This document shows, in pieces, positions 1 through 64,000 of a stretch of 64,000 nucleotides of DNA. Every line of letters begins with the position of its first letter. Position 1 is the stretch's first letter. Both the position numbers and the translations under genes were made by a program. The DNA is taken from sequence record AJ697969.1, one strand, 5' to 3'. Origin of the DNA: Pseudomonas phage EL. Below the pieces are notes generated by a model that saw only the letters and a list, made by a program, of their open reading frames with translations, ran no database searches and had not been told where the DNA came from.

Positions 1-40
1 TTTTACTCCCCATTTCCTACACACGAACGAGGATTCACAC

Positions 41-397
41 ATGACCACTTCCAATGACAAAGCCAAAACCACCAACAAGTCCTTCACCGGTGAGCGCAAG
101 GAAGGTTTCGCAGCCACAACTGTCGCCGGGATCGTCGGAGGCGTCCTGGGTGCCGCCGCCCATTTCAATGGCACCAAAAACATCGGTTCGTCCCTGATCG
201 CCGGTGCGGCCGGTGTGACCGTCGGTTGGGCGGCGGGTCGTCTGGTGTCCCCTGTTCAACACCTCGGTACGCCAGCTACCATTCTGGGTAGTGCCTGGTC
301 GGGTCTGCTCGGTGCGTCGATCGCCATCACCGCGGGTGAACTGGCTGGTTCGGTAATGGGTGCTGCCCAAGAAGCCCTGCCGAGCGCCGGCGAGTAA
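41..397 (+). CDS. Small Gly/Ala-rich hydrophobic protein (glycine-zipper-like), host-like GC3-rich codon usage
   Basis: 118-aa ORF with start near 41. Repeated GxxxG/AxxxG hydrophobic stretches. Strong NNC/NNG third-position bias. Confidence 0.5.
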   Translation: MTTSNDKAKTTNKSFTGERKEGFAATTVAGIVGGVLGAAAHFNGTKNIGSSLIAGAAGVTVGWAAGRLVSPVQHLGTPATILGSAWSGLLGASIAITAGELAGSVMGAAQEALPSAGE

Positions 398-726
398 GTT
401 CTGCCCCAAGGAGAAGGTTATCCCTTCTCCTCTTCTTTTCAGTAACCCGCTCAGCCAGGAAGGTGTTTATTATGAAATCCAGCGGCCTGCTTCTTCTGTG
501 CGTTGGTGTTATGTTCGGCTTCTTGTTCGTGAACGCGAACTACGGCCAAGAGACTCAGGAAGATGAATCCCAAGAAGTGATCTTGGGACATCGTATTGCT
601 CCTAACGGGCAAGAAATCCTGGTCTACCAACACTGAAGAACCCACCCCCCGCTTCCTTGTCCTGTTTAAGAGGGATGAGGAGGCGGGTTCTTTACGTCTC
701 TTTCATTTTTCACATAGGGAAATACC

Positions 727-1158
727 ATGCTAACGCCAGATGAAGCGAAGAAACGTCGGGTAAGAGTGGCTGAAATCTTTAGTCTGATTTCGGAGGCTAA
801 TCAGCTTCTGGTTAAGGTCTCAGCCACCGCGAATGCTAACAGGAGTGAGGAGATGTTTGCGTTATCCATGTCTCTCCTGGAAGAGGCGGACACCAAGCTG
901 AATGCGTACAAAAAGGAATTCCCCAATTGTCTCTCCTTGAAGTACAACCGTTGGATGCAAGTCGGGGTGAATTCTGAGGGTGGGGTGAGTAATAAACAAG
1001 GGCTTCCTCAACCCCCTCTCTTGACTGAAGACAATCAGCTCTCCCCTGAGTGGGTGACTTGGTACAGTCAGGTTATGGGGTATTCCCATTCCCATGCCTT
1101 GGAGGTGGGTGAACTTCTGTTGAATGCGTATCAGAACCTTCCTCCCTCCGAAGTGTAA
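727..1158 (+). CDS. Hypothetical protein
   Basis: 143-aa ORF, ATG start, followed by a hairpin terminator. Confidence 0.5.
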   Translation: MLTPDEAKKRRVRVAEIFSLISEANQLLVKVSATANANRSEEMFALSMSLLEEADTKLNAYKKEFPNCLSLKYNRWMQVGVNSEGGVSNKQGLPQPPLLTEDNQLSPEWVTWYSQVMGYSHSHALEVGELLLNAYQNLPPSEV

Positions 1159-1174
1159 AGGATTAACGGCAAAC

Positions 1175-1205
1175 AGTCTCCCCCCTTAGGGGAGACTTTC
1201 TTGAG
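1175..1205 (+). terminator. Rho-independent terminator hairpin (agtctcccc/ggggagact) + T-rich tail
   Basis: Perfect 9-bp stem, 5-nt loop, followed by ttcttg. Confidence 0.55.
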
Positions 1206-1213
1206 AAAGACGT

Positions 1214-1465
1214 ATGTTTAGAATGAATAAGGGTTGTTACCCTACCGGAATAAATCCTAATGGAAAGTTTCTGAGTCAAGAGGAATTGTGGAAACTCCCC
1301 AATGGGACTTATGTAACCTCCCCTTCGCACCATCATCACGTCTATCAACACGCCCGTCGTGTTGAAGTTCGAGATGGTCAATGCTGGCTGGTCACTGATC
1401 CCAGGTATATCTATTCCCTTGAAGACTTCTTTAAATACAACCTGCTCTACAGGAAAACCGCATGA
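1214..1465 (+). CDS. Hypothetical small protein
   Basis: 83-aa ORF. Competes with an antisense 128-aa ORF. + strand preferred because neighbouring genes are +. Confidence 0.3.
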   Translation: MFRMNKGCYPTGINPNGKFLSQEELWKLPNGTYVTSPSHHHHVYQHARRVEVRDGQCWLVTDPRYIYSLEDFFKYNLLYRKTA

Positions 1466-1596
1466 AAAAGACCTGGATGTTGATGTCTCGTAGGAGACAT
1501 TCACCGAGCAGTATGGGATTGACCTAGGGAGTAAACTGGGCTCATTCATCGTTGATTAAAAACCTTTTGTCATTAATCCACTTATAGGACACCGTT

Positions 1597-2064
1597 ATGT
1601 CGAAGAAAATGCCGCCGGACTTCCGTAAACTGCACCTGGAAGCCTTGTACACCTACCTGAATGAAACCACGGGCGCGTGTGTCATCCTGGTTAACACCGA
1701 CGCCGGCCCTGAAGTGAAAGAAATCGGTCAAGGGAACCCCAGCGTCTTCTTCAACATCGGAGGGTTCGCGGTGAAGTACCTTCATTTCCATGAGGAGTAC
1801 GTTCATTTCGAATGCCGTTGCCAGGGGAAGGTATACGAGCTCTTCATCAAGTATGAAGATATCTTGGGTGTGCGGTATAACAGAGACTTGATTTACCTGG
1901 GTGGGGTGTGCCGAATAGTAGGTCAGGATGAAGACGGTCGGTTGATGCTCGCCCCTGGTGAAATCGCTCCTCCAGAACAGGATGATAAGAAAGAATCCTC
2001 CGTCCCCAAACCTCAGAACGGACACACCTCTCCGTTCAAGGTCATTGAAGGCGGTAAAGACTAA
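1597..2064 (+). CDS. Hypothetical protein
   Basis: 155-aa ORF with ATG start. Confidence 0.55.
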   Translation: MSKKMPPDFRKLHLEALYTYLNETTGACVILVNTDAGPEVKEIGQGNPSVFFNIGGFAVKYLHFHEEYVHFECRCQGKVYELFIKYEDILGVRYNRDLIYLGGVCRIVGQDEDGRLMLAPGEIAPPEQDDKKESSVPKPQNGHTSPFKVIEGGKD

Positions 2065-2083
2065 CCCCTCACTATCAATACCC

Positions 2084-2118
2084 CCGGTAGGGATAACCTA
2101 CCGGTGGTTAAATTATTC
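2084..2118 (+). terminator. Putative terminator hairpin (ccggtagg/cctaccgg)
   Basis: 8-bp stem with gataa loop followed by a T-rich stretch. Confidence 0.45.
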
Positions 2119-2189
2119 TGTTGAGTGTATCTAATACGTACATTGACCAGAATCATTTAGAGTTTCATAAACACCTGAGGTAATCCAAA

Positions 2190-2672
2190 ATGCTACCGAT
2201 TAAATCACGGCTACAAGAAATGATCATCAACGCCCAACCCCTCCCCGGCGTTGTGGATGACATTTACAAAGGCTACGAGGAAGTTAGGGTGTTCTTCTCC
2301 AACTTCGATCGGGTAATCACTCAACTCCCTTTCGATAAGGATATTCTCAATCACCTGCCCCGGGGTGAAGCCAAGACGGAGGACTTCTTCTTTCTCCACA
2401 CCATCTACCAGGAGCAGAACAAAGGCGCCATCCATGGCTTCGGAGAAGGGTATTCAGGGAACATTCGTTTCCGGATTAAGATCGTACGGAACACTAAAGG
2501 GGTCATTGCAGGGTTGACCGTAGGGACTCTGGGCTGGGGAATGAAAGATCTGGAACGGGATTTCAAGAACAAACACCTGTTGCATGGGGGTGTGGATTAC
2601 AAAGACGAACTCCTGGGTAAAGTGGTTCGTCATATTGAATTGGTCAAACTCTTCTACATCGAAGACATTTAA
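2190..2672 (+). CDS. Hypothetical protein
   Basis: 160-aa ORF. Confidence 0.55.
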   Translation: MLPIKSRLQEMIINAQPLPGVVDDIYKGYEEVRVFFSNFDRVITQLPFDKDILNHLPRGEAKTEDFFFLHTIYQEQNKGAIHGFGEGYSGNIRFRIKIVRNTKGVIAGLTVGTLGWGMKDLERDFKNKHLLHGGVDYKDELLGKVVRHIELVKLFYIEDI

Positions 2673-2697
2673 CATCTTTCAGAAGGAGTAACCCCCC

Positions 2698-3021
2698 ATG
2701 GTAACAGTTCGTAAGGAAGGTAAAGAACGGTCTCCTCTGTCGAGTCCCATCGTAGGCGAACGGGATTCCGTTGATTTCCATAACAACAAAGAACACCTGG
2801 AGAATGGGACGTATCGAGTTATCGAGTACGACGGGGAAATCAATTATTGTGTGTTAGACTATCTCGTTGAATCTTGGTACAGCGAGGAAGAACACATGGA
2901 ATTCCTCGATAATCTACACATGGACCATCTGGCCGAGAGAATAGGCGAGCCATACTGCGAAGACTTGGGAGAACCGTTCACCCAAGTCCTACATGACAAT
3001 TTCAGTGACCTTTTGACTTAA
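2698..3021 (+). CDS. Hypothetical acidic protein
   Basis: 107-aa ORF. RBS-like gaaggag upstream. Confidence 0.5.
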   Translation: MVTVRKEGKERSPLSSPIVGERDSVDFHNNKEHLENGTYRVIEYDGEINYCVLDYLVESWYSEEEHMEFLDNLHMDHLAERIGEPYCEDLGEPFTQVLHDNFSDLLT

Positions 3022-3038
3022 CAAGACGAGGGGGTGGT

Positions 3039-3824
3039 ATGAACACGTTTTACATCATTCAAGTCGACCAACGTTCCACTTCCCACCCGGGAACCATCAC
3101 TCAGTATTACGCCGAGGATCCCTCTTCTCGTGGTTATCCCGATTTCAGCAAGTCCTGGATGGACTGTAGCACTTTCCACAGCCTCGAAAGTGCTACTGAA
3201 GTCATTAACCGGATGCTCACTGATAAGAACACTCGCTTCGGTGATGGTTCGGTCTATCTTCCCCTCACATTCCGGATACTGCGTCGTGATTACAACGCAC
3301 CTGTTCCCGGTACGAAATACGAGTTCGATCTCTCCATTGTCGAGTTCTCCTACACCGATCCCTCCGACTTGAAAGTCAAAACAGTTGATCGCTGGGGAGT
3401 CGACTTCATATGGGGTGGAGGAGATAAACTCGCCAGGACTTTCTACCGCGTCGAAACGAATCCCGATCAACCCAACATGCCCTACTTGCCGGGTAAGAAT
3501 GAACCAAGTCTCTTCTACCCCAAGGCATTGGAGGGCGCTCACCCGTGGGTGTACTGGTATATCCGCAGTCATGAACTTGAGTTCACTTCCGCTTCAGTTA
3601 AAACTGCTTTGGAAGAGAAAGACAAGGTCATCGGTAAAATCAGTAACCAAAGTTCCAATGTGGAGCTTTACGACGAGATGTTTCCTAAAGCAGGCGACCG
3701 GGTTGCCGTGGGGGATCTAGTACTCCTGGGGGATGTTCTAGCTCTTCGTAATAAGAACTCCGATCTCACCCTGGAAGAAATCCACCAACAAAAATTGTCT
3801 CGTCGCGTTTCGAATAAACAATAA
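3039..3824 (+). CDS. Hypothetical protein, paralog family A (paralog of 4853-5659)
   Basis: 261 aa. Shares NEPS(L/V)FY...GAHPW(V/I)(Y/H)WYI..HELEFT and C-terminal L(S/T)LEE(V/I)H.Q(E/K)(I/L)(T/S)RR with the 4853 gene. Confidence 0.6.
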   Translation: MNTFYIIQVDQRSTSHPGTITQYYAEDPSSRGYPDFSKSWMDCSTFHSLESATEVINRMLTDKNTRFGDGSVYLPLTFRILRRDYNAPVPGTKYEFDLSIVEFSYTDPSDLKVKTVDRWGVDFIWGGGDKLARTFYRVETNPDQPNMPYLPGKNEPSLFYPKALEGAHPWVYWYIRSHELEFTSASVKTALEEKDKVIGKISNQSSNVELYDEMFPKAGDRVAVGDLVLLGDVLALRNKNSDLTLEEIHQQKLSRRVSNKQ

Positions 3825-3835
3825 AGACAGTCAGT

Positions 3836-3874
3836 CAACAGAGGCCCTGTGAGGCCTCTGTTGGTATTTATTTC
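3836..3874 (+). terminator. Rho-independent terminator (caacagaggcc/ggcctctgttg)
   Basis: 11-bp perfect stem, ctgtga loop, then gtatttatttc. Confidence 0.65.
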
Positions 3875-3893
3875 AGTAGTCAAGGAATTTGTA

Positions 3894-4358
3894 ATGGCTA
3901 GAAAAACCCTGTGTATGTTGATTCGCCATCACCAGTACGCGCTGGTAACCAATGACATCCAAAAGAGCGACTTCTTTTACACCTGCCCGTTTGAATCGAC
4001 CGTTGAAGGCCAACCGATTCTCTGTGCGGTGTTCTACAAGAAACCCAACCCCGAACGCATGAAAGCTGCGTATTCGCTGACGACTCTCCCCTGTCATTTG
4101 ACCCTTGAAGGATGGCAGAGCCTGATTGTGGATGCAGAACAACGCGCTATCCTCGTTACTCCCAGGCGGATCTATGATTTCCGTGGGGAGGAAATCAACG
4201 TGTGTAATGGAGAGAATAAGGGGTTTACCTTTGGAGCGGATGAATTCGTTCACCTTTTTGGTAAGTACCTCGACGTTAACGTTCCGTTGGGCGCTCTCTA
4301 CGCCGACAAGCAAATTGGTGAAGCATTTGAAGTTATCGCTGTAAAACCCCGTAACTAG
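3894..4358 (+). CDS. Hypothetical protein
   Basis: ORF starting at MARKTL, downstream of the terminator. aggaa RBS. Confidence 0.5.
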   Translation: MARKTLCMLIRHHQYALVTNDIQKSDFFYTCPFESTVEGQPILCAVFYKKPNPERMKAAYSLTTLPCHLTLEGWQSLIVDAEQRAILVTPRRIYDFRGEEINVCNGENKGFTFGADEFVHLFGKYLDVNVPLGALYADKQIGEAFEVIAVKPRN

Positions 4359-4433
4359 GAGGAGTGTTATGGGTACCCAAACGATCAGTTCGGCGATTAA
4401 CCCACAACCTTCCATTTCGTATTCGGGTGATTT

Positions 4434-4799
4434 ATGGAAAGAACGATCAAAGAAGTATTTGAATCGATGGCGAAGAATCTTCAAGATATCCAGCGCCTGA
4501 AGGGTCCTAACGCAAGGGTGTGTATTACCTTAGAGATTGACGGCGAAATAGTCGATTTCATCCTGCATCAGGGATATAAACATCAACCCACCCTCTTAAC
4601 TGCGATTATTATCTCAATCCGTATTCAAAATGTTGAAGGTATCCATCCCCAGGGAGTCATCATGATGTACAATGATGGCGAATTGTCGATGGGAATCTAC
4701 AAAGATGCTAAGTACGGCGGCGAAACGTTGGAAGGTGTGCTTCGTGTCGCCGAAGAATACATGAGTGAAGTCGAAGAAACCCCCCACACCCTCCATTGA
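4434..4799 (+). CDS. Hypothetical protein
   Basis: 121-aa ORF. Confidence 0.5.
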   Translation: MERTIKEVFESMAKNLQDIQRLKGPNARVCITLEIDGEIVDFILHQGYKHQPTLLTAIIISIRIQNVEGIHPQGVIMMYNDGELSMGIYKDAKYGGETLEGVLRVAEEYMSEVEETPHTLH

Positions 4800-4852
4800 T
4801 GGAATCCTCTACCCCGCGTCCTACAACCCTACTCCCTTAAAAGGAAGTCATC

Positions 4853-5659
4853 ATGTCTATTTCCTACATCATCCGGATTGATTCCCGTCTCAATAACCAA
4901 GGAGATGCCGTTACACGCTTCTATAACGTTCATGGTGGGGCGTTTGACCATCCCCGCTATATGACCCACTGGTACGACGCAAAAGCCTTCACAACGTTCC
5001 CTGAAGCCGTTAAAGTGGTTAAACGGATCATTGATGAGGAACCGGGGTTGTATTCCAAAGATCCTTACCGGGCGTTGTACGACCTCTGCTCCGCAGGGTT
5101 GGATCGCCCTATAGACCCGGATGGGTCCTACACCTTCGTGATTTACATTATCCGTTGCAATTCGGAGGATCCTTCGGACCCTCGAATGGAAGTGGTGGAT
5201 CGTTGGGATGTGGAGTTCTATCGGAATAAAACCCTACCCGACGGTCAGTTCAGTTCTATCGTATACCACGCGGAGGATAACCCCGAGGAGAGTGACCCCG
5301 GACGCTTCTACGTCCCAGGGGACAACGAACCCAGTGTCTTCTACTGTGACCGATTGGGTGGCGCGCATCCTTGGATCCATTGGTACATCATTACCCATGA
5401 GCTCGAATTCACCCACGAGAACATCGAATTCGCTAAGGATGAGAAAACCCGGGTAATCGAACAACTGCTGGAACAACAGAGCTGGGTGCCGTACTACAGT
5501 GAGAAATTTCCTCTCACTTCCCGAGAAATCGTTGTTCACCAACCCCTGCTGTTGGGGTATGTGTTGAGTAAGCGTAATGACAATCCTTCCCTGTCGTTGG
5601 AAGAGGTCCATTACCAAGAAATCACCCGGCGTAACACCAAACCGTCTGCTCATCACTGA
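4853..5659 (+). CDS. Hypothetical protein, paralog family A (paralog of 3039-3824)
   Basis: 268 aa. Conserved blocks shared with the 3039 gene. Confidence 0.6.
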   Translation: MSISYIIRIDSRLNNQGDAVTRFYNVHGGAFDHPRYMTHWYDAKAFTTFPEAVKVVKRIIDEEPGLYSKDPYRALYDLCSAGLDRPIDPDGSYTFVIYIIRCNSEDPSDPRMEVVDRWDVEFYRNKTLPDGQFSSIVYHAEDNPEESDPGRFYVPGDNEPSVFYCDRLGGAHPWIHWYIITHELEFTHENIEFAKDEKTRVIEQLLEQQSWVPYYSEKFPLTSREIVVHQPLLLGYVLSKRNDNPSLSLEEVHYQEITRRNTKPSAHH

Positions 5660-5692
5660 GCATTCCGTTAATCCTTATTCCACCGAGGGAGA

Positions 5693-6040
5693 ATGAACAT
5701 GAGAATGGTCCATTGGGCTCGATTGGTTAAAGAGTGCCTCCAACTTCAAGCCGTCAGCGATGATCGCTACCTGGGGGTCTGCTCAGGGTTGAGTTTGTTG
5801 TACCACAAGTACTTCCTGGCCAACGATCTCCCCCTCGAAGCCAACTACCCGGTGCTTACAGCCGCCTTTAAGGAACGGGTAGACCTGGGCCCACCGGCTA
5901 AGGAATCGGTTATGAGCGCTGAACACGCCCAAGAACTGGTTGAAACGGTGGAGGAGACCCTTCGTTACTACGTCAAGTTCTATGCGTGGGGTTGTAACCT
6001 GAAGGCTTCCTTCTGGGCGGAGGTAAAGGGTCAGCATTAA
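5693..6040 (+). CDS. Hypothetical protein
   Basis: 115-aa ORF. gagggag RBS. Confidence 0.5.
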   Translation: MNMRMVHWARLVKECLQLQAVSDDRYLGVCSGLSLLYHKYFLANDLPLEANYPVLTAAFKERVDLGPPAKESVMSAEHAQELVETVEETLRYYVKFYAWGCNLKASFWAEVKGQH

Positions 6041-6097
6041 TCTTCCACATCCGTTCCAATCTATGTCGGGCACTCTTTTTCTAGAAGAGGTAACCCT

Positions 6098-6289
6098 ATG
6101 CCAAGTGTATCACGTAAACAAGCCAACCTTATGCGAGACGCCGCCCACAGCGCTGAGTTCGCTAAGAAGGTGGGTATCGATCACGAGGTGGCTAAGCATT
6201 GGTACGAGGAAGACAAGAAGGTGGGGTGGTTCGACCCCAGTTCCAATAAAGCGGAATCTTCGAAAAAGACCCCTTCCAAGTCCAGTTAG
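6098..6289 (+). CDS. Small basic hypothetical protein
   Basis: 63-aa ORF. gaggtaa RBS. Confidence 0.4.
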   Translation: MPSVSRKQANLMRDAAHSAEFAKKVGIDHEVAKHWYEEDKKVGWFDPSSNKAESSKKTPSKSS

Positions 6290-6477
6290 TCGTTTCCGTA
6301 ATCTTTCCCTTGTAAGGGGTGCTCTCGTAACAGTAACCCTTAGCGGTTACTCGCAGTCGTCCGTGGCCGAGAGTATAAACAGTACAGGTCTATCTATTCC
6401 TTGTGATGGGGTGAATAGGTATGACAATGGCGAACGGACCCCTTTCGATTCAAGTGTAACACTGGAAGAAAAACACA

Positions 6478-6939
6478 ATGAATAAATACTGTGATCTTTA
6501 TGACGTGTTGGAACGGTTTGTTGGGCTGGTTAAACCTGTTGAATTTGGACTCCAACTGGGTTTTAAGGACCATCAGATTATCGGGGAGTTGAGATCTGTT
6601 GGTCTGCACTTGCCGCGTCAATCGGGTAAAACGACCCTGTTGTCCAAGTGGTGTTCGAAACACCCTGACGAAGTGTTCATCGTACACGGGTCTTCTCCAT
6701 GGTTAGAGGCTTTCAAAAGACTTTCAAACCTTCCCGAACTCCCCCCTTGGGTTTCGATCTCCAAAATACGAGACAACCAACCCTTGCTTACGGATCACTC
6801 GACCCTGAAGAAGATTAAATACGTGGTCGTCTATGGTTCGTCGGTTATTTTCTCCTACTGTGGACTCAAGCGTAAAGACTTCAACCAATGGGTGGCTGAC
6901 ACCTTTGGAACTGAAATCGTGGTGATCCATTTAGGTTAA
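6478..6939 (+). CDS. Small P-loop NTPase with terminase-like Walker A (P-RQSGKTT)
   Basis: Motif LHLPRQSGKTTLLS. Only 153 aa, so not a full terminase. Confidence 0.55.
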   Translation: MNKYCDLYDVLERFVGLVKPVEFGLQLGFKDHQIIGELRSVGLHLPRQSGKTTLLSKWCSKHPDEVFIVHGSSPWLEAFKRLSNLPELPPWVSISKIRDNQPLLTDHSTLKKIKYVVVYGSSVIFSYCGLKRKDFNQWVADTFGTEIVVIHLG

Positions 6940-6945
6940 GTTTAC

Positions 6946-7021
6946 TCCGTGATAGCTCAGTAGGTAGAGCAACTGTTTCGTAAACAGTAGGTCCCGGGTT
7001 CGAACCCTGGTCACGGAACCA
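6946..7021 (+). tRNA. tRNA-Thr (anticodon CGU) with encoded CCA
   Basis: Cloverleaf read by hand. Acceptor TCCGTGA/TCACGGA. D arm GCTC-AGTAGGTA-GAGC. Anticodon stem ACTGT/ACAGT with loop TTCGTAA. T arm CCGGG-TTCGAAC-CCTGG. Discriminator A followed by CCA. Confidence 0.85.
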
Positions 7022-7164
7022 AACATCGTTACCCCAAAGACTGGGACACACATGCTCGGCACCACCCTCCCCCAGATGCCCTGCGCCGTCCCGCTCCGCC
7101 AGCCATCCTGTTCTCTTCTCTCTTCCAGGGTGGACCGCGGCTTCTTGACAGGGGTGACGGTGTA

Positions 7165-7216
7165 CCTGTTCCCTACCTTTCTCAGAGGGGTGGGGAACAG
7201 GACCTTTTCTTTATCC
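7165..7216 (+). terminator. Putative terminator after tRNA (cctgttccc/gggaacagg)
   Basis: 9-bp stem with long loop followed by accttttctttatcc. Confidence 0.45.
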
Positions 7217-7238
7217 GCTATGTGCAGAGGATACCGTC

Positions 7239-7535
7239 ATGTCGTTCATTATAAAGGTCATGCGAGAGGACTGTGGGAATGGCACCTCCCGTGACTATGA
7301 AGGCATTATTGTGGGTCAGGGGGATCGGTTTGCTATCTCTTGGGATCCGCATAAAGAACAGCGGGAGCTCACGGTCGAGTTTGCTGATGGGAGAACCTTG
7401 CTCCGGGTGATTGATGGGGATCTTTACGTGGTGAATGCGGACGGTAAGACCATTTCCGGTACCCTCAAGAATAAGCCCTTGCTCCCCGGTACTTCCCACT
7501 CGAACCCCCGAGACAAACTCTCTTCTAAGCTCTAA
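7239..7535 (+). CDS. Hypothetical protein
   Basis: 98-aa ORF. Confidence 0.5.
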   Translation: MSFIIKVMREDCGNGTSRDYEGIIVGQGDRFAISWDPHKEQRELTVEFADGRTLLRVIDGDLYVVNADGKTISGTLKNKPLLPGTSHSNPRDKLSSKL

Positions 7536-7556
7536 CCCGTAAACACCGTGTAAACA

Positions 7557-7599
7557 CCCTCCTACCTCCTTTACAGGGAGGTAGGAGGGTTTATTACGG
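7557..7599 (+). terminator. Rho-independent terminator (ccctcctacctcc/ggaggtaggaggg)
   Basis: 13-bp perfect stem followed by tttatta. Confidence 0.7.
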
Positions 7600-7612
7600 T
7601 ATAGCGTATTTT

Positions 7613-7629
7613 AAACCTAGATTATTGAT
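7613..7629 (+). promoter_or_regulatory. Phage promoter-like motif AAACCTAgATTATTgAT (15/17 to consensus)
   Basis: 25 nt upstream of the ATG at 7655. Member of a motif family seen at least 7 times. Confidence 0.5.
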
Positions 7630-7654
7630 GCGTTAAGCCACGAGGAATAAATCA

Positions 7655-8191
7655 ATGTTTACTGAAAAACAAATGGAAGAACTTACCAGTGCTCGTAGAG
7701 AGGATGTGTGGAGTTATGACATATTTGAAATGACACTATTCCTGATGGAAACAGAGTGTGATGGTGGCGTCCCCTTCTTGAAACATATCATCATGTACAG
7801 TTTCAAGAAGATGCTCTCTGGAGAATCACTAGATCGTTATGCGATTGGACTGATGAATAAAATGATCTACGATACTGAAGGCCGTGATGCCAAGGGAATC
7901 GTAGAAAGGGTTGTGTTACAACGATTGACTGAAAGCGATATCCTGGAAGCCCACGCCTCCCTCATGATTTACATCACCAAAGCTAAGGAATTCCTGGAAG
8001 ACCTCAGTCAACGTTTCCCCGATCACTTCCAGAGTGTCAGCCGAGAAGAAACACCCAAAAAGTTCTGCTTTGCGAATAAACCGGCTCCGGAAGGGACGGT
8101 CAGGGAACTCGCCGCTAAATACGGTAAGTCGATCAGTGAAATCCGTAAACTCAAAGCAGCCGGTCGTCTTCATGAACTAGCACAGGGGTAA
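7655..8191 (+). CDS. Hypothetical protein
   Basis: 178-aa ORF. Confidence 0.6.
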   Translation: MFTEKQMEELTSARREDVWSYDIFEMTLFLMETECDGGVPFLKHIIMYSFKKMLSGESLDRYAIGLMNKMIYDTEGRDAKGIVERVVLQRLTESDILEAHASLMIYITKAKEFLEDLSQRFPDHFQSVSREETPKKFCFANKPAPEGTVRELAAKYGKSISEIRKLKAAGRLHELAQG

Positions 8192-8197
8192 TTGGTC

Positions 8198-8338
8198 ATG
8201 TTTTGGAAATTCACGTGTTACAACAAGGACACTTGGGAAGCCCCCCACCAAATGACCTTGATAGAAGCGGTCGAACTCTTTATGCGGGAAACCCAATACA
8301 GCCAGTGGGATATTCACTTCGTTGAGAATCTCCACTAA
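8198..8338 (+). CDS. Small hypothetical protein (46 aa)
   Basis: ATG 6 nt after the previous stop, preceded by aggggtaa. Below the 60-aa cutoff of the ORF track. Confidence 0.3.
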   Translation: MFWKFTCYNKDTWEAPHQMTLIEAVELFMRETQYSQWDIHFVENLH

Positions 8339-8377
8339 ACCGTTGTTAAACAATCTGTTAAACAGAAGGATAGCATT

Positions 8378-9136
8378 ATGAAACCCTTTCGAGTACCTGT
8401 TGGACGTCTCAGTAAAGATCGACTGGAATGGCTCATCCGTCATCGTAAAGAAAAGAAACGTGAATGTCCCTTTGGTGTTGCTCACTTCCCCAAAGGAACG
8501 ATCGCGGTATTCGAGTCCCCAACCCAGCGTTTTCTGAAAGAGGACGAACGTGAGTTTCCTGGTCAGCGGTACGCAACGTTCGAAGCGGAAGTGGAGGGTG
8601 TAGTCCCCAACGGACCGAACAGTTGGGTGGCTGTTCTAAAGGACCGTACGGCGATTAACATCGACTGGGCGCGCAAGATCATTAAACGGGGGGATGGTCC
8701 TCTCCGCGCCGCGGAGAATGACGTGGAGGACAGTCTGTGGAAAACCAGAGCCACCCACCCCCTGGATCCTGACACCCACCTTCCCATCAACAAACACCCC
8801 AACCACTACTACATCGACTCGATCTATCATGTTATCTACGGAAAATTGGAAGAGGTTAATAAAAATAACTTCGCCACTCATCTGATCGATGTGGATAAGT
8901 TGATTTCGCTGATGTGCGGTGATATCATTCGTCAGGCAACCTCCTGTGGTGATGGTGTTTACTGCCATTATCTCATCAGTAAGAAGAAGTTCCGCAAGAT
9001 CTTCAACCGTTGTCTGCCGCGTGCGCGCACCAGCCGGCGTAAAGAAGCTGAACGTCAGGCCAGGATCGAAGCATTCGAATACAACAGGTCGTTTGATGAC
9101 CGTTATGAAGACGATTACGACGACCCGGAGGTGTGA
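8378..9136 (+). CDS. Hypothetical basic protein
   Basis: 252-aa ORF. Lys/Arg-rich C-terminal region. Confidence 0.55.
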   Translation: MKPFRVPVGRLSKDRLEWLIRHRKEKKRECPFGVAHFPKGTIAVFESPTQRFLKEDEREFPGQRYATFEAEVEGVVPNGPNSWVAVLKDRTAINIDWARKIIKRGDGPLRAAENDVEDSLWKTRATHPLDPDTHLPINKHPNHYYIDSIYHVIYGKLEEVNKNNFATHLIDVDKLISLMCGDIIRQATSCGDGVYCHYLISKKKFRKIFNRCLPRARTSRRKEAERQARIEAFEYNRSFDDRYEDDYDDPEV

Positions 9137-9358
9137 AGAAGTGTTAGAAGCCCCTTAACCTGAAGACCGCCCCACTCCGTCTTTAAAGGAATAACTCCTA
9201 CGTGAAGGAGGGGATTCACGTAAATGCCGTTAAATCACACGTGTAGTCCCCAACCCTTCTCTAAACGGATCTTCGGTAGAAGCCGAACGGTTTACTTAAT
9301 GGTCCGGTTAGCCTTTAAGCTACCGAGAGTGACAGATTAGATACCCCATCACTGTATT

Positions 9359-10354
9359 TTGGAGAAGGTTGTGAAACATAAAGAAACACCCTTTCAACGA
9401 GCCAGCAGCGGGCATGTCCTTCAGGTCGGTGACAACGGGTCTTGCCATGTGGGGGATCACGGGACCGCCATCGCTGGAAAAAATAGCGTCGCCACCGCTG
9501 CGAACAATGGACACGCTGTTTCTGGAGACTATGGGACAGCCATCGTTGAACGCTTTGGTATCGCCTCTGCCGGAAATAAAGGCATGGCTATCGCCGGAGA
9601 TTGCGGCAGTGCCACCGCTGGAGATCATGGTATCGCCACCGCGGGAAATTACAGTACGGCTACTGTCGGATACTTAGGTACTGCCACCGCCGGAAAGAAA
9701 GGGAAAGCTACCGCTGGAGATTGGGGGACTGCTATCGTTGGACTCGATGGCGTTGCGTCTGCTGGAAAGAATGGAAAGATCCACATCCAGTACTTCGACA
9801 GTGAAGCCAATCGTTACCGCACAGCAGTTGGATATATCGGTGAGGACGGTCTCGAACCTGGCGTTCCTTACCAATTGGATGAAAACCACGAGTTCGTAAA
9901 GGGAGACATTGCCATGACAAAATTCTCTACAGAGGGCCACGTGACTATACTCTTCCGAGGATTGGGTGTAGGTCTTATCAACGTCCAGGTCGTAAGGGTC
10001 ACTAAGGGTATAGGACATCCCAAACCCTTTTTCCATATTGAGGGATCTGAAGACAAGGGTTACCGTTTGCTTCATAACGGGAGTGAATGGATTGATCAGG
10101 TCTTTGAGGCTAAGAAAGCTGTACTCTTCATTGAGTCCCTCTACCCCCCTGTGACACCCGATAAAGAGACCGTGAAACTTACAGTGCCCGAGGATCAGCA
10201 AATCCTGGTTAAAGTACGTCGAGTGAATAAGCTGGCCTTGGATGCTGTTGTGTTCCACATTGACACCCTGGGTGGTGCGTATCAGGTATCCTATACCGAG
10301 CAACTGACCCCCGATCTCAATCAGTTGACTCATGTTGAGTTAGTGGTCATTTAA
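9359..10354 (+). CDS. Octapeptide-repeat (xxGxAxAG) beta-solenoid-like protein
   Basis: About 15 tandem 8-residue repeats (DHGIATAG, NYSTATVG, YLGTATAG, KKGKATAG, DWGTAIVG ...) followed by a non-repetitive C-terminal domain. The true start may be the GTG at 9371. Confidence 0.65.
   Translation: MEKVVKHKETPFQRASSGHVLQVGDNGSCHVGDHGTAIAGKNSVATAANNGHAVSGDYGTAIVERFGIASAGNKGMAIAGDCGSATAGDHGIATAGNYSTATVGYLGTATAGKKGKATAGDWGTAIVGLDGVASAGKNGKIHIQYFDSEANRYRTAVGYIGEDGLEPGVPYQLDENHEFVKGDIAMTKFSTEGHVTILFRGLGVGLINVQVVRVTKGIGHPKPFFHIEGSEDKGYRLLHNGSEWIDQVFEAKKAVLFIESLYPPVTPDKETVKLTVPEDQQILVKVRRVNKLALDAVVFHIDTLGGAYQVSYTEQLTPDLNQLTHVELVVI
9425..9775 (+). repeat. 24-bp periodic coding tandem repeat (octapeptide repeats)
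   Basis: Imperfect 24-nt periodicity visible in the translation. Confidence 0.7.
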
Positions 10355-10365
10355 GGACGTCAATC

Positions 10366-10611
10366 ATGGCTAAAAAGAACCTTAAGGTGTTCAAGACCCA
10401 CGGGGAATTCGATACGGAGGTGATTCGTCGTGCTCGACTTATCCTCGACGCCAGGGGTTACCGGGGGAAGATATGTGTGAACGCACTCGGTGAAAGTTCT
10501 GCGTGGAATAAAGCAGATCGCAATGAGGACGGTCATCGTCTGATCGACGACGACACTATCGCCGAAGTGGCTCGCTCGATGGTTTACGACACTCTCGATT
10601 ACGGAGAGTAA
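10366..10611 (+). CDS. Hypothetical protein
   Basis: 81-aa ORF. aagga RBS. Confidence 0.5.
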   Translation: MAKKNLKVFKTHGEFDTEVIRRARLILDARGYRGKICVNALGESSAWNKADRNEDGHRLIDDDTIAEVARSMVYDTLDYGE

Positions 10612-10902
10612 GTTTTAACACGTTGACCGTATTATATACGGACAACATGTCGTTTTAATCCGCGTCTGCGGGTCCCGCCTGAACTTAAGGGTGATAAGGT
10701 GTGGTACTCGTCGAGTATGAGCTTGGCAAAACTCATACTCCGAACCCTATGGACGGTATAGCCGCTATCGTCAAGTCACACTGTTGAGCTATTGACCTGG
10801 ACTTCAGTCTCCTTTTCGGTGCTGTCGGCGGGAAGGTTCTCGGACGGTGAGGCGGCTTGTGAAGGTGCTAAACTAGCGCTGGTTGAACACCTAGCAAGTT
10901 AA

Positions 10903-10971
10903 GGGGAGGAGGGACAGCCATCGGCTCTAAGCAGATGGGTTCCTCCTCCCCTCGCTCCTTTTATTTTTTTT
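10903..10971 (+). terminator. Long hairpin (ggggaggagg...cctcctcccc) + T9 run. Terminator of a possible ncRNA.
   Basis: 10-bp outer stem with an inner ccatc/gatgg stem, then ttttattttttttg. Confidence 0.6.
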
Positions 10972-11063
10972 GTCTTAATACCGTGTTACTCGACCGGTTT
11001 CTAAAGGATACAGACTGTACGAATATTATGTCTTATCCCCCGACTTACCAAGAGGTTAAAGCG

Positions 11064-11540
11064 ATGTCGAAAAACAACGATCAGAAGAACCCCTCCACTC
11101 CTGAGGACGAGAAGGCTAAAGCGGTAACCACCCCTCCGGTGACTCCTCCCGCTCAGCCAGCTCCCGCTACCCCTCAAACGTCTCCCAAAGCCTCGAAAGA
11201 CGAGAGTGAAGAGGATAACCAGGACTTCGACAACATTCTGATCAATGTACTGTCGCTCTATGACAATGGGGAATTCAATAAAGAACTCCTTATTGAGATG
11301 GTGGAAGAAGTCCGTAAGGTTACCCGTCCGGGTCTTATCCCCGAAGAATACTACATCGATGTCGCCGTACAGCGTTATGTGGAATTCGCCAAACGCAAGA
11401 AGATCGACCTGAAAAACCTGTCGATCCTGGTGGGTAATCCTGAAACCTCGGTAGAACTGCGCTCGCTGAACTTCTACCGTGCAATGGAAGGCCTGGGTCC
11501 GACCTTCTTCATGCCGTACATCATTGAGAGTAAAGAGTAA
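11064..11540 (+). CDS. Hypothetical protein with Pro/Thr-rich linker
   Basis: ORF from MSKNNDQ with gaggt RBS. A longer 10935 start is possible. Confidence 0.5.
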   Translation: MSKNNDQKNPSTPEDEKAKAVTTPPVTPPAQPAPATPQTSPKASKDESEEDNQDFDNILINVLSLYDNGEFNKELLIEMVEEVRKVTRPGLIPEEYYIDVAVQRYVEFAKRKKIDLKNLSILVGNPETSVELRSLNFYRAMEGLGPTFFMPYIIESKE

Positions 11541-11551
11541 CACTGAATAAA

Positions 11552-11610
11552 CCCCTAACCCCTAGCCCCTTTAACAGGGCTAGGGGTTAGGGGGTATAAC
11601 ATTTATTTTT
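11552..11610. terminator. Bidirectional rho-independent terminator between convergent genes
   Basis: 17-bp perfect stem cccctaacccctagccc/gggctaggggttagggg flanked by A/T runs on both sides. Confidence 0.8.
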
Positions 11611-11612
11611 GA

Positions 11613-14585
11613 TTAAGCAAAGGGATTGGTATCGGGACTGTTCTCTTCAGGATTGGTCCCATCCTCATTGCCTTCTTCACCCTCAGGAGAGGTTTCTTCT
11701 TCCTCCTCTCCTTCAGTACCTGCTTCAGAACCTTCCTCTTCCTCTATACCTTCCGGTTCTTCCTCTTCCCCGGGAGGGGTATTCTCTAAGGCGTTCTGAT
11801 CCCCTTCAGGGAGATTCGCCTTATCCCTGGCTTCTTGAAGGTCTTTATCAGCCTTATCGATCTTCTTGGCGTGTGCCTTAATGACCTTAGCGTCCGCATC
11901 ACGAGTCCCCGCAATCAGGGCTGCCAGGAACTCCCCGACATTCTGACGCTGACTCACAACGGCGTTCACCAAGGAAGCAAGACCACCACCCTTACCATCG
12001 TTAAGGATGTCGTCAAATGGCATCGGGAGGTTATAGCGCCTGAAGGCTTCAACCGTGAGGACTGACTTCACTTGCTCGTTAATCGCTGTCAGGTTCTTGT
12101 TATTCCCTTCTCCATCATCGGATTCGGGAATACCCAAGAGCTCAGCAATCTGTTTCAGGTTACCCGAATGACCTGCCATAGCGACCCACGACTCCACCAG
12201 CTGACTCACCGTATCCAAACTGTCCTTGAGCTTAGCAGTCGTTTCAACAGAACTGGGGATCGGGAAGTGGGCTTTAAGGTTAGTCAAGAAGTCAACGAGA
12301 ATCATTTTAATGATCTCTTCGTCAGACCCTTCCAGTTTCTCCTTACTGTCCGGTGACCAGAGTTTCTTATTCTCCGAGATCTTGGTCACCAACTTCTTCA
12401 TTAAAGGCACGTTCACGTGAGCATGCTTACGTTCGAAGTCAATAATGAAGTCTGCCAGGCGTTCTTGCCAGTTAACGATTTGGTTCAGGAGCATCTGGTG
12501 TTCAGCCAGGGCCTCAATCTGGAAGTTGTTCTGATCGTCACTGACATCCAACCAACTCCGAGACAGGTGGAAGTAGTTGGCGATCTTGTTCAACAGCTCC
12601 GTACGACTATTCTGATCGACCGGACGGAAGATGTTCTTTTCCAATTGATCGAGCTGAATATCCGAGGCGGGGAAGTAAGGGTTCTCGCCCGCATTGACTT
12701 TAACCGTTAAGGAGTTCTCCCTCAAGGTATCCACAATCATGGGGACTGACAGTTGAGATGTTGAGAGAATACTGTGCAACCGTGGGTTCGCTTCAAAGAA
12801 CGCCGCCCTGGTCGCCGCAATCCCCGCAAAAGGCTCTGCGTCGTTCTCCTGGAGGTTAATCGTCATTTGGGTGTGGGGTGTAGCCGCCTCCAGGTTCGCC
12901 AACGCGTCAGCGAGGTCTAAGGCCGCTAAACGGGCAATGTGCATTTTAGCCATTTGAGTCAACGACTGACCAATCCCTAAACGGTTATAGTTCAGGGCCA
13001 TATAGGTCATCGCTTCCCCAGGCACATACAAACACCGAATCCCCTGTCTCCGGAAAATGCGTTGCAGGAAGATCTTGTTGGCTTCCTCATCGATCTCAAT
13101 ACTGATGTTCTCCCCACGACCACTGAGGACTGACTGCATGTACCGTCGAATGATATTCGATTTCGAGATCTCAATGAACTCGGTCATATCGAAATCACAT
13201 TCTTTCCCTTCTTGGATTTGACGAAGCTGTTGAACCAGGTTGTTCGTACTACCGTTTTTAGGGCGGTTAGCAATCATACTGGCATTGCTTCGGTTACTCT
13301 GGTAGTACTCGAAGTCATTCGTATTCTTCAGGAAACTCCCATCCCGAGGATCTGTGAGGAGGATAAAGTCCGTTTGAGTTCCATTACTCCCGTTGATGTG
13401 AATCGGAATCACCGCTTCACTGGGAACCTTGTAGGTAATCCCCCGTCCATAGGGTGCAATCTTCAAGGCATCGACGGGTTTACTGAATTGAATGATCTGA
13501 CTCACCGGATTCCGTTGAGGGAACAAACGGTTACTCAACTCGTTCAATTCACCTTCCGTTAAGTTAACGGTAGTGGCTTGAGGATCAGCAGGCTTCTTAC
13601 GTTTGCGTTTCTTACCATCCGCATCCGTATAGTGCTGTTGATCATCTCCAGGGTTCGTACGAGCCACCAGAGCGGTTTGGATAATAAGGTCCAACCCTTC
13701 CGCTCCCGTTACCGCGGCAACATTCGACCGACGTTTACTTTCCTCGAACTTCTGGAGGTACAAGACCGCTGGGTTATCGGTCAGGGTAATATCAATCAGC
13801 TGAGCCAATTCCTTCGAGACAGAGTCTTTATCGTCTTCAAAGATATTGAATTCCACTTCAGCATTCTGAGAAGAAGGGTTCAGGAAAAGGGATTCTAGAC
13901 CACTGACGGTGTTATTTGTATTATGACTGGTTCTATTACCGACAAAGACACCTTTGTTCTTCACCCGGACTTTACCGTTGACGACTACGAACTCATGACT
14001 TAGCATCTCTTTAGCCTGGGTCATGAACTGTTCGTTACCGGCAACATCCCCGGATTGCTCCGCACCGTTGATCAAATAATCGAGACCTGGGCGACTCAAG
14101 TTAAACAGCACATAACTCCCGGTATTGAAGAGAATATCCGCGATCATTTCCCTCAAATCTTTCTCGATCTTATAGTCATTGGTATAGTAGCCATCCCAGA
14201 TGGTGAGGAGTTCATCATGCAATTTTGCATTTTTAATAGGGGACGGTTGGGTGTCGTAGGTGAGGATTTTGTCTTGCTTCCCATTGGGGTAGAGTAGACA
14301 CGTCTGCCAGATCAAGGTGGCTTTGTCGATATACGGCGTGATTAACCGCAAATCAGTAGCCGCGTTAATGTTGTTGCTGATGATATTACTCAGCTTTTCC
14401 AGTTTGTAAGGGTTAACCGTCCGATGACCGTTGATCTCATCCCGTTCAGGGGATGAACCGTTACGAGGCGTAGCATTACGCAGGGTCGCTGCAACCACTG
14501 GGTTTTGAGTCGTCAACGATTTACGCAAAGCAGCAAAATCCACCTGCGTGTTACCCTTGGACTGTCTACGAGATGTATCGACCAT
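11613..14585 (-). CDS. Large virion-type protein (about 990 aa) with poly-acidic C-terminus. Function unknown.
   Basis: Uninterrupted ORF. The first ATG is at 14585 (the track uses TTG at 14615). No Walker motif. C-terminus is an E/G-rich tail. Confidence 0.7.
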   Translation of the reverse strand: MVDTSRRQSKGNTQVDFAALRKSLTTQNPVVAATLRNATPRNGSSPERDEINGHRTVNPYKLEKLSNIISNNINAATDLRLITPYIDKATLIWQTCLLYPNGKQDKILTYDTQPSPIKNAKLHDELLTIWDGYYTNDYKIEKDLREMIADILFNTGSYVLFNLSRPGLDYLINGAEQSGDVAGNEQFMTQAKEMLSHEFVVVNGKVRVKNKGVFVGNRTSHNTNNTVSGLESLFLNPSSQNAEVEFNIFEDDKDSVSKELAQLIDITLTDNPAVLYLQKFEESKRRSNVAAVTGAEGLDLIIQTALVARTNPGDDQQHYTDADGKKRKRKKPADPQATTVNLTEGELNELSNRLFPQRNPVSQIIQFSKPVDALKIAPYGRGITYKVPSEAVIPIHINGSNGTQTDFILLTDPRDGSFLKNTNDFEYYQSNRSNASMIANRPKNGSTNNLVQQLRQIQEGKECDFDMTEFIEISKSNIIRRYMQSVLSGRGENISIEIDEEANKIFLQRIFRRQGIRCLYVPGEAMTYMALNYNRLGIGQSLTQMAKMHIARLAALDLADALANLEAATPHTQMTINLQENDAEPFAGIAATRAAFFEANPRLHSILSTSQLSVPMIVDTLRENSLTVKVNAGENPYFPASDIQLDQLEKNIFRPVDQNSRTELLNKIANYFHLSRSWLDVSDDQNNFQIEALAEHQMLLNQIVNWQERLADFIIDFERKHAHVNVPLMKKLVTKISENKKLWSPDSKEKLEGSDEEIIKMILVDFLTNLKAHFPIPSSVETTAKLKDSLDTVSQLVESWVAMAGHSGNLKQIAELLGIPESDDGEGNNKNLTAINEQVKSVLTVEAFRRYNLPMPFDDILNDGKGGGLASLVNAVVSQRQNVGEFLAALIAGTRDADAKVIKAHAKKIDKADKDLQEARDKANLPEGDQNALENTPPGEEEEPEGIEEEEGSEAGTEGEEEEETSPEGEEGNEDGTNPEENSPDTNPFA

Positions 14586-14607
14586 TCTTAACCTCTTCGA
14601 GCGAACT

Positions 14608-16929
14608 ATGGACAATATTGAATTTAATGCTTATCTGACTGACGTGTTTCGTCTAGTCAGAACCATGGTCATCAAAATAGAAGCCATTGCCTTACGGGAT
14701 AACAAAGTCCTGGAGGAAGCGGGTTATCCTGTCGGGTTGGATAAAAGGACCTGGCGGTACTACATGAACCTGAATGGGGACTACCACCCCAATGATCAGA
14801 TCATGACCATTACGTCGATTGATACCGGTGACGAAATTGTCTTCAATAAAGACAACTTGGTGACCCATTTAGCGACGGCCAGGGAGTATGCCACCGGTGG
14901 CTATTGGTTCAATCGCTTGGTTGAACGGTACCCGGGACAAGCTGAATTGATTCGCGGCATTATTGCACCGATCCCCTACGAGGAGACCATAGAGGCCGAG
15001 GACTATAAGATCCTCAAATACAATAAGGCTTTGGTGCAGTGGAATGAGGACCAATTGATCCCTCAACTCCAAGCTTGGATCTACAGTGAAGTGGAACAAG
15101 TCTTCCGCCACGAATACCGGTTAACAGATGACTTGATGCTCCCTTTCGGGATTATGTTGCTGTATGCTGATCTGTTCAAAGCCATTTGTACCATTCGGCA
15201 TGAAGCCATTGGGACGCGGTACGCCCATGATTTCTATATTTGGAGTCACATTGATTCCTACGGGGCGTTCTCCAAGTACAAGGAAAGTTTAGATCGGTAT
15301 CAAACCATGTGGTTGTACCGCAACATTGCGTGGATTGATAACAACCCCGGTCAGCAGTATACCTTTGGGAAGTTGATGGACAACCTCCTGACCCACGCAC
15401 GTATTCCCCTGGCCAAGTTTGATATGGTGGAGAATACAGCGAATCAGTTGGAAGAATTGGTTCCCAATCCCCTGTACCGTAGGCTCCAGCTTAACTTGCA
15501 GGAAGACTACGGTCGAGAAGCCACGTTTATCGATACCCAACACATGATCGATAAACAACAACCCTTGGCAAAAGAGAACCCTAATCAAGCGTCCATGTAC
15601 TATCACGACGCGTTGCAGAAAGGGAAACACAGTAACCATTCTGAACTGCCCACGAAGACGTTGGAATCCAAAATGATGGATTACACCAACCGTCACATCG
15701 ATACCAAGATGTCGGTAGTCTTTAATGAATGGATTTACTTAACCGCTAAGGGGTACTTTAAAGGGCGTATTCTGGTTACCGATCCTAAATCCGGTAAACA
15801 GGTCAGACTCCCGGTTGGGGATGCCTACTACGTGTGGCGGTACTTGGTGGACTTCGCCAGGGATCAAAAACCGGTCAACATCTGTCCGGCGTATTACCAC
15901 AATGTATTGAAAGCGGTTCCTCCCACCCTGGAAGCCTTGATTGATATTGGGGGTCCTTCGTTCATTACGCCGATTATGGCGTATGACGTCCGTAACGTGT
16001 GGATTCCGGTGAACACCTTTATTGCACCGGAATACCTCATGGCGTATTCTGAAGAAGTCTACGCACTCATGTGGAAACACAAGAAGATGTCAAGTCAGTT
16101 CTACGACTTGAACATGCGCGCGCGGATGGAGAACACCACGAAGTTCATGTACGAGTCTGGAATCGCTACGATCACGGACCTGACTACCTACCAACAACTC
16201 CTGAACCGGTATGAGTTCGACTTTACGGAATACACTCCGGAAGAAGCCCGTAACTTTGCCTGGGAGATCTTCAAACGCATCACGGGTTGGGACAGCAACA
16301 ATAACCCGTCCTTGAGGATTAAACAGTCAAACCTCATTGATATCATGATGCAGCTGTCGTCTTACACCATCCAGGTCATTAAGGAAATCGATGACGGTAC
16401 GGACTTAACAGAGCTCCCCAGTGAGATCTTTATTGGGGATCCCCGGTGGATTGGGAAGGGAAATGGCGCCTTCGGGGATTACACCCATGTTCAGATGGAT
16501 ATTCCCACTCATTTCGATGGTGTTCGCACCGTTGAAGAGGTTCATCCCCTGGTTGAACCTATGATCCCTGAGGTGGCAGCGATTGCGGAAGGGTATGGGG
16601 TGGCGCGTAGCGATGATATCTTTGAACGGGTGGATTTCAGCACCAACCTGTTGGACTACGCGGTTCGGATAATCGATGACTCCTATTTCAGGCTGTTACC
16701 AGCAGATCGTATGGGCCTCCCTGAAACTAATTACGGGCGTCTGGTATTTAAAGAGCTGCATAAGGAAACCCCTGTAGGTCCAGCGGACTATGGTCGCCTG
16801 GTGTTTAAGGAGCTGAGTCCCCTGACGGTGATTGACCCAGCTAACTACGGCAGACTGGTCTTAAGAGGGCCGGTTAAGGCGATCACTCCTAGTGGAAGAC
16901 TTCAATTTAAAGACGTTAATAAGGACTAA
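14608..16929 (+). CDS. Large structural-type protein (about 773 aa) with C-terminal triple (D/N)YGRLVFKEL repeat
   Basis: ORF with ATG at 14608 (MDNIEFNAY). The C-terminal motif is repeated 3 times and is also found in the 54997 gene. Confidence 0.7.
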   Translation: MDNIEFNAYLTDVFRLVRTMVIKIEAIALRDNKVLEEAGYPVGLDKRTWRYYMNLNGDYHPNDQIMTITSIDTGDEIVFNKDNLVTHLATAREYATGGYWFNRLVERYPGQAELIRGIIAPIPYEETIEAEDYKILKYNKALVQWNEDQLIPQLQAWIYSEVEQVFRHEYRLTDDLMLPFGIMLLYADLFKAICTIRHEAIGTRYAHDFYIWSHIDSYGAFSKYKESLDRYQTMWLYRNIAWIDNNPGQQYTFGKLMDNLLTHARIPLAKFDMVENTANQLEELVPNPLYRRLQLNLQEDYGREATFIDTQHMIDKQQPLAKENPNQASMYYHDALQKGKHSNHSELPTKTLESKMMDYTNRHIDTKMSVVFNEWIYLTAKGYFKGRILVTDPKSGKQVRLPVGDAYYVWRYLVDFARDQKPVNICPAYYHNVLKAVPPTLEALIDIGGPSFITPIMAYDVRNVWIPVNTFIAPEYLMAYSEEVYALMWKHKKMSSQFYDLNMRARMENTTKFMYESGIATITDLTTYQQLLNRYEFDFTEYTPEEARNFAWEIFKRITGWDSNNNPSLRIKQSNLIDIMMQLSSYTIQVIKEIDDGTDLTELPSEIFIGDPRWIGKGNGAFGDYTHVQMDIPTHFDGVRTVEEVHPLVEPMIPEVAAIAEGYGVARSDDIFERVDFSTNLLDYAVRIIDDSYFRLLPADRMGLPETNYGRLVFKELHKETPVGPADYGRLVFKELSPLTVIDPANYGRLVLRGPVKAITPSGRLQFKDVNKD

Positions 16930-16943
16930 AGGAGAAGAGTCTA

Positions 16944-17342
16944 ATGACCAAAGAGTTGAGACTCATTAAGGAGTCTTTTTGTCGTCTTCACGGGTTAGAT
17001 AAGGCAACGGCCTTGAACATTGAATATCAAGGCCGTAATCCCACCACCCTCAATGCGATGTTCATCCTTCACGGGGACGGCATCCCTTGCACACGGTATG
17101 AGCACGAACGCATCAGTTTGACGCCCCACACCCTGAATCGTTCCCTGGACCTTGACAGCAGTCTTAAACTCCACCGTTCTGATATTAACGCTGAGATGAT
17201 CAGCGCTTGGTTTAATACCCATACGAACGAATCCCTGCTGCCCCAGGACGTGGGTAAACTCATTATTGGAGACCGCGTGACAGTGATCTGTTCCACGGAT
17301 TCTATGCGCTTTAAGCACTCCTTTTCGATGGCTTTTAAATAG
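16944..17342 (+). CDS. Hypothetical protein
   Basis: 132-aa ORF. ggagaag RBS. Confidence 0.5.
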   Translation: MTKELRLIKESFCRLHGLDKATALNIEYQGRNPTTLNAMFILHGDGIPCTRYEHERISLTPHTLNRSLDLDSSLKLHRSDINAEMISAWFNTHTNESLLPQDVGKLIIGDRVTVICSTDSMRFKHSFSMAFK

Positions 17343-17350
17343 GAATCACC

Positions 17351-18298
17351 ATGGCACTTTCTGCTAATGAACTCCAGGATCAGAATCGATCTGAGGTTCC
17401 CGCTCAGACGACCACGAATACCTCCATGGGTAATCTGATCGCGAAATGTATCGTCACTGGTCAACCGATTACCATTCCCAAGTACACCACGCTCAATGAG
17501 CATTATGGTATTCTGGCTGAAGAATCCCTGGGAAGTAAGAATTCCCGAGATTTCTACTTGAAGTATTTCGGGATTGGTGTAAGGGGATCCAACTGTGATG
17601 GTAAAGACAGTCGGGGGGTCAGTCGATTGAAGGTTAACCAACACCAACCGATTGACATGAACTTGTTCACCGCAGTTCCCTTTATTGCACGTCCTTTGGA
17701 CGCCCCTTTGGACAACCTTAACCGCGAGAAGTTTCGTATGAGGACCGTGGAGGCTAGAAACGGTATTCCTTACGAGTTCTATTGGTTGAAGTTGGTTAAT
17801 TTCGATAACTATAATCCAACCGAAAACAAGATCACTCGTGATCCTGTAACCGGTCTGGAGGATGTTAAACCTTACATTCACCGTAAAGACGACCTGGACA
17901 ACCCACAACCGGTTGACTTTACCAGTGAGGGTAACATTCCTGTCAGCAATGAGTACATTAACAGTTCGGCTATTTTGGACTGTTCGTTGACTCAATCTGA
18001 TTTGCGTGAGATTTCACAAGCCTGCAAAATCTACTACGGGGATGCGGGATACGCATCCATTAACGAAGTGGGTGTTGCCTATGGGATTGATACTCAATTC
18101 CGTGGGGAGATTGCTGGAGGCGCGACTATCCAGTATACCGAGGTCATGAGTGCAGTCTTTGCTCACTACATGACCGAGCGTGATGGTCGCAATGCGCTCT
18201 CTAACATCAAGATCCAGCTTGCGTTTGACCACGGTGCAAGCGCGCCCATGCTCTTGCATACCAACTCAACTCAACCCCCAACTGGACAAGGAAACTGA
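17351..18298 (+). CDS. Hypothetical virion protein (possible capsid or major structural protein)
   Basis: 315-aa ORF in the structural block. No motif recognised. The assignment is speculative. Confidence 0.55.
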   Translation: MALSANELQDQNRSEVPAQTTTNTSMGNLIAKCIVTGQPITIPKYTTLNEHYGILAEESLGSKNSRDFYLKYFGIGVRGSNCDGKDSRGVSRLKVNQHQPIDMNLFTAVPFIARPLDAPLDNLNREKFRMRTVEARNGIPYEFYWLKLVNFDNYNPTENKITRDPVTGLEDVKPYIHRKDDLDNPQPVDFTSEGNIPVSNEYINSSAILDCSLTQSDLREISQACKIYYGDAGYASINEVGVAYGIDTQFRGEIAGGATIQYTEVMSAVFAHYMTERDGRNALSNIKIQLAFDHGASAPMLLHTNSTQPPTGQGN

Positions 18299-18301
18299 CC
18301 C

Positions 18302-18934
18302 ATGGAAATCCCAGCTATACTAAAAGGAGAAGTTCACCTTCCACTGGTTGAGAATATGACGGCAGGTCAGGCAATTGAGATAGCCAACGCCTTCTATCAA
18401 ACCACCCTGAAACCGGAAGACTTCAAGGAAGCCCAAGCCATCGTTGATGGTGATAAAGTCATTCTGGACCTGCTCGACCCTGTGACGGGTGAGGTTGTGG
18501 TGCATTTCGTCAACAAAGCGGGTGTTACACGTAAGCCGCTGGACGATACCACCCTGGTCAATCCCATGGCGGCGGTCGTGAATGCCGATGAGAACATCAT
18601 CTGGGCGGGTCCACCGGAGTTTGTGGGGAGTGTCACGGAGCTGGATTGGCTGAGGTATATTACCGACGCGCCACCACCCATGACCCCTGATCCGATGGAC
18701 TATGCCAAACGGATGGCCACCCTGCTGAATCAGTACAACATTGCGGGTGGTCGGTGGACCAATAACTGGAGTGCGGACCTTCCACGCTCTGTGACGGCAT
18801 TCCACGTGGCATATCGTGGTGACGCCCAATGGGCTCCGTCCAAGTTCATGTTGAATGATCTTGTGTCTGAGTTCATCGTGGTGATTTACCTACCCTACGC
18901 CCACCCCGCCTGTTACGTGTGCTTTGCGTCCTAA
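18302..18934 (+). CDS. Hypothetical protein
   Basis: 210-aa ORF directly after the previous gene. Confidence 0.5.
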   Translation: MEIPAILKGEVHLPLVENMTAGQAIEIANAFYQTTLKPEDFKEAQAIVDGDKVILDLLDPVTGEVVVHFVNKAGVTRKPLDDTTLVNPMAAVVNADENIIWAGPPEFVGSVTELDWLRYITDAPPPMTPDPMDYAKRMATLLNQYNIAGGRWTNNWSADLPRSVTAFHVAYRGDAQWAPSKFMLNDLVSEFIVVIYLPYAHPACYVCFAS

Positions 18935-19509
18935 AGCCCTCTGATAGTGTACGGGTCTTAGCCATAGATCCGTCCACTACCTGTATGGGGGTGAGTGTCT
19001 TCGACATCAATATTGCTAAAGCTGAACCGTTTAAGTTGATTTACGCGAACACGATCTTTGGTAATAAGTTGTTGTTTGACATTCCAGCACAATTTGATGA
19101 TCGCGCGGACACTGGTATTGCGGCAAGAAGTTACGGTATGGCGCGCAGTTTAAGTCAACTGTTAGCTATCTTCGAACCCGACAGTGGGATCTGTGAGGAT
19201 AACTTCCTCGGTATGTCTCCGCTTACATTTAAGCAGTTGATTCAAGTGGTCTCCTTGTTACGTGAAACCTTCGTTACCCACGGTATTCATTTGTCGTATC
19301 TCCTCCCTCGTTTAGCTAAAGCCGTGGTGGGTGCAGATTTCAGTGGGAGTAAGAAGGAGGATGTTCATAAAGGGGTGATGGACTATCCGTGGTTAGACGC
19401 CGGCGAGATTGATTTGACGGTTCTGGATGAACACTCCGCTGACAGTGTCGCTATCGGCCTCTATCGGTGTGAGCAGATCGCCCGGCATTACGGTGTCTCA
19501 GAGAGGTGA
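18919..19509 (+). CDS. RuvC-like Holliday junction resolvase
   Basis: VLAIDPSTTCMGVSVF matches ILGIDPGSRVTGYGV. ICEDNF matches the catalytic AIEQVF. HSADSVAIGL matches DAADALAIA. Confidence 0.7.
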   Translation: MLCVLKPSDSVRVLAIDPSTTCMGVSVFDINIAKAEPFKLIYANTIFGNKLLFDIPAQFDDRADTGIAARSYGMARSLSQLLAIFEPDSGICEDNFLGMSPLTFKQLIQVVSLLRETFVTHGIHLSYLLPRLAKAVVGADFSGSKKEDVHKGVMDYPWLDAGEIDLTVLDEHSADSVAIGLYRCEQIARHYGVSER

Positions 19510-19513
19510 ACGT

Positions 19514-19885
19514 ATGACTGAAACAACTCAAGACGATGACCCAGAGCTACCCGCCAATTCTCCTCCTGTTGAAGGAGGAGTGGAACGGGAGATCTTTGGT
19601 AAATGGAAAGTATTGTTGATTAACCTCGGTGGTATCCTTTCCGTGTTGGTGGTGTGTTTAACGGCACTGATTAACTCGTTTACTATTTACCTGTCAGTAA
19701 CCACCAATGGTAAATGGCCCAGTGAGATGAGTATGTTCATCATGATGGTGGGGCCGGTGATCTGTGCATGGGGGTGGATGAACGTTAACGGTACCTTAAA
19801 GACTATTATGTCTCAATCGGGGTTTAGTAACAAAATGAGAACCAAGGTGGCTGAGATCATTGCGCCTAAGCCCAAGACAGAATAA
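19514..19885 (+). CDS. Holin-like membrane protein (2 TM)
   Basis: ATG at 19514. Two hydrophobic helices. Lies next to the spanin pair. Confidence 0.4.
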   Translation: MTETTQDDDPELPANSPPVEGGVEREIFGKWKVLLINLGGILSVLVVCLTALINSFTIYLSVTTNGKWPSEMSMFIMMVGPVICAWGWMNVNGTLKTIMSQSGFSNKMRTKVAEIIAPKPKTE

Positions 19886-19896
19886 ACCCAATAGGA

Positions 19897-19940
19897 ATCC
19901 TACCTGTAGCCTTTGCGGGCTACAGGTAGGATTTATCACG
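19897..19940. terminator. Bidirectional terminator (atcctacctgtagcc/ggctacaggtaggat)
   Basis: 15-bp perfect stem between convergent genes. Confidence 0.7.
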
Positions 19941-19946
19941 CGTCTG

Positions 19947-20396
19947 TCATTCAGGTAGAGCTAAACTCTCAATTAACACATTGATGTTATCAATCAACTG
20001 TGAAATGGTACGCTGGCTGGCGTATAACTTCATGTTGCTGTCATCCAACGCCCGGGTCGTATTGATCAGCAGTACCCGGGTAACTCGATAACAGAGCTCT
20101 CGTGCCTCCCGAGAGGGTTTCTCCAAGCAGTCATACTCCAGCAGAAAGGTCGTTAAACTACTTAACTGACTAGGAGGCATCTCCGCGGGTGGGTTCTTGA
20201 GTTGAGGGAGCACTTGGGTCAGCCTTTCCTGAGCTGCCAGGACTTGCTTCCGGTACGTGTTGATCCTTACTTGCTCCGCTTGAACCTGGAGGATTGAGTT
20301 GGTCTCGGACAGTTTGGGATTGTTGCTGCATCCCACTAGGATCAGGGATACTAGACAGATTAACATCCACCCCATACTTTTCAAGTAGTTTTGCAT
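19947..20396 (-). CDS. Outer-membrane lipoprotein, o-spanin-like (overlaps i-spanin)
   Basis: Signal peptide with lipobox LVGC. Start lies inside the upstream ORF in another frame. Confidence 0.5.
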   Translation of the reverse strand: MQNYLKSMGWMLICLVSLILVGCSNNPKLSETNSILQVQAEQVRINTYRKQVLAAQERLTQVLPQLKNPPAEMPPSQLSSLTTFLLEYDCLEKPSREARELCYRVTRVLLINTTRALDDSNMKLYASQRTISQLIDNINVLIESLALPE

Positions 20397-20661
20397 AGCC
20401 TGAGTTGTCCTCTTCAGTTCGCTGTTCCAACTGACGGGCGAGGGTTTGAGTCAAGGCGGCTGTGGCATTGGAATTGTTTTCCATGTTGTCAGCCACCCGT
20501 TGCAACTGGTTGGTAACGCGCTGAATCCCATTAACCGCTTCTACACTGATAGTGGGGTTACGTGGCACAATAGCCTGCCACGCGACAACCGCCAGAATCA
20601 ATATTAGAACCACGTCTCTAATCCATGTCATAATGGATCCTCCTAACGGTATTGGGTTCAT
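20170..20661 (-). CDS. i-spanin-like protein (N-terminal TM, coiled coil, Pro-rich C-terminus)
   Basis: TM IRDVVLILILAVVAWQAIV. Overlapped Rz/Rz1-type architecture. Confidence 0.5.
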   Translation of the reverse strand: MNPIPLGGSIMTWIRDVVLILILAVVAWQAIVPRNPTISVEAVNGIQRVTNQLQRVADNMENNSNATAALTQTLARQLEQRTEEDNSGYAKLLEKYGVDVNLSSIPDPSGMQQQSQTVRDQLNPPGSSGASKDQHVPEASPGSSGKADPSAPSTQEPTRGDAS

Positions 20662-20667
20662 AACAGG

Positions 20668-21909
20668 TCAATCCTCTTGAATAACACTTCGAATGTAAAG
20701 GTGGTAACCGTTGTACAACGAACTGGGTTCGAAGCGATTGGTATACCCGTGATAAAGGTTTCCACCGTTGGTAATACCGGTGGTCTTGTTGAGGAATTTA
20801 CGTTGAATGCCTAGGTCGATGTCTAAAAGTCTCCTGTTGATGATTTTGCGAGTGAAGTACTTGGGAATAAGGCCATTACTGACCATTAAGGGAATAGAAC
20901 GGGTTTCATGGGTGTGGTAGGTGAAGGGATACTGGTACGTGGTGATGGGCTCCACGGACACATACAGGTTGGGATTATCCAGTACGATGAGGAAGGTACT
21001 GGGATCGGTTAACAGAGTCTTCCAGAAGCTCTCTGTACTGAAGAACCGTTTATCCACGACTTCACGTTCTGGATCAATGATCCGACTGAGGTCGATCATC
21101 GATTTCGAAATAAAGAGGGCGGAAAACCAATCCACCTTCTCCGTACGCAGCGTTAAGGTACGGTCACTCATTACCTGTACCACGTCATTCAGGTACAACC
21201 GACCTCCAATACTCATCCAGACTGTCTTATTCCTTAGACTGACCGGAGACCGTACGTGCAGGAAGTTGTAACTGTCGTGATCCTCAAAGTCGATATCCGT
21301 CTCTTGGAAGGTGTAGGTCTTGAGTTTAGAGAGGGTATTGAAGTTAAGGTAGTTCACATGAATGTTGTCATTCACATTGAAGTGCTTCCCACCGTTCAAC
21401 AGGTACACCGCCTGGTCATCCGCCACTGCTCGTACCAAATGCCCTCCATTGATCGTCCACAACCCCCGTTCAACCAAGGCGTTATAATCCACCGCCGTTC
21501 GATCGGTCTTGATGACCCGAATATCCGGCGCGCTTGCGACGTCCAGGTGCTCCTGGCGATCATTGGCGATCTTAGCGTCACCAGGATACAGGGTAAACCA
21601 TTTGTATTGGATGTCTTGAGCCGTTACGTACCGGTACTCATTGCCGGGGAGGGTATTACTGGTCTTAAGGGGGACATTGATCTGGGTGTCTAACCACTGT
21701 TGGATCACCCCATCGAACAACAGGAACTGGTTATGATAGTCCGCCAGGTCAATGACCACATCCCGGCCGTACAACCCATCTTTCACCACAATCTTTAATT
21801 CACAAAACGTAGCCACCAGTTCTTTGGTGGTCATCTCACTGATATCCACCAATTCCTCTCCTCGGGGGAAGATTTGGTTGATCCCAACCGCCCTTTTATA
21901 GATGTACAT
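20668..21909 (-). CDS. Hypothetical structural protein (413 aa)
   Basis: Long ORF divergent from the fiber cassette. Confidence 0.65.
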   Translation of the reverse strand: MYIYKRAVGINQIFPRGEELVDISEMTTKELVATFCELKIVVKDGLYGRDVVIDLADYHNQFLLFDGVIQQWLDTQINVPLKTSNTLPGNEYRYVTAQDIQYKWFTLYPGDAKIANDRQEHLDVASAPDIRVIKTDRTAVDYNALVERGLWTINGGHLVRAVADDQAVYLLNGGKHFNVNDNIHVNYLNFNTLSKLKTYTFQETDIDFEDHDSYNFLHVRSPVSLRNKTVWMSIGGRLYLNDVVQVMSDRTLTLRTEKVDWFSALFISKSMIDLSRIIDPEREVVDKRFFSTESFWKTLLTDPSTFLIVLDNPNLYVSVEPITTYQYPFTYHTHETRSIPLMVSNGLIPKYFTRKIINRRLLDIDLGIQRKFLNKTTGITNGGNLYHGYTNRFEPSSLYNGYHLYIRSVIQED

Positions 21910-22024
21910 AGGGGTTCAACTCCTTAACGATTCTATGAAATCTACCCTACAGGCCCTATGGGTACTATACTCTCTAGGGGATTAATCATAAAATGCCTTA
22001 TTCATTGACTTTGGAGAAATTCTA

Positions 22025-22768
22025 ATGGCAAACATCGTCTATGGTTGGAACCCCTTCCAGGAACGCGTCGATTGCAGAGTGACGAACGAAATCATTAAAA
22101 CCTCTGGTAATCTCAACCGCGTCGAGTTCGTTCCCCGAGCAGCTCCTTTCTTTGCTCACAACTTCAAACTGTACCGTCAAGGGAGTAACCAACCACTCCT
22201 CCCGGGACAAGACTTCATCTTTGGTCATCCTTTCCAACGGTTTATTAAGACCTATCAGAAGAACGTGTACAGTTCCGTGATTCTGCTGAAACCGGTTGAA
22301 GTGGTCCTGATGGGGGAATATGACACCATTGGCGGACCGTTCGTGTTGGATGATGTGGCGTACGCTACCTTGGTAGCCAACATCATTAACAGCCCCCGGG
22401 AAGCCCTCTGGGAGAACCTGGTCAATGTCCCGACCGAGTTCCCTTCGGATCCTCATGAACATCCGGCTGCCCAGGTCTATGATTTTGCTCAGATGATGGA
22501 TTACCTGCGTGACCTGATCTTGGCGGTTACTCAAACCACCTCCGATTCCCCAACGACCTTGAAGACCCTGTTGGAACAACACCTCGCGGCTGACTTGGCG
22601 CAAGCCCACAGGGCGGATAAGGGAATGCTGGGTCTCGACAATGTAGAGAACTTGGGCAAAGCCACGGTCAATGATATCACGGGCAATTCGGACAACCTCG
22701 TCGTCACTGTAGCCGTTATGAAGGAAGCCCTCCGTCGACTGGCTGCGGGTACGCTGAACCTTAATTAA
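22025..22768 (+). CDS. Fiber-cassette protein carrying only the shared N-terminal module (247 aa)
   Basis: Shares SPFF, FP.DPH.H and LGLDNVENLGKAT blocks with the N-termini of the two giant genes that follow. Confidence 0.65.
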   Translation: MANIVYGWNPFQERVDCRVTNEIIKTSGNLNRVEFVPRAAPFFAHNFKLYRQGSNQPLLPGQDFIFGHPFQRFIKTYQKNVYSSVILLKPVEVVLMGEYDTIGGPFVLDDVAYATLVANIINSPREALWENLVNVPTEFPSDPHEHPAAQVYDFAQMMDYLRDLILAVTQTTSDSPTTLKTLLEQHLAADLAQAHRADKGMLGLDNVENLGKATVNDITGNSDNLVVTVAVMKEALRRLAAGTLNLN

Positions 22769-22778
22769 GGAGCCGGTT

Positions 22779-25700
22779 ATGCATTTTCCAATCGTCCGGG
22801 AATACAAAACCGATATTGTTCACAATAACCTGGAGAACCAAATTCGAGGTGAACCGTTTAAAGTCGATCCAGGAATCTGGTCCCGGATTATTGTGCCTAT
22901 CCACAGTCCGTTCTTTGTCGACAGCCTGAAAGTGACGTTCCCGAACGGTCAACCCATGGACGAGTCCCAGTACCGTATTTATCGCTTGATGCCTCGGTTG
23001 ACGGAACTCACCGCTCAGAAAGTTGCGTGTATGATCGAACTGCTGGACCCTACGATTACCGAAGGGAAGTTGGATTACGATGTGGTAGGGGAATTCAGCC
23101 TGTTTGATACCACCCTGCTCCACATGGTGATTGCTGCCTCTGAAGATGACCGTCCGGTCTGGTGGGAGAACATCAAGAACAAACCCGTGGTCTTCCCACC
23201 GGAGTGGCATACTCACAGCCTACTCTACGACATCATGGCCTTTGGTGACTTTGTTGAAGTCTTGGGGATGATCTCTGACGCGGTTGAAACGCATGGGAAA
23301 CCGTACCTTCAGATTAAGATTGACCATGCGTTTGAACTGTTCAATCATTACCTGGGGATTTACAAGAAGTCACTGGCTGATTTCTTGGCTCGTCATAAAG
23401 CGAGTTATAACAGCCACGGACTGACGGCCTTGCAAGTGGGATTGGAGAAAGTAGACAACTTCCCCACCGCTACCGCTTCCGGTGCCTTGGAAGGTAGACG
23501 TGACCGTCACCTCACGGTATCGGGACTTCAAGCCATTATTGACCACTATGGCTTTAATCCCAAGGACTTCATTGAGAACGGTAAACTTCCCATTGCTCAA
23601 TTCGGTAACACGAACTTCATTCCCCCGTCTATTGATGGATCCTTTGAAGGCTTGGGGGGTAAGAGTGAATGTGCAGCCATTACCATGGAAGCGGATGGCA
23701 GCATCGTCTTTCTGGCTAACCGAATGGATGGGCGTGTTGACGGACTGTATTACTCGGTTCTGGAAGATCCCTATACCAACCCCCGGTTAGTCTATACCAG
23801 TTACCGCTATTCCCACCCTCTGCTCTTAGCGGAGAATGCGGAATGTGATCGGATTGTCCAAGGGAGTGGACGTGAAGTCATTATGCTGGGGGATATTCGT
23901 AAGAACTTGTTTTACATTGGATTGACCAATGGTACCCTGGATCCCACTAAACACATTCTCACACCCATTAACCTGGATGCGCTAAAGGCTCCCTGGAATG
24001 GCAATCCGAACTTCTCCTGGAATACTTGGTTCAGAAGTTTGAGCGTGGCGTATCTGGGGAACTGGATCTACATCTTCCACGCCCACAACGTGGAGAATGG
24101 AGAACAAGCTGATGGTGTAACGGATTACCGGTATCGGTACCTGTACCGGGTTAGAACCAGTGATGTCAACGCCCAGATCCCGGTAACCGCTACGTTGGTC
24201 CGCCCCACCTTTAAAGACGGTGACGGTGTTCAATGGAATAACGCACCGTTCTTCCGGTGGTGTACCCCTCAGGGGTATCAGCGGGTGAATAACAATGATA
24301 CCTGGGAACGGTATTACTTTACCTTTAAACAAAGTGATAACCTCGCCTTTACGGGGATTTACCGTTCCCAGCCAACGGTGGTGTGCCCTATTCCGAACAA
24401 GCCGGGTAAATACCTGGTACGCTTTATGGCGGCCTGGTGGGGGCGGTACGTGGTTCCTGGACTAATAGGTACCTGGGACCTCCCGCTAGAGATGGTGTAT
24501 GAGATGGACCCTGAAACCGGTGTGATGACCCTCCTCCATCAAACACCTCGACGGGAAATCGATTTCCTGAACATTCCGTCCTCTGGCGACCCAAAAAACC
24601 GCCGCCTTAACCAATTGGTGTTCAACGATTCGGAACAAGGCATGGAAGTGCTGGATGATGGGACGATTGTGGCGTCCTACGGGGCCTATCAGTCGTTCCC
24701 CCGGTCAGCCTTCTACGTAGTACCCAGGTCGTTCAAGTCCCGGTATGACGTCATGAACCGGACGTGGATGACCGACTTAGGGGATATTGAAAACCAGCAA
24801 CTCATTGCGGAGAAAATTACCAGCCCGATTGCTTCCTCGATCAAACCACGTTCCTTCTTGTTGGGTAATGGCGGGGATGTGTATACCGCGGGGACCAATA
24901 CCCTACCGAGTGTTATCACCAACCAACTGTGGTACCGGCAGTCCCCTGGGAAGTTAGCGGAGCGTCCTGAGGTCTCTAACCTCTTCTTCAACAAGGTTGT
25001 TTCTCGTCCTCTGAGTAACGCGGTCTTCCGGGTGGAAGGTCCTCCTCAGGTGGGTGGAGCCTATGTGACTGTCCCTTCTAACCTGTTGGATCAGTACAAC
25101 ACGGACTTGGGGGAATTCACCTTCTGTATGGGAACGCAGAAAGCGAACCTCGACCTGTCGAAAGCAGAAGGGGAATGGCCCGCTGGTAATCTTCCTCAAG
25201 ACATCAAGGTTATGTCAGGACATACCCAGCAGATCAATCCGGATGGTTCGATGACCATGGTACCTACGGGGACTATTCTCTACCCATCGTCCATTACGGC
25301 TCGGTTTGTAAACCATGTCGCGAATCCGACTGCCTGTAGAAACTCCCCCGCGATGTTTATCGGGCTGTGTGATCCCACTGGTTTCCTGACCGATAAGTTC
25401 GGTTGGTTACCGGTGATAATGATCATCAACTACGGAGAACCTGGCACCACGTCTCGTCACTGGACAATCTTGGTCATCGACCCGGTTTATACCGGACCCG
25501 TCAATGCCCGAGTGGTCAGTGATTATACCGTGCTGGATGTGGTACACAATGTCCATCTACAGGGTGCTACTGGGTTGACACCTGCCAGCTGGGATGCCTT
25601 CCTGGGCGGGGGAGCTAACACATCGGGTGGGGGTGCGATGAGGGTAGGGTATTACCTCAAGAGCGCGACCGAGTTGGAAGGCTTTATTGACAGTGGGGTC

Positions 25701-26333
25701 ATTGCAGCAGGTCCAGGAGACTCACTCACCTCGTTTGGGACATTCCGGTATACGAACCGTAGTACGAAACGGTGGACTGAATGTATACCTAGTATTACCG
25801 GTCAAAGTGGGGGTGCTAACCACAAGACCGTTACACCGGATAACGGGGTAGCTAACCAAATGGCGTACAACGTTTCCACTGGGGGAGCCGCTACGATCTT
25901 TGAAGGGTCGGTGAATAACCCCTTGCTGGGATCGGTTTACCCCGCTACCGGTTGGTACTTGTTCTTCCAATCGGAACTCAGGGTGGTCTTCAACGGACAG
26001 AACTACACGTTGAAGTCCATCTCCGTGGATTTGTCGGCAATAGTCCCTAATCCCGCTAATAAGACGTTCTATTTGTACGCAGTTCTTAAGAACGGGAATG
26101 CGAGCTACGAAGTGACTTTGGAGAAACGAGCTGAGACACCGTTTATTGTGTGGGTCGGACGAGCGGTTACGAATGACCGTCAGATCCTCACCATTGAACG
26201 GTTTAATGTCTTTACGATTAACGGGAACCGGATCTCCGAGACGAAACGGGGGAACTGCATCCCGGCGTCGTCAGGCTTGGTGAATGCCGAAGGTCAACTC
26301 CCGTGGTTACGTTCTTCTGAAATGCTTCCGTAA
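22779..26333 (+). CDS. Giant tail fiber/spike-like protein, paralog 1 (1184 aa)
   Basis: N-terminal module (PFF..., FPPEWHTH, LEKVDNFPTAT, GSFEGLGG) and C-terminal module (GWYLFFQ...NKTFYLYA...TKRGNCIPASSG...SEMLP) are shared with paralog 2. Confidence 0.8.
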   Translation: MHFPIVREYKTDIVHNNLENQIRGEPFKVDPGIWSRIIVPIHSPFFVDSLKVTFPNGQPMDESQYRIYRLMPRLTELTAQKVACMIELLDPTITEGKLDYDVVGEFSLFDTTLLHMVIAASEDDRPVWWENIKNKPVVFPPEWHTHSLLYDIMAFGDFVEVLGMISDAVETHGKPYLQIKIDHAFELFNHYLGIYKKSLADFLARHKASYNSHGLTALQVGLEKVDNFPTATASGALEGRRDRHLTVSGLQAIIDHYGFNPKDFIENGKLPIAQFGNTNFIPPSIDGSFEGLGGKSECAAITMEADGSIVFLANRMDGRVDGLYYSVLEDPYTNPRLVYTSYRYSHPLLLAENAECDRIVQGSGREVIMLGDIRKNLFYIGLTNGTLDPTKHILTPINLDALKAPWNGNPNFSWNTWFRSLSVAYLGNWIYIFHAHNVENGEQADGVTDYRYRYLYRVRTSDVNAQIPVTATLVRPTFKDGDGVQWNNAPFFRWCTPQGYQRVNNNDTWERYYFTFKQSDNLAFTGIYRSQPTVVCPIPNKPGKYLVRFMAAWWGRYVVPGLIGTWDLPLEMVYEMDPETGVMTLLHQTPRREIDFLNIPSSGDPKNRRLNQLVFNDSEQGMEVLDDGTIVASYGAYQSFPRSAFYVVPRSFKSRYDVMNRTWMTDLGDIENQQLIAEKITSPIASSIKPRSFLLGNGGDVYTAGTNTLPSVITNQLWYRQSPGKLAERPEVSNLFFNKVVSRPLSNAVFRVEGPPQVGGAYVTVPSNLLDQYNTDLGEFTFCMGTQKANLDLSKAEGEWPAGNLPQDIKVMSGHTQQINPDGSMTMVPTGTILYPSSITARFVNHVANPTACRNSPAMFIGLCDPTGFLTDKFGWLPVIMIINYGEPGTTSRHWTILVIDPVYTGPVNARVVSDYTVLDVVHNVHLQGATGLTPASWDAFLGGGANTSGGGAMRVGYYLKSATELEGFIDSGVIAAGPGDSLTSFGTFRYTNRSTKRWTECIPSITGQSGGANHKTVTPDNGVANQMAYNVSTGGAATIFEGSVNNPLLGSVYPATGWYLFFQSELRVVFNGQNYTLKSISVDLSAIVPNPANKTFYLYAVLKNGNASYEVTLEKRAETPFIVWVGRAVTNDRQILTIERFNVFTINGNRISETKRGNCIPASSGLVNAEGQLPWLRSSEMLP

Positions 26334-26340
26334 ACCCAAG

Positions 26341-26378
26341 GAGGGAGAGGGTTAACCCCCCTCCCTCCTTCTTTTCAA
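26341..26378 (+). terminator. Terminator hairpin (ggagggag...ctccctcc) + ttcttttc
   Basis: Imperfect long GC stem then a T-run. Confidence 0.6.
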
Positions 26379-26388
26379 GGTTTAGTCC

Positions 26389-29300
26389 ATGGATCCGTTT
26401 AAAATCGTTCAATTTGATATTCGTGGAACGCGCCCGGAGAATAAGATCACCGGGGAGAAAATGCTGATCAAGGATAAGACCTGTCCTTGGTTGATCCCGA
26501 ATGGGTCCCCGTTCTTTGCTGAACCTGGCCTGTTCACGTTGTATGACGAACGGGGTGCCGAAATGACCCTCAACCGGGATTACTGGTTGGAGGAAGCCTT
26601 TATCCCGTTCTGTGAGATCAGTGGTCGGAATGTTTGTTGTTTCATTCGGTTAAGTGAGAGTATTCGTCAGAACAACGCTTTCGTTACCGGAGACTACCAA
26701 ACCATTGGGGCGTGGTTCGTACCGCGTAATAACCTGGACGAATGGCTGGAAAAAATGCGGGAAGGGAAGATTCCCATTGAGTGGGAGAAGGTCTTCGGTG
26801 TTCCACCCACCCTACCGCCCGAATACCATTTGCATAAAGCTGATACCGAAATTGGTGATTGGTATGAGCTGACGTTCTTCCTGGATACCATGGCGAACAT
26901 TTACCGGAGCCGAGATCCAGAGTTGGAGGATCAATCGGAAGTTGTGATCAATGAGGCGTTTACGAAGCTCAGGAACTTCCGTGACGCCCAGATGCGTCGT
27001 CTTGTCGAACACGACAAGAATTACAACGCCCCTCACCTCCAAACGAAGACCAACCTTAACCTGGGCAATCTGGATAACTTTGCTACAGCTACTCCCGAAC
27101 AGGATAAGGCGGGTACGGCTGATAACCTCTTCAGTACCACGCTGGGTGTTAAGGAACTGGTCAGGGGGTATACGCCGGATACGTCGGCTTCCATGCGTTC
27201 AGGGATTATTGCCATTAGTCGATTTGGAGGAACGGATTATATCCCTCCGGGTATTAGTGGTTCGTTTGAAGGTCTGGGGGGTGTTACCCCGGACTGTGCA
27301 GCGGTATTGGAACTGAATGATAACCTGGTCTTTATTCGGGCTCATTACGACGGACGGACGGAAGGGTTGTATTACACTGTGGTTCGGAATCACTTGAGCC
27401 TGAATCCCGACGTTTCCTTTACCGGGTATAAATACCAGCCCCCGTCGTTAACGGCCATTGGGTTCGTACCCAACCGGGTCTTTACAGGGAGTGGTCGGAC
27501 TATCATCATGGTAACCCGTGATGGGACGAACCAGGTGTACGCTGCGCTGACCAATGGTACATTGGATCCTTCTGCGCATGTGTTTGTCAAATGTAACATT
27601 GATTTGGCTATCCAAGATCTGGGGACGTCAGTTCGTCTAACGGAGTGGAGTCAAATACACACGTTGGGTAATTGGGTCTACTTGTTTGTCACGGCGATGA
27701 CTGAAGGTCAATGGGGTGGTTGGGGGCATAGTCGTACACGGGCCTACAGAGCCCCTCTCAGCGCGATTAAAAATGGGCAGCCTCTTACCTTCAGTCGGGT
27801 TAAAGTCTCACTGACGAACGTCCCAGGGGCCTTACAGAGCAATGTTGACTACATTGAGTTCACCCCTGCTCCTCCAGACGGTGAATTCAGTACTTACGGC
27901 CCCATTACCTTTGCGCCTTATAAGGCCAAGAAAGGGGTTAAGGGATCCCAACGACGTCCCCTGATGTTCTTCTCTGAATCCAGTGACATAGGACCTCAAT
28001 ATTGTTCCATGCATTACTTCGGGATGATGTTCTTTACTGGGAACATCAACGGGGTGGACCGTGTAACCGGGGTGTACATCGATTGCAGTTACGATTTCAA
28101 CCCTGAAACAGCGACCTTCGTAGTGGTTAAACAACCCCCCGTACAGACCGTTGACCTGAGCAAGATCATCAGCAAAAATTCAACGGCCTCTGTGCATTAT
28201 GCAGGTATTAGTGACGTCTTCTTCAACATCTCTGATCACTCCAGTCACCTCCTGTTGGAGAATAAGGTGATTGTTGGGATGTCACGTCTAGGGTTGAGGG
28301 TCTCTTTCCCGGGGTTGTTTAGCCGTTTGCAGTTCAACAAAAACCCGAATGTAACCGCCAGTGGGATGTTGCGGGATTACATGCACGCGGACAATGCGAA
28401 CTTCTCGGGGATGGGGGTGTGGGAAACGCCCAGTTACCCTATTAAGAACGGAGGGCGAATCAGTGCAGTGGGGTATGAACTTGCCGGGGAGTATTTCTGG
28501 GCAGACAGCGCTGTTGATCATAACCGGTCGTTCTTCTACCGGAAGGTCAGCGGTGAATACGCCGTCCGTCCTGGGATTACCAACAGCAACTACCCCACCT
28601 TATTGGCTCGACCGATCAGCGCAGAGGTGTACGAGAACCGGTTAGACCGTAATACTTCCCTGATCAGTGTAACCGGGAGTGCGGCGTTCCTGACCGCTGA
28701 AGGGATTGAAATGGGGAACAGTTGTTTCTCTGTAATGGGAATGAACCATTTCGACGACCTGGCCTCAGGGGTTGAATCCGATACCACATGCCCTCGGGAG
28801 TTTACCTTTAAAGCCCCTAAAGGAAATGGGATCGTGTTATCCTGCCCCAGAACCTTCAGTCGGGTAATGGACACTGGGGATCAAACCTTTACCCTGAAGG
28901 GTGAAAGCCATTGGGGTGTTAAGCGTAACGTCATGGATAAACTGATCCAGTTGATCCCCGCTACCCTCAGGGAGAAATGGGCGGTTGAGTTGATGGTGAT
29001 CAATCCCATCAGTGGTAAAGGGTTCAGTCGGATGAACTACGCGCTGGCGTTGGTTCATACCCGGGACATCGAAGGGGGTCGGTATGTGGTCAAGAGTAAA
29101 CTGTTGGCCTGTGCACCGGTGATTGGTAATCCAGTCTCGGGGGTCTACCCGATTGATGACCTTACGATTCTTGATCAAACCGCATTTATCACCACGGTGA
29201 ACAACAGTGGGGCTGGGGATGAGTGGAGTGACACAGAAGCGGATGTTGTGGCGTGTCCTCAGGTGTCGCTTTATGTGGATGAAGCGACGAATACCCTCTC

Positions 29301-29970
29301 CGGGCGTATTTCGTCGTTGTACAACGTCCGAGGCGAAGCCTTGGGGTTCAACAAAGCAGTCCTGACCTTCAGCCTTAATAAGACCACTCAGAAATTCTCC
29401 AGTGTTACACCCTTTAACAACGGGGAAGGGATGTCCGCGGCGTGGTGTGTGCAGAACCACGCCATTCCTAACGCCGGGTTAATTACCCAACAGCAAGGCT
29501 ACGTCTTTGAGGACACTGGCGGTGCAGGGTATGTAGGGAAGATCGGAACGAACACGTATTTGATTGGTTCCTGTTACCCGGAAGTGGGTTGGACGATTTT
29601 CTTCCAAGAAGAAGTCGAGATGATGATCAACGGTACCGTGTACAAAATGCCCGGTGGGTCTATCGACTTGAGGAATGTGTCCTCGAATCCTCGTAACAAA
29701 ACGTTCTACATCTATGCGACGGTTGAAGAGTCGGAAGGACGGTATATTGTCTCCGATGTTAAACTGCGGCGTTCCAGTGAGTTGCTGCATGTCGCAACCG
29801 CCGTGACGAACACCAACCAGATTGCCAGTATTACCCGGCAGAAAGTCTTTACCATCGGTGAGTTCCTATTAAGTTACACACGGACGGGAGGGATTATTCC
29901 GGTGAGTTCTGGTTTACCGCAGGATGAAGGTACGTTTAGCTTCTTGAAAGCCTCGGAACTTTTACCTTAA
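26389..29970 (+). CDS. Giant tail fiber/spike-like protein, paralog 2 (1193 aa)
   Basis: Same N- and C-terminal modules as paralog 1. Central region is divergent. Confidence 0.8.
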   Translation: MDPFKIVQFDIRGTRPENKITGEKMLIKDKTCPWLIPNGSPFFAEPGLFTLYDERGAEMTLNRDYWLEEAFIPFCEISGRNVCCFIRLSESIRQNNAFVTGDYQTIGAWFVPRNNLDEWLEKMREGKIPIEWEKVFGVPPTLPPEYHLHKADTEIGDWYELTFFLDTMANIYRSRDPELEDQSEVVINEAFTKLRNFRDAQMRRLVEHDKNYNAPHLQTKTNLNLGNLDNFATATPEQDKAGTADNLFSTTLGVKELVRGYTPDTSASMRSGIIAISRFGGTDYIPPGISGSFEGLGGVTPDCAAVLELNDNLVFIRAHYDGRTEGLYYTVVRNHLSLNPDVSFTGYKYQPPSLTAIGFVPNRVFTGSGRTIIMVTRDGTNQVYAALTNGTLDPSAHVFVKCNIDLAIQDLGTSVRLTEWSQIHTLGNWVYLFVTAMTEGQWGGWGHSRTRAYRAPLSAIKNGQPLTFSRVKVSLTNVPGALQSNVDYIEFTPAPPDGEFSTYGPITFAPYKAKKGVKGSQRRPLMFFSESSDIGPQYCSMHYFGMMFFTGNINGVDRVTGVYIDCSYDFNPETATFVVVKQPPVQTVDLSKIISKNSTASVHYAGISDVFFNISDHSSHLLLENKVIVGMSRLGLRVSFPGLFSRLQFNKNPNVTASGMLRDYMHADNANFSGMGVWETPSYPIKNGGRISAVGYELAGEYFWADSAVDHNRSFFYRKVSGEYAVRPGITNSNYPTLLARPISAEVYENRLDRNTSLISVTGSAAFLTAEGIEMGNSCFSVMGMNHFDDLASGVESDTTCPREFTFKAPKGNGIVLSCPRTFSRVMDTGDQTFTLKGESHWGVKRNVMDKLIQLIPATLREKWAVELMVINPISGKGFSRMNYALALVHTRDIEGGRYVVKSKLLACAPVIGNPVSGVYPIDDLTILDQTAFITTVNNSGAGDEWSDTEADVVACPQVSLYVDEATNTLSGRISSLYNVRGEALGFNKAVLTFSLNKTTQKFSSVTPFNNGEGMSAAWCVQNHAIPNAGLITQQQGYVFEDTGGAGYVGKIGTNTYLIGSCYPEVGWTIFFQEEVEMMINGTVYKMPGGSIDLRNVSSNPRNKTFYIYATVEESEGRYIVSDVKLRRSSELLHVATAVTNTNQIASITRQKVFTIGEFLLSYTRTGGIIPVSSGLPQDEGTFSFLKASELLP

Positions 29971-29975
29971 GGTAA

Positions 29976-30007
29976 AGGGGGAGTAAACCTCCCCCTGATC
30001 TTTTAAA
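29976..30007 (+). terminator. Terminator (agggggag/ctccccct) + cttttaaa
   Basis: 8-bp stem followed by a T-run. Confidence 0.6.
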
Positions 30008-30019
30008 TGGAGTAGCTTT

Positions 30020-32890
30020 ATGATTATCCTTGGCGGGGAACCCCCTTTCATCGAAAACCCTGAACCCAGGTTCGGTGGAGTGATCTCCAAGCTCAATGAG
30101 ATGACCTACAAACTGGAAGCGTGTGTTCACAGCTACAATGAGGGGACTAAAGAAAAGATCCGGTTGTTCAACGCAAACCTGAATGATTTCATTAACCAAG
30201 CCATTGTCCCCATTGACGCCCACATCAATTCCCGGGGGGCAGTCCACGGTGAAACCAAACGGACGATTGGGTTGGGCCTTAAGGACAACTACCGGACGGC
30301 TACCCTGGCGGAACAACAGTCGCTAACGCCTGTGTTGGCGTATGTGACCCCTCACGGTGCTCGCGCTGCGGTTGTAGCCAACAACGTCGGTTATAACGGC
30401 GCGGATTATCAACCCAATGACGTGTTTCAATTCTCGTCGTTCTACAACCCGGATGAATACCCGGTAGTTCCTCCAACGGTGGTTCAACCCATTCGTTATT
30501 TTGGGTACTCCTTGAATGTCGGGATGATGATCAACAACGACCGTCTGGTGTTGTCTCCGGTTACCGATCCGTCTCGTTACCAACGGTACACCGCCTTCTT
30601 GTCTGGTTCTCTGGCGAACGCAGGGGGAACACAGTTCTCGGAGATTCAGAACCTCAACGCGTATTACACCGGACGGAATTGGAATGCGGTAGGAGGGTTT
30701 ACCAGTTCGGGCAAAGTGGCCTTCTTTAAACCCCTGGCTGAGAAGAAGATCTACGAGTTCAAGAACACCCTCCCATTAACCCCCAGTAGTGCTAACTTCC
30801 TGCTGTATCAAGGGTATAGCACGGCGGTCTATAAAGGACTGGGGGTTAGTTGGGAACGAGTCGGTACGGTTCTGACCCTAAAGCACTATTTCTTCAACGT
30901 GAACTTCCTGGAAACCGATCCCACTTTGGTGGAGCAGGTGACTGCGTCGTACACCGCCCGGTTTACTCAGATCAATAAAACACCGTATACCGGACCGGCT
31001 AACGGGAGTCATTCGTACGACATTAATGACTTTGTGACCCTGAGTGCAGGTCAGACCCTGGAGATGAATGGAGGACTGCAACCCACCACAGCCCTCTTCT
31101 GGAACATTCAAGACCGGGAAATCTACCTCTTTGTCGTTATTCCGGTGAATGTGGTCCAAGGGGGTATTCGTCGGCCGTATAACCTCTCCTTCGTGGAATC
31201 CATTGTCCCGGGTACCTTGGAGAATGGAGGAACGGCAACCTTTACCCAACTGGGTAATTTGGTCAAGGACATTATTCAACCGAATATGCTACCCACTGCT
31301 GACGCTAAATGGTTGCGGTACGCGAACACCTGGGATTTCAATAATCCGACCTGGTATCCTGGGATCGTTCTGAAGTCAGGGGAAGTGGTTAAAGCGGTCG
31401 CCACGAAGAACGGTCTACGGGTTAAGCGATTTACCACACCCCATAAAGGCTTGAGGGAATGGGTGTTGGGAGAACGGGCTGAAGTGGGGATGAATGAAGT
31501 TCGTACAGAGTTTTATCCTCCGTCACGCCATAGTCCTTTTGGGCCGGTTCCTGATCGCTTATTCCCCATTGAACACACCGCTGGTACCACGCGGTATCTG
31601 GCTTATTCCGTTGACAGTGAAACTGGGTTGTATGAGTGGAGTGAGTTGACCTGGTCGAATACCTCCATTGTGGGTGTAACCACGGGGAATAAGTTCGGTA
31701 TTGTTCCAGCGGATGTTGGGATTATTAATAGGGAGTTGACCCGTATCCCTAGGGCCATGGCGTCGTTTGCTAGCCTGCTGGTGGATGGAGTCAGTATCAA
31801 CGCCCTGTGTTTCACACCGGATAACCAGTATACCGGGTATGCTTCAATCGCCATGGCGAATGGACGAGTCCAGTTGGGCGCTGAGGTCAAACTCTCCCCA
31901 ACCAGCTTGATTACCCTGCAAGCCGCCAGTGGGGGTATTCTGGCTCGTGCAGCCATTGCGAACCCTCAAGTCAACAACGCCCTCAGGGAAAGTGTGATCA
32001 ACGTCTTTGCTGTCGCAGATAACTTCGCGTTGGTGGTGATTACCGATGGGATGTGTTACGCAGAGGCTGCTGTGGTTCCGTATACGGTGAGTGGTGGGGT
32101 CTTTAGGCTGAACTTCCCCTCCGCTACGGGCTTCGTTACTAAACCGGTTACCCCAGCCGGTATGGTCGTACCGGGCACGTACCGCTATTCCCATTCCGGT
32201 GATAACCCGTGGATGACCTACGTGGATGTCCAAGTGATTGAAACCCAACGGTATGAATGGGCGGTTGTGGTCAGTCGACCCTTTGGGGACCTCTACGGGG
32301 ATATCAGTTTCAAAATCACGGATTACCCGTTTACACCCACCTACACCGTAGGACGGGTCAATCCAGCGAAACTGTATACGGCGTCATCACCCTTTGATAC
32401 GGTGAACGAAGTTCACCCGCCTGTCTTGATCCCTCGGAAGGGAATCTACCAGTACGACCCTGCTAACACCGGCTACTCCACGAATCTGTTGGAGGTCGGC
32501 GGAGCGGGGGTGGTGGATCCGTACGACGTAAATGAAAGCGGCTGGGTGAGTATTCCTGCTCGATCCAGGGTGGTTATAAGGGGACGTGCGTATATCCTGG
32601 ATAAGGAATACCCCATTAAGGTCAACCCTACCGGAACGACGTACTGTTATTTGGTACGCCAAGGGGATGCGTTGGTAGGGTTGGGGTCTCCCGTACGCCG
32701 AGAGGTCAATAACTCGGAAGTCCTCTTTGGGATTGCAACGAACGGGATTCTTACCATCGATCATTCGTACATCGTGATGGGTGGTCATGTGGTGAGTTCT
32801 ACCCGTCGGGGTACGGCTATTCCCACCTTTGTGGATGACGGGAACTTGGGGGTTAACACCTTCTTTACCCGACGTGACATCATTGATTAA
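30020..32890 (+). CDS. Large fiber-like protein (956 aa) sharing only the C-terminal module
   Basis: C-terminal block ESGW...YCYLV...FGIATNG...STRRGTAIP aligns to the paralog 1/2 C-termini. N-terminus is different. Confidence 0.75.
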   Translation: MIILGGEPPFIENPEPRFGGVISKLNEMTYKLEACVHSYNEGTKEKIRLFNANLNDFINQAIVPIDAHINSRGAVHGETKRTIGLGLKDNYRTATLAEQQSLTPVLAYVTPHGARAAVVANNVGYNGADYQPNDVFQFSSFYNPDEYPVVPPTVVQPIRYFGYSLNVGMMINNDRLVLSPVTDPSRYQRYTAFLSGSLANAGGTQFSEIQNLNAYYTGRNWNAVGGFTSSGKVAFFKPLAEKKIYEFKNTLPLTPSSANFLLYQGYSTAVYKGLGVSWERVGTVLTLKHYFFNVNFLETDPTLVEQVTASYTARFTQINKTPYTGPANGSHSYDINDFVTLSAGQTLEMNGGLQPTTALFWNIQDREIYLFVVIPVNVVQGGIRRPYNLSFVESIVPGTLENGGTATFTQLGNLVKDIIQPNMLPTADAKWLRYANTWDFNNPTWYPGIVLKSGEVVKAVATKNGLRVKRFTTPHKGLREWVLGERAEVGMNEVRTEFYPPSRHSPFGPVPDRLFPIEHTAGTTRYLAYSVDSETGLYEWSELTWSNTSIVGVTTGNKFGIVPADVGIINRELTRIPRAMASFASLLVDGVSINALCFTPDNQYTGYASIAMANGRVQLGAEVKLSPTSLITLQAASGGILARAAIANPQVNNALRESVINVFAVADNFALVVITDGMCYAEAAVVPYTVSGGVFRLNFPSATGFVTKPVTPAGMVVPGTYRYSHSGDNPWMTYVDVQVIETQRYEWAVVVSRPFGDLYGDISFKITDYPFTPTYTVGRVNPAKLYTASSPFDTVNEVHPPVLIPRKGIYQYDPANTGYSTNLLEVGGAGVVDPYDVNESGWVSIPARSRVVIRGRAYILDKEYPIKVNPTGTTYCYLVRQGDALVGLGSPVRREVNNSEVLFGIATNGILTIDHSYIVMGGHVVSSTRRGTAIPTFVDDGNLGVNTFFTRRDIID

Positions 32891-32903
32891 CCCTTAATGA
32901 ATC

Positions 32904-32933
32904 CCCCTACCTCCCCGTTAAGGGAGGTAGGGG
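32904..32933. other. GC-rich hairpin (cccctacctccc/gggaggtagggg) without a clear U-tract
   Basis: 12-bp perfect stem between convergent genes. Arm sequence is related to the 7557 terminator. Confidence 0.4.
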
Positions 32934-32945
32934 AGGTCCAGTGGA

Positions 32946-33953
32946 TTAAGCCACGGGTGGCGAGGTGGTTCCATTGCCCGGGTCTACACCTCCGTGAATA
33001 TGGAGGTTCAGAGACACTCTCACGGTTCTCACATCGGTTTGTCCAATAACAAGACCTGTACTCACACTGTTACCGGTACGGGTGGTATTCCCGTTTTGGG
33101 TATAATTACCCTCTTGAGTATAGTTCCCTTCTTGTTCGGTATTGCCCGTATGGGTAATGTTCCCTTCCCAGTTCGTCTGACCAATGGCGATGTTCGCCAA
33201 ATTGGCTTTCATGTTAATGGTGTCGGACTGAAGGTTAAAGGTCTTCGTTAAGACATTGATTTCCTTCTCCGCATGAAAGCTAATACTGTCTTTGGTGTAA
33301 AAGGCCATCTTCTCCTTATTGACAGCAATGGTGGACCCTTCCTTGTTGGTATAGGTGAACTGATGTTTGTAATCATCGAAACTGAAGATACTCCCATCAG
33401 TTCCTCGAATATCGATGCGGCCTTCTTTGGCATTGACTTGGATATCAAAGCCCGACCGTTCCCCATTGGACTGAGAGGTCCGTAGTCCCACTAACCCGTC
33501 GTGGGTACTGACCCTGGCTGTATAGAAGTTATCCGGGTTAAAGGCCACGTCCTGAGCCAATCCAGGGTTAGCCCCCCAGCCCCACAAAACCGTCTCTAAG
33601 CGGAAACGATCCGTATTGTCCCCAAAGATGTCCCAGTAATACTGGTTCTGACCTGTGATTTGAAACACCCACACCTTAGCCCCTTCCCGGACATCCGGTG
33701 AGGTAAGTCGGTTCCCATTCCCAATGGATCGCCAGACCGCTGGTACGGTGTTTGACACCAGGGTTTTACTGGTAATCATCTCCCCTTCTTTATTCTGGCT
33801 GGTTTCTTCCTTCTGTTCTGTTTTAGCCAGGGTTCTCCCATCGGCGGTAGGAGAATGCAATGGAAGGTGGATCATTGCTTCGTGGGTATTGGTGTCCTTC
33901 GTGGCGGCAACCGTCCCTACACCCAACCATTTAACCACGTTCACTAAACTCAT
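32946..33953 (-). CDS. Putative spike/baseplate-like protein with C-terminal GN(Y/T)TQ(E/N) short repeats
   Basis: 335-aa ORF. Repeats HTGNTEQEGNYTQEGNYTQNGNTTRTGN. Confidence 0.55.
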   Translation of the reverse strand: MSLVNVVKWLGVGTVAATKDTNTHEAMIHLPLHSPTADGRTLAKTEQKEETSQNKEGEMITSKTLVSNTVPAVWRSIGNGNRLTSPDVREGAKVWVFQITGQNQYYWDIFGDNTDRFRLETVLWGWGANPGLAQDVAFNPDNFYTARVSTHDGLVGLRTSQSNGERSGFDIQVNAKEGRIDIRGTDGSIFSFDDYKHQFTYTNKEGSTIAVNKEKMAFYTKDSISFHAEKEINVLTKTFNLQSDTINMKANLANIAIGQTNWEGNITHTGNTEQEGNYTQEGNYTQNGNTTRTGNSVSTGLVIGQTDVRTVRVSLNLHIHGGVDPGNGTTSPPVA

Positions 33954-34003
33954 ACTCGCGTCCTCATTATCTAGAGACTCACTTCACTTAAAGAATTCAT
34001 ACC

Positions 34004-36472
34004 ATGTTTATATTAACTAAATTGATCCTAGAGAATTACATTCCTCTGTTAAGCAGCGGAATCAAACGGGTAGAATTGGATCTGAATCATTTGGTTAACC
34101 TGTTGATCGCTCAGAACGGTGTCGGGAAAACCAGTATCCTCCGAGAAGCCAATCCCCTGGCTCCTGAAAATGCCAACTACCGCGGTATTGGACGTAAGTA
34201 CGTGGAGATTAAACGGGGATTGGACCATTTCGTTTTGGATTCTAAAACAGACTTAGGCAATGGTCACAGTTTCAAGTTTAACGGGAAAGAGTTAAACAAG
34301 AATGGAACCTTTACGGAACAGAAGGACTTGGTATGGATCCATTTCCGGTTAGACAGTACTATCAGCCGTATTCTGTCCGGGCTTAAACCCAACAGTCTGT
34401 TTTCAGCGATGCCAGTGGCTCAACGTAAAGACTTCTTTATGTTCATCTACCCGAATGACACGAGTTACGCCTTAGGGGTCTTTAACAAGCTTAAGACAGA
34501 ACGTCGTGAACTGGCGGCTGCAATTAAGAACCAAGTCATGCGGTATACGGAAGAGAGTGCTAAACTCAAGCAGATCACCGAATGTGGTCCGGAAGAGCTG
34601 GAACGTCGAGTTAAGACGATTGAGACTGAACTGAGGGAGTCCTTGTTGGTACGAGGGGGTTTGGAGCAGGTGAAAGTAGACCCTGAGCTCCAAAGTAAGA
34701 TTGATACCTTCAAACGTCTGGCTGAGCAGATGACATTGAACCGAGTCAGCGGGTTCTTTGAGACTGAGGCTGAACTCAGACAGGGAATCGAAACAGTTCA
34801 AGCTATCTTGAGTGTTCACGAAGGCCAAGCCACTGCCATTCAAATGGTTATCAGTGAGCACGTAGGGGTTTTGGAAGGAATGGAGGAGATCAAAGAAGAT
34901 CCCTTTGTCTTCCATCATCAAGCGGAACAACTCAAGGTGGAACTCACTGCTCTCCGGGAAGAATACAAACAACATGGGGTGCTATTGGGTAATTACCCTT
35001 TGTTCAACGATGACGCCTATGACTTTACCGGTTTGGAATTGGTGTACGAGGCCTTGGTGGCTCAATTGCGTCGGGTGGTGAATGCCAGTACTCCTGAGTT
35101 AACCGGAGGGCGGTATAAAGAGTATACCGTCAAACTGGAGCAAACCCGTAATCAACTGAGGGCCTCTAAGAATGAGCTGGACACTCTCACCCACCAGTTG
35201 AAACATTATGATGCCATGGAGCTGGTGACTTGTCCGGAATGTACCCATGAATTCAAGGTCGGGATTACCGCGAATGAACTGCGTGCAGCACGGGTTAAAG
35301 CGGAAGCCCTTAAGTTGAGTGTGACTAAACTGGAGCAGGATGTTGAAACCCTGGAAAGATTAGTCGAACAGGACAGTGAGTGGTACCACAGCATGTTAGC
35401 CCTACATCAGTTCTGCCGGATGAATGGTGATGTTAAGTGCCTTCCTGAACTGATTAAAGCATACGACATGGGTAAGTCGGATACCAACATCCTTTTAAAC
35501 GCCCTCAGGGCCTTCATGGGGCGTTTTAACTGTAAGAGACGTATCGATGCCCTACTGGAAGAAGAAAAGCTCTTAAACACGCGTATAGGGCTGTTACAGA
35601 AGGATTCGGTATTAGACATCGCTACCTACTTAAAGAGTCTGGAACACGACCTGGAAGTGGAGAACAGTCGTATTGGTTTCTACCGTCGGCGTGTTGAACA
35701 GCTTATAAGGAACCTAAAGACCATCCACACCTACACCCGAGACCTGGAGACCCTCCGCTGTCTTAAAGACGAGATCTTCAAAGGGTTGGAACAGCAAGGG
35801 TTGGTGGAACTGCGTAAACGGGTTGATGAACGGATTCATTTGCTAACGGATGAGAAGGATGAATACCTCGCCTCCATTATCAAAAGCCGTTCGTTGAGTG
35901 CGGTTGTCGCGTCTATTTCGGAAGACATTGATCGTTTAAAACGCCGTCTGAAGATTGTGGATGGGTTAATGAACGGTCTGTGTCCGAATAAGGGGTTGAT
36001 CGGTAAGCTGATGACGGATTTCATCAAGACCTATTGTGCCAATATGAATGCGGTGATTCAATCAGTGTGGAACACCACCCTGTTTGTTAAACCCTGCCAT
36101 AAGGACAACGGGGATTTGAACTGGAAGTTCCCGGTGGTTACCGGTGATGATGAGCCCACGCCAGATGTCAGTGATTGCAGTTTGGGTGAAGCAGGTATCA
36201 TTGACTTTGCGTTCCGTTATGTGGCCATTCGTTACCACGGTAACTTCCCTCTGATGCTGGATGAGGTGGGTACCACCTTCGATGAAATCAAACGCGGTCG
36301 TTTCTTCAATTTCATTCACGAGTTAACCACCCAGAAGGACGCTAAACAACTCTTCATGATTAGCCATTACATTACTCAATACGGAATGTTCACCAACCCG
36401 AATGTAATTGCGATGTGTTATGAAGGGTTGAGTTTACCGGGTGAAGTCAATCAACACAGTGTTATCAATTAA
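34004..36472 (+). CDS. Rad50/SbcC-like SMC ATPase with zinc hook
   Basis: N-terminal L.LENY + Walker A AQNGVGKTS. Long coiled coil with central CPEC hook. C-terminal Walker B/D-loop LMLDEVGTTFDE and H-loop ISHY. Confidence 0.75.
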   Translation: MFILTKLILENYIPLLSSGIKRVELDLNHLVNLLIAQNGVGKTSILREANPLAPENANYRGIGRKYVEIKRGLDHFVLDSKTDLGNGHSFKFNGKELNKNGTFTEQKDLVWIHFRLDSTISRILSGLKPNSLFSAMPVAQRKDFFMFIYPNDTSYALGVFNKLKTERRELAAAIKNQVMRYTEESAKLKQITECGPEELERRVKTIETELRESLLVRGGLEQVKVDPELQSKIDTFKRLAEQMTLNRVSGFFETEAELRQGIETVQAILSVHEGQATAIQMVISEHVGVLEGMEEIKEDPFVFHHQAEQLKVELTALREEYKQHGVLLGNYPLFNDDAYDFTGLELVYEALVAQLRRVVNASTPELTGGRYKEYTVKLEQTRNQLRASKNELDTLTHQLKHYDAMELVTCPECTHEFKVGITANELRAARVKAEALKLSVTKLEQDVETLERLVEQDSEWYHSMLALHQFCRMNGDVKCLPELIKAYDMGKSDTNILLNALRAFMGRFNCKRRIDALLEEEKLLNTRIGLLQKDSVLDIATYLKSLEHDLEVENSRIGFYRRRVEQLIRNLKTIHTYTRDLETLRCLKDEIFKGLEQQGLVELRKRVDERIHLLTDEKDEYLASIIKSRSLSAVVASISEDIDRLKRRLKIVDGLMNGLCPNKGLIGKLMTDFIKTYCANMNAVIQSVWNTTLFVKPCHKDNGDLNWKFPVVTGDDEPTPDVSDCSLGEAGIIDFAFRYVAIRYHGNFPLMLDEVGTTFDEIKRGRFFNFIHELTTQKDAKQLFMISHYITQYGMFTNPNVIAMCYEGLSLPGEVNQHSVIN

Positions 36473-36476
36473 TTTT

Positions 36477-36493
36477 AAACCTACATTATTCAT
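36477..36493 (+). promoter_or_regulatory. Promoter-like motif AAACCTACATTATTCAT (perfect)
   Basis: Identical 17-mer also at 46918. Lies 18 nt upstream of ATG 36512. Confidence 0.55.
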
Positions 36494-36511
36494 TTGCAAG
36501 GAATACCTCTA

Positions 36512-36805
36512 ATGAACGTTCAACTCCCACGATCGGTTACCCTGGATGCCTATCTTCAACCGGACGGTACACTTATGCTGGGGCCGGGTCAGGCTAAAGT
36601 AACCATTAACTACCATTCGGATCCTCAAGAATCCATTAATGCGTGCATTGTCTTTGGAGGGGCAATGCAAGCGATTGTGACTTTTGATGAAACCGGTCAG
36701 ACCCCTGTGAGTTATACGCTGTTGAATCCAGGGGGTGATTACACCGTTGAGCAGTCGGTTCTTAACATCTTGTCCTATTTCGGAGTCAGTGCTCCGATGA
36801 ACTAG
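36512..36805 (+). CDS. Hypothetical protein (98 aa)
   Basis: ATG start downstream of the motif (the track uses an earlier TTG). Confidence 0.45.
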   Translation: MNVQLPRSVTLDAYLQPDGTLMLGPGQAKVTINYHSDPQESINACIVFGGAMQAIVTFDETGQTPVSYTLLNPGGDYTVEQSVLNILSYFGVSAPMN

Positions 36806-36817
36806 GAGTCATGAGTC

Positions 36818-37258
36818 ATGAACAAAGCTGAAGTGATAGAACGGTACCGCGAACTGGTCGAAGACCTCACCCTCCCGCCGCATCAGGTGATCCTGTCGGC
36901 GGGTGCCGCCTTGGTGGTAATGGGCATCCGAGAGGAAACAAGTGACCTCGATGTGGATGTCCCTACCAGCGTGTTCAACTGGGCGAGTAATAAGTTCGGG
37001 GTTATCGAGAACGAAACCGTGAATAAACGGGTTCAATACACCCCCCTGGTCGATCTCCATGAATACGACGAGAACACGGGAGTGGTGTGTATTGAGGGGG
37101 TGTGGTTGTACAGCCCTACGGAGTTACTGAAACAGAAACACTGGCTCACGAAGCTGGCTGATCGAACGGACGTTAAGACCCAACAGGATCACCGTGATAT
37201 CCGCCAACTGGAAATTCTCACTCAGTCTCAACCATTCACTGCACGCGCATTGTTGTAA
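36818..37258 (+). CDS. Minimal nucleotidyltransferase (MNT)-fold protein, paralog 1
   Basis: hG[GS]x(9-13)DhD-like motif SAGAALVVMGIREETSDLDVDV. Paralogous to the next gene. Confidence 0.5.
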   Translation: MNKAEVIERYRELVEDLTLPPHQVILSAGAALVVMGIREETSDLDVDVPTSVFNWASNKFGVIENETVNKRVQYTPLVDLHEYDENTGVVCIEGVWLYSPTELLKQKHWLTKLADRTDVKTQQDHRDIRQLEILTQSQPFTARALL

Positions 37259-37272
37259 GGTTAGGTTACGGT

Positions 37273-37767
37273 ATGTTTTACAGTCAATTGGAAGTGGTAG
37301 AAGCCGTTCAACGGTTCTCTGAGGCTCATAACACCCCATTGGATAAGATCGCTATTGGCGGAGGTGGGGCTATCATGCTCATGGGGGGTCGTGAAACCAC
37401 CTATGATTTGAACATTTGGGTGGAGAGTCCGTTCTTTGAACGCATTGCTGAAACCCAGAACGCTCTCCTCAGTCCTATGAGAGACAATGTGTTCCACATT
37501 GAAACGGTTATTGATTCCATGGATCAAACCGATCACGTCACCACACGTCGCCATTACTGGGTGCGTAAACGTAACCTCTATTTCCCCACTGTTCCTGTTA
37601 AGCTGGATCAATGTCCTGAAGTCTACATCTTCGATGCGATGTCACTGTTGATTCAGAAACGAGGGAGCTACAGTCGCCCTGAACGAGGACTCCGTCGTAA
37701 ACAGGATTACAGCGACATCTGTTTCTTGAATGCGTTGCTAAAGGAAGAACACAAAGTCAGGGCTTAA
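37273..37767 (+). CDS. Minimal nucleotidyltransferase (MNT)-fold protein, paralog 2
   Basis: IGGGGAIMLMGGRETTYDLNIWV aligns with paralog 1. Confidence 0.5.
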   Translation: MFYSQLEVVEAVQRFSEAHNTPLDKIAIGGGGAIMLMGGRETTYDLNIWVESPFFERIAETQNALLSPMRDNVFHIETVIDSMDQTDHVTTRRHYWVRKRNLYFPTVPVKLDQCPEVYIFDAMSLLIQKRGSYSRPERGLRRKQDYSDICFLNALLKEEHKVRA

Positions 37768-37777
37768 CCTTAGGACA

Positions 37778-37820
37778 GTACCAGGGGATCACTCCCCTGG
37801 TACGTCTTCCTCCTTATACG
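37778..37820 (+). terminator. Putative terminator hairpin (gtaccagggga/tcccctggtac)
   Basis: 11-bp stem. Weak T tail. Confidence 0.4.
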
Positions 37821-37835
37821 GTTTAGGAGATTACA

Positions 37836-39806
37836 ATGGGTAAACACTCACCTGTTGAACGGATTAAATACCTCCATGAACAACTGACGTATCACGCCCA
37901 TCTCTATTTCGTCGAGAACCGGAACGAGATCTCTGATGAAGCGTATGATGTGTTGGAGCAAGAACTCAATGAGTTGTACGACCGATACCCTGAAATAGCG
38001 GCTAAGTTCGATTTCTATAATCGTCCCGTTCCTATTCATGAACCCTCCGGGGAAACCATTCAACCCGTACGGTTCGAGGAACCCATGCTCAGCTTGAAGA
38101 AAGCCTTGAGTGTGGAGGAGGCGGATACATTCCTGTTAAAGTTCCCGGATGGTACAAACTTCTTTTACGAAGAGAAACTGGATGGGTTGGCCCTGGAGTT
38201 GGTGTATGAACAGGGACAACTGGTCAGTATGAGTACCCGGGGGTCTGGATTAGTCGGGGAAGATGTGACGCATTCCATAGTTCTCTTCGATGAAGCTACA
38301 CTTCCTCGTACCTTAAGGACACTCCCTGACCGCCATAAACCCCAGGGGGATCGATTGGTTATTCGGGGTGAAGGGTACATCAGTCTGGAACGCTTCGATT
38401 CTCTTAATGAAACAGGGGGTAAACGGTCCAATCCCCGTAATGCCGTGAGTGGGTGGGTGCGGTCCCTCCCTCAGAACCAACGGGAGGATATCCGAGGAAC
38501 GCTGTACTTCGCGGCGTATTACGCCAGTGATCGATTGGGGACGAAAGCCTATTCCGAATTGAGGCAGGTTCTCTTAGGCCTAGGGTTTGGTGTTCCTGAA
38601 TCCAGGGATTGGATTGCGGTCTCAGAGAACCGGAGGGGGAACATTCGTCCGGTGGATGGGATTGTGATTAAAGTCGACAAGTTCAAGGAACAAGACGCCA
38701 GTGGAAATGGGAGTAAATTCCCTCACTGGGCGATTGCTTACAAGTTCCCTGCGGAAGAAGCGTTGGCCCAGGTTGAGGGCTGTATCTGGAATACCTCTCG
38801 GTTTGGTCGGGTAGTACCGGTGGTCCAGTATACCCCTGTAACGATCCAAGGGGTTATCTGTCAGTCTGCGTCGTTAGATAACTACGGTTCGTTTATGGAC
38901 TTAGGGTTATCAATCGGGGATCGGATTGTTATTACCCGGAACAACGATGTGATCCCTCGGTTGAACCGGGTGGAGGAGTGTGGGGAAGGAGACCTCCTAG
39001 AAGCGCCTACAAGCTGCCCTAGCTGCGATTCTCTCCTAGAGGTAGTGGTGGGTAGGGACAGTTCCGAACTCGTCTGTAATAACGTCGCAGAGTGCCCTGC
39101 GCAGATCGTTATGCGGTGCGTAACGACGTTCGATAAGTTTGGACTGGATGTAGACGGTTTAGGACCCGTTAAGGTCAGTGAATTGGTTGAGAAAGGATGG
39201 GTTAAGCAACCAGCTGATATACTTACCCTTCCGGAAGGCATTAAGGATCAATGCCTCACCCCGACGACTCGAAGAGGTTTGGAGCGTGTCCTTCAGGAAC
39301 CCGTTCCTTTACATCGCTTCTTAAAGGCGTTGGGTATCCCGGATATTGGGATCACTTTGGCTAAACGCCTAGCCAACGCCATCCCTGAAGGGAAGATCGA
39401 AGAATCCCTTACCAATCCTAAGTTCCTACAAAGTGTACGAGGGGTTTCAGTGGGGATTGCTTACCGGGTCGTGAACGCGTTCGACTCCCCGGTCTTTAAG
39501 GACAACTTCCACGCCCTAAAAGGTTTGTTAACTCTCCAGTACACCGGAACGCAGGACGACTGCATTAAAGTCTGTATTACCGGCAACATTGGACCTTCCC
39601 GAGGAGAACTCTGTAACCTGTTCGCTAAGGAAGGGATTGAACTCAGTGATCGGCTTACCCAGGACTGTGCCTTCGTCATTGTGGGTGATCGTCCTGGTAA
39701 ATCGAAACTGTTAATTGCAACCGAATCGGGTATACCTATGCTAATTGCAAAGGATTATTCGAGCATTGGCTCCCTCATTCAGTTCATTAAAGGACACCGA
39801 GAATGA
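37836..39806 (+). CDS. ligA: NAD-dependent DNA ligase
   Basis: Domain Ia motif AYD.LE.EL..L....PE. PMLSL. KxDG adenylation motif EEKLDGLA. NPRNAVSG. WAIAYKFPAEE. Zn finger CPSC...C..V.ECPAQ. C-terminal BRCT-like region. Confidence 0.93.
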   Translation: MGKHSPVERIKYLHEQLTYHAHLYFVENRNEISDEAYDVLEQELNELYDRYPEIAAKFDFYNRPVPIHEPSGETIQPVRFEEPMLSLKKALSVEEADTFLLKFPDGTNFFYEEKLDGLALELVYEQGQLVSMSTRGSGLVGEDVTHSIVLFDEATLPRTLRTLPDRHKPQGDRLVIRGEGYISLERFDSLNETGGKRSNPRNAVSGWVRSLPQNQREDIRGTLYFAAYYASDRLGTKAYSELRQVLLGLGFGVPESRDWIAVSENRRGNIRPVDGIVIKVDKFKEQDASGNGSKFPHWAIAYKFPAEEALAQVEGCIWNTSRFGRVVPVVQYTPVTIQGVICQSASLDNYGSFMDLGLSIGDRIVITRNNDVIPRLNRVEECGEGDLLEAPTSCPSCDSLLEVVVGRDSSELVCNNVAECPAQIVMRCVTTFDKFGLDVDGLGPVKVSELVEKGWVKQPADILTLPEGIKDQCLTPTTRRGLERVLQEPVPLHRFLKALGIPDIGITLAKRLANAIPEGKIEESLTNPKFLQSVRGVSVGIAYRVVNAFDSPVFKDNFHALKGLLTLQYTGTQDDCIKVCITGNIGPSRGELCNLFAKEGIELSDRLTQDCAFVIVGDRPGKSKLLIATESGIPMLIAKDYSSIGSLIQFIKGHRE

Positions 39807-41110
39807 CTGTTAAAACTGACACCAACGACCAACAACACACTACCACCGACCCGGTAGTAGCAATGAAACTCAAGAAGGCCGAGAAGGCTCTGAAACACTC
39901 CAAGGAACTGGGTAAGAAGATGAAACACGACAAGGAACAGTTGGATAAGAAATCCATTACCCAACCCACTGAGAATAAAGAGTACCGTTCCGCCCCTGAG
40001 CCTTCTAAGCCCAAGGTGGTGGTTGACGGTAAGGAACTGGTGGCTCTCGATACCAAGCCGTACGGCGAATGGATCCGTTCCAAAGAAGGACACGATATTT
40101 TTGGGAATACATTCTGGTCAGTAGGTGTAACCGCGGAAATCGCCCTCTTCTCTCATTTCAAGACAACTTTTTGCGGAGTTGAACTCGATCTCTTGGTCGA
40201 CTCCTATTCTGAAGTTACGCTGGAAACCCCTACTGACGTTCCTTTCCTTAACGTCAGTAAGCGTAAGGGGAGTGCTGTGGTAGTCAACTCGGTGGTTAAT
40301 CGTTGTGAGTTTGAAGGGGAGAATTGTCTTCTGAATGTCGAGATTAACGACTGTGTGGTTAACAAGAGCAAGGTCGTTCGTACACGATCGACCGAATTGC
40401 GACCAATCGACGAACTGATCGACTTCCCAAAAAGAGCGGATGTATTTAGACGAGGGGTCGATCAACGCGCCCGGTACAACGACTGCCGTTTCATCGAATC
40501 CGAGATTAAAGATTCTCCCATCAATGGCAAGGGCTTAGTGAAAGAGTCGTATGTGGATCGTACCCACATTACCGCTGGGAAGTTTGCCATCGTTAAATCG
40601 CATCTTACCACCACCACCCTCACCGCATCCATGCTGTCTCTCTCGAAAGCTTACCTTCATGGTTGTTACTTGAGCGTTTCTGAAACGCTGATCCTTCGCA
40701 ACTTCACCCTCCGGAATAAGACGCTTTACATGAGGTCACTCTACGCGCCTAATAAACTGGGTCTTACGGAGATCGAACTTCCGTTCCATCCTCAAAATCT
40801 TATTCTGCACCGCACCTCAAAAACACAGTATGTAATCTCCATCCGCTCGGGTGGTTCGTCCGGCCTTGAACTGGGGAGCGACGTAACTTGGGAAGAACTC
40901 AGTGAAAAACTGGGTGAACTCTTGATAAAAACCCCGATGGTCAATAACGAGATCTCTGAAGACGGACTCCTCTTCAAAAGCATCTTGAATTATGTCCTGA
41001 AGTCGGTGATTTCTCGGATGAAGATCATCAAGTTGATGGACGATGTGATGGCTGTTAACCGTAGTATCACATCAGATTTCGAGGATCCTGAGTCCGTCCC
41101 GTATTGTTAG
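39803..41110 (+). CDS. Hypothetical protein (435 aa) with Lys-rich N-terminus
   Basis: Long ORF. KLKKAEKALKHSKELGKKMKHDKEQLDKK. Possible beta-helical repeats. Confidence 0.6.
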   Translation: MTVKTDTNDQQHTTTDPVVAMKLKKAEKALKHSKELGKKMKHDKEQLDKKSITQPTENKEYRSAPEPSKPKVVVDGKELVALDTKPYGEWIRSKEGHDIFGNTFWSVGVTAEIALFSHFKTTFCGVELDLLVDSYSEVTLETPTDVPFLNVSKRKGSAVVVNSVVNRCEFEGENCLLNVEINDCVVNKSKVVRTRSTELRPIDELIDFPKRADVFRRGVDQRARYNDCRFIESEIKDSPINGKGLVKESYVDRTHITAGKFAIVKSHLTTTTLTASMLSLSKAYLHGCYLSVSETLILRNFTLRNKTLYMRSLYAPNKLGLTEIELPFHPQNLILHRTSKTQYVISIRSGGSSGLELGSDVTWEELSEKLGELLIKTPMVNNEISEDGLLFKSILNYVLKSVISRMKIIKLMDDVMAVNRSITSDFEDPESVPYC

Positions 41111-41119
41111 TACACAACA

Positions 41120-41159
41120 CCTTACTCCCCAGGTAATCCTGGGGAGTAAGGGTTTAATT
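41120..41159 (+). terminator. Terminator (ccttactccccagg/cctggggagtaagg)
   Basis: 14-bp perfect stem then gtttaatt. Confidence 0.65.
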
Positions 41160-41190
41160 GCCTACTTACCTGTAAAAGGGAGGTTAACGA

Positions 41191-41682
41191 ATGTCCAAAA
41201 CAAAGAGGAATGACCGATATGTCATTTATACCGATGGGAGCGCGTTAGGGAATCCAGGTCCGGGCGGTTACGGTGTTTACGCTAAATACAAAGGGGAAGA
41301 ATTCTCCCTGAGTAAAGGGTATTACAAAACCACTAACAACCGTCAAGAACTCATGAGTGTGATTGCAGCACTGGAAGAGTTTGGTCCTAATATCAAAGTG
41401 GACATCTTCACTGACTCCCAATACGTCATTAAGTGTGCTACTAAATGGATGAGAGGATGGATACGGAACAACTGGATGGGGTATAACTCTGGGCAACCGG
41501 TTAAGAACCGCGATCTGTTGGAAGTCCTCAATGAACTCTTGAAGAAGAATAAGGTAAAGTTCCATTGGGTTAAAGGTCACTCTGGGGATGAAGGGAATGA
41601 AAAGGCAGACCAATTAGCCAAGGATGCTGCCAATAATCCGGAAGCCCACGATATGGAATACATGAAAGTCTTAGGGTTCTAA
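41191..41682 (+). CDS. rnhA: Ribonuclease HI
   Basis: IYTDGSALGNPGPGGYG, TTNNRQELM, TDSQYV, WVKGHSGDEGNEKADQLA. Near-canonical RNase HI catalytic motifs. Confidence 0.93.
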   Translation: MSKTKRNDRYVIYTDGSALGNPGPGGYGVYAKYKGEEFSLSKGYYKTTNNRQELMSVIAALEEFGPNIKVDIFTDSQYVIKCATKWMRGWIRNNWMGYNSGQPVKNRDLLEVLNELLKKNKVKFHWVKGHSGDEGNEKADQLAKDAANNPEAHDMEYMKVLGF

Positions 41683-41707
41683 TCAATCAACCGTGGAGAT
41701 TAACACT

Positions 41708-42946
41708 ATGAAAAGCTTTATTGATGTATCAGTAGTAGAAGATGGGGGTAAACAGTTCCTCTTCGGTATTACTGCGAATCAAAAGACAGGACGACCCGAA
41801 GTCGTAGGATATACCGATCCTGATTATTTCAGAGAGGGTGCTGACCGTGTGTTTGAACAGCTTATCCGGGAAGAACAACGAAAGGAAGCGGATATTAAAC
41901 TCCAGTTAGCCTTTATTAAGGTGGTCAAGGAACATCCCGGTAAACAACTGCAACTCACGCTTTGCTACAGCGCAAATGGACCGTCAGCTGGAGAATTTTA
42001 TTGGGTGGAGGATCGGTGTTATACGGCTGACGGAGTGTCCTTCCTATCGAATGCTCCGGTGTGTATCTATCATAAGAACTGTCTGGATGGTACTGCGGCA
42101 GCTTGGGCGGTAAGACGTGCACTCCCCTTGGTTGAATTGGTGGCTATGAGCTATCATGATGATCCGTACGAACTCTTTGGCCCGGGGTTGGAGTATCTAC
42201 AAGGGAGAATGGTCTATTGTGTTGATTTCAGTTTTAAGAAAGCAGTTGTAGAAGCGATTGCTAATTTACCGGATACAGGCTTGTTGATCTTGGATCATCA
42301 CGAGAGTGCTCAACGGGAACTGGGTGAACTCGTCGTTGGTTATTCCGGGAAATCAACGCTGGGTGATCGGGTTGAGATTATCATCGATATGACACGTTCA
42401 GGCGCTAAGTTGACGTACGACTACTTCCACCCTCAACAACCGACGCCTCCGGGTATTCTGGCGGTACAAGATCGGGATCTGTGGAAATGGGGGTACGAAG
42501 GCAGTAAGGAATGGACCGCAGCTGCCTTTGGGTATCCCCTCACCGTTGAGAGTTTCGATAAACTGATTCATCGGGATTACCAAGACGTGGTAGAAGAAGG
42601 TCGTACCGTCCTTCGTAAGCAGGAATTGGATGTCGAGAAACTGCTCCCGAGTGCGCGGCCTTACACGTTGGAGGGGTACAACTGCTTGATTGTTAATGCC
42701 AGTTATTTCCACGCCAGTGATGTAGGGGATAAACTGAAGGGTCGAGACGGTATTGACTTTGTAGTCACTTACATGGATGGTAAGGATAGCCGGATCTTCT
42801 CTCTACGGGGTAAGGATAAAGTGAACCTAGCGGAAGTGGCTGAACGTTTTGGAGGAGGCGGCCACCCTAACGCAGCAGGGTTCACCTTGAGCTTCAACGA
42901 TCCTCGTTTCTCCCAGTCACACCTGTTACTATATTCCGGTACTTAA
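41708..42946 (+). CDS. DHH-DHHA1 family phosphoesterase (NrnA/RecJ-like)
   Basis: DHH motif LILDHHES. DHHA1 motif FGGGGHPNAAGF. Confidence 0.75.
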   Translation: MKSFIDVSVVEDGGKQFLFGITANQKTGRPEVVGYTDPDYFREGADRVFEQLIREEQRKEADIKLQLAFIKVVKEHPGKQLQLTLCYSANGPSAGEFYWVEDRCYTADGVSFLSNAPVCIYHKNCLDGTAAAWAVRRALPLVELVAMSYHDDPYELFGPGLEYLQGRMVYCVDFSFKKAVVEAIANLPDTGLLILDHHESAQRELGELVVGYSGKSTLGDRVEIIIDMTRSGAKLTYDYFHPQQPTPPGILAVQDRDLWKWGYEGSKEWTAAAFGYPLTVESFDKLIHRDYQDVVEEGRTVLRKQELDVEKLLPSARPYTLEGYNCLIVNASYFHASDVGDKLKGRDGIDFVVTYMDGKDSRIFSLRGKDKVNLAEVAERFGGGGHPNAAGFTLSFNDPRFSQSHLLLYSGT

Positions 42947-43114
42947 ATGGACACTCACACACTGTTCTTAATCATTGACCTGGTAGGTAAATCCGTTTTT
43001 ATTGGTGACTTAGTGACTCGCGTGGACGACCATCGACTTATGAAGTCTATCCGATATTTGGAGAATCGGAAGGTGATTAAAACAGTTACGGTTACCCAAT
43101 GTTTACGTAACTAA
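42947..43114 (+). CDS. Small hypothetical protein (55 aa)
   Basis: ATG overlaps the DHH stop (taaatg). Below the ORF-track cutoff. Confidence 0.3.
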   Translation: MDTHTLFLIIDLVGKSVFIGDLVTRVDDHRLMKSIRYLENRKVIKTVTVTQCLRN

Positions 43115-43134
43115 CAGGTATTCCATTTGATGGG

Positions 43135-43183
43135 GGGTGGTTAGTATACAGGCTAACCACCCTGTTCTCTCTATTTTTTTTTT
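43135..43183 (+). terminator. Rho-independent terminator (gggtggttag/ctaaccaccc) + T10
   Basis: 10-bp stem followed by a run of ten T. Confidence 0.7.
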
Positions 43184-43196
43184 CGGGATAAGTGGA

Positions 43197-43622
43197 ATGA
43201 ATAATTACGGGTATGTGGATGTGTCCTTGGTAGGACCTGAAGTAGAGGAAATCTTTGGCTTGCTCTTGGAGTGTGGTATTGCACCGGCTGCGGAGTATAA
43301 CCTGCATTGTACCCTGATGTACGATGAACAGGCAGAAGAACCGCTGGTGAAACTGAATCCTGATGCGAAATTCACCGCCTACGTGACAGGGATTGATGTA
43401 CTGGGAGATGGATTGGTGTTTAACCTTACCAGCAAAGACCTCGCTGATGAACACCGCAGGTTGAAAGACGGTGGATATACCCATTCCTTTGATGCCTTCT
43501 TACCGCACATGTCTGTCACCTATGACTTCGATGAATACGACATGTTGAAAGTGAAGCAAGCTTTCGCAACCTGGGGTGGTCGACAACTCACCTTCAGTAA
43601 AGAATCGTTCGGAACCAAATAA
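43197..43622 (+). CDS. 2H phosphoesterase superfamily protein (LigT/Acb1-like)
   Basis: Two H-h-T/S-h motifs (LHCTLMY and PHMSVTY) spaced about 70 aa apart in a 141-aa protein. Confidence 0.65.
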   Translation: MNNYGYVDVSLVGPEVEEIFGLLLECGIAPAAEYNLHCTLMYDEQAEEPLVKLNPDAKFTAYVTGIDVLGDGLVFNLTSKDLADEHRRLKDGGYTHSFDAFLPHMSVTYDFDEYDMLKVKQAFATWGGRQLTFSKESFGTK

Positions 43623-43631
43623 GACCCGATA

Positions 43632-43667
43632 CTACCCCTACCCTTGACCGGGTAGGGGTAGGTTTAA
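43632..43667 (+). terminator. Terminator (ctacccctaccc/gggtaggggtag)
   Basis: 12-bp stem then gtttaa. Confidence 0.5.
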
Positions 43668-43698
43668 GGGAGTAAAAAATTAAGTTAAGGAATGAAAC

Positions 43699-43715
43699 AA
43701 ACCTACATTACCAGG
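43699..43715 (+). promoter_or_regulatory. Promoter-like motif AAACCTACATTAccagg (12/17)
   Basis: 70 nt upstream of ATG 43785. Confidence 0.45.
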
Positions 43716-43784
43716 GTGAATAGACAACGGGATTGTTTGCAGGTAAGTGACTTTCCCTTCTAAAGACAGAAAAGGGTTATAAAG

Positions 43785-44999
43785 ATGAGCGTGACTACTG
43801 ACTTCAATGCCGCCCTGGCGAATGTCTTGAGTGACATCGGTGAAAAGACAGACCGTGAGGAGATCCTGTCGATCATCTACCACCACCTCTTCGACGAGAC
43901 GCGTTTCAATAAATCAAAGCGTCCGTCTGCGCTGAAGAAGATCAACGAGGCGACTCGTTCCCGGTTTACGATGAACGACGTTCGTCACGCCGGTAAGAAA
44001 CCGGAGAAGTTGATCGTAACGGATAAACTGTCCGGTCATGTTGACATTCCCGTCCGTGTGATGGGTGAAGTGAATGAACAGGCCTCGCAGGCAGAGACTG
44101 TTCCGGCAACCCCCACTGAAACTGATGCAATGACCCACCTGGAGAACACCATGAAAGAAGAAAACCAACCGCTCGCCCAACAACTCCTGGAACGATCCCA
44201 AGGTGCCCGCGCCGCCTATGAAGAACAGGCGGGGGCTTCCAGCTGGTCCGACAGCAATGACAGCGACGAGGTCGTCGAGGTACTGGGGGTGACCTTCAAG
44301 GCCGATAACATCCTGTCCTACACCATCGACGCCTGGCTGATCAACGGCGGTCTCCCGACTCACCTGAAGACCGAACTGGAAGAGCTCGTCAAGAGTCAAG
44401 ACCACTCGTCCCCGGCGGGTGCGCTCCGTGCCTTCCTGGACGACCACCCCGAACTCAGCCAGGAGTTCATCAATCAGTACAGCAAGGCGGTAAAAGACAT
44501 CAACGCCACCGGCGTGGAAGCTGAAAAGGCGCGCCGTGATGCGGCTAAAGCCCAACGGCAAGCGCCGGGTACCTTCAAGGAACGTGTCGTCTACACCCTC
44601 CGGGGCGGTCGTGAAGAAGGCTTCGGTTCCGGCGCGGTGGCGGCTGCTGCGGCGATCATCGGCGGTGGTGTCGAAATGGCATCACGTGGGAATGTGAGCA
44701 TCGGTTCGGTTGTGGGTACGGGGCTGGGTGCGGCGGCCGGTTACTTCGCGGCTGAGAAAGCAGAAGGCCTCATGAAGAGCGAACCGGGTCGTTACATCGT
44801 GAGTGGTTCGATCGGTCTGATCCTGGGTGGGGCGGGTTCCAACCTCGGACGTACCACTCAAGGCCTTCTGGGCTTCGGTCCTCAGCAGCCCCAAGGCGAG
44901 CCCGTAGCGACGGTTTCCGTTCGGGAGCAGGTCACGGCACAACCGGAACCGGTTCCTCAATCCCAGGGCATTCTGGCCACGGTAGCTGCCCTGTTCTAA
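43785..44999 (+). CDS. Hypothetical protein (404 aa) with C-terminal glycine-zipper membrane region. GC3-rich.
   Basis: Strong third-position GC bias. The C-terminus GSGAVAAAAAIIGGG...GLILGGAG resembles the 41-397 protein. Confidence 0.65.
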   Translation: MSVTTDFNAALANVLSDIGEKTDREEILSIIYHHLFDETRFNKSKRPSALKKINEATRSRFTMNDVRHAGKKPEKLIVTDKLSGHVDIPVRVMGEVNEQASQAETVPATPTETDAMTHLENTMKEENQPLAQQLLERSQGARAAYEEQAGASSWSDSNDSDEVVEVLGVTFKADNILSYTIDAWLINGGLPTHLKTELEELVKSQDHSSPAGALRAFLDDHPELSQEFINQYSKAVKDINATGVEAEKARRDAAKAQRQAPGTFKERVVYTLRGGREEGFGSGAVAAAAAIIGGGVEMASRGNVSIGSVVGTGLGAAAGYFAAEKAEGLMKSEPGRYIVSGSIGLILGGAGSNLGRTTQGLLGFGPQQPQGEPVATVSVREQVTAQPEPVPQSQGILATVAALF

Positions 45000-45057
45000 G
45001 CAATACGGAATAACAGCGAACATGATTAAACTCAGTTAATCGACTGACGGTGCTCGA

Positions 45058-45106
45058 CTACGAGGGGTTATTCCCTCGTAGTTGGGTATTCGTTCTCTAT
45101 TTTTTA
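45058..45106 (+). terminator. Terminator (ctacgaggg/ccctcgtag) + T-run
   Basis: 9-bp perfect stem then tctctatttttt. Confidence 0.6.
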
Positions 45107-45108
45107 AT

Positions 45109-45125
45109 ACACCTACATCATTCTT
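45109..45125 (+). promoter_or_regulatory. Promoter-like motif acaCCTACATcATTCtT (14/17)
   Basis: Immediately after the terminator. Confidence 0.4.
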
Positions 45126-45163
45126 GTGTAATGAGAGTGTTTATTTTTGTTAGAGGTAAGGTT

Positions 45164-45484
45164 GTGAACACATCCAACACACCACATAAACCCCTCCAGT
45201 TCAGCCATCAGTTCTTCTACACCATGGGGTATAAGGCTGGGTACTACGGAGCTCCACTCGAATTCAAGGATTACTCCTTGTCTTCGTGCCAATTCAATTG
45301 CCTCTACTTGGGGTATATCCACGGGTATTCTGAGAAGAGAAAGAAAGGGATTTGGAATTTCCTTAAGAATGTCTACCTTAAAGTGCGGTATAAAAGAACC
45401 CTTATTGGGGATTCCCAAGCCCAGTTTGAGAAGGACTATGGGCATATCCCCCAGATTCGTTATCACCTTAATCCATCTGAATAA
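45164..45484 (+). CDS. Hypothetical protein (start uncertain)
   Basis: GTG start after the gaggtaagg RBS. The longer track ORF overlaps the terminator and the motif. Confidence 0.35.
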   Translation: MNTSNTPHKPLQFSHQFFYTMGYKAGYYGAPLEFKDYSLSSCQFNCLYLGYIHGYSEKRKKGIWNFLKNVYLKVRYKRTLIGDSQAQFEKDYGHIPQIRYHLNPSE

Positions 45485-45490
45485 GCGAGG

Positions 45491-46099
45491 TTGATATTAA
45501 TGGACGCATATGTCAACGATCCAACGCTCCCTAACTTCGATCAAGAGATCCGAGCGCTCCAATACCTTAAAGACCATTTTACCCGTAATCCCAAGAAGAT
45601 GAAGAAGATGTGTCTGAGGATGTTGCCTGAACTCCCTGGGTTCATTAGGGACGCCTTTATTAACAACATTATTCTGGGGAAAGATCCTATTCACTGGCTG
45701 GAACACGCATTCGCTGAAATGGACCAGTATCCTGTCTTAATGAAACAGTTCATTGAGGAAGGGAACCATGGGATGATCTTTGATAAGGGAACCCTCTATG
45801 GTTTCAGCCTGAAGACCAACCCGAAGTGGTTGAGTAACCAAGATGGGGAATGGGACCCTGAGGAAGAGCAGGCGATTATCGATCAGGCGCTGAATGCATG
45901 GATGGTTAAGGAGCGTCGTCGAAGCTTCCGAGGGCGTATTGTGCTCTTCCAAGACTTTGGGTTCTCCGGGATTACGTTCCTGGTCGATCACGCTTTTACG
46001 GATGAATACTGGGAGGAATGTCAGAAACAATGGGAACTGGAGGATAAACGCCAGTTGGATCAAGAACTTAGGGCACTTCTTTCTAAGGCAGGTTGTTGA
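45491..46099 (+). CDS. Hypothetical protein (202 aa)
   Basis: ORF. Confidence 0.55.
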   Translation: MILMDAYVNDPTLPNFDQEIRALQYLKDHFTRNPKKMKKMCLRMLPELPGFIRDAFINNIILGKDPIHWLEHAFAEMDQYPVLMKQFIEEGNHGMIFDKGTLYGFSLKTNPKWLSNQDGEWDPEEEQAIIDQALNAWMVKERRRSFRGRIVLFQDFGFSGITFLVDHAFTDEYWEECQKQWELEDKRQLDQELRALLSKAGC

Positions 46100-46213
46100 G
46101 CATCACAGTCTGCGGAACAACATCTTCTCGCAGGGCGAGGATTACCTCAAAGCCCGCAAATCCACCACTCAGGGTCTTGTTACCTTGAACATCAGCTGTA
46201 AGGAGCTTAAGTA

Positions 46214-46588
46214 ATGCAATACACCCAAGAGAGTTTGGCCGAGACTCCAATGGAACAACGTATCGAAGCGATGCTGTTCGGACTCCAAACCCTGACCTTC
46301 CAAATGAACACCTCGATCGTCGAGTTCTACATCGGCGAGGTCAAGCTGAAAGCGCAGCCGGGTGCTCTGGTCGCTGACATCGTCGTCGAGCGCGATGGTG
46401 AACCGCTGGTGCATTACCGCGCCCGTTCCGAAGGCACCACCATTTCGATACCGAAGTCCAGTGTCAGTGAGCAGAAACTCATCGAGTACCTCGAGAAGTT
46501 CTCGGTCATGGTGATCTACGCTATTCACCGTGCGTTTATCAAGGAACATTGCGATAACCGCACTACCCTCATCCCTCCCCAAGAGTAA
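46214..46588 (+). CDS. Hypothetical protein (124 aa), GC3-rich codon usage
   Basis: Very strong NNC/NNG bias. aaggag RBS. Confidence 0.6.
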   Translation: MQYTQESLAETPMEQRIEAMLFGLQTLTFQMNTSIVEFYIGEVKLKAQPGALVADIVVERDGEPLVHYRARSEGTTISIPKSSVSEQKLIEYLEKFSVMVIYAIHRAFIKEHCDNRTTLIPPQE

Positions 46589-46671
46589 TCTTACTTAGGG
46601 GTAGGCAACTACCCCTTCCCCGATCCTGGGTTATTCTCTGCTGGATCGGAATAATAAACGGTGAGGATGCC

Positions 46672-46836
46672 ATGAAACCTAAAGTCGAACACCCCAAGGT
46701 TCCCTATACCCCCTTCTTAACCTTTCCCGAATACCTTGTTGCTACCGATGTGAAGCTACAGGTTAAGGTGTTTAAGAAGGAATTGGAACGGATTAAGGAC
46801 GATCCCACTCACGAACTGAATACCTTGGTCCTGTAA
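46672..46836 (+). CDS. Small hypothetical protein (54 aa)
   Basis: ggtgagga RBS then ATG. Followed by a terminator. Confidence 0.35.
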   Translation: MKPKVEHPKVPYTPFLTFPEYLVATDVKLQVKVFKKELERIKDDPTHELNTLVL

Positions 46837-46845
46837 CCCGCTTAA

Positions 46846-46896
46846 CCACCCCCACTCTGTAAAAGGAGTTGGGGTGGCGGGTGTTTATTTCTTTTA
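46846..46896 (+). terminator. Terminator (ccacccccactc/gagttggggtgg, 1 mismatch) + T-run
   Basis: Followed by gtgtttatttcttttag. Confidence 0.55.
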
Positions 46897-46917
46897 GTTT
46901 AAAACGTATTTATTCTC

Positions 46918-46934
46918 AAACCTACATTATTCAT
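46918..46934 (+). promoter_or_regulatory. Promoter-like motif AAACCTACATTATTCAT (perfect)
   Basis: 48 nt upstream of ATG 46983. Identical to the 36477 copy. Confidence 0.55.
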
Positions 46935-46982
46935 ATGAATTGAGCAATATGATTATTGTTTAACCCAAAGGAGGAACACTTC

Positions 46983-47387
46983 ATGACAGACCGTTCGTTG
47001 AAAACTGACCGAGATGATGAATGCGGCGGGGGCCCGCTCACGCAGTTTGTCGACTACGTTACGAACAAAGACCATATACGGAATCACGAGAAATACTTGA
47101 TGGGTCGGTATGCTCGTGGGACTGAATCGGGACTGGAAGCGTGGATTAAATTCCAGTACGTCTTCGGGAGAGCGTTCGGTGAAGGGTACGTTGGGGATCT
47201 CAAGTTCAGGGTCTATTACGATTTCGATACAGGGTTCGAGTTGTTTTACGTTCCCTTTGCGTCCGGTCTCCGTCTGGAAAGACAGGGGGATGCACCTATG
47301 GTGTTCAGCCCAGATCCCAATCAACCGGGTAATGAGAAGGAGTTCATCAAATTCCTGGTTGAACATCAGGCTAATCGTCAGAAATAA
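46983..47387 (+). CDS. Hypothetical protein (134 aa)
   Basis: aaaggagga RBS then ATG. Confidence 0.55.
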   Translation: MTDRSLKTDRDDECGGGPLTQFVDYVTNKDHIRNHEKYLMGRYARGTESGLEAWIKFQYVFGRAFGEGYVGDLKFRVYYDFDTGFELFYVPFASGLRLERQGDAPMVFSPDPNQPGNEKEFIKFLVEHQANRQK

Positions 47388-47401
47388 GAACGGGTATTAC
47401 G

Positions 47402-47710
47402 ATGACCAAATCCCCTGGGAGTCCTGAGGAAGAAGTTCCTATGATTCTTCCTAACGGAGAGTTCAATCCTAAATGGAGAACGTGGTACGGTAACCAATAC
47501 GGCCTGAAACCTAAGGAGGTCAGTTATCATCAGGTGGAACGGGTTAAGAAGATGCCTGAACCAGATCTGGTGACGAGGTCAGGTAAACTGAATCCTGTTT
47601 GGATCACCTGGTACCGGGTTATCAACAAGGTCACTACACCCACCGCTCGCAATGCAGGTAAAGCGATTCTTGCTTTACGAGCTAAACAGACTAAGGAGGA
47701 AACGGCATGA
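47402..47710 (+). CDS. Hypothetical protein
   Basis: 102-aa ORF with internal KWRTWYG / PVWITWYR repeat. Confidence 0.5.
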   Translation: MTKSPGSPEEEVPMILPNGEFNPKWRTWYGNQYGLKPKEVSYHQVERVKKMPEPDLVTRSGKLNPVWITWYRVINKVTTPTARNAGKAILALRAKQTKEETA

Positions 47711-47916
47711 GCACACGACGTTTAATGAACCGTCCGCCCGTAAAGCCACTGGGTCTCCAGTTTGATCGGGAAGCGTTGTGGTTGGCTCGTATCAGCTTCA
47801 TGATGACGATGGAGATAGGGACATCTCAAGGGGCTGAATTCCTAGCTGCTGAACGTCGGTTTAGCAAGGATGCCATTGAACTCACTACTCGTTTCCTCTC
47901 GGGTAATAAGAACTGA
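47707..47916 (+). CDS. Hypothetical protein
   Basis: 69-aa ORF overlapping the previous stop. Confidence 0.4.
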   Translation: MSTRRLMNRPPVKPLGLQFDREALWLARISFMMTMEIGTSQGAEFLAAERRFSKDAIELTTRFLSGNKN

Positions 47917-48090
47917 ATGTCAACTCTACGTGAAATAGCTGAATGGGTACGTGAGCAATCCTTAAAGACCCAGGAGAGTCAACAAAATGTCCCTGTCGCA
48001 CCAATTCAAGAAATACCCGTTGGCAACGAGCTTCCGTCATACAGAAGTTCCGTGTTTCAATACGAAGATGTACGACTTGCCTCAAGTTAA
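47917..48090 (+). CDS. Small hypothetical protein (57 aa)
   Basis: ATG overlapping the upstream stop (tgaatg). Confidence 0.3.
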   Translation: MSTLREIAEWVREQSLKTQESQQNVPVAPIQEIPVGNELPSYRSSVFQYEDVRLASS

Positions 48091-48196
48091 CGCTTCGTAT
48101 GGGAAATCCCAAGTCACACAGTTCTTGCTCAGACGGGCGCTGTTGAATAAAACGAAGTAACGTTCTGGACTAAAGAGAATAAGGAGTTCTGCGTTC

Positions 48197-48643
48197 ATGA
48201 AACACTTTATCTTTGCAATTCTGCTGTTCCCCGTGGTAGCGTTCGGTGCGGTTAACCGTGAGAGCGCGCTCAACGGTCCTGAGACCTACACCTGTGAAGG
48301 GTACACTGACAACGTTGTTGATACCGTTGAGGGGAGTAATGAAATCATAACGGACAATCCCATCCAGTGGGAGAGGACCGTAGTGCTTCGAACGACTCGG
48401 GGATATGTAATCAAAGCGAATTCACTCTTCAAGGAAGATCAAATCCTGATGGTAGAACCTTTGATTACGAAGAAGGCGGACTATGCCGACAATGATTTCA
48501 TCATGTTGTTTAAGAAGTTCAACGATGTAGGAACCCCCTATTTCCTCCTCTTCGTTACTGATGATCCCACCGTCAGCAGTGAAGAGGAAGATGAGAACCC
48601 CATTGTCCGGGTCGTCACCATAGCACCCTGTCGTGTGAATTAA
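48197..48643 (+). CDS. Secreted/periplasmic protein (signal peptide)
   Basis: MKHFIFAILLFPVVAFGA signal-like N-terminus. aaggag RBS. Confidence 0.6.
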   Translation: MKHFIFAILLFPVVAFGAVNRESALNGPETYTCEGYTDNVVDTVEGSNEIITDNPIQWERTVVLRTTRGYVIKANSLFKEDQILMVEPLITKKADYADNDFIMLFKKFNDVGTPYFLLFVTDDPTVSSEEEDENPIVRVVTIAPCRVN

Positions 48644-48706
48644 CTTCCGGTGCAGAACAGGAGGGACATCCCTCCTGTTCATCCACATTAAGATAGGACA
48701 CGCCCT

Positions 48707-49189
48707 ATGACAATTCGTTTAGACATTCTCCACCGGTTTCATCAGATTGAGGGGATACGGGAGACCATCATCGACTTCTCTACCCGACTGTTCGACTACG
48801 AGTTTGCCTTGTCGGGAATACCCGCCCACCTCAAAGACCAATACGAAGTCCCAAACTCGGCAAACGCTTATGATGAGCTCTTCGCGGATACGGATCTCTG
48901 TATTCTGGCCTTGGATGAGGATACGCCCATCGGGATGCTGCTGTCCGCCTACGAACGCCCCAATGCCATCGAAGTCTTGTTTGTAGAAGAGAAGTACCGG
49001 AATAAGCACGTCGGTAAGGTTCTGGTTGAACAATTCCACCGCATTAAGCTGGGTCATCCGATCTTTGTCACCGTAATGGCGTGGAATCCCTCCGCGCGTC
49101 GCTTCTACGAACGGAATGGTTTTATCTTTAAGGAAGATAGCCAACATGGAGAACAGGCCTTAAAGGGTGTACGTTCTCTCCTGGATTAA
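48707..49189 (+). CDS. GNAT family N-acetyltransferase
   Basis: YRNKHVGKVLV (Q/RxxGxG/A) and NGF motifs. Confidence 0.7.
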   Translation: MTIRLDILHRFHQIEGIRETIIDFSTRLFDYEFALSGIPAHLKDQYEVPNSANAYDELFADTDLCILALDEDTPIGMLLSAYERPNAIEVLFVEEKYRNKHVGKVLVEQFHRIKLGHPIFVTVMAWNPSARRFYERNGFIFKEDSQHGEQALKGVRSLLD

Positions 49190-49221
49190 ACCCTTACTTC
49201 CTACTCACTTCCTAGCAACAA

Positions 49222-49781
49222 TGTTGGAGTCTAAGATGACTACGATTGTGTTCAGTAACCGCGTCCTCCCTCCTGTCTTCCGTTCGGTCCACGGGGTTTA
49301 TGAATCCACGGCGATTAAAACCAAGGACGGACGACTCAAGTTGATAACGGGTTTCAGTTTCGGGAAAATGGGTGAAATCATTCGCGTAGGGTACATCGAT
49401 CCCCAGAAACTAACTGATCCCCGGGAACTGAAAGCTTACCACGACCAGGTCTTGGAAGTCATTGAACTGTTCGAGAACTTACAGTTCTGGGTTAAACAAC
49501 AGATTCGAGAGTACGAAAGAGGTGGGTATAAGAGCGTACCTGAATACTGCTCCTTCGTACTCCAACAAGAATACCCCATCCTGATCCACGGTAAGATTAA
49601 GGGCGCGGCGTTGAAAGTCGAGTTATTTGGTAGAGACATCAATGAAATGGTTTTCTCGACCACGCTGAATAACCCTGATCTCGAACGTATCTTCCTCGAT
49701 AAGTTGGCGGTCATCGTTGACGGTTTCCGGAATCACCTTTCTGACGTGGATAATAACGTCACTCTGGATCAATTGTTTTAA
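49222..49781 (+). CDS. Hypothetical protein
   Basis: ORF. Start placed at ATG 49222 or 49237. Confidence 0.5.
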
Positions 49782-49791
49782 GGAGAACGGT

Positions 49792-50262
49792 ATGAAATGG
49801 ATTGTTTTGATCACCACGCTCCTGGTTTCTCTGGTTGTAAAGGCCAACGAAGATAGCTTTGTCTGTCACCAATACGGGTTTACCCAAGACCCTGAGCGTT
49901 TCCATTCCCTGTCCATGAGTCCCCAGGTTAATACGTTCGACCTCACCGCCGACCGAGTAATCTACCAAGGGCGTTTGTTTATCGGGGTGGAACCCCGAGA
50001 CTACGACTTTGATGACACGGTCGTAACCTACCTGAATGCGGAACGCAATGAGATTTTGTACTTCTACTTAGTGGGCGAGCAACCTGAAATAGGGATCAGT
50101 CGCTTGGTAGAAGACTCAGATACGTTTTTCAGCGATAAAGCGCTGTTTACGCACTGTTCATTCATCCCTAAAGGAGGAAGCGACGTTGACGATGCTTCCC
50201 AACATTCATCTCGTGTTAAAACCGGAGGAATTAGCGGACTTATCCCCGTACGACATTTTTAA
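49792..50262 (+). CDS. Secreted protein (signal peptide)
   Basis: MKWIVLITTLLVSLVVKA. aaggagaa RBS. Confidence 0.6.
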   Translation: MKWIVLITTLLVSLVVKANEDSFVCHQYGFTQDPERFHSLSMSPQVNTFDLTADRVIYQGRLFIGVEPRDYDFDDTVVTYLNAERNEILYFYLVGEQPEIGISRLVEDSDTFFSDKALFTHCSFIPKGGSDVDDASQHSSRVKTGGISGLIPVRHF

Positions 50263-50413
50263 AGTAAAGGCAGTCAAAGACACGGGGATTGTTATCGCCC
50301 ACGGCGCCCTTTGCTTTTTCATTAAAGGTATCCTTCCGGGTATTAAGACAGGGGACACTTTGTTCTTGTACAAGGACATGCTAATTCCGAAAGAACAACC
50401 TCTTTACATTTAA
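50192..50413 (+). CDS. Hypothetical small protein
   Basis: aaggagga RBS. Overlaps the upstream gene tail. Confidence 0.4.
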   Translation: MLPNIHLVLKPEELADLSPYDIFKVKAVKDTGIVIAHGALCFFIKGILPGIKTGDTLFLYKDMLIPKEQPLYI

Positions 50414-50421
50414 GGTGACGT

Positions 50422-50754
50422 ATGACAGTCGAATTTATTCCCACACCTTTGATGATGCAACACATTACCTCAGGGTATAGTGAAATCAACCAACAGGGAC
50501 GTACGGCTCTAGAGATCCAAGAGAAATCGAGTGGTGTACTGGAGCTAATACTTTTCAGTATGCAGCGGGTGAGCGATGCCTCGCGGACCTACGGGTACAG
50601 GTCCAAAGACTACCGAGAGGTCTCGGTCCGAGAAGAACAGTACCAGGCAGGCCTGGAGCTGCTCTATAAAGACCTTCTCCAGGCATTCGAAGCGAGGGTC
50701 GAAAACACCACCTCCACGCTCAAGAGTTTCAAGGACGAAAATGGGCTATGGTAA
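50422..50754 (+). CDS. Hypothetical protein
   Basis: 110-aa ORF. Confidence 0.5.
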   Translation: MTVEFIPTPLMMQHITSGYSEINQQGRTALEIQEKSSGVLELILFSMQRVSDASRTYGYRSKDYREVSVREEQYQAGLELLYKDLLQAFEARVENTTSTLKSFKDENGLW

Positions 50755-51026
50755 AGGTTGAGGTTAAACACGGACTCTCAGACTCCCAGCGAGCGGTGTT
50801 GAAAACCCAATTGCTGGATGTGGGGGTCCGTGTGGTAACTCTGACGAGGGGAGGTGACGAAACCCTAATAGGGTACGTGTATACTTTCAGTGGTAATAAC
50901 CCTATTGGGGTCCAGCTTCGTTTACAGGATCCGTCACTTTCCCTGACGCCACAACAGCTAGCCAGTTTTAAGTTTGCGATACGGAAGGGGCGGTTTGTTC
51001 TAGAGACACGCGGTAAGAAGAGGTGA
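50748..51026 (+). CDS. Hypothetical protein
   Basis: 92-aa ORF. Confidence 0.45.
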   Translation: MVKVEVKHGLSDSQRAVLKTQLLDVGVRVVTLTRGGDETLIGYVYTFSGNNPIGVQLRLQDPSLSLTPQQLASFKFAIRKGRFVLETRGKKR

Positions 51027-51029
51027 ATA

Positions 51030-51509
51030 GTGAATGTGTTCACACAGTGGATTAAACGGGTCTTCAAACGTCAACATGAGCCTCTCTTGAGTCAAGAGGA
51101 GACCAACGCCCTCATTAAGGATGTAACCACGGACTACCTCAAAACTGCGGTATCGATCGTGTTGAGAACTGTTCCCCATACCACGTTGGATGGTAAACCG
51201 AACCCTCGCTGGATTATGGGTGTCGCTCCAGGGTTCCCGGATTATGATGTCGAAGCACTGATCGGGGTTATTAACGGACTGCGTAAGGAAGAAGACGACG
51301 TCATCGATGACTATGTCTTCCACCGGAATGAGTCGGCTAATTACCGGAATCTGGATGAAGAACTTCAACCGTTTATTAAGCCCGCTGTACGGTTCAATGA
51401 GAATAACAAAATCGAAATCAAGTTACTGGGCGGTTGGAAACCTTTTAACCCCGCTGTGTCGGGTTCTGTACGGAGAAAAATGAATGAAGACAAACACTTC
51501 ACCGCCTGA
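51030..51509 (+). CDS. Hypothetical protein
   Basis: 159-aa ORF with GTG start. Confidence 0.5.
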   Translation: MNVFTQWIKRVFKRQHEPLLSQEETNALIKDVTTDYLKTAVSIVLRTVPHTTLDGKPNPRWIMGVAPGFPDYDVEALIGVINGLRKEEDDVIDDYVFHRNESANYRNLDEELQPFIKPAVRFNENNKIEIKLLGGWKPFNPAVSGSVRRKMNEDKHFTA

Positions 51510-52032
51510 GTACATCATCAGTGAGAACGGTGACTGGTTCCATTTCAGTGGGTATTGGGGGGTGTTCTCCCGGTGCTTGTGTCGGATGGGTGGGAAGTTC
51601 CATGAGGCTATCGATGTCTCGTTAACCCCGATTAATGTCTGGCAGTGGGAAAACCTGAAACAGGTTCGTATTCGTAAACACCGCACCGCTGAGACCAATC
51701 CCTTTGCCTTTGCCCATTCGTTCCCCAAAGTGCGTTATGACCACCTGGTAGAAAAAGTGGGGGAGACGGTTGCGCACCTGCTGGTTCACGAGGATCTCTT
51801 GGCTGAAATAGACATGTCGCTGTTTCGCCACATGGATCGTGTGTGGGGATGGGGTGGTGGTGTCCCCTTTATCCTGGTGTGTAAAGAGCGAGACCGTTAC
51901 CCTGAGCTCCTGGAACATTGGTTCACTGTATTGGATAACGAATCCGCGTACTTGAAAAGCATGGATGAGGACATGATGCAACGTTATCTCATCCATACTG
52001 AAAGCTGTCGGGCTAAAGCCCACTCTCACTAA
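51484..52032 (+). CDS. Hypothetical protein
   Basis: 182-aa ORF. Confidence 0.5.
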   Translation: MKTNTSPPEYIISENGDWFHFSGYWGVFSRCLCRMGGKFHEAIDVSLTPINVWQWENLKQVRIRKHRTAETNPFAFAHSFPKVRYDHLVEKVGETVAHLLVHEDLLAEIDMSLFRHMDRVWGWGGGVPFILVCKERDRYPELLEHWFTVLDNESAYLKSMDEDMMQRYLIHTESCRAKAHSH

Positions 52033-52103
52033 TTCCGAACACCCGCTCCTATTCTTTACCTCGGAATGACAACTCAATCGTTAATGACCTATAAGGAACC
52101 TGA

Positions 52104-52364
52104 ATGACTACCATCAAAGTCCAACAAAAACTGGGTCTGGCTGCTTTTGCTATCCTGTCGGACCAACTGAAAGCAGAAGGTATTCACGTGATTAACCCGG
52201 TAGAGGGCGAGGTGGTTACCGCTGACGATGTGGTTGGTAAAGTCCTGGCTGCCTTCAACCTGGGCAACAAGATTGAAGTGAACGCGGACGTCCCCGCTAG
52301 CAATAAAGGGGTGAATTACCGGTTCGAACGGATTGGGGGAGCGTACTACCTGGTCCGGAAGTAG
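52104..52364 (+). CDS. Hypothetical protein (86 aa), GC3-rich
   Basis: aaggaa RBS. Followed by a terminator. Confidence 0.6.
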   Translation: MTTIKVQQKLGLAAFAILSDQLKAEGIHVINPVEGEVVTADDVVGKVLAAFNLGNKIEVNADVPASNKGVNYRFERIGGAYYLVRK

Positions 52365-52375
52365 CTAACGACTCG

Positions 52376-52417
52376 CCCTCCTGCCTTATTGGCAGGAGGG
52401 TGTATGTCCTTTATTTG
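52376..52417 (+). terminator. Terminator (ccctcctgcc/ggcaggaggg)
   Basis: 10-bp perfect stem then tgtatgtcctttatttg. Confidence 0.6.
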
Positions 52418-52430
52418 TTATGAGGTGGTT

Positions 52431-53093
52431 ATGTCAAGACAATCGTTGTTGGAATATGGAAGAGGGTGGTTATGCGACCAGGGTGGTGAGGGTAAAGAGG
52501 AATGGACCGGGGGTGACGCGGTGTTCTACTCCATGAGTGTCAGTCCTTTAGCTTATCCCACCACCACCTTTTGGACGGGTCGTTTCAATATCCACATGGA
52601 GAACATCACTGTTCGGTTACATTCGCACGATAATGATCCTGAATTGGTGTTGTTCTTCAATAAGCTCAATCTACTGGAGCAGGGCGTACGGGAGTATTGC
52701 AAGGCGTTCAGAAAGGTCCTCAATAACCCGAAGAAACCCCTAAAGGAACCCGTCTATAAGCGACAGTGGCTCAACCCTGAGAACATTGAAGCGCCCTTTA
52801 CGGGGTATTATTTCTATTGCATCGATCAGGATAAGGCAGGCCGGTTCTGCGTTGGGGATTGCCACCGGACCATTGTGATGTGGATGGACATTCACCACAA
52901 TGACGGGAGGGTCTTTAACAAAGCGTTGTTAGAAGTTCAACTCAGCGCTCTCCAATGCCTGGTGACCTATTTGAAGGAGGCTCAGGTTAAGATCAAGAGT
53001 CTTCGTAAGCAATACAAGGTCTTAGGTTGGGATAAACCTCAGGAGCTCCAGAGTGACACGTCCTCTGAGGACGTTCTTCCCGATCCCCAGTAG
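52431..53093 (+). CDS. Hypothetical protein
   Basis: ATG after the gaggtgg RBS. The track start overlaps the terminator. Confidence 0.5.
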   Translation: MSRQSLLEYGRGWLCDQGGEGKEEWTGGDAVFYSMSVSPLAYPTTTFWTGRFNIHMENITVRLHSHDNDPELVLFFNKLNLLEQGVREYCKAFRKVLNNPKKPLKEPVYKRQWLNPENIEAPFTGYYFYCIDQDKAGRFCVGDCHRTIVMWMDIHHNDGRVFNKALLEVQLSALQCLVTYLKEAQVKIKSLRKQYKVLGWDKPQELQSDTSSEDVLPDPQ

Positions 53094-53101
53094 AAATTAA
53101 T

Positions 53102-53118
53102 AAACCTATATTACTCAG
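53102..53118 (+). promoter_or_regulatory. Promoter-like motif AAACCTAtATTAcTCAg (14/17)
   Basis: 39 nt upstream of the chaperonin ATG. Confidence 0.5.
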
Positions 53119-53157
53119 GTGTAATGCAATTAGGTATGGTTTAACAGGAGTACGAAG

Positions 53158-54834
53158 ATGTCTCAAACGCTACTGGTACATGGTAAAGATGCCCAAGGAA
53201 TCATTAAACAGGTCTTGAGTGAGGTGTATGACGCCGTCACTTCGACCATGGGTCCGAATGGTCAGTTGGTGATGATCAAGAATGGGGTCTCCACCAAGAC
53301 CACCAAGGATGGGGTGACGGTAGCCCGTTCCATTCGCTTTGCAGATGAAGCCCATGAATTGGTGAACCGGGTAATTACCGAGCCGGCTACGAAGACCGAT
53401 GAGGAATGCGGGGATGGCACTACCACCACCATCATGCTGACCCATGCGCTCTATCACCTGTTCAAGGACTTCCCAGGTTTCCAACACCACCGGAACATTG
53501 AAGACTTGGTAGAGCGGGTTATCCAACGTTTGGAATCCATGGCGATTCGGGTGGAAGTGGATGACCCTCGGTTGTATCAAGTGGCCCTGACCTCGTCTAA
53601 CCAGGATGAAAAGCTCGCCCGACTGGTTAGTGAGCTCTATGCGAATAACAAAGGGAGTTATCCGGATATTGAACTCAAGGAAGGGGTCAACTTCGAAGAC
53701 CAGATCGAACAAACTACAGGGCGCACTATCCGTATGTTCTACGCGAATCCCTGGTTTGCGAAAGGCCACCAAGGGGGTGTGACAGAATTGACGGGGTTTA
53801 CGGCGTTCGTTATCGATCGTCGGATTGACAAGGAAGACACCCAGAAGTTGATTGATGGGGTGAATCACCTTGTGAAAACTCACAAACAACACCTGGCCCT
53901 TCCCATCCTGCTGATTGCACGAAGTTTCGAAGAAGCCGCTAACTCGACCCTGATGCAATTGAATGCGGCGCACCCAACCCTGGTAGAAGACGGACGTCCT
54001 TGGTTAATCCCGTTGAGTACGCCGGTAGGTGGTGCAATTGGGACCTCTGAACTGCAAGACATCGCGGTCATGCTGAACGCCCCTATGCTCAGTGACGTAG
54101 CGGACCTGACCAAGTTGGATACCCATTCGATCAATGGCCAACACGGCCAACTGGAACTGGGGGGCAATCGGTCTATCCTGAAGAGTACCACACCTAAGGA
54201 TGAAGACCGGATCGAACAACATGCTCGGGGTATTGAGGAACTGTTGGAGGGGTTTAGCCTCAGCGATAAGTTCTCTGTACGCGCCCGGTACAACGAACGG
54301 CGTATTCGGACCCTACGGGGTAAGTTGATCACCATTTCCGTAGGCGGCGAAACCTATTCTGAAGTCAAGGAACGGGTAGACCGGTACGAGGATGTGGTGA
54401 AAGCCATTCGTTCCGCCTTGGAGAACGGCATCCTTCCTGGCGGTGGCGTATCCCTGGTTAAGGCGGTCTTCGGTACGATCAAGGAAGGCCTCGAAGATAA
54501 AGACCAGAGCGCTGAGTTTGCTAAGCGGTATATCAACTCAGGCATTGCCAATGAGTTGATGCGACTGTCCACTATTCAGCATAAGCTGTTGTTCAAGGAC
54601 ACGGCGCTGTATAAGGAAAATGGGAGTTTCCATTTTAATGATGATTGGCTCAATACACCGACCGTCATGAATCTGGCAACTGGTGAGATTGGTACCCCGG
54701 AGGGATTGGGTATTTATGACACCGCGTATGCCTCTATCACTGCGCTGAAAGGCGGACTCCAAACCGCTAAGATCTTGGCCACTACGAAGACACTGATCCT
54801 AGGGGAGAAGTTGTCGGCGGTTAAGGTGCGGTAA
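53158..54834 (+). CDS. GroEL-like chaperonin (Cpn60)
   Basis: TMGPNGQLVMIKNGVSTKTTKDGVTVARSI matches TLGPKGRNVVL...PTITKDGVSVAREI. GDGTTTTIML matches GDGTTTATVL. C-terminal GILPGGGVSLVKA. Confidence 0.9.
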   Translation: MSQTLLVHGKDAQGIIKQVLSEVYDAVTSTMGPNGQLVMIKNGVSTKTTKDGVTVARSIRFADEAHELVNRVITEPATKTDEECGDGTTTTIMLTHALYHLFKDFPGFQHHRNIEDLVERVIQRLESMAIRVEVDDPRLYQVALTSSNQDEKLARLVSELYANNKGSYPDIELKEGVNFEDQIEQTTGRTIRMFYANPWFAKGHQGGVTELTGFTAFVIDRRIDKEDTQKLIDGVNHLVKTHKQHLALPILLIARSFEEAANSTLMQLNAAHPTLVEDGRPWLIPLSTPVGGAIGTSELQDIAVMLNAPMLSDVADLTKLDTHSINGQHGQLELGGNRSILKSTTPKDEDRIEQHARGIEELLEGFSLSDKFSVRARYNERRIRTLRGKLITISVGGETYSEVKERVDRYEDVVKAIRSALENGILPGGGVSLVKAVFGTIKEGLEDKDQSAEFAKRYINSGIANELMRLSTIQHKLLFKDTALYKENGSFHFNDDWLNTPTVMNLATGEIGTPEGLGIYDTAYASITALKGGLQTAKILATTKTLILGEKLSAVKVR

Positions 54835-54845
54835 GGGGTTTGTAA

Positions 54846-54886
54846 AGGAGTAGGGGGAAGACCCCTACTCCTTTATTTTTTTTTTA
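54846..54886 (+). terminator. Strong rho-independent terminator (aggagtagggg/cccctactcct) + T13
   Basis: 11-bp perfect stem then ttatttttttttt. Confidence 0.85.
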
Positions 54887-54996
54887 AGGAAATCGATGGA
54901 TGACGAAGCATTTGAAGGAGGTAGACATCCTATGCAGTGAGTCTTGTAACTTCTTTTGACTTACTCCCATTGGACCACCTTTAAGAGGATAAAGCA

Positions 54997-55626
54997 ATGG
55001 CTTCAAACCTTCCAATCCAAACGATCTTCCTCGACAAATTCGTCGAGTTCAACAAAGACCGCTACAAAGACCAGGCGGAAATGCTCGCCCTCTTTGACGG
55101 CCTGACCCTCGCGGACATCACGATCTCCGACATCACCGCCGACGGCGCCAACCCCGAGCTGCAAAGCGCCACGGTCACCTCTGTGAGCCGCAACTTCAAA
55201 GGTGTCGAACAAAAATGGCTCCCGGCGAACATCAACACTCCGTTCGCCTTCGTGGTGGTGAACAAAGGCGCTCCCCTGACCGGCGAAGACCAACTGGCCG
55301 AGCAGACCACCCCGGGTGCCTACGTTTACCTGGTCGGTGAAGGCGAAGAAGCGGTTCAACGCGTGGGCCTGGTGCTGGCTTCCACCACCACCACTGAAAC
55401 CCAAGCCGCCGACGCCCTGGCGCTGTTCAAGGCCAACTTCGAATACGTCCTGGACGACGCCGATGTCGATACTGCCACCGCCAAGGTGCTCAAGGTAACC
55501 ACCAACCCGTTCACCCGCGGCGAGCTCGTGTACGAAATTGGTAAGGCTCCGATCATCGAGATTCCGGAAACTGACTACGGTCGTCTGGAATTCAAAGAAA
55601 TCGTTCAACCCGAACCCCAACCGTAA
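54997..55626 (+). CDS. Abundant-protein candidate (209 aa) with host-like codon usage and C-terminal DYGRLEFKEI motif
   Basis: Very strong GC3 bias. aagagga RBS. C-terminal motif shared with the 14608 gene. Confidence 0.65.
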   Translation: MASNLPIQTIFLDKFVEFNKDRYKDQAEMLALFDGLTLADITISDITADGANPELQSATVTSVSRNFKGVEQKWLPANINTPFAFVVVNKGAPLTGEDQLAEQTTPGAYVYLVGEGEEAVQRVGLVLASTTTTETQAADALALFKANFEYVLDDADVDTATAKVLKVTTNPFTRGELVYEIGKAPIIEIPETDYGRLEFKEIVQPEPQP

Positions 55627-55633
55627 GCTAGAT

Positions 55634-55675
55634 AACTACCAAGTGGGCTAGCCCACTTGGTAGTTTACCTCTCTT
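55634..55675 (+). terminator. Terminator (actaccaagtgggc/gcccacttggtagt)
   Basis: 14-bp stem. Weak T tail. Confidence 0.5.
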
Positions 55676-55704
55676 CGTACCTCATTTCAATTCCAGTGAA
55701 TTTC

Positions 55705-55720
55705 AAATCTACATCATCAG
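55705..55720 (+). promoter_or_regulatory. Degenerate promoter-like motif AAAtCTACATcATcag
   Basis: Weaker member of the family. Confidence 0.3.
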
Positions 55721-55802
55721 TGTGAGCCAGGGGCAATAAAAGTTCACGGATGAATGAATTCTCTTGCAACTGGTGCTTTAAATGTCATTAGGAATATTCA
55801 CC

Positions 55803-56363
55803 ATGAGTATGAGTACTGCTAAAAGGGGTAACTTTTCTACGTCCCCCGGCAAGGAAGACGATGATCTTCCTCTGCACGAGATCCGGGATGCCTTTAATCC
55901 CGCGTTTGTGAAAACGTTTGACAAACTGGGCCTCGACCCACAATTGATCAAAGAGTTTATTTACGCGCTTGATCTGCTCGACAACATCGTTAAGACCCCC
56001 AACTTCGTATCGGGCAGAATTCTGAATAACCGAGATATCGAAGCGTACGGCGAAGAAGCGGTCTTCGCGTTCAACCGGAATAACAATATCCCGTACTACT
56101 ACGTGCGGTTGGGTATTACCGTGTCGGAAACGGTGTACAAATTGCAGGACGAGTTTCTGGAACGTGATTATCCCAAAACGATCCTGAGTATTCTCCGCCC
56201 CATGCGCACGCCCGGTATTGACGTGACCGTAGACGGCCATCCTTACAACGTAGGGATTACCTTCAAAACGCCTCATCCTTTGTTCGGTTTGGTGAATTAC
56301 CAAGATCTCCGGACTGGGATGAACACTTCAGTCCCCTTCCTACTCACTCGGGTGGGACTTTGA
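55803..56363 (+). CDS. Hypothetical protein
   Basis: ATG after the agga RBS. Confidence 0.5.
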   Translation: MSMSTAKRGNFSTSPGKEDDDLPLHEIRDAFNPAFVKTFDKLGLDPQLIKEFIYALDLLDNIVKTPNFVSGRILNNRDIEAYGEEAVFAFNRNNNIPYYYVRLGITVSETVYKLQDEFLERDYPKTILSILRPMRTPGIDVTVDGHPYNVGITFKTPHPLFGLVNYQDLRTGMNTSVPFLLTRVGL

Positions 56364-56463
56364 TCCTCTACCTGCTCCACTGGGCTTAACGCTCCGGTGG
56401 AGCGGGGTAGGGGTTATTACCGCTTTAAATTTTTCAATACACCAACCCAAAAAGGTAATAACC

Positions 56464-57348
56464 ATGCCGAAGAATGAGAACAATCCTGATAAACAAGGTC
56501 TTACGTCTATCTCTGATGAAGACTTGGATAAGGCACTCAACGAACTGGACAACGCAGGGGAAGACGTAACTCCGGTGTCCGAAGAGACCACTACGCGGCA
56601 TCCGGGTACGTCGGATATCCTCAACCGCTATTCACATCCCGCCCTTCAGCCGAAGAAGGGAACCCCTGAATACATCGAGTGGAAAGCCGCTCTCAAACAG
56701 AAGGAGGACCGATTAGTGGAATCCTTGAAGACTTCGGTGACCCAGGAACATGAAGAGAATGTCCTGAAAGGGAATACCCTGGGTACTAAACCGAAGACCA
56801 AGCAGGTAGAAGGCCTGTTGGAGATGGTGGTTCGTAAGAAGGCTGAACTCACCCAAGAAGACACCGTAGACGCCGCAGAACGCGCATTGGCAGCGCTGAA
56901 GCGGGTGCGGGAATATAACCGTAAGAAACGTATTCGACTGTGGTGTATTGTTGTCGGGCTCTTGGTGGTTGTGGGAAGTGGTCTCTATGGGGGGTGGATG
57001 TTCGTCCAGAAACAAATGCTCACCGGTCATTACACCGTGGTCGCGGAGTGCAAAGTCCCTTACGGGGATTTTGAAATTACCGGTAAGCGGTACTACCGCT
57101 ACGCGTATCAATCGATTCTGGGTTACCACCTCGTGGATGAGGGTACGGTCGAAGAAGTCACCGAAGTCAAACTCCCTGGGGATAAAATCATTATCCTGGG
57201 ATTCGATGCGAGTAAAGGGAACTGGTGGCGGATGAACTATGACCGGGGAGAATTCGGTACCGTTAAACTCAAACCTACAGATAAGTACTGGTTCGTCGGC
57301 GAGAAAGACCGTACCACCCTGGTACCTTATCACTCGTTCTGCCATTAA
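56464..57348 (+). CDS. Single-pass membrane protein (294 aa)
   Basis: Central TM RIRLWCIVVGLLVVVGSGLYGGWMFV. Confidence 0.6.
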   Translation: MPKNENNPDKQGLTSISDEDLDKALNELDNAGEDVTPVSEETTTRHPGTSDILNRYSHPALQPKKGTPEYIEWKAALKQKEDRLVESLKTSVTQEHEENVLKGNTLGTKPKTKQVEGLLEMVVRKKAELTQEDTVDAAERALAALKRVREYNRKKRIRLWCIVVGLLVVVGSGLYGGWMFVQKQMLTGHYTVVAECKVPYGDFEITGKRYYRYAYQSILGYHLVDEGTVEEVTEVKLPGDKIIILGFDASKGNWWRMNYDRGEFGTVKLKPTDKYWFVGEKDRTTLVPYHSFCH

Positions 57349-57377
57349 ACGGTAACCTTACCGAGGGAGTCAATCCC

Positions 57378-57956
57378 ATGCTGAATACTTCAGACCAACC
57401 TGTGGGTCTCTTGTCCAGTCGATTGTACATCGATCCCAACGATGGTTCTTTCTTTACCGGTCATTTGGAAAAGTCCCACAAGAAACGGTGTCACTTAGTA
57501 CGCCACAAGCTCCAATACGCGATCCGGTATTATTCATCCGTTAAACTGCCCGAGGGGTGGTTGGTGGGGATCAGTGACCGGGAGGCAAGCCGGTATTACT
57601 TCTTCCCTACCCAGGGAAAACGGAGGAGTATTCTGGTTCCTTTACCCAGTACAGCGTACCGAGAGATCTGGTTTAACCTGTTTAAAGGGATCTGGATGAC
57701 TGGTACCCGGGAGGCTATCTACCTGCACAGTGTGGCGTATCCCCATCTCATGGAGCTCTTGAACGAATCCTTAGTCCCCAGAGTGATTTCTGTTGAAGGT
57801 GAATGGAAAGGGGAAGGGTATATTGCGTCTCTGGAATGGAAGCCTGAAAAACCCGGTCGGTTGATCGTAACAACGACCTTGGATAATGCTAAAGACCACA
57901 GTGTTCCGATCCAATGGCATCCCATCGATGCGGTGGTTCGTCTCATCCGAAAGTAA
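57378..57956 (+). CDS. Hypothetical protein
   Basis: 192-aa ORF. Confidence 0.55.
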   Translation: MLNTSDQPVGLLSSRLYIDPNDGSFFTGHLEKSHKKRCHLVRHKLQYAIRYYSSVKLPEGWLVGISDREASRYYFFPTQGKRRSILVPLPSTAYREIWFNLFKGIWMTGTREAIYLHSVAYPHLMELLNESLVPRVISVEGEWKGEGYIASLEWKPEKPGRLIVTTTLDNAKDHSVPIQWHPIDAVVRLIRK

Positions 57957-57968
57957 GAGGATTACATC

Positions 57969-58832
57969 ATGAAAGAAGAAAACCAGAAGAAGACCAACAG
58001 TTTCCAAGGTGGCGATGTTCGGGTAGTGTCTTCTAAGACGCATCCCGGTAAATCGAAATTCCTCCCGGTAAACCTCATGGGACCGGATACGATCGAGAAC
58101 CCTGACCAACTGGTCCTCCAAGTTCATCACCGTCTGACCGAAGGCCAGAAAGCGTTCTACCACACCCTGGAAACCTACGGGCTGTGTAAGGCCTACAGTT
58201 CGTCACCCGATCCCCGTACGTTGGTGATCAACATCGCTACCGGTCTTCCCCACACCAAGGAAGAGAAAGACGCTCCTCGCCGCAGCATCGAGCTGGACGC
58301 CGGCATTATCCTCTATGCGGTTATCAGCGAACGGGAGGGTGGGGCCTTCAAAATCGTCATCGTGGGAACCGCTACCCATACGTCTTATTTGGTGATCCGT
58401 GAGGACGTTGCCTTCTCGTTTATCATCGATAAGGTGTCTTTGTCGGTTCAGGATGCGGTAGTCGCCCTGTACGCCAGCAACCTCAGCAAAGGTCGAGGGC
58501 TCTTCGAGAACACCGCTAAACACCTTCCGGACTTCTTCTACAAGCTGTTTAAAGCGGTCTTCCCGGAAATGGTTCGTCTGGAATTCACGATCACTCACAT
58601 TCATGAAGACAGTGTTCGCGTTGCGCTGTACTGGGATCCTAGGGGACCTAACAAGAATCTCATTGCCTGCAATGGGTTTGTCTTCCCGTTGGACATTTCC
58701 CAGTTCCCGGGTAAACAAATCTCCCGGGGGTATAACCTCCAGAAGAAAGAAACCCGTCATGTCGCTCACAAACAAAAGACATCTGACCTGTCAGTCAATA
58801 CCCAGCGTCTGTTGGAAAAGTTCTCGAAATAG
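57969..58832 (+). CDS. Hypothetical protein
   Basis: 287-aa ORF. Confidence 0.6.
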   Translation: MKEENQKKTNSFQGGDVRVVSSKTHPGKSKFLPVNLMGPDTIENPDQLVLQVHHRLTEGQKAFYHTLETYGLCKAYSSSPDPRTLVINIATGLPHTKEEKDAPRRSIELDAGIILYAVISEREGGAFKIVIVGTATHTSYLVIREDVAFSFIIDKVSLSVQDAVVALYASNLSKGRGLFENTAKHLPDFFYKLFKAVFPEMVRLEFTITHIHEDSVRVALYWDPRGPNKNLIACNGFVFPLDISQFPGKQISRGYNLQKKETRHVAHKQKTSDLSVNTQRLLEKFSK

Positions 58833-58915
58833 TCTGTGAGTACGAGGTGGGGGGTAACACCCCTACCTCTACCTATGCTGTAACGCGCTGTAACACCCTT
58901 TAAAGAGTTTTTAAC

Positions 58916-59416
58916 ATGAAAGGTACCCTACCCCATTACCAGATCAGAATTATCGCTAGAAGTGCCTTTACAGACGATTTAAAGGAGAGACTCAAACCAC
59001 TGTATGAAAACCTCTTTCACCACGAACTCCATCTCGTCATTGGTACTAAAACAACCCGTAAGCTGTTTAAACCCTCCGCCCGTAAAAATCCCCACCCCTC
59101 CGTTATTGAGAAACGGTACGAAGACTTCTTCAAAGTAACCGACAAGATAGTACTCGTTACTCACTTGGGAGAAGCCGTGGGATATCTGGCGGTGGTTAAG
59201 AACAAGATCACCTCACTCTTTGTTGAAGAAGACTTCCGGAAGCTAGGCTTAGGGCGGATCATGGTGTCCAAGTTACAACGGGGTGGACATCCTGTGAACC
59301 GGTTCCTCTACGTTCAATGCTTTACCCAGAATACAGCTGGTATCAACTTCTACCGGAAAGTTGGGTTTAAGGAAATTGACAGAGGAGAGATCTACACGGT
59401 TTTGTTAATGGAATAA
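58916..59416 (+). CDS. GNAT family N-acetyltransferase
   Basis: FRKLGLGRIMV and YRKVGF motifs. Confidence 0.7.
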   Translation: MKGTLPHYQIRIIARSAFTDDLKERLKPLYENLFHHELHLVIGTKTTRKLFKPSARKNPHPSVIEKRYEDFFKVTDKIVLVTHLGEAVGYLAVVKNKITSLFVEEDFRKLGLGRIMVSKLQRGGHPVNRFLYVQCFTQNTAGINFYRKVGFKEIDRGEIYTVLLME

Positions 59417-59424
59417 ACACCGTA

Positions 59425-59476
59425 CTAGGAGTAGCCCATAAGGGCTACTCCTAGGGGTGTATTTTATTTTTGTTTC
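59425..59476. terminator. Bidirectional terminator (ctaggagtagccc/gggctactcctag) + T-run
   Basis: 13-bp perfect stem then gtattttatttttgtttc. Confidence 0.8.
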
Positions 59477-60401
59477 AAAAGAAGCGGTAGATATCACGGT
59501 AGCGTCCTGCTTGGTAGTAATCTCCTGATCCAATGGTGGAGGAATTAACACCCCCTACCAGGTAAATCCCACTGTCATCCGTGAGCATCTCAAAGGCATA
59601 CCGTTTAGTTACCGTGGTCATTTGCTTGTACCAACGGTCTTTCAGTATGTCGTAAATATGGAACACGATGTAACCGTTTTCAACACCACAGAGAATCAGG
59701 AACTGTTTCCACGAAGTCCCCCCAGTCCAACTACTGGCAATAGGTGCTTCTGTTACCGTTCTCCAGGTGTTGGTAACGGGATCGTATTCCCTGACCAATC
59801 TTGACGTACCCGCGGGGTCGTTCCATCCCCCGAATACATAGATCTTTCCATTGAACTGTCCGATGTAATGCCCATTGAGCGCCATCGGCATATCCGCTTT
59901 ACGGGTCCAGACGTTGGTGGTGGTGTCATACTGGTGGTTGAGGGCTGTGGGTTTATTGGTACTCCCCATGTAACCCCCCATGCAGAAGATCGTCTTATCA
60001 TCCAGGGTAATACACCGACCTTGTCCTCGGGCTCCATCCGGGAGGTTATTCAAGTTCGTTGAAGACCCTGTTGAAGGATTCAATTTCCACACGTGACTCA
60101 CATAGTTCCCATTATTACCGGTAATACCCCAGAAGGAACTGTTGCAGTAACACCCGCCACTCCAGGCCCATACGGAGATATTCCCGGTAGTGGCCCACGT
60201 ACGGGTGGTAAAGTCATAACGGGTATACGTCTGTTGTTGACCCCCACCGGCAAACTGACCTCCGAAGATATGAATCTTCCCTCCACCGATACCCGCACTG
60301 AAGTTAGCAATACCGTTGAAAGGAACTTGAGTCACCCATTCCATTCGTCCCAGAATGTAGGGGTTATCATCAGAAAGGGTAAATAGTTGACTCTCTAACA
60401 T
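59475..60401 (-). CDS. Kelch-repeat beta-propeller protein (tail fiber or host-interaction candidate)
   Basis: Repeated GG/YxxxxxxW kelch-like blades (IYVFGG...YDPVTNTW). Confidence 0.7.
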   Translation of the reverse strand: MLESQLFTLSDDNPYILGRMEWVTQVPFNGIANFSAGIGGGKIHIFGGQFAGGGQQQTYTRYDFTTRTWATTGNISVWAWSGGCYCNSSFWGITGNNGNYVSHVWKLNPSTGSSTNLNNLPDGARGQGRCITLDDKTIFCMGGYMGSTNKPTALNHQYDTTTNVWTRKADMPMALNGHYIGQFNGKIYVFGGWNDPAGTSRLVREYDPVTNTWRTVTEAPIASSWTGGTSWKQFLILCGVENGYIVFHIYDILKDRWYKQMTTVTKRYAFEMLTDDSGIYLVGGVNSSTIGSGDYYQAGRYRDIYRFF

Positions 60402-60446
60402 GAAGCCGCTCCTAAAGAGAGGGAGTTAATCCCTCTCTTACTGATT

Positions 60447-61130
60447 TCAGTTCAACACAAACAAAGGACCCGGAACGGAAGGGAGTTCCTCTGCGACGGT
60501 GGCTGCTTCGGCTCTATCCATAAGGGACCATATCGTTTCCAGTCCTTCCTGGATACGAGAAGTCACTTCATTGGACAAGTCAATGGTTTCTTGAGCGGTC
60601 AGAGAAAGCGTTACACCTTCCTTGGTACGAATAGAAGCGGAGAAGGGTTTCTCCTCACGCAATGCTTCTTTCGCCTGGATACTCAAGGCCGTCAAATGGA
60701 TTCGGTGGGTGGATTCGATCAAGAGGGTGTGGGCCGTCTCCCCGAATCGCACTTCCATGCCTGTGTAGAACGCCGCTGCAATCACATTCTGGATTTCATT
60801 CTTACGAATGTCCTTAGCGGATCGGAGGCGTTCTGCGACTTCCTCAGGGGTAAAATCCCGAGTGGTCCACTGCTGGGTCCAATACCCATCAATCTGTTTA
60901 GGGGGAAGTTCAACCGGTACATCCCCGGCGGGTGGCTGGGTCAATTGAACGACAGCCATCAGGAAGGGTTCTCCTTCCAAGGCACTGGCTTGTAGCTTAC
61001 TGGGAATGGGCCAGTCAGGGAACTTCTTCCGAACATCCTCAATGTAAAGAGGATATTCCCCCGTACGCGTGTCAATCAAGGCGGTGCTTTCATACACCAC
61101 AGTTACCCTATCCATACTCATTCTCCTCAT
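60447..61130 (-). CDS. Hypothetical protein (227 aa)
   Basis: ORF between the two kelch genes. Confidence 0.55.
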   Translation of the reverse strand: MRRMSMDRVTVVYESTALIDTRTGEYPLYIEDVRKKFPDWPIPSKLQASALEGEPFLMAVVQLTQPPAGDVPVELPPKQIDGYWTQQWTTRDFTPEEVAERLRSAKDIRKNEIQNVIAAAFYTGMEVRFGETAHTLLIESTHRIHLTALSIQAKEALREEKPFSASIRTKEGVTLSLTAQETIDLSNEVTSRIQEGLETIWSLMDRAEAATVAEELPSVPGPLFVLN

Positions 61131-62632
61131 TACGTGATTTTAATCCGATACCCTTGGGAACCGCCAAAGAGGTAGAGGGCTTGGTTGTAGTTCACCCCCC
61201 ACGCACTCGTAGCAACACCCGAGCCCAAACTTCCCAATAGCACCCACTTGTTCAACCGAGGTTCAAAATACTGAATTGGTTGATCATTAACACTCCCCGC
61301 AATCGCGTAGAGTTCTCCATTGTTCCCCAGTACAAAGGCTGCACCAACTGGGATACCAGGAAGAGTCACCGTTGTCCAGGTGTTCGTAGCCGGGTTATAC
61401 TGGTACATCCCAGGGTTGTTCGCCCCCGCCACTACCCCACCAATAACACTCACCTTCCCTTGGTAAACCATTACCGTAAAGTCAGAACAATCTCCACTCT
61501 CAGCGAAGGCCTTAAGGACAGTGTGGGTATTGGCAACAGGATCGTACGCGATCAAGAAGCCTTTATTCGTGGTGGGTGTTCCTGACTGTACCCCGCAGAT
61601 GTACACCTTCCCATTGAGATAAACCGCTCCACCTGTCAGCGGAGTCAGGGGCATATTAGGTAAACGGGTAACGATGTTCGTAGTGGGATTATACCCGTAC
61701 GCATCATTCGCAGCGCCTCCTAGGAAGTAAAGAACATCCTTACCATCAGAAACCAGGATGGAGTTCTTCCGGGGGGGATTGGTAGGCCCTGTTGGACTCA
61801 GGGTTTCAAGTACCCGGGTTTCAAAGTTAACCCGACGGAACTCTTTGGTAGCGGTCTCTACCCCACCGTAGTAGTAAATATGGTTTCCATGGACACATCC
61901 CCGTCCGGTATTGAATAACAATGAACCCGGCCAGTTATCCATCGCCTCACTCTGACCTTCAATAAACGGGTACGTCCCCTTGGCATACAGAATAGGGCGC
62001 CATCCCTGGGTAGGGACTTCAGAATCACTGGCAGAGTACGTGACATTCCTAATGGTGTACCACCCCCGATACGCTTGAGTGGTACCGGGTTCATTACCCG
62101 TAATGTCTTTACCCCAGTTGGTATTCCCGTCAGTATTCCCACCACTGGCCGCTTGATTCATCCCCAGTTCTGCATCCGTGAACCGAGTGGGCCAGTTGAA
62201 TCCATTGGGATCCGATACATGGACGTTATACAACAACCGGTCCCATTCAGACGTTGCTGTATTGCCATCACTCCCCATGGTCAAGAGACCTACGGTGTAA
62301 ATAACCCCCCGGTACCGTAGCTCATAGCTCCCTGTCCGTAGACCGGCTTGGGTCAACAGAATACGCCGAACATTATTCCGGATCGGCATTTGAGGAATGT
62401 AACAGGTTTCATTGTGGTTCGAAAACTTCAACCACGGTTTGCCTTCATTGATCACTTTACCAAAGGCAATCCCAGTGAGTTTCGCTAAATCCTCGTAACC
62501 AAACAATTCCGTTGCAGGAGTAATCCCGTACCATCCTTGGGCAGGACTACCTGCTTTCAGTTTAGAAGGCCCCGGATAAGGATCGTCCGGAAAGGCATTC
62601 GCGGTCGATGTAAAGAGTAACGCTTCTATCAT
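61130..62632 (-). CDS. Kelch-repeat beta-propeller protein (500 aa)
   Basis: Multiple kelch-like blades (HIYYYGG, VLYFLGG, KVYICG, YDPVANTH, YQYNPATNTW, ELYAIAG, LYLFGG). Confidence 0.7.
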   Translation of the reverse strand: MIEALLFTSTANAFPDDPYPGPSKLKAGSPAQGWYGITPATELFGYEDLAKLTGIAFGKVINEGKPWLKFSNHNETCYIPQMPIRNNVRRILLTQAGLRTGSYELRYRGVIYTVGLLTMGSDGNTATSEWDRLLYNVHVSDPNGFNWPTRFTDAELGMNQAASGGNTDGNTNWGKDITGNEPGTTQAYRGWYTIRNVTYSASDSEVPTQGWRPILYAKGTYPFIEGQSEAMDNWPGSLLFNTGRGCVHGNHIYYYGGVETATKEFRRVNFETRVLETLSPTGPTNPPRKNSILVSDGKDVLYFLGGAANDAYGYNPTTNIVTRLPNMPLTPLTGGAVYLNGKVYICGVQSGTPTTNKGFLIAYDPVANTHTVLKAFAESGDCSDFTVMVYQGKVSVIGGVVAGANNPGMYQYNPATNTWTTVTLPGIPVGAAFVLGNNGELYAIAGSVNDQPIQYFEPRLNKWVLLGSLGSGVATSAWGVNYNQALYLFGGSQGYRIKIT

Positions 62633-62696
62633 GATGACTTATACCCCAAAAAGAATACCAGGGAGACCCCGTAGAGCCCCCCTGGTAGTCATACTG

Positions 62697-63941
62697 TTAA
62701 GGAACAACAGCCCCCAACGCACCAATCCATTTGGTTCCATTCCAGGTAAAGACGTAGACCAGTTCAGATCCACTGACGGATGGGGGAGTTCCGTTATGCC
62801 ACACCAAGGGTGTTGCATCCTTACCAGCGAAGGTCACAACACCCGCTCCGCCGGTGACATTAACCGTCAGGACCATCCCACGTACCGGGGCTTTAGGTCC
62901 ATCAGCAATCACCATTTGCTTACCCCCCGCCGCGGTGTTATTGATCTGGATGTACTGATCCACCAACGGATTGATTTCCCCACTGGTCGTAAAGACCTTA
63001 ATCGGCAAATCATAGCGGTCAAAGGTGAGATCCAACTCCTTCCATTCAGGAATATCCGTACCGGCACGGAAGACCCGAACGTACTGTTTACCATCCTTGG
63101 CTTGGAGGTCTTCAATACCCTTCGGAAACTCAATAGCTTTCCATTCGGTACCGTCACCTTCTGCATTGACAGCCTGGGCGTAATACGACCCTGGAACCGC
63201 ATTCGGTACGGGACCAATAGGGAGGGGGACCCAACGGTTACCCAACCGGACAACCCGGCCTTCAGACTCCATGGGGGAATTGACATCACCCGCCACCAAA
63301 CGCCCCCACAGGACCCAACCCCGATCAACGGTCTTGTAGAACACATTGAAGGTCTCAGAGACTGCCCAGTCACCGACTCGACCACTGAAGGCATCCGAAG
63401 GTGCGTCTACACCCGGCGGCAACGTAAGCCACCGGCTGCCTTGCTCACCCTGAATACCGGGTTTCCCTTGAGGTCCGGGAGGACCGTCACCCCCGGTCTT
63501 ACCGGTTTGACCGCGCCATTCACCGGTTTCACGCCAGGCGTTAGTCGACGTACTCCAGATGGCTAGGGTGTTGGACTCCGCCAGGTAATACGCATCCCCC
63601 GCAACCCCCGCAGGAATAGCCGCTTGTAAAGCTGCCAGGTTCGCATAATCCCCTTTAATGGGTACCGTAGGACCTTCGGGGCCTTGTTCACCCCGTTCCC
63701 CGTTCTTACCCGGTTCACCCCGGAAATCAAACCCAGGACTCCACTCGCGCTCATCATTCACGAAATACGTTAAATGATTCTCCAGAACGAGGATAGCGTC
63801 ACCTTGCTTATAACCACCTGACGCAGGCAGTTCCGCCAAGGTGGGTACCACATCCACCATGTTCAACCCAGCACCGGGAGCGCCATCACTCCCTGGCATG
63901 GACACCGGACCCACGTTATCCCAACGAGTTCCGGTATTCAC
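62697..63941 (-). CDS. Collagen-like repeat tail fiber protein
   Basis: Two G-X-Y runs (GEPGKNGERGEQGPEGP and GQTGKTGGDGPPGPQGKPGIQGEQGS). Confidence 0.7.
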   Translation of the reverse strand: MNTGTRWDNVGPVSMPGSDGAPGAGLNMVDVVPTLAELPASGGYKQGDAILVLENHLTYFVNDEREWSPGFDFRGEPGKNGERGEQGPEGPTVPIKGDYANLAALQAAIPAGVAGDAYYLAESNTLAIWSTSTNAWRETGEWRGQTGKTGGDGPPGPQGKPGIQGEQGSRWLTLPPGVDAPSDAFSGRVGDWAVSETFNVFYKTVDRGWVLWGRLVAGDVNSPMESEGRVVRLGNRWVPLPIGPVPNAVPGSYYAQAVNAEGDGTEWKAIEFPKGIEDLQAKDGKQYVRVFRAGTDIPEWKELDLTFDRYDLPIKVFTTSGEINPLVDQYIQINNTAAGGKQMVIADGPKAPVRGMVLTVNVTGGAGVVTFAGKDATPLVWHNGTPPSVSGSELVYVFTWNGTKWIGALGAVVP

Positions 63942-64000
63942 CCAGAGGTCTTTATTCAGGTCAACGTAGGCTTTACCTTGAGTTTCCTCGTTAATCGGAG

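Follow-up and report, generated by a model that had tools for sequence, protein, structure and literature searches.

Codon optimality, not GC content, is the axis along which a set of genes of Pseudomonas phage EL stands apart

Host-adapted codon usage in phiEL is an ordinary signature of translational selection that has already been published. Among the 74 phages compared by Lucks et al. (2008, PMC2266997), phiEL (NC_007623, 201 genes; GC3 57.8%) was reported to have the third most significant non-random CAI landscape, and its CAI was non-random along the genome with amino acids and GC3 controlled (P = 7e-20); the same report describes structural phage genes with host-preferred codons. In Pseudomonas aeruginosa, an expression-related codon axis is described as separate from the GC3 axis (Grocock and Sharp 2002, as cited in PMC3002238). 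We analyzed a window of 64,000 nucleotides (72 genes) of phage EL (AJ697969.1), whose genome has a GC content of 49%, compared with ~66% in its P. aeruginosa host. A sequence-only reading had flagged five genes in this window as a codon-usage class of their own. All five, and the two antisense ORFs flagged with them, were present where that reading had placed them (Table 1).

Table 1. Positions of the genes and other features of the window that are discussed in the text
Feature	Position	Strand	Remarks
gp82	41-397	+	flagged
gp83	472-636	+	unflagged; 54 aa, strongly hydrophobic N-terminal segment, phrog_15989
tRNA-Thr(CGU)	6946-7021	+	only tRNA of the phage; reads ACG
gp102	11028-11540	+	unflagged; same kind mainly in last 80 codons
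gp102, C-terminal 80 codons	11298-11540	+	unflagged member of the high class
17-bp hairpin	11552-11593		3' of gp102
promoter-like motif ACAAACCTACATTACCAGGGTGA	43697-43719	+	66 nt upstream of gp127
gp127	43785-44999	+	flagged
antisense ORF in gp127	43914-44561	-	codon-aligned frame, spurious
19-bp stem-loop, then U-run	45049-45090	+	3' of gp127, terminator-like, fold z -4.9
gp130 cassette	46097-46620	+	117 nt upstream, CDS, hairpin 46597-46616
gp130	46214-46588	+	flagged
gp144	52104-52364	+	flagged
12-bp hairpin	52374-52402		3' of gp144
gp147	54997-55626	+	flagged
antisense ORF in gp147	55003-55620	-	codon-aligned frame, spurious
14-bp hairpin	55634-55665		3' of gp147

We computed GC3 for each gene and obtained values of 0.650 (gp82), 0.665 (gp127), 0.699 (gp130), 0.600 (gp144) and 0.736 (gp147), against a window mean of 0.573 (SD 0.053, range 0.45-0.74), a phage bulk of 0.58 and a host GC3 of 0.85; for EL as measured in this analysis, GC3 was 57.6-57.9%. 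The flagged genes had been said to show an extreme, host-like GC3 and to use NNC and NNG codons almost exclusively. Neither description fits a range of 0.60-0.74 and a share of 26-40% for codons ending in A or T. Given amino-acid composition, three of the five were GC3 outliers (gp147, z = 4.85; gp127, z = 4.35; gp130, z = 3.09), and gp82 (z = 1.5) and gp144 (z = 0.74) were not. The spread of GC3 exceeded the sampling expectation in the window (sum of z^2 = 180 on 72 genes, P = 4e-11), and over-dispersion was also found genome-wide (sum of z^2 = 650 on 201 genes). Two codon-usage classes had been proposed, with the lack of GC3 bimodality under control of gene length named as the outcome that would count against them. 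GC3 bimodality was not found in the window or the genome, with or without length cut-offs (Silverman tests, P = 0.70-0.92), and two GC3 classes are therefore refuted on the terms of the reading that proposed them.

We also scored codon optimality, with the EL major capsid, nuclear-shell, internal-head and sheath genes as reference and with background genes likewise drawn from outside the window. It was by their GC3 excess that the reference genes had initially drawn attention; an unsupervised analysis yields the same ordering. On this score the five flagged genes ranked 1, 2, 3, 4 and 7 among the 72 window genes (Mann-Whitney test, P = 3e-7; probability of all five falling inside the top seven, 1.5e-6), and the five, as a set, are therefore really different. 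Thus, what stands of the sequence-only reading is its choice of genes, a set distinct by codon optimality, and what falls is the extreme GC3 and the division into two GC3 classes. A one-component model of the score was rejected (BIC 116 vs 72), the fitted latent density was single-moded with a heavy right tail, and Silverman P values were 0.18, 0.37 and 0.01, varying with the length cut-off. The distribution is a heavy-tailed continuum without two discrete classes, and its true axis is codon optimality, not GC content. Two unflagged genes, gp83 and gp102, are of the same kind; gp146, which encodes the GroEL-like chaperonin, keeps to the codon usage of the bulk.

Chance variation among short genes, together with amino-acid composition, could in principle produce the appearance of a class where none exists. 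The two flagged genes that are no GC3 outliers, the unimodal GC3 and the borderline position of gp144 agree with this, as does the binomial SD for ~150 codons (~0.04), which amounts to most of the observed SD. However, the amino-acid-conditioned optimality z values were 5.6 (gp82), 8.4 (gp127), 4.8 (gp130) and 8.6 (gp147), with 2.6 for gp144, the five genes ranked near the top had been specified beforehand, and the over-dispersion and the rejection of a one-component model likewise speak against noise. We consider this explanation very unlikely: it is refuted for gp82, gp127, gp130 and gp147, and possible for gp144 alone.

For genome-wide comparisons we used MIZ-Pa99 (201 genes), which is 97-99% identical to EL. 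The largest GC3 excesses in this genome belonged to the major head (z = 6.9), nuclear-shell (z = 6.3) and internal-head (z = 5.5) genes, followed by gp127 (z = 4.3), the tail sheath gene (z = 4.25) and gp147 (z = 4.25). At the top of axis 1 of an unsupervised within-amino-acid correspondence analysis (17.7% of inertia) were the internal head, major head and nuclear-shell genes, gp147, one hypothetical gene, gp82, gp130 and gp127. Because gp147, gp82, gp130 and gp127 share the high end of the codon-optimality axis with the capsid, shell, internal-head and sheath genes, their products are most likely very highly expressed, as judged from the codon pattern; gp144 sits at the optimised end more weakly than the other four. 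Codon by codon, the departure of gp127, gp130 and gp147 from the bulk correlated with that of the capsid, chimallin, internal-head and sheath genes (r = 0.84). Raised codons included the T-ending GGT and CGT, and the G-ending GGG, CGG, TTG and ACG were lowered. For gp82, gp127, gp130 and gp147, usage of the abundant class was superior in likelihood to bulk usage by 12-44 nats.

The host was represented by the sister species P. paraeruginosa, whose OprF is 100% identical to the query, and its highly expressed genes by a single gene of that species, oprF (349 codons). The shift of oprF from the bulk correlated with the shifts of the phage abundant genes (r = 0.83) and of the flagged genes (r = 0.79); from host-average values of 0.13 and 0.10, CGT and GGT rose to 0.47 and 0.40 in oprF. 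By CAI against oprF, the five flagged genes ranked 4, 8, 9, 13 and 18 of 201. The Gln, Lys and Glu codons of the abundant class showed no move toward the G-ending choices of the host.

We propose, with a probability of about 0.8, that selection for translation efficiency of very highly expressed proteins explains the codon usage of the flagged genes. Weighing against this are the bulk usage of gp146, the behaviour of the Gln, Lys and Glu codons, the likelihood result for gp144 and the reliance on one sister-species gene as the highly expressed host reference. As the phage has one tRNA only, EL mRNAs would be decoded by the host tRNA pool, and genes for proteins that the phage requires in great quantity would be selected toward the codons that the host translates best (CTG, CCG, CGT/CGC, GGT/GGC, ACC, ATC, TTC, TAC, AAC and GAC). 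Since the majority of them have C or G at the third position, the rise in GC3 would be a by-product of codon selection. The correlations with the abundant genes and with oprF and the placement in the correspondence analysis bear out the selection for high expression on host translation that the sequence-only reading had offered as one of two explanations, and its suggestion of abundant virion or early proteins is plausible, with indirect support from the structural family of gp147 and the upstream motif of gp82 and gp127 described below.

Two further observations concern synonymous change and the phage tRNA. Pooled synonymous divergence pS between EL and MIZ-Pa99 was 0.038 in the high class and 0.055 in the other genes, a weak difference (Fisher test, P = 0.028) that comes without a per-gene correlation and to which recombination mosaics may contribute. 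The codon read by the sole phage tRNA is frequent in bulk genes (26% of Thr codons) and avoided in the optimised class (10% in abundant-protein genes); in the host, it makes up 18% on average and 3% in oprF.

The other explanation offered was recent acquisition from a source of higher GC; the donor could be the host or a GC-rich phage, and the genes would not yet have drifted to the composition of EL. The GC3 of the flagged genes, and the total GC of gp82 and gp127, are indeed above those of neighbouring genes, and the gp130 cassette (~520 bp) lies at different loci across Elvirus genomes. However, the Gly/Ala content of gp82 and gp127 accounts for their high GC1 and GC2, and codon choice is not donor-like: GGT exceeds GGC, CGT exceeds CGC and CAA exceeds CAG, GGG, CGG, TTG and ACG are avoided, and GC3 stays below that of the host. 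The usage of the abundant phage genes fitted gp82, gp127, gp130 and gp147 better than the host average by 10-71 nats, and the same usage occurs in the core capsid, sheath and chimallin genes. Moreover, gp82, gp127 and gp130 were present in every one of the eight related phage records found, gp147 was present in seven, and no flagged gene was seen to be absent from close Elvirus relatives. Outside EL-like and RisingSun-like jumbo phages no homologues of the flagged proteins were found, either in bacteria or in GC-rich phages; where a full-length protein has an entry labelled 'P. aeruginosa', the contig, of up to 206-214 kb, is a phage genome. On this evidence we regard acquisition from a higher-GC source as extremely unlikely.

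Third positions might also be constrained by an antisense gene with a function, by the structure of the mRNA or by a mutational bias of the region, given that four of the flagged genes are overlapped by long antisense ORFs and that several have strong hairpins at their flanks. In the codon-aligned antisense frame, however, stops come only from sense TTA, CTA and TCA, which are scarce throughout the window (16 per 1000 codons; one in the 210 codons of gp147), and this scarcity accounts for window-wide antisense stop-free runs. Runs of at least 150 codons occurred in 21 of the 72 window genes and are therefore not specific to the flagged ones, so that the earlier description of two spurious antisense ORFs was accurate in their existence and nature, and not in tying them to these genes. 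Neither of the two had a PHROG match, in contrast to the family matches of the sense proteins. The hairpins sit outside coding regions, and the genes adjoining the flagged ones have ordinary codon usage, from which it follows that the effect ends at gene boundaries. Unlinked genes of either orientation favour the same codons; the sheath gene, for example, lies on the minus strand. Such constraints are the least likely of the explanations considered here.

The most strongly codon-optimised gene in the window, gp147 (209 aa; optimality 1.16), matches phrog_18233 (E = 3e-93) and, in its N-terminal part, phrog_21620 'virion structural protein'. It is homologous to RisingSun gp205, gp206 and gp207, a virion-structural paralogue family, and is the best EL match of gp207, whose EL counterpart was reportedly detected in the EL virion proteome; gp147 is thus probably a virion protein. 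The cassette that carries gp130 (optimality 0.82) occupies another locus in five or six further Elvirus genomes. Its counterpart in HHBS47_1, at 195456-195985 (L089 2884-3413), is 87% identical in nucleotide sequence and lies next to the head-protease cluster; it is the location of gp130 that varies among Elvirus genomes, not its presence. The membership of gp144 (86 aa; identical in OP599913) in the optimised class is borderline, with an optimality of 0.55 at rank 7 and nearly equal likelihoods for bulk and abundant-class usage (difference, -0.5 nats). Of the unflagged genes, gp83 is intermediate (optimality 0.61, z = 2.5, rank 6; KD19 2.14), and gp102, annotated with 80, 158, 170 or 201 aa depending on the genome, is highly optimised in its C-terminal part (1.08, z = 5.25) and bulk-like in its upstream segments (0.15 and -0.58).

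The product of gp82 (118 aa; an exact match to CAG27176.1; optimality 0.92 of the reference, rank 2) is rich in Gly, Ala and Ser (44% G+A+S) and has 16 small-xxx-small-xxx-small motifs and a maximum KD19 hydropathy of 1.64. That of gp127 (404 aa; optimality 0.77), with homologues only in Elvirus, has a Gly/Ala-rich C-terminal third, 13 small-xxx-small motifs and a KD19 of 1.40, the most hydrophobic segment being aa 280-298; its codon bias spans the entire gene (0.63, 1.01 and 0.71 by thirds). The glycine-zipper character ascribed to both holds by composition, in that small-xxx-small motifs recur within moderately hydrophobic stretches of gp82 and of the C-terminus of gp127. It does not hold at the level of families, since neither protein matched the Pfam glycine-zipper families (Gly-zipper_Omp, YMGG and OmpA type) at E <= 0.1. 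Homology between gp82 and gp127 was not detectable (E = 0.21).

Upstream sequences suggest a further link between these two genes. The motif TCARRYCTAYATHAY occurred 16 times in a related genome, compared with 0.8 expected, always on the plus strand and in 15 of the 16 cases in intergenic sequence upstream of genes, and its extended form TCAAACCTAYATWAYYWGKGTGA is common to the upstream regions of gp127, gp82 and the nuclear-shell (chimallin) gene. On this basis, gp82 and gp127 probably encode early proteins under a promoter resembling that of the chimallin gene. More doubtfully, EL might have a few uncharacterised, extremely codon-optimised genes that are regulated together and expressed with the nuclear-shell protein; this set may comprise gp82, gp127 and about three genes outside the window, all with TCAAACCTAYATWAYYWGKGTGA upstream. 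If so, gp82 and gp127, which have glycine-zipper-like, weakly hydrophobic segments (in gp127, at the C-terminus), could be Elvirus-specific early products of high abundance that associate with a membrane or with the shell, and they might act in the early infection vesicle or in building the nucleus.

Lucks et al. (2008, PMC2266997) dealt with the same phage, host and phenomenon, and the portion of their report used here gives genome-level statistics in which individual EL genes are unnamed. Our analysis places gp82, gp127, gp130, gp147 and the C-terminal part of gp102 in the optimised class, and it finds the nuclear-shell gene, whose product is not a virion protein, as codon-optimised as the capsid gene. 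Like horizontally acquired genes in morons or islands, the flagged genes have locally raised GC and GC3, and gp130, together with a hairpin of its own, forms a small cassette whose location varies; unlike them, they share the usage of the phage's own core abundant genes, and foreign homologues were not found. With respect to expression-linked usage in P. aeruginosa, as far as it is described in PMC3002238, the phage bulk is far from the host in GC3, and the optimised EL genes diverge from the host at A/G-ending two-fold codons (Gln, Lys and Glu). These optimised genes nevertheless track the expression axis, with CGT and GGT raised as in oprF.

We computed GC3 values for the 72 genes of the window, a set built from the closest record, whose annotation was carried over by tblastn, plus two long ORFs. 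By megablast the window belongs to the genus Elvirus (99% identity to Pseudomonas phage IR-QUMS-PaBa1), and exact sequence matching assigned its proteins to phage EL itself. The pooled GC3 was 0.576, and the per-gene mean was 0.573 (SD 0.053, range 0.45–0.74). A sequence-only reading had singled out gp82, gp127, gp130, gp144 and gp147 as using almost exclusively NNC/NNG codons with an extreme host-like bias; this description is wrong, because the GC3 values of these genes are 0.600–0.736, A or T is the third base in 26%–40% of their codons, and the GC3 of the host proxy is 0.85. When leave-one-out expectations conditioned on the amino-acid composition of each gene were used, the five included three significant high outliers, gp147 (z = 4.85), gp127 (z = 4.35) and gp130 (z = 3.09), and no significant excess was found for gp82 (z = 1.5) or gp144 (z = 0.7). 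Low outliers were equally strong, namely a DHH phosphoesterase (z = –4.2) and a kelch virion protein (z = –3.0). The spread of GC3 exceeded binomial sampling (sum of z^2, 180 for the 72 window genes and 650 for 201 genes genome-wide), and the distribution was unimodal in every length stratum (Silverman test, P = 0.70–0.92). The claim of two GC3 classes, which by its own terms called for bimodality with length controlled, therefore fails. With three of the five genes as outliers and no bimodality, GC3 was replaced as the test statistic by a codon optimality score; GC3 is a poor proxy of codon adaptation for this host–phage pair.

We assembled the whole genome of the close relative MIZ-Pa99 (97–99% identical, 201 CDSs with functional labels). 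In that genome, the genes with the highest GC3 excess were those of the major head protein (z = 6.9), the nuclear shell protein (chimallin; 6.3), the internal head protein (5.5), gp127 (4.3), the tail sheath (4.25) and gp147 (4.25). The codon-by-codon shift from bulk usage in gp127, gp130 and gp147 was correlated with that of four abundant-protein genes (capsid, chimallin, internal head and sheath; r = 0.84). This shift is not a simple GC shift: from bulk to abundant genes, GGT rose from 0.39 to 0.62 (flagged genes, 0.50) and CGT from 0.31 to 0.64 (0.55), and GGG fell from 0.34 to 0.05 (0.11), CGG from 0.33 to 0.07 (0.13), TTG from 0.25 to 0.03 (0.05) and ACG from 0.26 to 0.10 (0.19).

We then defined optimality as a log-likelihood ratio scaled from 0 (phage bulk) to 1 (the four abundant genes), with both reference and background taken only from outside the window. 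All five pre-chosen genes fell within the top seven of 72 (P = 1.5e-6), and the unflagged genes among the top ranks were gp83 and the last 80 codons of gp102. An unsupervised, reference-free within-amino-acid correspondence analysis gave the same order (axis 1, 17.7% of inertia; axis 2, 7.9%), with the internal head protein, major head protein, chimallin, gp147, one hypothetical gene, gp82, gp130 and gp127 at the top of axis 1. Each third of gp127 carried the bias, which was not confined to the Gly/Ala-rich tail. The choice of genes in the sequence-only reading was thus essentially right, and it was the GC3 descriptor and the supposed extreme degree that did not stand.

Features of the window, with GC3 and codon optimality (z conditioned on amino-acid composition; rank among 72 genes)
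Feature	Position	Strand	GC3	Optimality	z	Rank
gp82	41-397		0.650	0.92	5.6	2
phrog_2586 gene	6478-6939	+				
tRNA Thr(CGU)	6946-7021	+				
phrog_18079 gene	9359-10354	+				
gp102	10935-11540	+				
gp102, last 80 codons	11298-11540			1.08		
Hairpin after gp102, perfect, 17 bp	11552-11593					
Motif TCAAACCTAYATTAY	36475-36489	+				
DHH-family phosphoesterase	41708-42946	+	0.47			
Motif TCAAACCTAYATTAY	43697-43711	+				
gp127	43785-44999		0.665	0.77	8.4	4
gp129	45500-46099					
gp130 unit (524 bp)	46097-46620					
gp130	46214-46588		0.699	0.82	4.8	3
Motif TCAAACCTAYATTAY	46916-46930	+				
gp144	52104-52364		0.600	0.55	2.6	7
gp146, GroEL-like protein	53158-54834	+		0.06		
Strong terminator-like hairpin	54842-54876					
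gp147	54997-55626		0.736	1.16	8.6	1
Motif TCAAACCTAYATTAY	55703-55717	+				
Kelch-repeat virion protein	61130-62632	–				

For the optimality scores, a model with one Gaussian was rejected (BIC 116 versus 72); the second component (mean 0.34, SD 0.42, 23% of genes) formed a wide tail to the right, and the latent density as fitted was unimodal. In Silverman tests, P was 0.18 over the whole gene set, 0.37 with a lower length limit of 100 codons and 0.01 with one of 150 codons. We interpret these scores as one continuous distribution, whose heavy tail holds about a dozen strongly optimised genes, and not as two discrete classes. When synonymous sites were pooled, the divergence of EL from MIZ-Pa99 was lower in optimised genes (0.038) than in others (0.055), which is weak evidence (P = 0.03).

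Several individual genes deserve mention. The GroEL-like protein, which matches the PHROG chaperonin family and corresponds to the known EL chaperonin gp146, shows plain bulk usage though it lies directly upstream of the top-ranked gp147, and a hairpin stands between the two. The annotated length of gp102 varies across genomes (80, 158, 170 and 201 aa) and only its last 80 codons are optimised, the upstream part being bulk-like or worse, so that the gene may actually begin with the 11298 ATG. ORFs absent from the transferred annotation were scored afterwards and were all bulk-like; two genes unannotated in the closest record (OP599913) are real according to PHROG, matching phrog_18079 (E = 3.5e-47) and phrog_2586 (E = 5e-30), and the MIZ-Pa99 annotation has small minus-strand ORFs in place of the former.

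The direction of the shift was compared with the host, for which we used the oprF region of P. paraeruginosa ATCC 9027 (P. aeruginosa group; OprF 100% identical to the query) as a proxy. oprF is a classic high-expression gene. Its GC3 was 0.785, and the host average over 15 flanking genes was 0.853. Relative to the difference between oprF and bulk, a host reference consisting of a single gene, the correlation was 0.83 for the phage abundant-gene shift and 0.79 for the flagged genes. CGT and GGT, at 0.13 and 0.10 in the host on average, reached 0.47 and 0.40 in oprF and are thus frequent there as in the optimised phage genes, and by oprF-based CAI (a one-gene reference) the flagged genes ranked 4, 8, 9, 13 and 18 of 201. 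According to Grocock and Sharp (2002), as discussed in PMC3002238, P. aeruginosa has an expression axis distinct from its GC3 axis, and the shift of the flagged genes toward oprF fits such separate axes. Gln, Lys and Glu codons were an exception, showing no move toward the G-ending host forms in the optimised class; CAA remained at ~0.5–0.7 and AAA at ~0.48, GAA rose to 0.70, and the host preference is for CAG (0.81–0.88) and AAG (0.82–0.86).

EL-type genomes carry a single tRNA, Thr(CGU), and EL translation therefore relies on host tRNAs; an Rfam search returned nothing but this tRNA. It decodes ACG, whose share of Thr codons is 26% in phage bulk genes, 10% in the abundant genes, 18% in the host on average and 3% in oprF. 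These shares are consistent with compensation by the phage tRNA for a codon poorly served by the host.

The sequence-only reading had offered two origins for the codon bias, selection for expression and acquisition from a higher-GC source. When four codon models were compared, phage abundant-gene usage fitted gp82, gp127, gp130 and gp147 best, exceeding the host average by 30, 71, 10 and 24 nats and the phage bulk by 18, 32, 12 and 44 nats, respectively; ligA, rnhA, one fibre gene and the chaperonin gene strongly preferred the bulk model. The raised GC1/GC2 of gp82 and gp127 stems from their Gly/Ala content. Each of the eight related phage records found contained full-length gp82, gp127 and gp130; for gp147 this was true of the seven with a match. 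A search of 5.8 billion proteins placed gp127 in its own cluster, with no relatives beyond the genus, and the six proteins retrieved with gp147 from large databases were all of phage or metagenomic origin; relatives of gp147 were confined to EL-like metagenomic phages and the Erwinia phages RisingSun and Joad. Full-length database entries labelled P. aeruginosa sit on contigs of up to 206–214 kb, which are phage genomes. Expression selection is supported by the agreement with both abundant phage genes and oprF, and a foreign GC-rich origin, opposed by the codon models (10–71 nats over the host average) and by the lack of foreign relatives among the homologues found, is not. Candidates for atypical origin would instead be the DHH phosphoesterase and the kelch protein, both low in optimality as well as GC3, and an HNH endonuclease, which is also among the lowest genome-wide.

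The sole hint of mobility among the flagged genes concerns gp130, whose unit comprises ~117 nt of upstream sequence, the gene and a terminator-like downstream hairpin. The gene lies downstream of gp129 in EL, MIZ-Pa99 and IR-QUMS; in HHBS47_1, another Elvirus genome, the unit adjoins the head-maturation-protease cluster (87% nucleotide identity), and a homologue is similarly displaced in four or five more phages, including HHBS8_1, phiRU, GXNNE2 and GXNNA8. gp130 is a small translocated gene cassette that moved within the genus and has native codon usage.

gp147 matches phrog_18233 and, in its N-terminal part, phrog_21620 ('virion structural protein'). Of the EL proteins, gp147 best matches RisingSun gp205, gp206, gp207 and the N-terminus of gp201, which sit within a cluster of virion-structural paralogues. 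Mass spectrometry of RisingSun identified gp200, gp204, gp206 and gp207, and the virion proteome of EL was reported to include the gp207 counterpart as well (PMC6034870); judging from sequence matches, gp147 would be that counterpart. Because its AlphaFold2 model from a 6-sequence alignment was of low confidence (pLDDT 59.7) and Foldseek found nothing in the PDB with E < 0.2, gp147 has no structural assignment. A second EL-type paralogue lies just outside the window (MIZ-Pa99 161888-162469, minus strand; phrog_18233, E = 4e-25), adjoining lipase and tail-fibre genes, and is mildly optimised (0.29). Pfam and PHROG searches gave no function for gp82, gp130 or gp144, and a sole weak PHROG match for gp127, to a family of unknown function; none of the five EL proteins was named in the literature searched. 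gp82 has 44% G+A+S and 16 small-xxx-small motifs, neither it nor gp127 matched a curated glycine-zipper family in Pfam, and the glycine-zipper idea for the two proteins is one of composition. Homology of gp82 to the gp127 C-terminus was not significant (E = 0.21).

About 70 nt upstream of gp82 and gp127 lies a motif shared with the chimallin upstream region. Its core, TCARRYCTAYATHAY (motif TCAAACCTAYATTAY), occurs 16 times in the MIZ-Pa99 genome versus ~0.8 expected, always on the plus strand, with 15 of the 16 sites intergenic and situated 5–105 nt before a gene, that of the nuclear shell among them. An extended form ending in YWGKGTGA (variant ending in CAGGGTGAATAG) lies upstream of chimallin, gp82, gp127 and another three optimised genes. 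The motif is probably a phage promoter. In phiKZ, an AT-rich early-promoter element is used by the virion RNA polymerase (PMC10914365), and by analogy the motif may be a candidate early promoter of EL. The core alone did not predict codon optimisation (P = 0.14). The short promoter-like TWAYYWGKGTGA, with one mismatch allowed, had 7 matches in the window where 8 were expected by chance, only the longer motif being significant, and sigma-70-type promoters had fewer matches than chance. Strong stem-loops directly 3΄ of gp127, gp130, gp144, gp147 and gp102 are consistent with separate transcription units.

Long antisense ORFs had also been cited for these genes. All of them are read in the frame in which each codon is the reverse complement of a sense codon, where stops arise only from sense TTA, CTA and TCA. 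Together these codons amount to 16 per 1000 window-wide, and 16 genes have none; in 21 of the 72 genes, the antisense strand has a run of 150 or more codons free of stops. The frequency of TTA, CTA and TCA falls with optimality (rho = –0.61) and is not diagnostic. As real genes, the antisense ORFs were rejected, having no PHROG match.

Optimality offers a cheap predictor of abundance, which is the practical value of the finding. gp147, gp127, gp82, gp130 and the C-terminal part of gp102, annotated only as 'hypothetical', are probable high-abundance products and would be sensible first targets for proteomics and structural work in EL-like nucleus-forming phages. Adaptation of abundant phage proteins to host codons is textbook knowledge. 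In the study of Lucks et al. (2008; PMC2266997), which covers 74 phages including phiEL (NC_007623, GC3 57.8%), the CAI landscape of phiEL against P. aeruginosa is non-random once amino acids and GC3 are controlled for (P = 7e-20, the third strongest of their table), and structural phage genes generally carry host-preferred codons. Because that study included phiEL, our finding is a rediscovery of a published property. What is added to this known phenomenon is the gene-level list, together with the observation that codon optimisation is as strong in the non-virion shell protein and in several 'hypothetical' genes as it is in the capsid gene.

Follow-up and report, generated by a model that had tools for sequence, protein, structure and literature searches.

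Predicted early promoters of Pseudomonas phage EL resemble those read by the virion RNA polymerase in phiKZ-related jumbo phages

The early promoters of phage phiKZ were reportedly assigned to the virion RNA polymerase by Ceyssens in 2014. They number 28-32 sites and are read by the virion polymerase that is injected into the cell (PMC8244752; PMC10914365; PMC13282480), and each consists of an extended -10 with a T-rich part upstream of -19 (PMC8244752). The early consensus of phage AR9 is AAATATATATTAT-(6N)-G+1, and in phiKZ and phiR1-37 transcription also starts 6 nt past the element (PMC5312081). According to a review, such motifs precede the presumed early operons in every jumbo phage that encodes RNA polymerase, and they proved to be early promoters wherever they were tested (PMC7598289). 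For EL itself, a predicted promoter, WTTTYAAACCTACATTATY, is given in Table 2 of Lewis et al. 2020 (PMC7058600), which credits it to Hertveldt et al. 2005 (J Mol Biol 354:536); the same table gives the OBP, 201phi2-1, N1M2 and phiKZ versions. In the literature searched we found neither a mapped transcription start for EL or any Elvirus nor data on timing or on the effect of rifampicin, and a string search for CCTACATTA returned unrelated papers only.

The DNA analysed here, hereafter the window, is a stretch of 64,000 nt of Pseudomonas phage EL (AJ697969.1). A sequence-only reading of it had noticed a 17-mer, AAACCTACATTATTCAT, occurring identically at 36477 and 46918, with variants at 7613, 45109, 53102, 43699 and 55705, and every one of these copies was confirmed. 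The copy at 7613 has 2 mismatches and those at 45109 and 53102 have 3 each; when up to 3 mismatches are allowed, the window contains 5 matches where 0.20 are expected, the top count in 100 shuffles being 2. Copies 43699 and 55705 agree at 12/17 positions each, diverge chiefly in the non-conserved 3' end of the 17-mer and keep the 12-nt core AAAyCTACATyA intact. Scanning the window with a weight matrix yielded these seven + strand sites and no others, with scores of 28.8-38.3 bits. Moreover, an unbiased direct-repeat search recovered 5/7 copies as a family (D1) with a 28-nt unit ending in TG, which came first among the families listed and alone among them exceeded three copies. Scans of the window against Rfam and for tRNAs returned nothing related to the motif. 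Taking together the analyses described below, we consider it very likely that all seven copies serve an EL-type jumbo phage as early promoters, read by a multisubunit RNA polymerase packaged in the virion.

The repeat is real, but its limits had been misplaced, as the conserved unit is about 30 nt long and shifted with respect to the 17-mer. In an alignment of all 22 copies that the full genome of the related phage MIZ-Pa99 contains, the unit is made of a T-tract, then AAACCTAYATTAYY, then N4-TG. Counting from the motif start, A is found at -10 in 19/22 copies and G at -9 in 13/22; the T-tract occupies -4 to -2 (T in 14-19/22 sites) and is followed by C/T at -1 (TTTC/TTTT), an arrangement seen likewise in RisingSun and phiKZ. 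The core reads A-A-A-C/T-C-T-A-Y-A-T-T-A-Y-Y. Positions C5, A7, A9, T10 and A12 are invariant in the 22 MIZ-Pa99 sites, A1 and T6 are kept in 21/22, and the TAYATTAY block is present at 7/7 sites of the window and 22/22 of MIZ-Pa99. After the core come four degenerate positions and then T19 (16/22) and G20 (21/22), G being at position 20 in all seven window sites. Within the 17-mer, positions 13-17 are degenerate: 13 and 14 are Y in the core, and 15-17 are not conserved. The spacing of 6 nt to +1 was adopted from PMC5312081 and reviews, and as this is the spacing of AR9, phiKZ and phiR1-37, its application to the motif makes G20 the predicted start. The functional element is predicted to span about -30 to +1.

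Some sites carry a distinct upstream half (tTTAACTTnCAGTTnTnaTC-ARGTCTATATwA…GGTGAATA), which is common to MIZ-Pa99 and the Erwinia phage RisingSun. This sub-class hints at two early-promoter sub-types, and two upstream variants in phiKZ point the same way.

To compare the element with the known promoters, matrices of EL, RisingSun and phiKZ were anchored on TAYATTA, and the mean column correlation was calculated by offset. At offset 0 it was 0.45 for EL/phiKZ, 0.83 for EL/RisingSun and 0.61 for RisingSun/phiKZ, against at most 0.25 at any other offset (at most 0.22 for EL/phiKZ). The phiKZ element was represented by 14 copies in the first 150 kb of that genome, all on the + strand, with the pattern tattcAAA..aTTTaAAcag-TATATTAC-N5-TG. 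In EL and phiKZ alike there is a T-rich tract, a TAYATTAY block near -10 and N5-TG, in register and on the leading strand only. However, the EL/RisingSun block is less AT-rich, has an invariant C 5' of TAYATTA (AAACC-TAYATTA) and allows Y at its position 3, whereas phiKZ has ..ACAG-TATATTAC; a further difference lies in the -30 element upstream, and the phiKZ starts were mapped experimentally while those of EL are predicted from sequence. With a phiKZ-trained matrix the window sites score weakly (best 8.6 bits), yet 36477 and 53102 rank first. Early promoters of phiKZ are also found at three places syntenic with the EL type, namely before gp54, before gp68 and after the capsid gene gp120.

The promoters of AR9 and phiR1-37 resemble the EL element in having a TATATTAT-like block (AR9: TATATTAT-N6-G+1) and the 6-nt spacing to a conserved G start, and their recognition is attributed to the virion polymerase and is independent of protein synthesis. 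They belong to phages with uracil-containing DNA and no nucleus, and differ by a purely A/T upstream half and the absence of the AAACC block. In the predicted early promoters of OBP and N1M2 (…TTTCARRYAKATATTATYWAAGTG; Cornelissen 2012, Lewis 2020), the layout TTTC-ARRY-…ATATTAY-N-GTG is shared, the number of copies per genome is similar (31 in N1M2) and the copies lie before early operons and polymerase subunit genes, but the core is AKATATTAT, not CTAYATTAY. As for the EL consensus itself, the version in the table of Lewis et al. is the same sequence as ours, comprising the T-tract and the motif through position 14. The copy at 36477 (ATTTTAAACCTACATTATT) matches it exactly, the one at 46918 (TTCTCAAACCTACATTATT) is off by one base in the T-tract, and the remaining five are close variants. 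Since both the consensus (PMC7058600) and the promoter class (PMC7598289) were already published, the EL promoter motif is already known and the present finding is a correct rediscovery, the value of which lies in confirmation and refinement. The additions are modest: the TG(+1) at positions 19-20, a weak AG near -29, the full list of sites in a related genome, the predicted starts and the conservation of position across genera.

The 4 kb around the motif are 97.0-98.4% identical to eight EL-group Pseudomonas phages (phiRU, MIZ-Pa99, HHBS8_1, GXNNE2 and others), one of which is filed as Chimalliviridae; Elvirus. By this similarity the source is an EL-like, phiKZ-related (Chimalliviridae) jumbo phage of Elvirus. 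The annotated genome of MIZ-Pa99 (209,813 bp), in which the window corresponds to approximately 94.7-158.7 kb, was used as the whole-genome reference. It encodes a nuclear shell protein, the tubulin PhuZ and a GroEL-like chaperonin, and its annotation has 11 RNA polymerase beta-type CDS and, under the name 'polymerase', one further CDS, the homologue of gp123. In tblastn, the MIZ-Pa99 polymerase genes match phiKZ gp55, gp71, gp74 and gp123 (non-virion) and gp80 (virion), and the EL-type genome has homologues of both sets of split beta/beta' RNA polymerase genes, the virion and the non-virion one.

A motif search over the whole MIZ-Pa99 genome, which the sequence-only reading had proposed as a check, found the enrichment expected of promoters. 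Each of the 22 sites is on the + strand and reaches 20 bits or more, the interval between 8 and 20 bits being empty, while first-order Markov shuffled genomes gave 0.5 sites at 12 bits or more. CDS of 60 aa or longer leave 7.7% of the genome uncovered, and 19 of the 22 sites are located in this remainder (binomial P about 1e-18 (8e-19)); all 22 are co-oriented with a downstream gene. The intergenic 7-mers that are strongly enriched consist only of T-runs, terminator-stem words and words of this motif; a second class of intergenic motif (middle or late promoters), sought by this 7-mer enrichment, did not emerge.

Three individual sites of MIZ-Pa99 deserve comment. The copy at 56148 (+; 22 bits, ACACCTACATGA) is antisense inside a 462-aa CDS of the - strand, about 800 nt from the next + strand gene; it may match by chance, act as an antisense promoter or reflect an annotation error. 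The weakest copy (41005-41025, 20 bits), before a homologue of non-virion polymerase beta, has A and not G at the predicted start; it sits 20 nt from the annotated ATG, which the predicted start abuts, and the gene may have a misplaced start codon or a leaderless transcript. The copy at 164410 seemed to be an orphan, as the record has a - strand ORF of 94 aa in this region (164391-164838). What accounts for it is a + strand ORF of 118 aa, missing from the annotation, that lies 53 nt past the predicted start and has an Arc-like ribbon-helix-helix domain (PHROG E = 2e-13 to 4e-15); the 94-aa ORF is probably a mis-annotation.

The genes that follow the sites in MIZ-Pa99 include those of PhuZ and GroEL, a gp14 homologue, a gp68 homologue (517 aa, phrog_3209) and the gp71-74 homologues (beta/beta' at 41-46.5 kb). 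One site precedes the nuclear shell gene (phrog_4795), the next gene after the shell being the gp55 homologue, and another precedes the gene pair located just after the major capsid gene, which ends in the gp123 homologue ('polymerase'). In tblastn, genes downstream of the sites match phiKZ gp39, gp55, gp71, gp74 and gp123. Pairwise BLASTP of the EL-like shell protein against phiKZ gp54 (E = 1.2) and of the gp68-like protein against gp68 (E = 0.34) was not significant, so PHROG family membership was used instead: the 517-aa protein, RisingSun gp39 and phiKZ gp68 form one family (phrog_3209) and the shell proteins another (phrog_4795), with full-length and strong memberships for all three phages. 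From the site list, the tblastn matches and the PHROG assignments together, it follows that every non-virion polymerase subunit gene stands behind the motif.

This placement bears on the alternative in which the copies are middle or late promoters of the non-virion polymerase, which we consider very improbable. DNA ligase, RNase H and GroEL, found downstream of the motif, are helpers of replication and assembly that would count as middle genes in other phages, and in phiKZ the gene of gp54 is transcribed from an early as well as a middle start (PMC8244752), making mixed use possible. However, the non-virion subunits must be made before the enzyme exists, and all their genes follow the motif. 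As some non-virion polymerase genes of 201phi2-1 have no early promoter of their own (PMC11512511), this argument from gene content is supportive and not decisive. The form of the element also argues against this alternative. Known non-virion promoters differ from the motif: the late ones of phiKZ have only TATG at the start, the middle ones of that phage carry a weak motif, AT-rich/TACT, around -22 to -24, and the late ones of AR9 are AACA-N6-TA/G. In the window, TATG at the predicted start is seen at 46918 only and, unlike in the phiKZ late promoters, the upstream conservation is strong at all seven sites; moreover, the motif is in register with the early class.

The close relatives, at 97-98% identity, show substitutions in the motif confined to the degenerate positions 11, 14 and 16, but these are too few for a real test of constraint, and RisingSun was used instead. 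Beyond the EL group, the nearest GroEL homologues are those of the Erwinia phages RisingSun and Joad (40% identity). In RisingSun (235 kb) the EL-trained matrix found at least 25 sites, all on the + strand, with the pattern aTTTTc-ANNYCTAYATTAYTAnnGTGaat, and at least 10 of them are at orthologous positions. They precede the tubulin, shell, gp68-like and non-virion beta genes and GroEL (window 53102), and are also found after the capsid gene, after the SbcC-like gene (window 36477) and at several other syntenic junctions. Conversely, a matrix built from RisingSun alone places the seven window sites as its top seven + strand matches (13.3-32.9 bits), the next + strand match having 3.9 bits and the best of the - strand 10.8 bits. 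Upstream of GroEL in Klebsiella phage Miami and Vibrio phage Aphrodite1 we found TATATCAC/TATATTAC-N5-TG (TAYATYAC-N5-TG), and in Edwardsiella phage pEt-SU the element is present at neighbouring junctions. The genome paper of RisingSun describes a motif search and does not report the element (PMC6034870).

An element common to phages of Pseudomonas, Erwinia, Klebsiella and Vibrio, which matches the host-polymerase-independent promoters of phiKZ and AR9, does not speak for the reading that the Pseudomonas RNA polymerase uses it as a sigma-70 promoter (or one of another host sigma) whose extended -10 is unusual. It is true that TACATTAT is loosely like a -10 hexamer with an A/T-rich tract before it, and that two copies overlap weak sigma-70-like matches (9/12) on the - strand (36499-36472 and 7636-7608). 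However, no such match, with TTGACA-like and TATAAT-like hexamers spaced 16-18 nt, was called on the + strand at any of the seven sites, which agrees with the original claim that the motif is unlike sigma70, and C5, the AAACC block and G20 have no counterpart in sigma-70 promoters. Sigma-70-like matches are in addition below the shuffled expectation in both regions compared (6 vs 19.8 +/- 4.0 in 36001-56000; 7 vs 11.5 +/- 3.0 in 1-12000). We consider recognition by the host enzyme highly improbable. The depletion of sigma-70-like matches would fit an avoidance of host-polymerase promoters. The claimed dissimilarity to the T4 late motif also stands, as TATAAATA is absent from all seven sites.

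In the window the seven copies are all intergenic and lie ahead of + strand ORFs with Shine-Dalgarno sequences. The distance from the motif end to a plausible start codon is 18-81 nt, practically the range of 18-80 nt first proposed, and the 5' UTRs counted from the predicted starts would be 16-79 nt. The copies had also been said to come often directly after a terminator hairpin. Indeed, a strong G+C-rich hairpin of 12-22 pairs precedes five copies and a 9-pair hairpin precedes 53102, all 14-39 nt upstream; no strong hairpin was found upstream of 36477. A terminator sequence motif shared between phiKZ and 201phi2-1 has been reported. In the EL-like phage and RisingSun, the hairpins have the words CCTACC/GGTAGG and CTCC/GGAG in common (window 7556-7590, 43632-43661, 54842-54876 and 41120-41151), and terminator-stem words rank among the most enriched intergenic 7-mers. 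The features with their coordinates are collected in Table 1.

Table 1. Copies of the element in the window, the features next to them, and sites of the sub-class in two genomes (promoters and starts are predictions)
Feature	Position	Strand	Details
Promoter copy 1	7605..7632	+	cgTATTTT-AAACCTAGATTA-ttgatgc-G; predicted start G 7632
ORF after copy 1	7655-8191		
phiKZ gp14 homologue, next after copy 1	8378-9136		phrog_16056
Promoter copy 2	36469..36496	+	index copy; predicted start G 36496
Operon after copy 2	36512-36805, 36818-37258, 37273-37767, 37836-39806, 39803-41110		37836-39806 is NAD-dependent DNA ligase
Promoter copy 3	43691..43718	+	predicted start G 43718
First gene after copy 3	43785-44999		404 aa
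Promoter copy 4	45101..45128	+	ACACCTACATCA; predicted start G 45128
Gene after copy 4	from 45164		likely start GTG, preceded by AGAGGTAAGG
Promoter copy 5	46910..46937	+	exact 17-mer; predicted start G 46937
First gene after copy 5	46983-47387		
Promoter copy 6	53094..53121	+	predicted start G 53121
GroEL-like chaperonin gene, after copy 6	53158-54834		
Promoter copy 7	55697..55724	+	AAATCTACATCA; predicted start G 55724
First gene after copy 7	55782 or 55803 to 56363		
Terminator-like hairpin	7556..7590	+	16 pairs, CCTACC/GGTAGG stem; 22 nt before copy 1
Terminator-like hairpin	43632..43661	+	12 pairs; 37 nt before copy 3
Terminator-like hairpin	45046..45094	+	19-22 pairs, then T-run; 14 nt before copy 4
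Interrupted hairpin	46836..46882	+	then GTTTATTTCTTTT; upstream of copy 5
Shorter hairpin	53055..53076	+	9 pairs; 25 nt before copy 6
Hairpin	55634..55665	+	14 pairs; 39 nt before copy 7
Sub-class sites, MIZ-Pa99	94661, 162588, 163121, 164410, 205070		
Sub-class sites, RisingSun	26587, 88208, 125134, 142687		

It is hardly credible that the copies are no promoters at all and instead serve a DNA-binding protein of the phage as operators, or mark boundaries of recombination or of cassettes which, as the promoter-stem-loop repeats of T4-type phages do, spread together with mobile early genes. The copies do lie at cassette boundaries beside hairpins, with three within 3.2 kb (43699, 45109 and 46918), an extra gene beside one module in GXNNE2 and an Arc-like DNA-binding protein encoded by the phage, but the repeat is about 28 nt long and non-palindromic with flanks that lack similarity, its orientation is strictly that of the downstream gene at a distance fitting a 5' UTR, its positions are kept between genera in syntenic core regions and not in variable ones alone, and a boundary role would add to a promoter function and not replace it. 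The T4-type repeats are longer cassettes, made of promoter and stem-loop, which resemble one another from copy to copy and stand beside variable genes, whereas here similarity between copies covers about 28 nt and the hairpins vary in sequence and distance from the motif. Longer mobile repeats made of hairpin plus promoter were considered and rejected, as similarity ends at about 28 nt.

With regard to the individual units of the window, the 17-mer of copy 2 begins 5 nt past the stop of an SbcC-like gene (34004-36472), and in RisingSun the orthologous promoter (113973) is found directly after the SbcC-like gene of that phage. The claim that the downstream genes include the GroEL-like chaperonin is also right, copy 53102 being the one that precedes it. 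After copy 4, the ATG implied by the annotation of the relative (45131) would leave only 3 nt between the predicted transcription start and the start codon; the GTG at 45164 is more plausible. The first ORF after copy 1 (7655-8191, +; 178 aa, phrog_24977, E = 1e-62) is unannotated in MIZ-Pa99, where only a 46-aa ORF is listed. A tRNA-Thr gene (anticodon CGT; 6946-7021, +) is located within a run of small + strand genes, upstream of a hairpin at 7165-7201 and of copy 1. GXNNE2 has an additional gene of 249 aa between the 404-aa gene and the hairpin-promoter module matching window 45109 (piece 30033-30782 of the GXNNE2 record, window approximately 45000-45046), which is gene-content variation at a cassette boundary. 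Three neighbouring huge genes of the + strand (22779-26333, 26389-29970 and 30020-32890; 1184, 1193 and 956 aa) have a family of internal repeats in common (D2) and resemble paralogues; in relatives they are annotated as minor tail proteins.

The motif, its statistics and placement, its conservation across genera and its match in register to mapped promoters are observations of this work, and from them we infer where transcription starts, that it is early and which polymerase carries it out. In the mechanism that we propose, each unit would comprise a weak AG near -29/-28, the T-tract at about -23 to -20, AAACCTAYATTAYY from -19 to -6, then a conserved (T)G, the G of which would be +1. By homology with phiKZ, AR9 and phiR1-37, it would be recognized by a multisubunit RNA polymerase packaged in the virion and injected with the DNA, and this virion enzyme would initiate 6 nt past the TAYATTAY block, requiring neither host polymerase nor new protein synthesis. 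The promoters would open co-oriented early units, in the window those of small host-takeover genes, the gp14-like gene, the DNA ligase/RNase H cluster and the GroEL-like chaperonin, and elsewhere in the genome those of the nuclear shell, the tubulin and all non-virion polymerase subunits. A terminator hairpin would insulate most units from upstream transcription. A phage-encoded RNA polymerase or sigma-like factor had been suggested at first. Homology, register and placement support a phage-specific promoter and a phage polymerase, which can be refined to the multisubunit enzyme of the virion; the part about a sigma-like factor is not retained, as we know of none for the virion polymerase.

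EL and RisingSun keep the universal TAYATTAY-N6-G core, and have AAACC where phiKZ and AR9 show ACAG or A/T-rich sequence. It is conceivable, though rather unlikely, that the AAACC block (-19 to -15, with the invariant C) is a second, lineage-specific recognition element, read by a domain of the polymerase that has diverged or by a specificity factor that is co-injected. If that is true, the co-variation of promoter and polymerase across Elvirus, Risingsunvirus, Miamivirus, OBP-like and phiKZ-like phages would reveal the recognition determinant.

The predicted starts and operon boundaries may be of use in a group of phages that are therapeutic candidates, as may the corrections of annotation (wrong-strand and missed ORFs, wrong start codons), and the elements could serve as orthogonal promoter parts. 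For the phage itself, these promoters would be the switch that starts the infection: the injected virion polymerase, with no need of the host enzyme, would use them to express the host-takeover genes as well as the nuclear shell, the tubulin spindle and the second polymerase.

Follow-up and report, generated by a model that had tools for sequence, protein, structure and literature searches.

In Pseudomonas phage EL, a stretch of four open reading frames is likely to serve two separate functions: gp126 is by profile and fold a 2H phosphodiesterase of the Acb1 family, while gp124 and gp125 would continue a replication and repair block with SbcC and a NAD-dependent DNA ligase. The assignment of gp126 to Acb1 is an ordinary finding and already catalogued, since the identical EL protein carries the name 'Anti-CBASS protein Acb1' in UniProt/UniRef. 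The adjacent DHH/DHHA1 phosphoesterase gp125 is unlikely to be a partner dedicated to Acb1.

Genomic Setting of the Four Genes

The window comprises 64,000 nucleotides of the genome of phage EL (AJ697969.1), a nucleus-forming Pseudomonas jumbo phage of ~211 kb which builds a nucleus-like compartment. Using Megablast, eight Elvirus genomes were found to be 96-98% identical to the window. The complete Elvirus genome HHBS47_1, 97% identical over the region, encodes a nuclear shell protein, the tubulin PhuZ and split RNA polymerases.

A sequence-only reading of this DNA had combined the four genes into one possible module for the degradation of nucleotide signals or the repair of RNA. The four ORFs and the four motifs quoted for them were all found in place in an ORF check (Table 1). 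The supporting gene context is weaker than had been stated there. The tRNA gene described as nearby is a tRNA-Thr at 6946-7021, the only one in the window and 34 kb away from the four-gene stretch. Between the SbcC and ligase genes lie three small ORFs, which gave no match in Pfam at E ≤ 0.1. The ligase itself is a DNA ligase of the NAD-dependent class, in which Pfam recognizes every LigA domain.

Table 1. Genes and hairpin elements of the analyzed region, in positions of the window.
Feature	Position	Strand	Basis or remark
Hairpin between upstream 435-aa gene and RNase HI	41120-41151	+	14-bp stem; terminator-like scan
RNase HI (EL gp124 by position)	41191-41682	+	Pfam RNase_H, NCBIfam equivalog
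DHH/DHHA1 phosphoesterase, EL YP_418158 (gp125)	41708-42946 (ORF from 41693)	+	Exact EL protein match; ATG 41708 is the annotated start in relatives
55-aa ORF	42947-43114	+	ATG abuts DHH stop codon; coding status uncertain
Intrinsic-terminator-like element between 55-aa ORF and acb1	43134-43183	+	12-bp hairpin and T-run
Acb1-family 2H phosphodiesterase, EL YP_418159 (gp126, UniProt Q2Z0V5)	43197-43622	+	141 aa
Hairpin directly 3' of acb1 stop codon	43632-43661	+	12-bp stem; read from sequence

Assignment of gp126 to the Acb1 Family

The Pfam family Acb1 (PF23474) was matched by gp126 with 43.5 bits (E = 3.5e-11; gathering cut-off 27) over profile positions 29-122 of 144. In addition, the protein falls into phrog_755 (E = 1.1e-27), the same PHROG as T4 Acb1 (E = 5e-68). 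Its two motifs, LHCTLMY (H37, T39) and PHMSVTY (H104, S106), are more than a chance occurrence, and all four residues were invariant in 12 of 12 homologues with 50-69% identity. A profile built from these 12 homologues matched the Acb1 crystal structure 7t26 (E = 3e-4), and the two HxT motifs were in register in this alignment. The alignment of gp126 with T4 Acb1 using hhalign reached a probability of 87% and paired H37/H44, T39/T46, F98/F107, H104/H113 and S106/T115.

In the AlphaFold model of gp126 (pLDDT 88), each of the two HxT/S motifs lies on a beta strand. A Foldseek search of the PDB with this model gave Acb1-type enzymes as its five best matches, with 9q2y/9q2g and 7t26/7t27 at the top; these enzymes are members of structural group 3 of the viral 2H phosphodiesterases, a group of broad specificity (10.1101/2025.08.21.671373). 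Compared to two Elvirus relatives, the gene showed 0 and 1 nonsynonymous and 7 and 10 synonymous codon changes, which points to strong purifying selection. All homologues begin at the ATG at 43197. The GTG at 43137 was rejected as start codon of acb1 because it sits inside a conserved hairpin and the homologues start at the ATG instead.

The protein had also been considered to fit LigT-like 2',3'-cyclic phosphodiesterases, and a Foldseek comparison with both types had been proposed. This comparison favored Acb1: the best Acb1-type structure was found at E = 3e-7, whereas E. coli LigT was ranked only 21st (E = 1.2e-2). The LigT or 2'-5' RNA ligase type was rejected for gp126, since the Pfam family 2_5_RNA_ligase2 (PF13563) was matched with only 20.8 bits (E = 4e-4), below its cut-off of 27; PF02834 gave no match in the Pfam search. 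Many database records call gp126 'RNA ligase' or '2'-5' RNA ligase family'. 'RNA ligase' is the legacy name of phrog_755, and T4 Acb1 (gene 57B) bears the same label. Taken together, sequence profiles and predicted structure support gp126 as a predicted 2H phosphoesterase of the Acb1 (anti-CBASS) type rather than the LigT type, and the earlier assignment to the 2H phosphoesterases stands in its Acb1 version.

A search of the literature for experiments on EL gp126 returned none. Among the structural groups of viral 2H phosphodiesterases, two showed no cleavage of any of the 18 messengers assayed (10.1101/2025.08.21.671373), so that the fold alone leaves the substrate unfixed.

Comparison of gp126 with Characterized Acb1 Enzymes

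The Acb1 proteins of T4 (gene 57B, NP_049750) and of Erwinia phage FBB1 (7T26/7T27; PMC9117128) share Pfam PF23474 and PHROG 755 with gp126. They likewise have a compact 2H fold of about 140-150 residues with the HxT/S...HxT/S catalytic tetrad in register, and originate from lytic phages infecting Gram-negative hosts. The identity between gp126 and T4 Acb1 is ~19%, and the second motif is H-M-S in gp126 compared to H-I-T in T4 Acb1. In T4 Acb1, aromatic residues including W74 and W147 stack on the nucleobases (Hobbs et al., 2022; PMC9117128). Of four such base-stacking residues, two were conserved in gp126 (Y12 as Y6 and F107 as F98) in an alignment at ~19% identity; the position of W74 falls in a four-residue deletion, and W147 lies beyond the C-terminus of gp126.

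The protein stops ~10 residues sooner than T4 Acb1. Its last predicted strand covers residues 130-138 of 141 and ends 3 residues before the C-terminus, and the alignment of the protein reaches only to about T4 residue 143. Since gp126 ends right after this strand, it does not have the C-terminal lid of the T4 and FBB1 enzymes (T4 residues 145-152, including W147).

The best structural match of gp126 was the 2H enzyme PDE-9 of Burkholderia phage BCSR5 (9Q2G/9Q2Y; Foldseek E = 3e-7, TM 0.70), which is named Acb1 in the PDB and is placed in group 3 together with T4 Acb1 (10.1101/2025.08.21.671373). PDE-9 is 165 aa in length, is 18% identical to gp126 and has a 15-residue N-terminal lid instead of a C-terminal one. 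As only ~4 residues precede the first strand of gp126, this protein is apparently lidless at both ends. The Acb1 homologues of the phages RisingSun and GAP32 are short at both ends as well; the pTD1 homologue, likewise without the C-terminal lid, is extended by ~10 residues at its N-terminus. For PDE-9, activity on 3'3'-cGAMP tolerated the removal of the lid (10.1101/2025.08.21.671373), and the missing lid of gp126 was therefore treated as a trait of a subgroup that does not exclude it from the family.

RNase HI, the DHH/DHHA1 Phosphoesterase and the 55-aa ORF

By its profile matches, gp124 is RNase HI, a replication enzyme that would remove RNA primers: Pfam RNase_H was matched at E = 1.2e-45, and the NCBIfam ribonuclease HI equivalog at 169.8 bits (cut-off 160). 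The comparison with two Elvirus relatives yielded 0 and 1 nonsynonymous and 7 and 8 synonymous codon changes. Like the NAD-ligase, RNase HI is an ordinary enzyme of DNA replication.

The 55-aa ORF had no match in Pfam, PHROGs, NCBIfam or PADLOC. It is present only in Elvirus genomes and is dissimilar to the small ORFs found at the equivalent position in relatives. Synonymous to nonsynonymous changes against two Elvirus relatives were 1:1 and 1:3, which gives no indication of purifying selection.

The assignment of the gene upstream of gp126 to the DHH/DHHA1 family held. The protein contains LLILDHHES and FGGGGHPNAAG and was matched to phrog_4771 ('DHH phosphoesterase'; E = 3.7e-99) and to Pfam DHHA1 with 32.2 bits (cut-off 25.9); the N-terminal DHH domain of Pfam reached 16 bits, below its cut-off of 28.1. 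In 22 homologues, D178 (motif II), D201-H202-H203 (motif III), DRD 260-262 (motif IV) and GGGGH 387-391 were invariant. Motif I is H127-x-x-C130-x-D132-G with an invariant Cys in the same 22 homologues, whereas the canonical DHH motif I is D-x-D.

The catalytic core (about 42053-42946) is of the NrnA/NrnB-like type, with a pLDDT above 90 in the AlphaFold model. The best Foldseek matches were NrnA, GdpP, Rv2837c and TM1595 (E = 1e-11 to 1e-13), and homologues in JGI are named 'oligoribonuclease NrnB'. As in NrnA (B. subtilis; S. aureus Pde2), Rv2837c/CdnP, TM1595, the catalytic domain of GdpP and COG2404 'NrnB', a DHH and a DHHA1 lobe are joined by a helix. The core of ~290 residues has the size of the stand-alone DHH/DHHA1 enzymes, and gp125 shares DHH motif III, the Asp of motifs II and IV, and GGGGH with NrnA-type enzymes. 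The identity to stand-alone enzymes is 13-20%, and gp125 differs from them in the Cys that replaces the first Asp of motif I and in an N-terminal extension of ~105-120 residues. This extension (about residues 1-105 to 1-120) is found only in Elvirus and was modeled with low confidence; a homologue outside Elvirus was sought and none was detectable. Compared to two Elvirus relatives, gp125 had 22 and 14 nonsynonymous changes; such fast evolution within Elvirus would rather be expected of accessory or conflict genes.

A RecJ-type ssDNA exonuclease was rejected for gp125, as Pfam finds only DHH and DHHA1 and no OB-fold or other DNA-binding domain. In the PDB structure search, archaeal RecJ2 ranked 14th-16th, below the NrnA-type enzymes, and in a separate search of BFVD, viral proteins named RecJ were at ranks 28 and 33. 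DHH proteins from giant viruses of eukaryotes are among the viral structures closest to gp125.

In a preprint by Profeta et al. (2026; 10.64898/2026.07.21.739742), a cell-based cGAMP-STING reporter screen covered gp125 under the name Ph_DHH_7B. Activity is stated in the text for just two DHH enzymes, both different from gp125, which is not reported as a hit (10.64898/2026.07.21.739742). Mimivirus R106 and Ph-DHH-3B blocked 3'3'-cGAMP signaling, and the mimivirus enzyme broke down many messengers in vitro (10.64898/2026.07.21.739742). The ordered helix linking the two lobes of gp125 is as described for groups 4 and 5 of that work (10.64898/2026.07.21.739742).

From its fold class and gene neighborhood only, we infer that the most likely role of gp125 is that of an NrnA/NrnB-type enzyme dependent on Mn2+/Mg2+, either a nanoRNase or a phosphodiesterase for short oligonucleotides. 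Its task would be the removal of short oligoribonucleotides, for example those left by RNase H, or of pAp.

Gene Order in Related and Unrelated Phages

Five metagenomic relatives, with an Acb1 identity of 50-69%, share the order RNase H, DHH, Acb1. The three genes are nearly adjacent in L005 and L008; DHH and Acb1 are separated by three to four small, unrelated genes in L003 and L004. In Erwinia phage RisingSun, the order is ligase, the homologue of the 435-aa protein, RNase HI, several small genes and Acb1, with no DHH gene in the interval from RNase HI to Acb1; for this phage, no close orthologue of the DHH protein was found in the 60 best phage matches. Jumbo phages of the CBB and GAP32 type have an Acb1 homologue that adjoins a Sir2-like gene, in CBB with an NAPRTase gene three genes upstream, and the annotation of the 5.4 kb examined in CBB contains no DHH gene.

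With a broad Acb1 profile, no match was found around the DHH genes at any of 76 other viral loci or in any of seven other lineages of phage isolates. The proximity of Acb1 and DHH thus seems to occur only in the EL lineage of jumbo phages. As gene order is generally conserved within this one lineage, the synteny is not independent evidence.

Replication and repair genes were found close to DHH in other phages: Moabite has a NAD-ligase, one hypothetical gene and DHH, phiCbK an RNase H 1.1 kb downstream of DHH, PaBG the order SbcC, hypothetical gene, DHH, endonuclease and SbcD, and AgentSmith an SbcC 2.3 kb from DHH. In phages of ~40 kb, the DHH gene is located among methyltransferase and integrase genes and not among replication genes. 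Serratia phage PCH45 has a homologue of gp125 as well. This phage is reportedly still restricted by type III CRISPR signaling.

Hairpins and Transcript Boundaries

The hairpin upstream of RNase HI had a folding energy of -30.4 kcal/mol (z = -6.5), and 0 of 200 shuffled sequences folded as well; from the fold it is likely a transcript boundary or a stabilizer. Upstream of acb1, the hairpin at 43134-43163 (-21.8 kcal/mol, z = -4.3) is followed by a run of 10 T (43174-43183) that ends 13 nt before the ATG. The hairpin and the T-run (9-11 T) are kept in two other Elvirus genomes. Since only these 13 nt separate the T-run from the start codon and no promoter was identified, acb1 may be expressed by read-through from upstream. 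For the hairpin 3' of acb1, a folding energy of -27.3 kcal/mol (z = -3.7) was determined, likewise with 0 of 200 shuffles folding as well.

Alternative Explanations

In a two-enzyme unit against signaling, Acb1 would linearize cyclic oligonucleotides, and the adjacent DHH/DHHA1 enzyme would finish the linear 3'-phosphates or degrade c-di-AMP and cA3-cA6. This appears unlikely. The two genes are adjacent in EL and follow RNase H in the five relatives, but this linkage is confined to one lineage of conserved gene order, is interrupted by small genes in L003 and L004, and is matched by no Acb1 or 2H gene near DHH in the 76 other viral loci and seven other isolate lineages; RisingSun keeps Acb1 at this place without the DHH gene. 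The conserved terminator-like hairpin and T-run part DHH and the 55-aa ORF from acb1, and the fast evolution of gp125 is, on the other side, often seen for conflict genes. NrnA-type DHH enzymes cleave dinucleotides and pAp, an activity that would suit the product of Acb1. This product is linear (GpAp; PMC9117128), and jumbo-phage DHH and 2H enzymes were predicted as counter-nucleotide defenses (Iyer et al., 2021; PMC7824862). The block of 3'3'-cGAMP signaling by the mimivirus and one phage DHH enzyme fits such a unit, yet Ph_DHH_7B, which is YP_418158, was not named active in the same cGAMP-STING screen (10.64898/2026.07.21.739742). The sequence-only reading of all four genes as one signal-degrading module was not borne out by the EL-restricted linkage, RisingSun, the terminator-like element and the missing cGAMP report for gp125. 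A related explanation, in which gp125 is a stand-alone anti-defense phosphodiesterase acting on a signal other than cGAMP (cA3-cA6 of type III CRISPR, c-di-AMP or pGpG), apart from Acb1 and replication, is improbable as well. Its structural matches include GdpP (c-di-AMP) and PggH (pGpG), the closest viral ones at the same time including DHH proteins of giant eukaryotic viruses, whose hosts are without CBASS or type III CRISPR. Members of the family are widespread among the accessory genes, methyltransferases for example, of temperate phages of ~40 kb, but in four further lineages of phages DHH recurs beside ligase, RNase H or SbcCD genes. The fast evolution within Elvirus and the many messengers degraded in vitro by the mimivirus enzyme (10.64898/2026.07.21.739742) are in line with a stand-alone role. 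The homologue in PCH45 argues against it, given the restriction said to persist in that phage.

A repair pathway for RNA or tRNA, in which the 2H protein heals tRNA ends like LigT, the DHH enzyme trims and a ligase seals to counter host anticodon nucleases, is very improbable. The membership of gp126 in the 2H superfamily, often labeled 'RNA ligase' or '2'-5' RNA ligase family', would be in agreement with it, but the label is the legacy name which includes T4 Acb1. The Pfam match to 2_5_RNA_ligase2 is weak and stays below its cut-off, Acb1 being well over its own, and LigT-type structures are far below the Acb1-type in Foldseek (E = 1e-2 vs. 3e-7). It was suggested that jumbo-phage 2H enzymes might clear cyclic ends (Iyer et al., 2021; PMC7824862); for such a pathway, however, the complete genome annotation of HHBS47_1 contains no Rnl1, Rnl2, RtcB or polynucleotide kinase, and the sole 'RNA ligase' label in it is the 2H protein. 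With a DNA ligase as the ligase nearby and the only tRNA at a distance of 34 kb, this version of the earlier proposal is not supported.

Proposed Function of gp126

For the preferred reading of gp126 as an Acb1-family enzyme, we infer the substrates, the anti-CBASS role in vivo and the location in the infected cell. By analogy with T4 and FBB1 Acb1, catalysis would be metal-free. In a cyclic di- or trinucleotide that contains adenosine, H37-x-T39 and H104-x-S106 would promote the attack of the ribose 2'-OH on a 3'-5' phosphodiester, and a 2',3'-cyclic phosphate would form as the intermediate on the way to a linear product with a 3'-phosphate. In this way, the CBASS messenger of the host (3'3'-cGAMP, cA3 and similar) would be destroyed before the cell-killing effector is switched on.

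CBASS III-C was found to protect P. aeruginosa more than 10^5-fold against a phiKZ-like nucleus-forming phage (PMC10889362). An anti-CBASS role would fit a nucleus-forming phage such as EL, because its DNA is shielded from DNA-targeting defenses, and abortive-infection signaling in the cytoplasm would still be a threat.

Gene content of the locus and its relatives

The sequence-only reading had described a cluster of four genes (RNase HI, DHH/DHHA1 phosphoesterase, small ORF and 2H phosphoesterase), and the six-frame ORF listing confirmed the four plus-strand ORFs at the positions collected in the table. The four motifs quoted for the two phosphoesterases (LILDHHES, GGGGH, LHCTLMY and PHMSVTY) were all found. 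By exact-sequence look-up, the DHH protein is phage EL YP_418158 (gp125) and the 141-aa protein is YP_418159; the number gp126 of the latter was taken from a note in the GAP32 record. The 2.6-kb stretch shows 96-98% identity to eight Pseudomonas aeruginosa Elvirus phages of ~210 kb. Genome-wide annotation was taken from the 97%-identical Elvirus HHBS47_1. Its full annotation includes a nuclear shell protein, the PhuZ tubulin and split multisubunit RNA polymerases, which identifies the phage as a nucleus-forming jumbo phage.

Features of the gp125-gp126 locus (window positions unless another locus is named)
Feature	Position	Strand	Remarks
tRNA-Thr (anticodon CGT)	6946-7021
435-aa protein	39803-41110		start overlaps the NAD-ligase stop codon (ATGA)
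Hairpin	41120-41151		before RNase HI
RNase HI (gp124)	41191-41682	+	six-frame ORF listing; RNase_H E=1e-45
DHH/DHHA1 protein (gp125)	41708-42946	+	six-frame ORF listing; ORF from GTG 41693; ATG 41708 annotated in relatives, 412 aa
gp125, N-terminal extension	41708-42052		first 105-120 residues
gp125, motif I Cys (C130)	~42080-42082
ORF55 (55 aa)	42947-43114	+	ATG abuts the DHH stop codon
Hairpin	43134-43163		between ORF55 and acb1; a run of ten T lies 3' of it
acb1 (gp126, 141 aa)	43197-43622	+	six-frame ORF listing
Hairpin	43632-43661		after acb1
404-aa protein	43785-44999		immediately 3' of acb1
Hairpin	45049-45090		after the gene following acb1
Acb1 homologue, CBB	L103: 2501-2947
Acb1 homologue, RisingSun	L090: 7992-8426
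Acb1 homologue, GAP32	L093: 301-747

An upstream start of the 2H gene at GTG 43137 was rejected, as the homologues all begin at ATG 43197 and the GTG lies inside a conserved hairpin. ORF55 was likewise rejected as a conserved partner gene: it is dissimilar to the small ORFs preceding acb1 in two relatives of the EL lineage (L003 and L004), has no family match and bears no sign of purifying selection.

No match was obtained when the unknown neighbour proteins were scanned with PADLOC and NCBIfam. The 435-aa protein, which also has no match in Pfam or PHROGs, has counterparts of 23-26% identity in related jumbo-phage contigs, where they occupy the equivalent position; in RisingSun, gp111 is found there. 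In the 404-aa protein, the C-terminal third is hydrophobic and rich in Gly/Ala, and relatives share it with up to 63% identity; the sole match of the protein is a weak one to phrog_29858, a PHROG of unknown function, and its gene is flanked by strong hairpins. As to the MNT-fold proteins mentioned in the sequence-only reading, the three small ORFs located between the SbcC and ligase genes have no Pfam match.

gp126 belongs to the Acb1 family

The 141-aa protein had been proposed to be either an Acb1-like or a LigT-like 2H phosphoesterase. The Acb1-like assignment stands, whereas the LigT-like one does not. gp126 matches Pfam PF23474 ('Anti-CBASS protein Acb1') with 43.5 bits (cut-off 27, E=3.5e-11), while the generic 2'-5' RNA ligase superfamily model scores 20.8, below its cut-off of 27. 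The residues H37, T39, H104 and S106 are invariant in 12 homologues of 50-69% identity, and a search with the profile built from these homologues matched the crystal structure 7t26 of Acb1 (E=3e-4) as well as the BCSR5 enzyme 9q2g, the two catalytic motifs lining up in each case. Using hhalign, gp126 was aligned to T4 Acb1 (sequence from the T4 record) with a probability of 87%, pairing H37/T39 with H44/T46, F98 with F107 and H104/S106 with H113/T115. In the AlphaFold model (pLDDT 88) each H-x-T/S motif is located on a beta strand. The best five PDB matches of this model are all of the Acb1 type (9q2y, 9q2g, 7t26 and 7t27; E=3e-7 to 8e-5), and the structural comparison places LigT-type structures far behind, near E=1e-2. 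Furthermore, T4 Acb1 and gp126 fall into one PHROG (755). Within Elvirus, 0 and 1 nonsynonymous codon changes were counted against 7 and 10 synonymous ones, indicating that acb1 is a constrained, functional gene. The Acb1 identity of gp126 is already on record in public databases, since the protein is filed as Acb1 in UniProt and Pfam and its UniRef name is 'Anti-CBASS protein Acb1'.

gp126 is only ~19% identical to T4 Acb1 and differs from the characterized enzymes in its architecture. A four-residue deletion takes out the position of W74 of T4 Acb1. The C-terminal lid of the T4 and FBB1 enzymes (residues 145-152, including W147) is missing, because gp126 stops right after the last strand, and its N-terminus is too short for an N-terminal lid like that of BCSR5 PDE-9. 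The RisingSun and GAP32 homologues are as short as gp126 at both ends; that of pTD1 likewise has no C-terminal lid, yet carries an N-terminal extension of ~10 residues. As the core was described to set substrate choice for the most part, and removal of the lid to be tolerated for 3'3'-cGAMP (10.1101/2025.08.21.671373), the absence of the lid is read as a trait of a subgroup. gp126 may represent a naturally lid-less, minimal Acb1 subgroup found mostly in jumbo phages (EL, RisingSun, GAP32/CBB and pTD1 types). Compared with T4 Acb1, this subgroup may accept a narrower range of substrates; its members might, for instance, spare 2'3'-c-di-AMP and so not trip decoy-signal systems such as Panoptes. 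In the same study, which does not list gp126 among its proteins, some 2H groups were inactive on 18 messengers, so the substrate of gp126 is at present a prediction (10.1101/2025.08.21.671373). A literature search for EL or Elvirus together with Acb1 returned no paper.

Acb1 and DHH genes are separable

For the analysis of gene linkage, all ORFs of 80 viral contigs with gp125 relatives were scanned which, together with four further loci, resulted in 84 DHH loci. The probes were a narrow Acb1 profile, a broad profile including T4 Acb1 and a 2H motif pattern. They were positive in 8 of the 84 loci, all from jumbo phages of the EL lineage, and in none of the 76 other viral DHH contigs. The latter are mostly from phages of ~40 kb, in which the DHH gene is surrounded by methyltransferases, integrases and the like. 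No Acb1 was detected within 5-12 kb of the DHH gene in seven isolate lineages (PaBG, phiCbK, H20, Moabite, LucasX, PCH45 and AgentSmith) or in Ea277G. Phages of the EL lineage preserve the order RNase H, DHH, Acb1, but in L003 and L004 each interval holds three to four unrelated small genes.

Erwinia phage RisingSun retains the ligase, a homologue of the 435-aa protein, RNase HI and, with 44% identity, Acb1. DHH is absent between RNase HI and Acb1, and no close RisingSun DHH orthologue was present among the best 60 phage matches. In the GAP32 and CBB types, the Acb1 homologue adjoins a Sir2-like gene, and a NAPRTase gene lies three genes upstream in CBB. This setting, in which no DHH gene is annotated, resembles a counter-defence locus. 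Since Acb1 occurs without DHH and DHH without Acb1, the genes are separable in both directions. The proposed four-gene module is therefore not supported as a functional unit: among the loci scanned, Acb1 is near DHH in the EL lineage only. Adjacency in one phage lineage should not be taken as evidence of a functional module.

As possible transcript signals, four strong hairpins were found (see table), each of which folds better than all 200 shuffled sequences. The hairpin between ORF55 and acb1 is kept together with its T-run in two other Elvirus genomes, which suggests that transcription from the DHH gene into acb1 is at least attenuated. Just 13 nt separate the T-run from the acb1 ATG. No promoter was identified for acb1, which may be expressed from one of its own or by read-through; the sigma-70-type scan, which gave fewer matches than shuffled sequence, is uninformative here because the phage uses its own RNA polymerases. 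The sequence GGTTTAA, considered as a shared signal after two hairpins, was rejected since it is not enriched (7 matches, 5 expected).

gp125 is a variant DHH phosphoesterase

The assignment of the upstream enzyme to the DHH/DHHA1 family was confirmed (DHHA1 32.2 bits, cut-off 25.9; phrog_4771 'DHH phosphoesterase', E=4e-99). The search yielded more than 550 homologues; almost all are 270-330 aa long and align to no more than residues 106-417 of EL gp125. The N-terminal extension is restricted to Elvirus and was modelled by AlphaFold with low confidence as a few strands and one long helix. Its origin by fusion of an upstream gene of the relatives was rejected, as BLASTP and tblastn gave no similarity outside Elvirus.

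The core keeps D178, DHH (201-203), DRD (260-262) and GGGGH. Motif I reads H-x-x-C-x-D-G, and its Cys is invariant in 22 of 22 phage DHH sequences; in the canonical motif I, this position is taken by the first Asp. The Cys may alter metal binding or confer redox sensitivity. The core model (pLDDT >90) matches NrnA, GdpP, Rv2837c/CdnP, TM1595, DhhP and PggH with 13-20% identity. The closest viral models in BFVD are DHH proteins of other jumbo phages and of Marseillevirus, Lausannevirus, Klosneuvirus and Pithovirus, which points to a clade common to phages and nucleocytoplasmic large DNA viruses. The proteins of these four giant viruses and of Hokovirus are 22-30% identical to the gp125 core, with an rmsd of ~3-4 Å.

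Compared with the Elvirus genomes L001 and L002, the DHH gene has 22 and 14 nonsynonymous and 28 and 33 synonymous codon changes. With only 0-1 nonsynonymous changes in the flanking RNase HI and acb1 genes, the gp125 protein evolves much faster than its neighbours.

Possible roles of gp125

The NrnA-like fold and the gene neighbourhood favour, tentatively and at somewhat less than even confidence, a role of gp125 in nucleic-acid turnover, as a phosphodiesterase acting on short oligonucleotides or nanoRNA. In EL the gene follows SbcC, three small genes, the NAD-ligase, the 435-aa gene and RNase HI. Moabite has an NAD-ligase, one hypothetical gene and DHH, and PaBG a clamp loader, SbcC, a hypothetical gene, DHH, an endonuclease and SbcD. 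In phiCbK the DHH gene is preceded by a dNMP phosphatase and followed, at a distance of 1.1 kb, by an RNase H, in AgentSmith SbcC is 2.3 kb away, and in LucasX a thymidylate kinase is found two genes upstream. Overall, a ligase, RNase H or SbcCD gene is located within 6 kb of DHH in five of nine sampled lineages, which is suggestive rather than conclusive because such genes cluster anyway. The fast evolution of gp125 in Elvirus and the accessory-gene setting of DHH in small temperate phages count against a role in turnover. An independent role of gp125 in signal degradation is considered rather unlikely. gp125 was already cloned as a candidate cGAMP phosphodiesterase in a 2026 preprint, whose Supplementary Table 1 gives 'Ph_DHH_7B = YP_418158', and was included in the cGAMP-STING reporter screen (10.64898/2026.07.21.739742). 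The DHH enzymes described as active in the text are the mimivirus enzyme and Ph-DHH-3B alone, an omission that hints weakly at a negative outcome for gp125.

It had also been suggested that the 2H and DHH enzymes form an RNA or tRNA repair pathway, with a tRNA gene nearby. This is highly improbable: the annotation of the complete HHBS47_1 genome lists neither an RNA ligase nor a polynucleotide kinase, the ligase close by is a full-length NAD-dependent DNA ligase, and the tRNA gene, the only one in the 64-kb window, lies 34 kb from the cluster.

In the EL lineage, acb1 may have acquired a physical link to a DHH enzyme that evolves fast, has Cys for Asp in motif I and carries an N-terminal domain specific to the lineage. 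This enzyme might consume the linear products of Acb1 or cover signals missed by it. Taken as a whole, the combination of a lid-less, narrow-range Acb1 subgroup with such a linked DHH variant is a long shot. Only the lid-less architecture and the Cys variant of motif I are mildly new.

Annotation and biological significance

Both gp125 and gp126 have identical counterparts among the database entries of phage EL, which was sequenced in the 2000s, and the main use of the analysis beyond known facts is the correction of annotations. The DHH phosphoesterase is mislabelled 'methyltransferase' in three Elvirus records (OP599913, PV400809 and PV400810). Acb1-family proteins are mislabelled 'RNA ligase' in many records, including T4 gene 57B (RefSeq NC_000866), due to the legacy label of phrog_755. 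Other Acb1 homologues (CBB_118, RisingSun gp120, XbC2 and pEa_SNUABM_47) are annotated as 'structural protein', a label that raises the possibility that virions carry Acb1 and deliver it at infection.

Jumbo-phage 2H and DHH enzymes were predicted to be counter-nucleotide devices (Iyer et al., 2021; PMC7824862). The protection that CBASS type III-C gave P. aeruginosa against a phiKZ-like nucleus-forming phage exceeded 10^5-fold, and abortive-infection systems were noted by the authors to bypass the nuclear shell (PMC10889362). A cytoplasmic enzyme destroying the CBASS messenger would be what a nucleus-forming phage needs. From the present analysis, gp126 is a plausible anti-CBASS enzyme of a nucleus-forming Pseudomonas jumbo phage. 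Such an enzyme would bear on host-range prediction and phage therapy, since CBASS is among the few defences shown to stop nucleus-forming phages.
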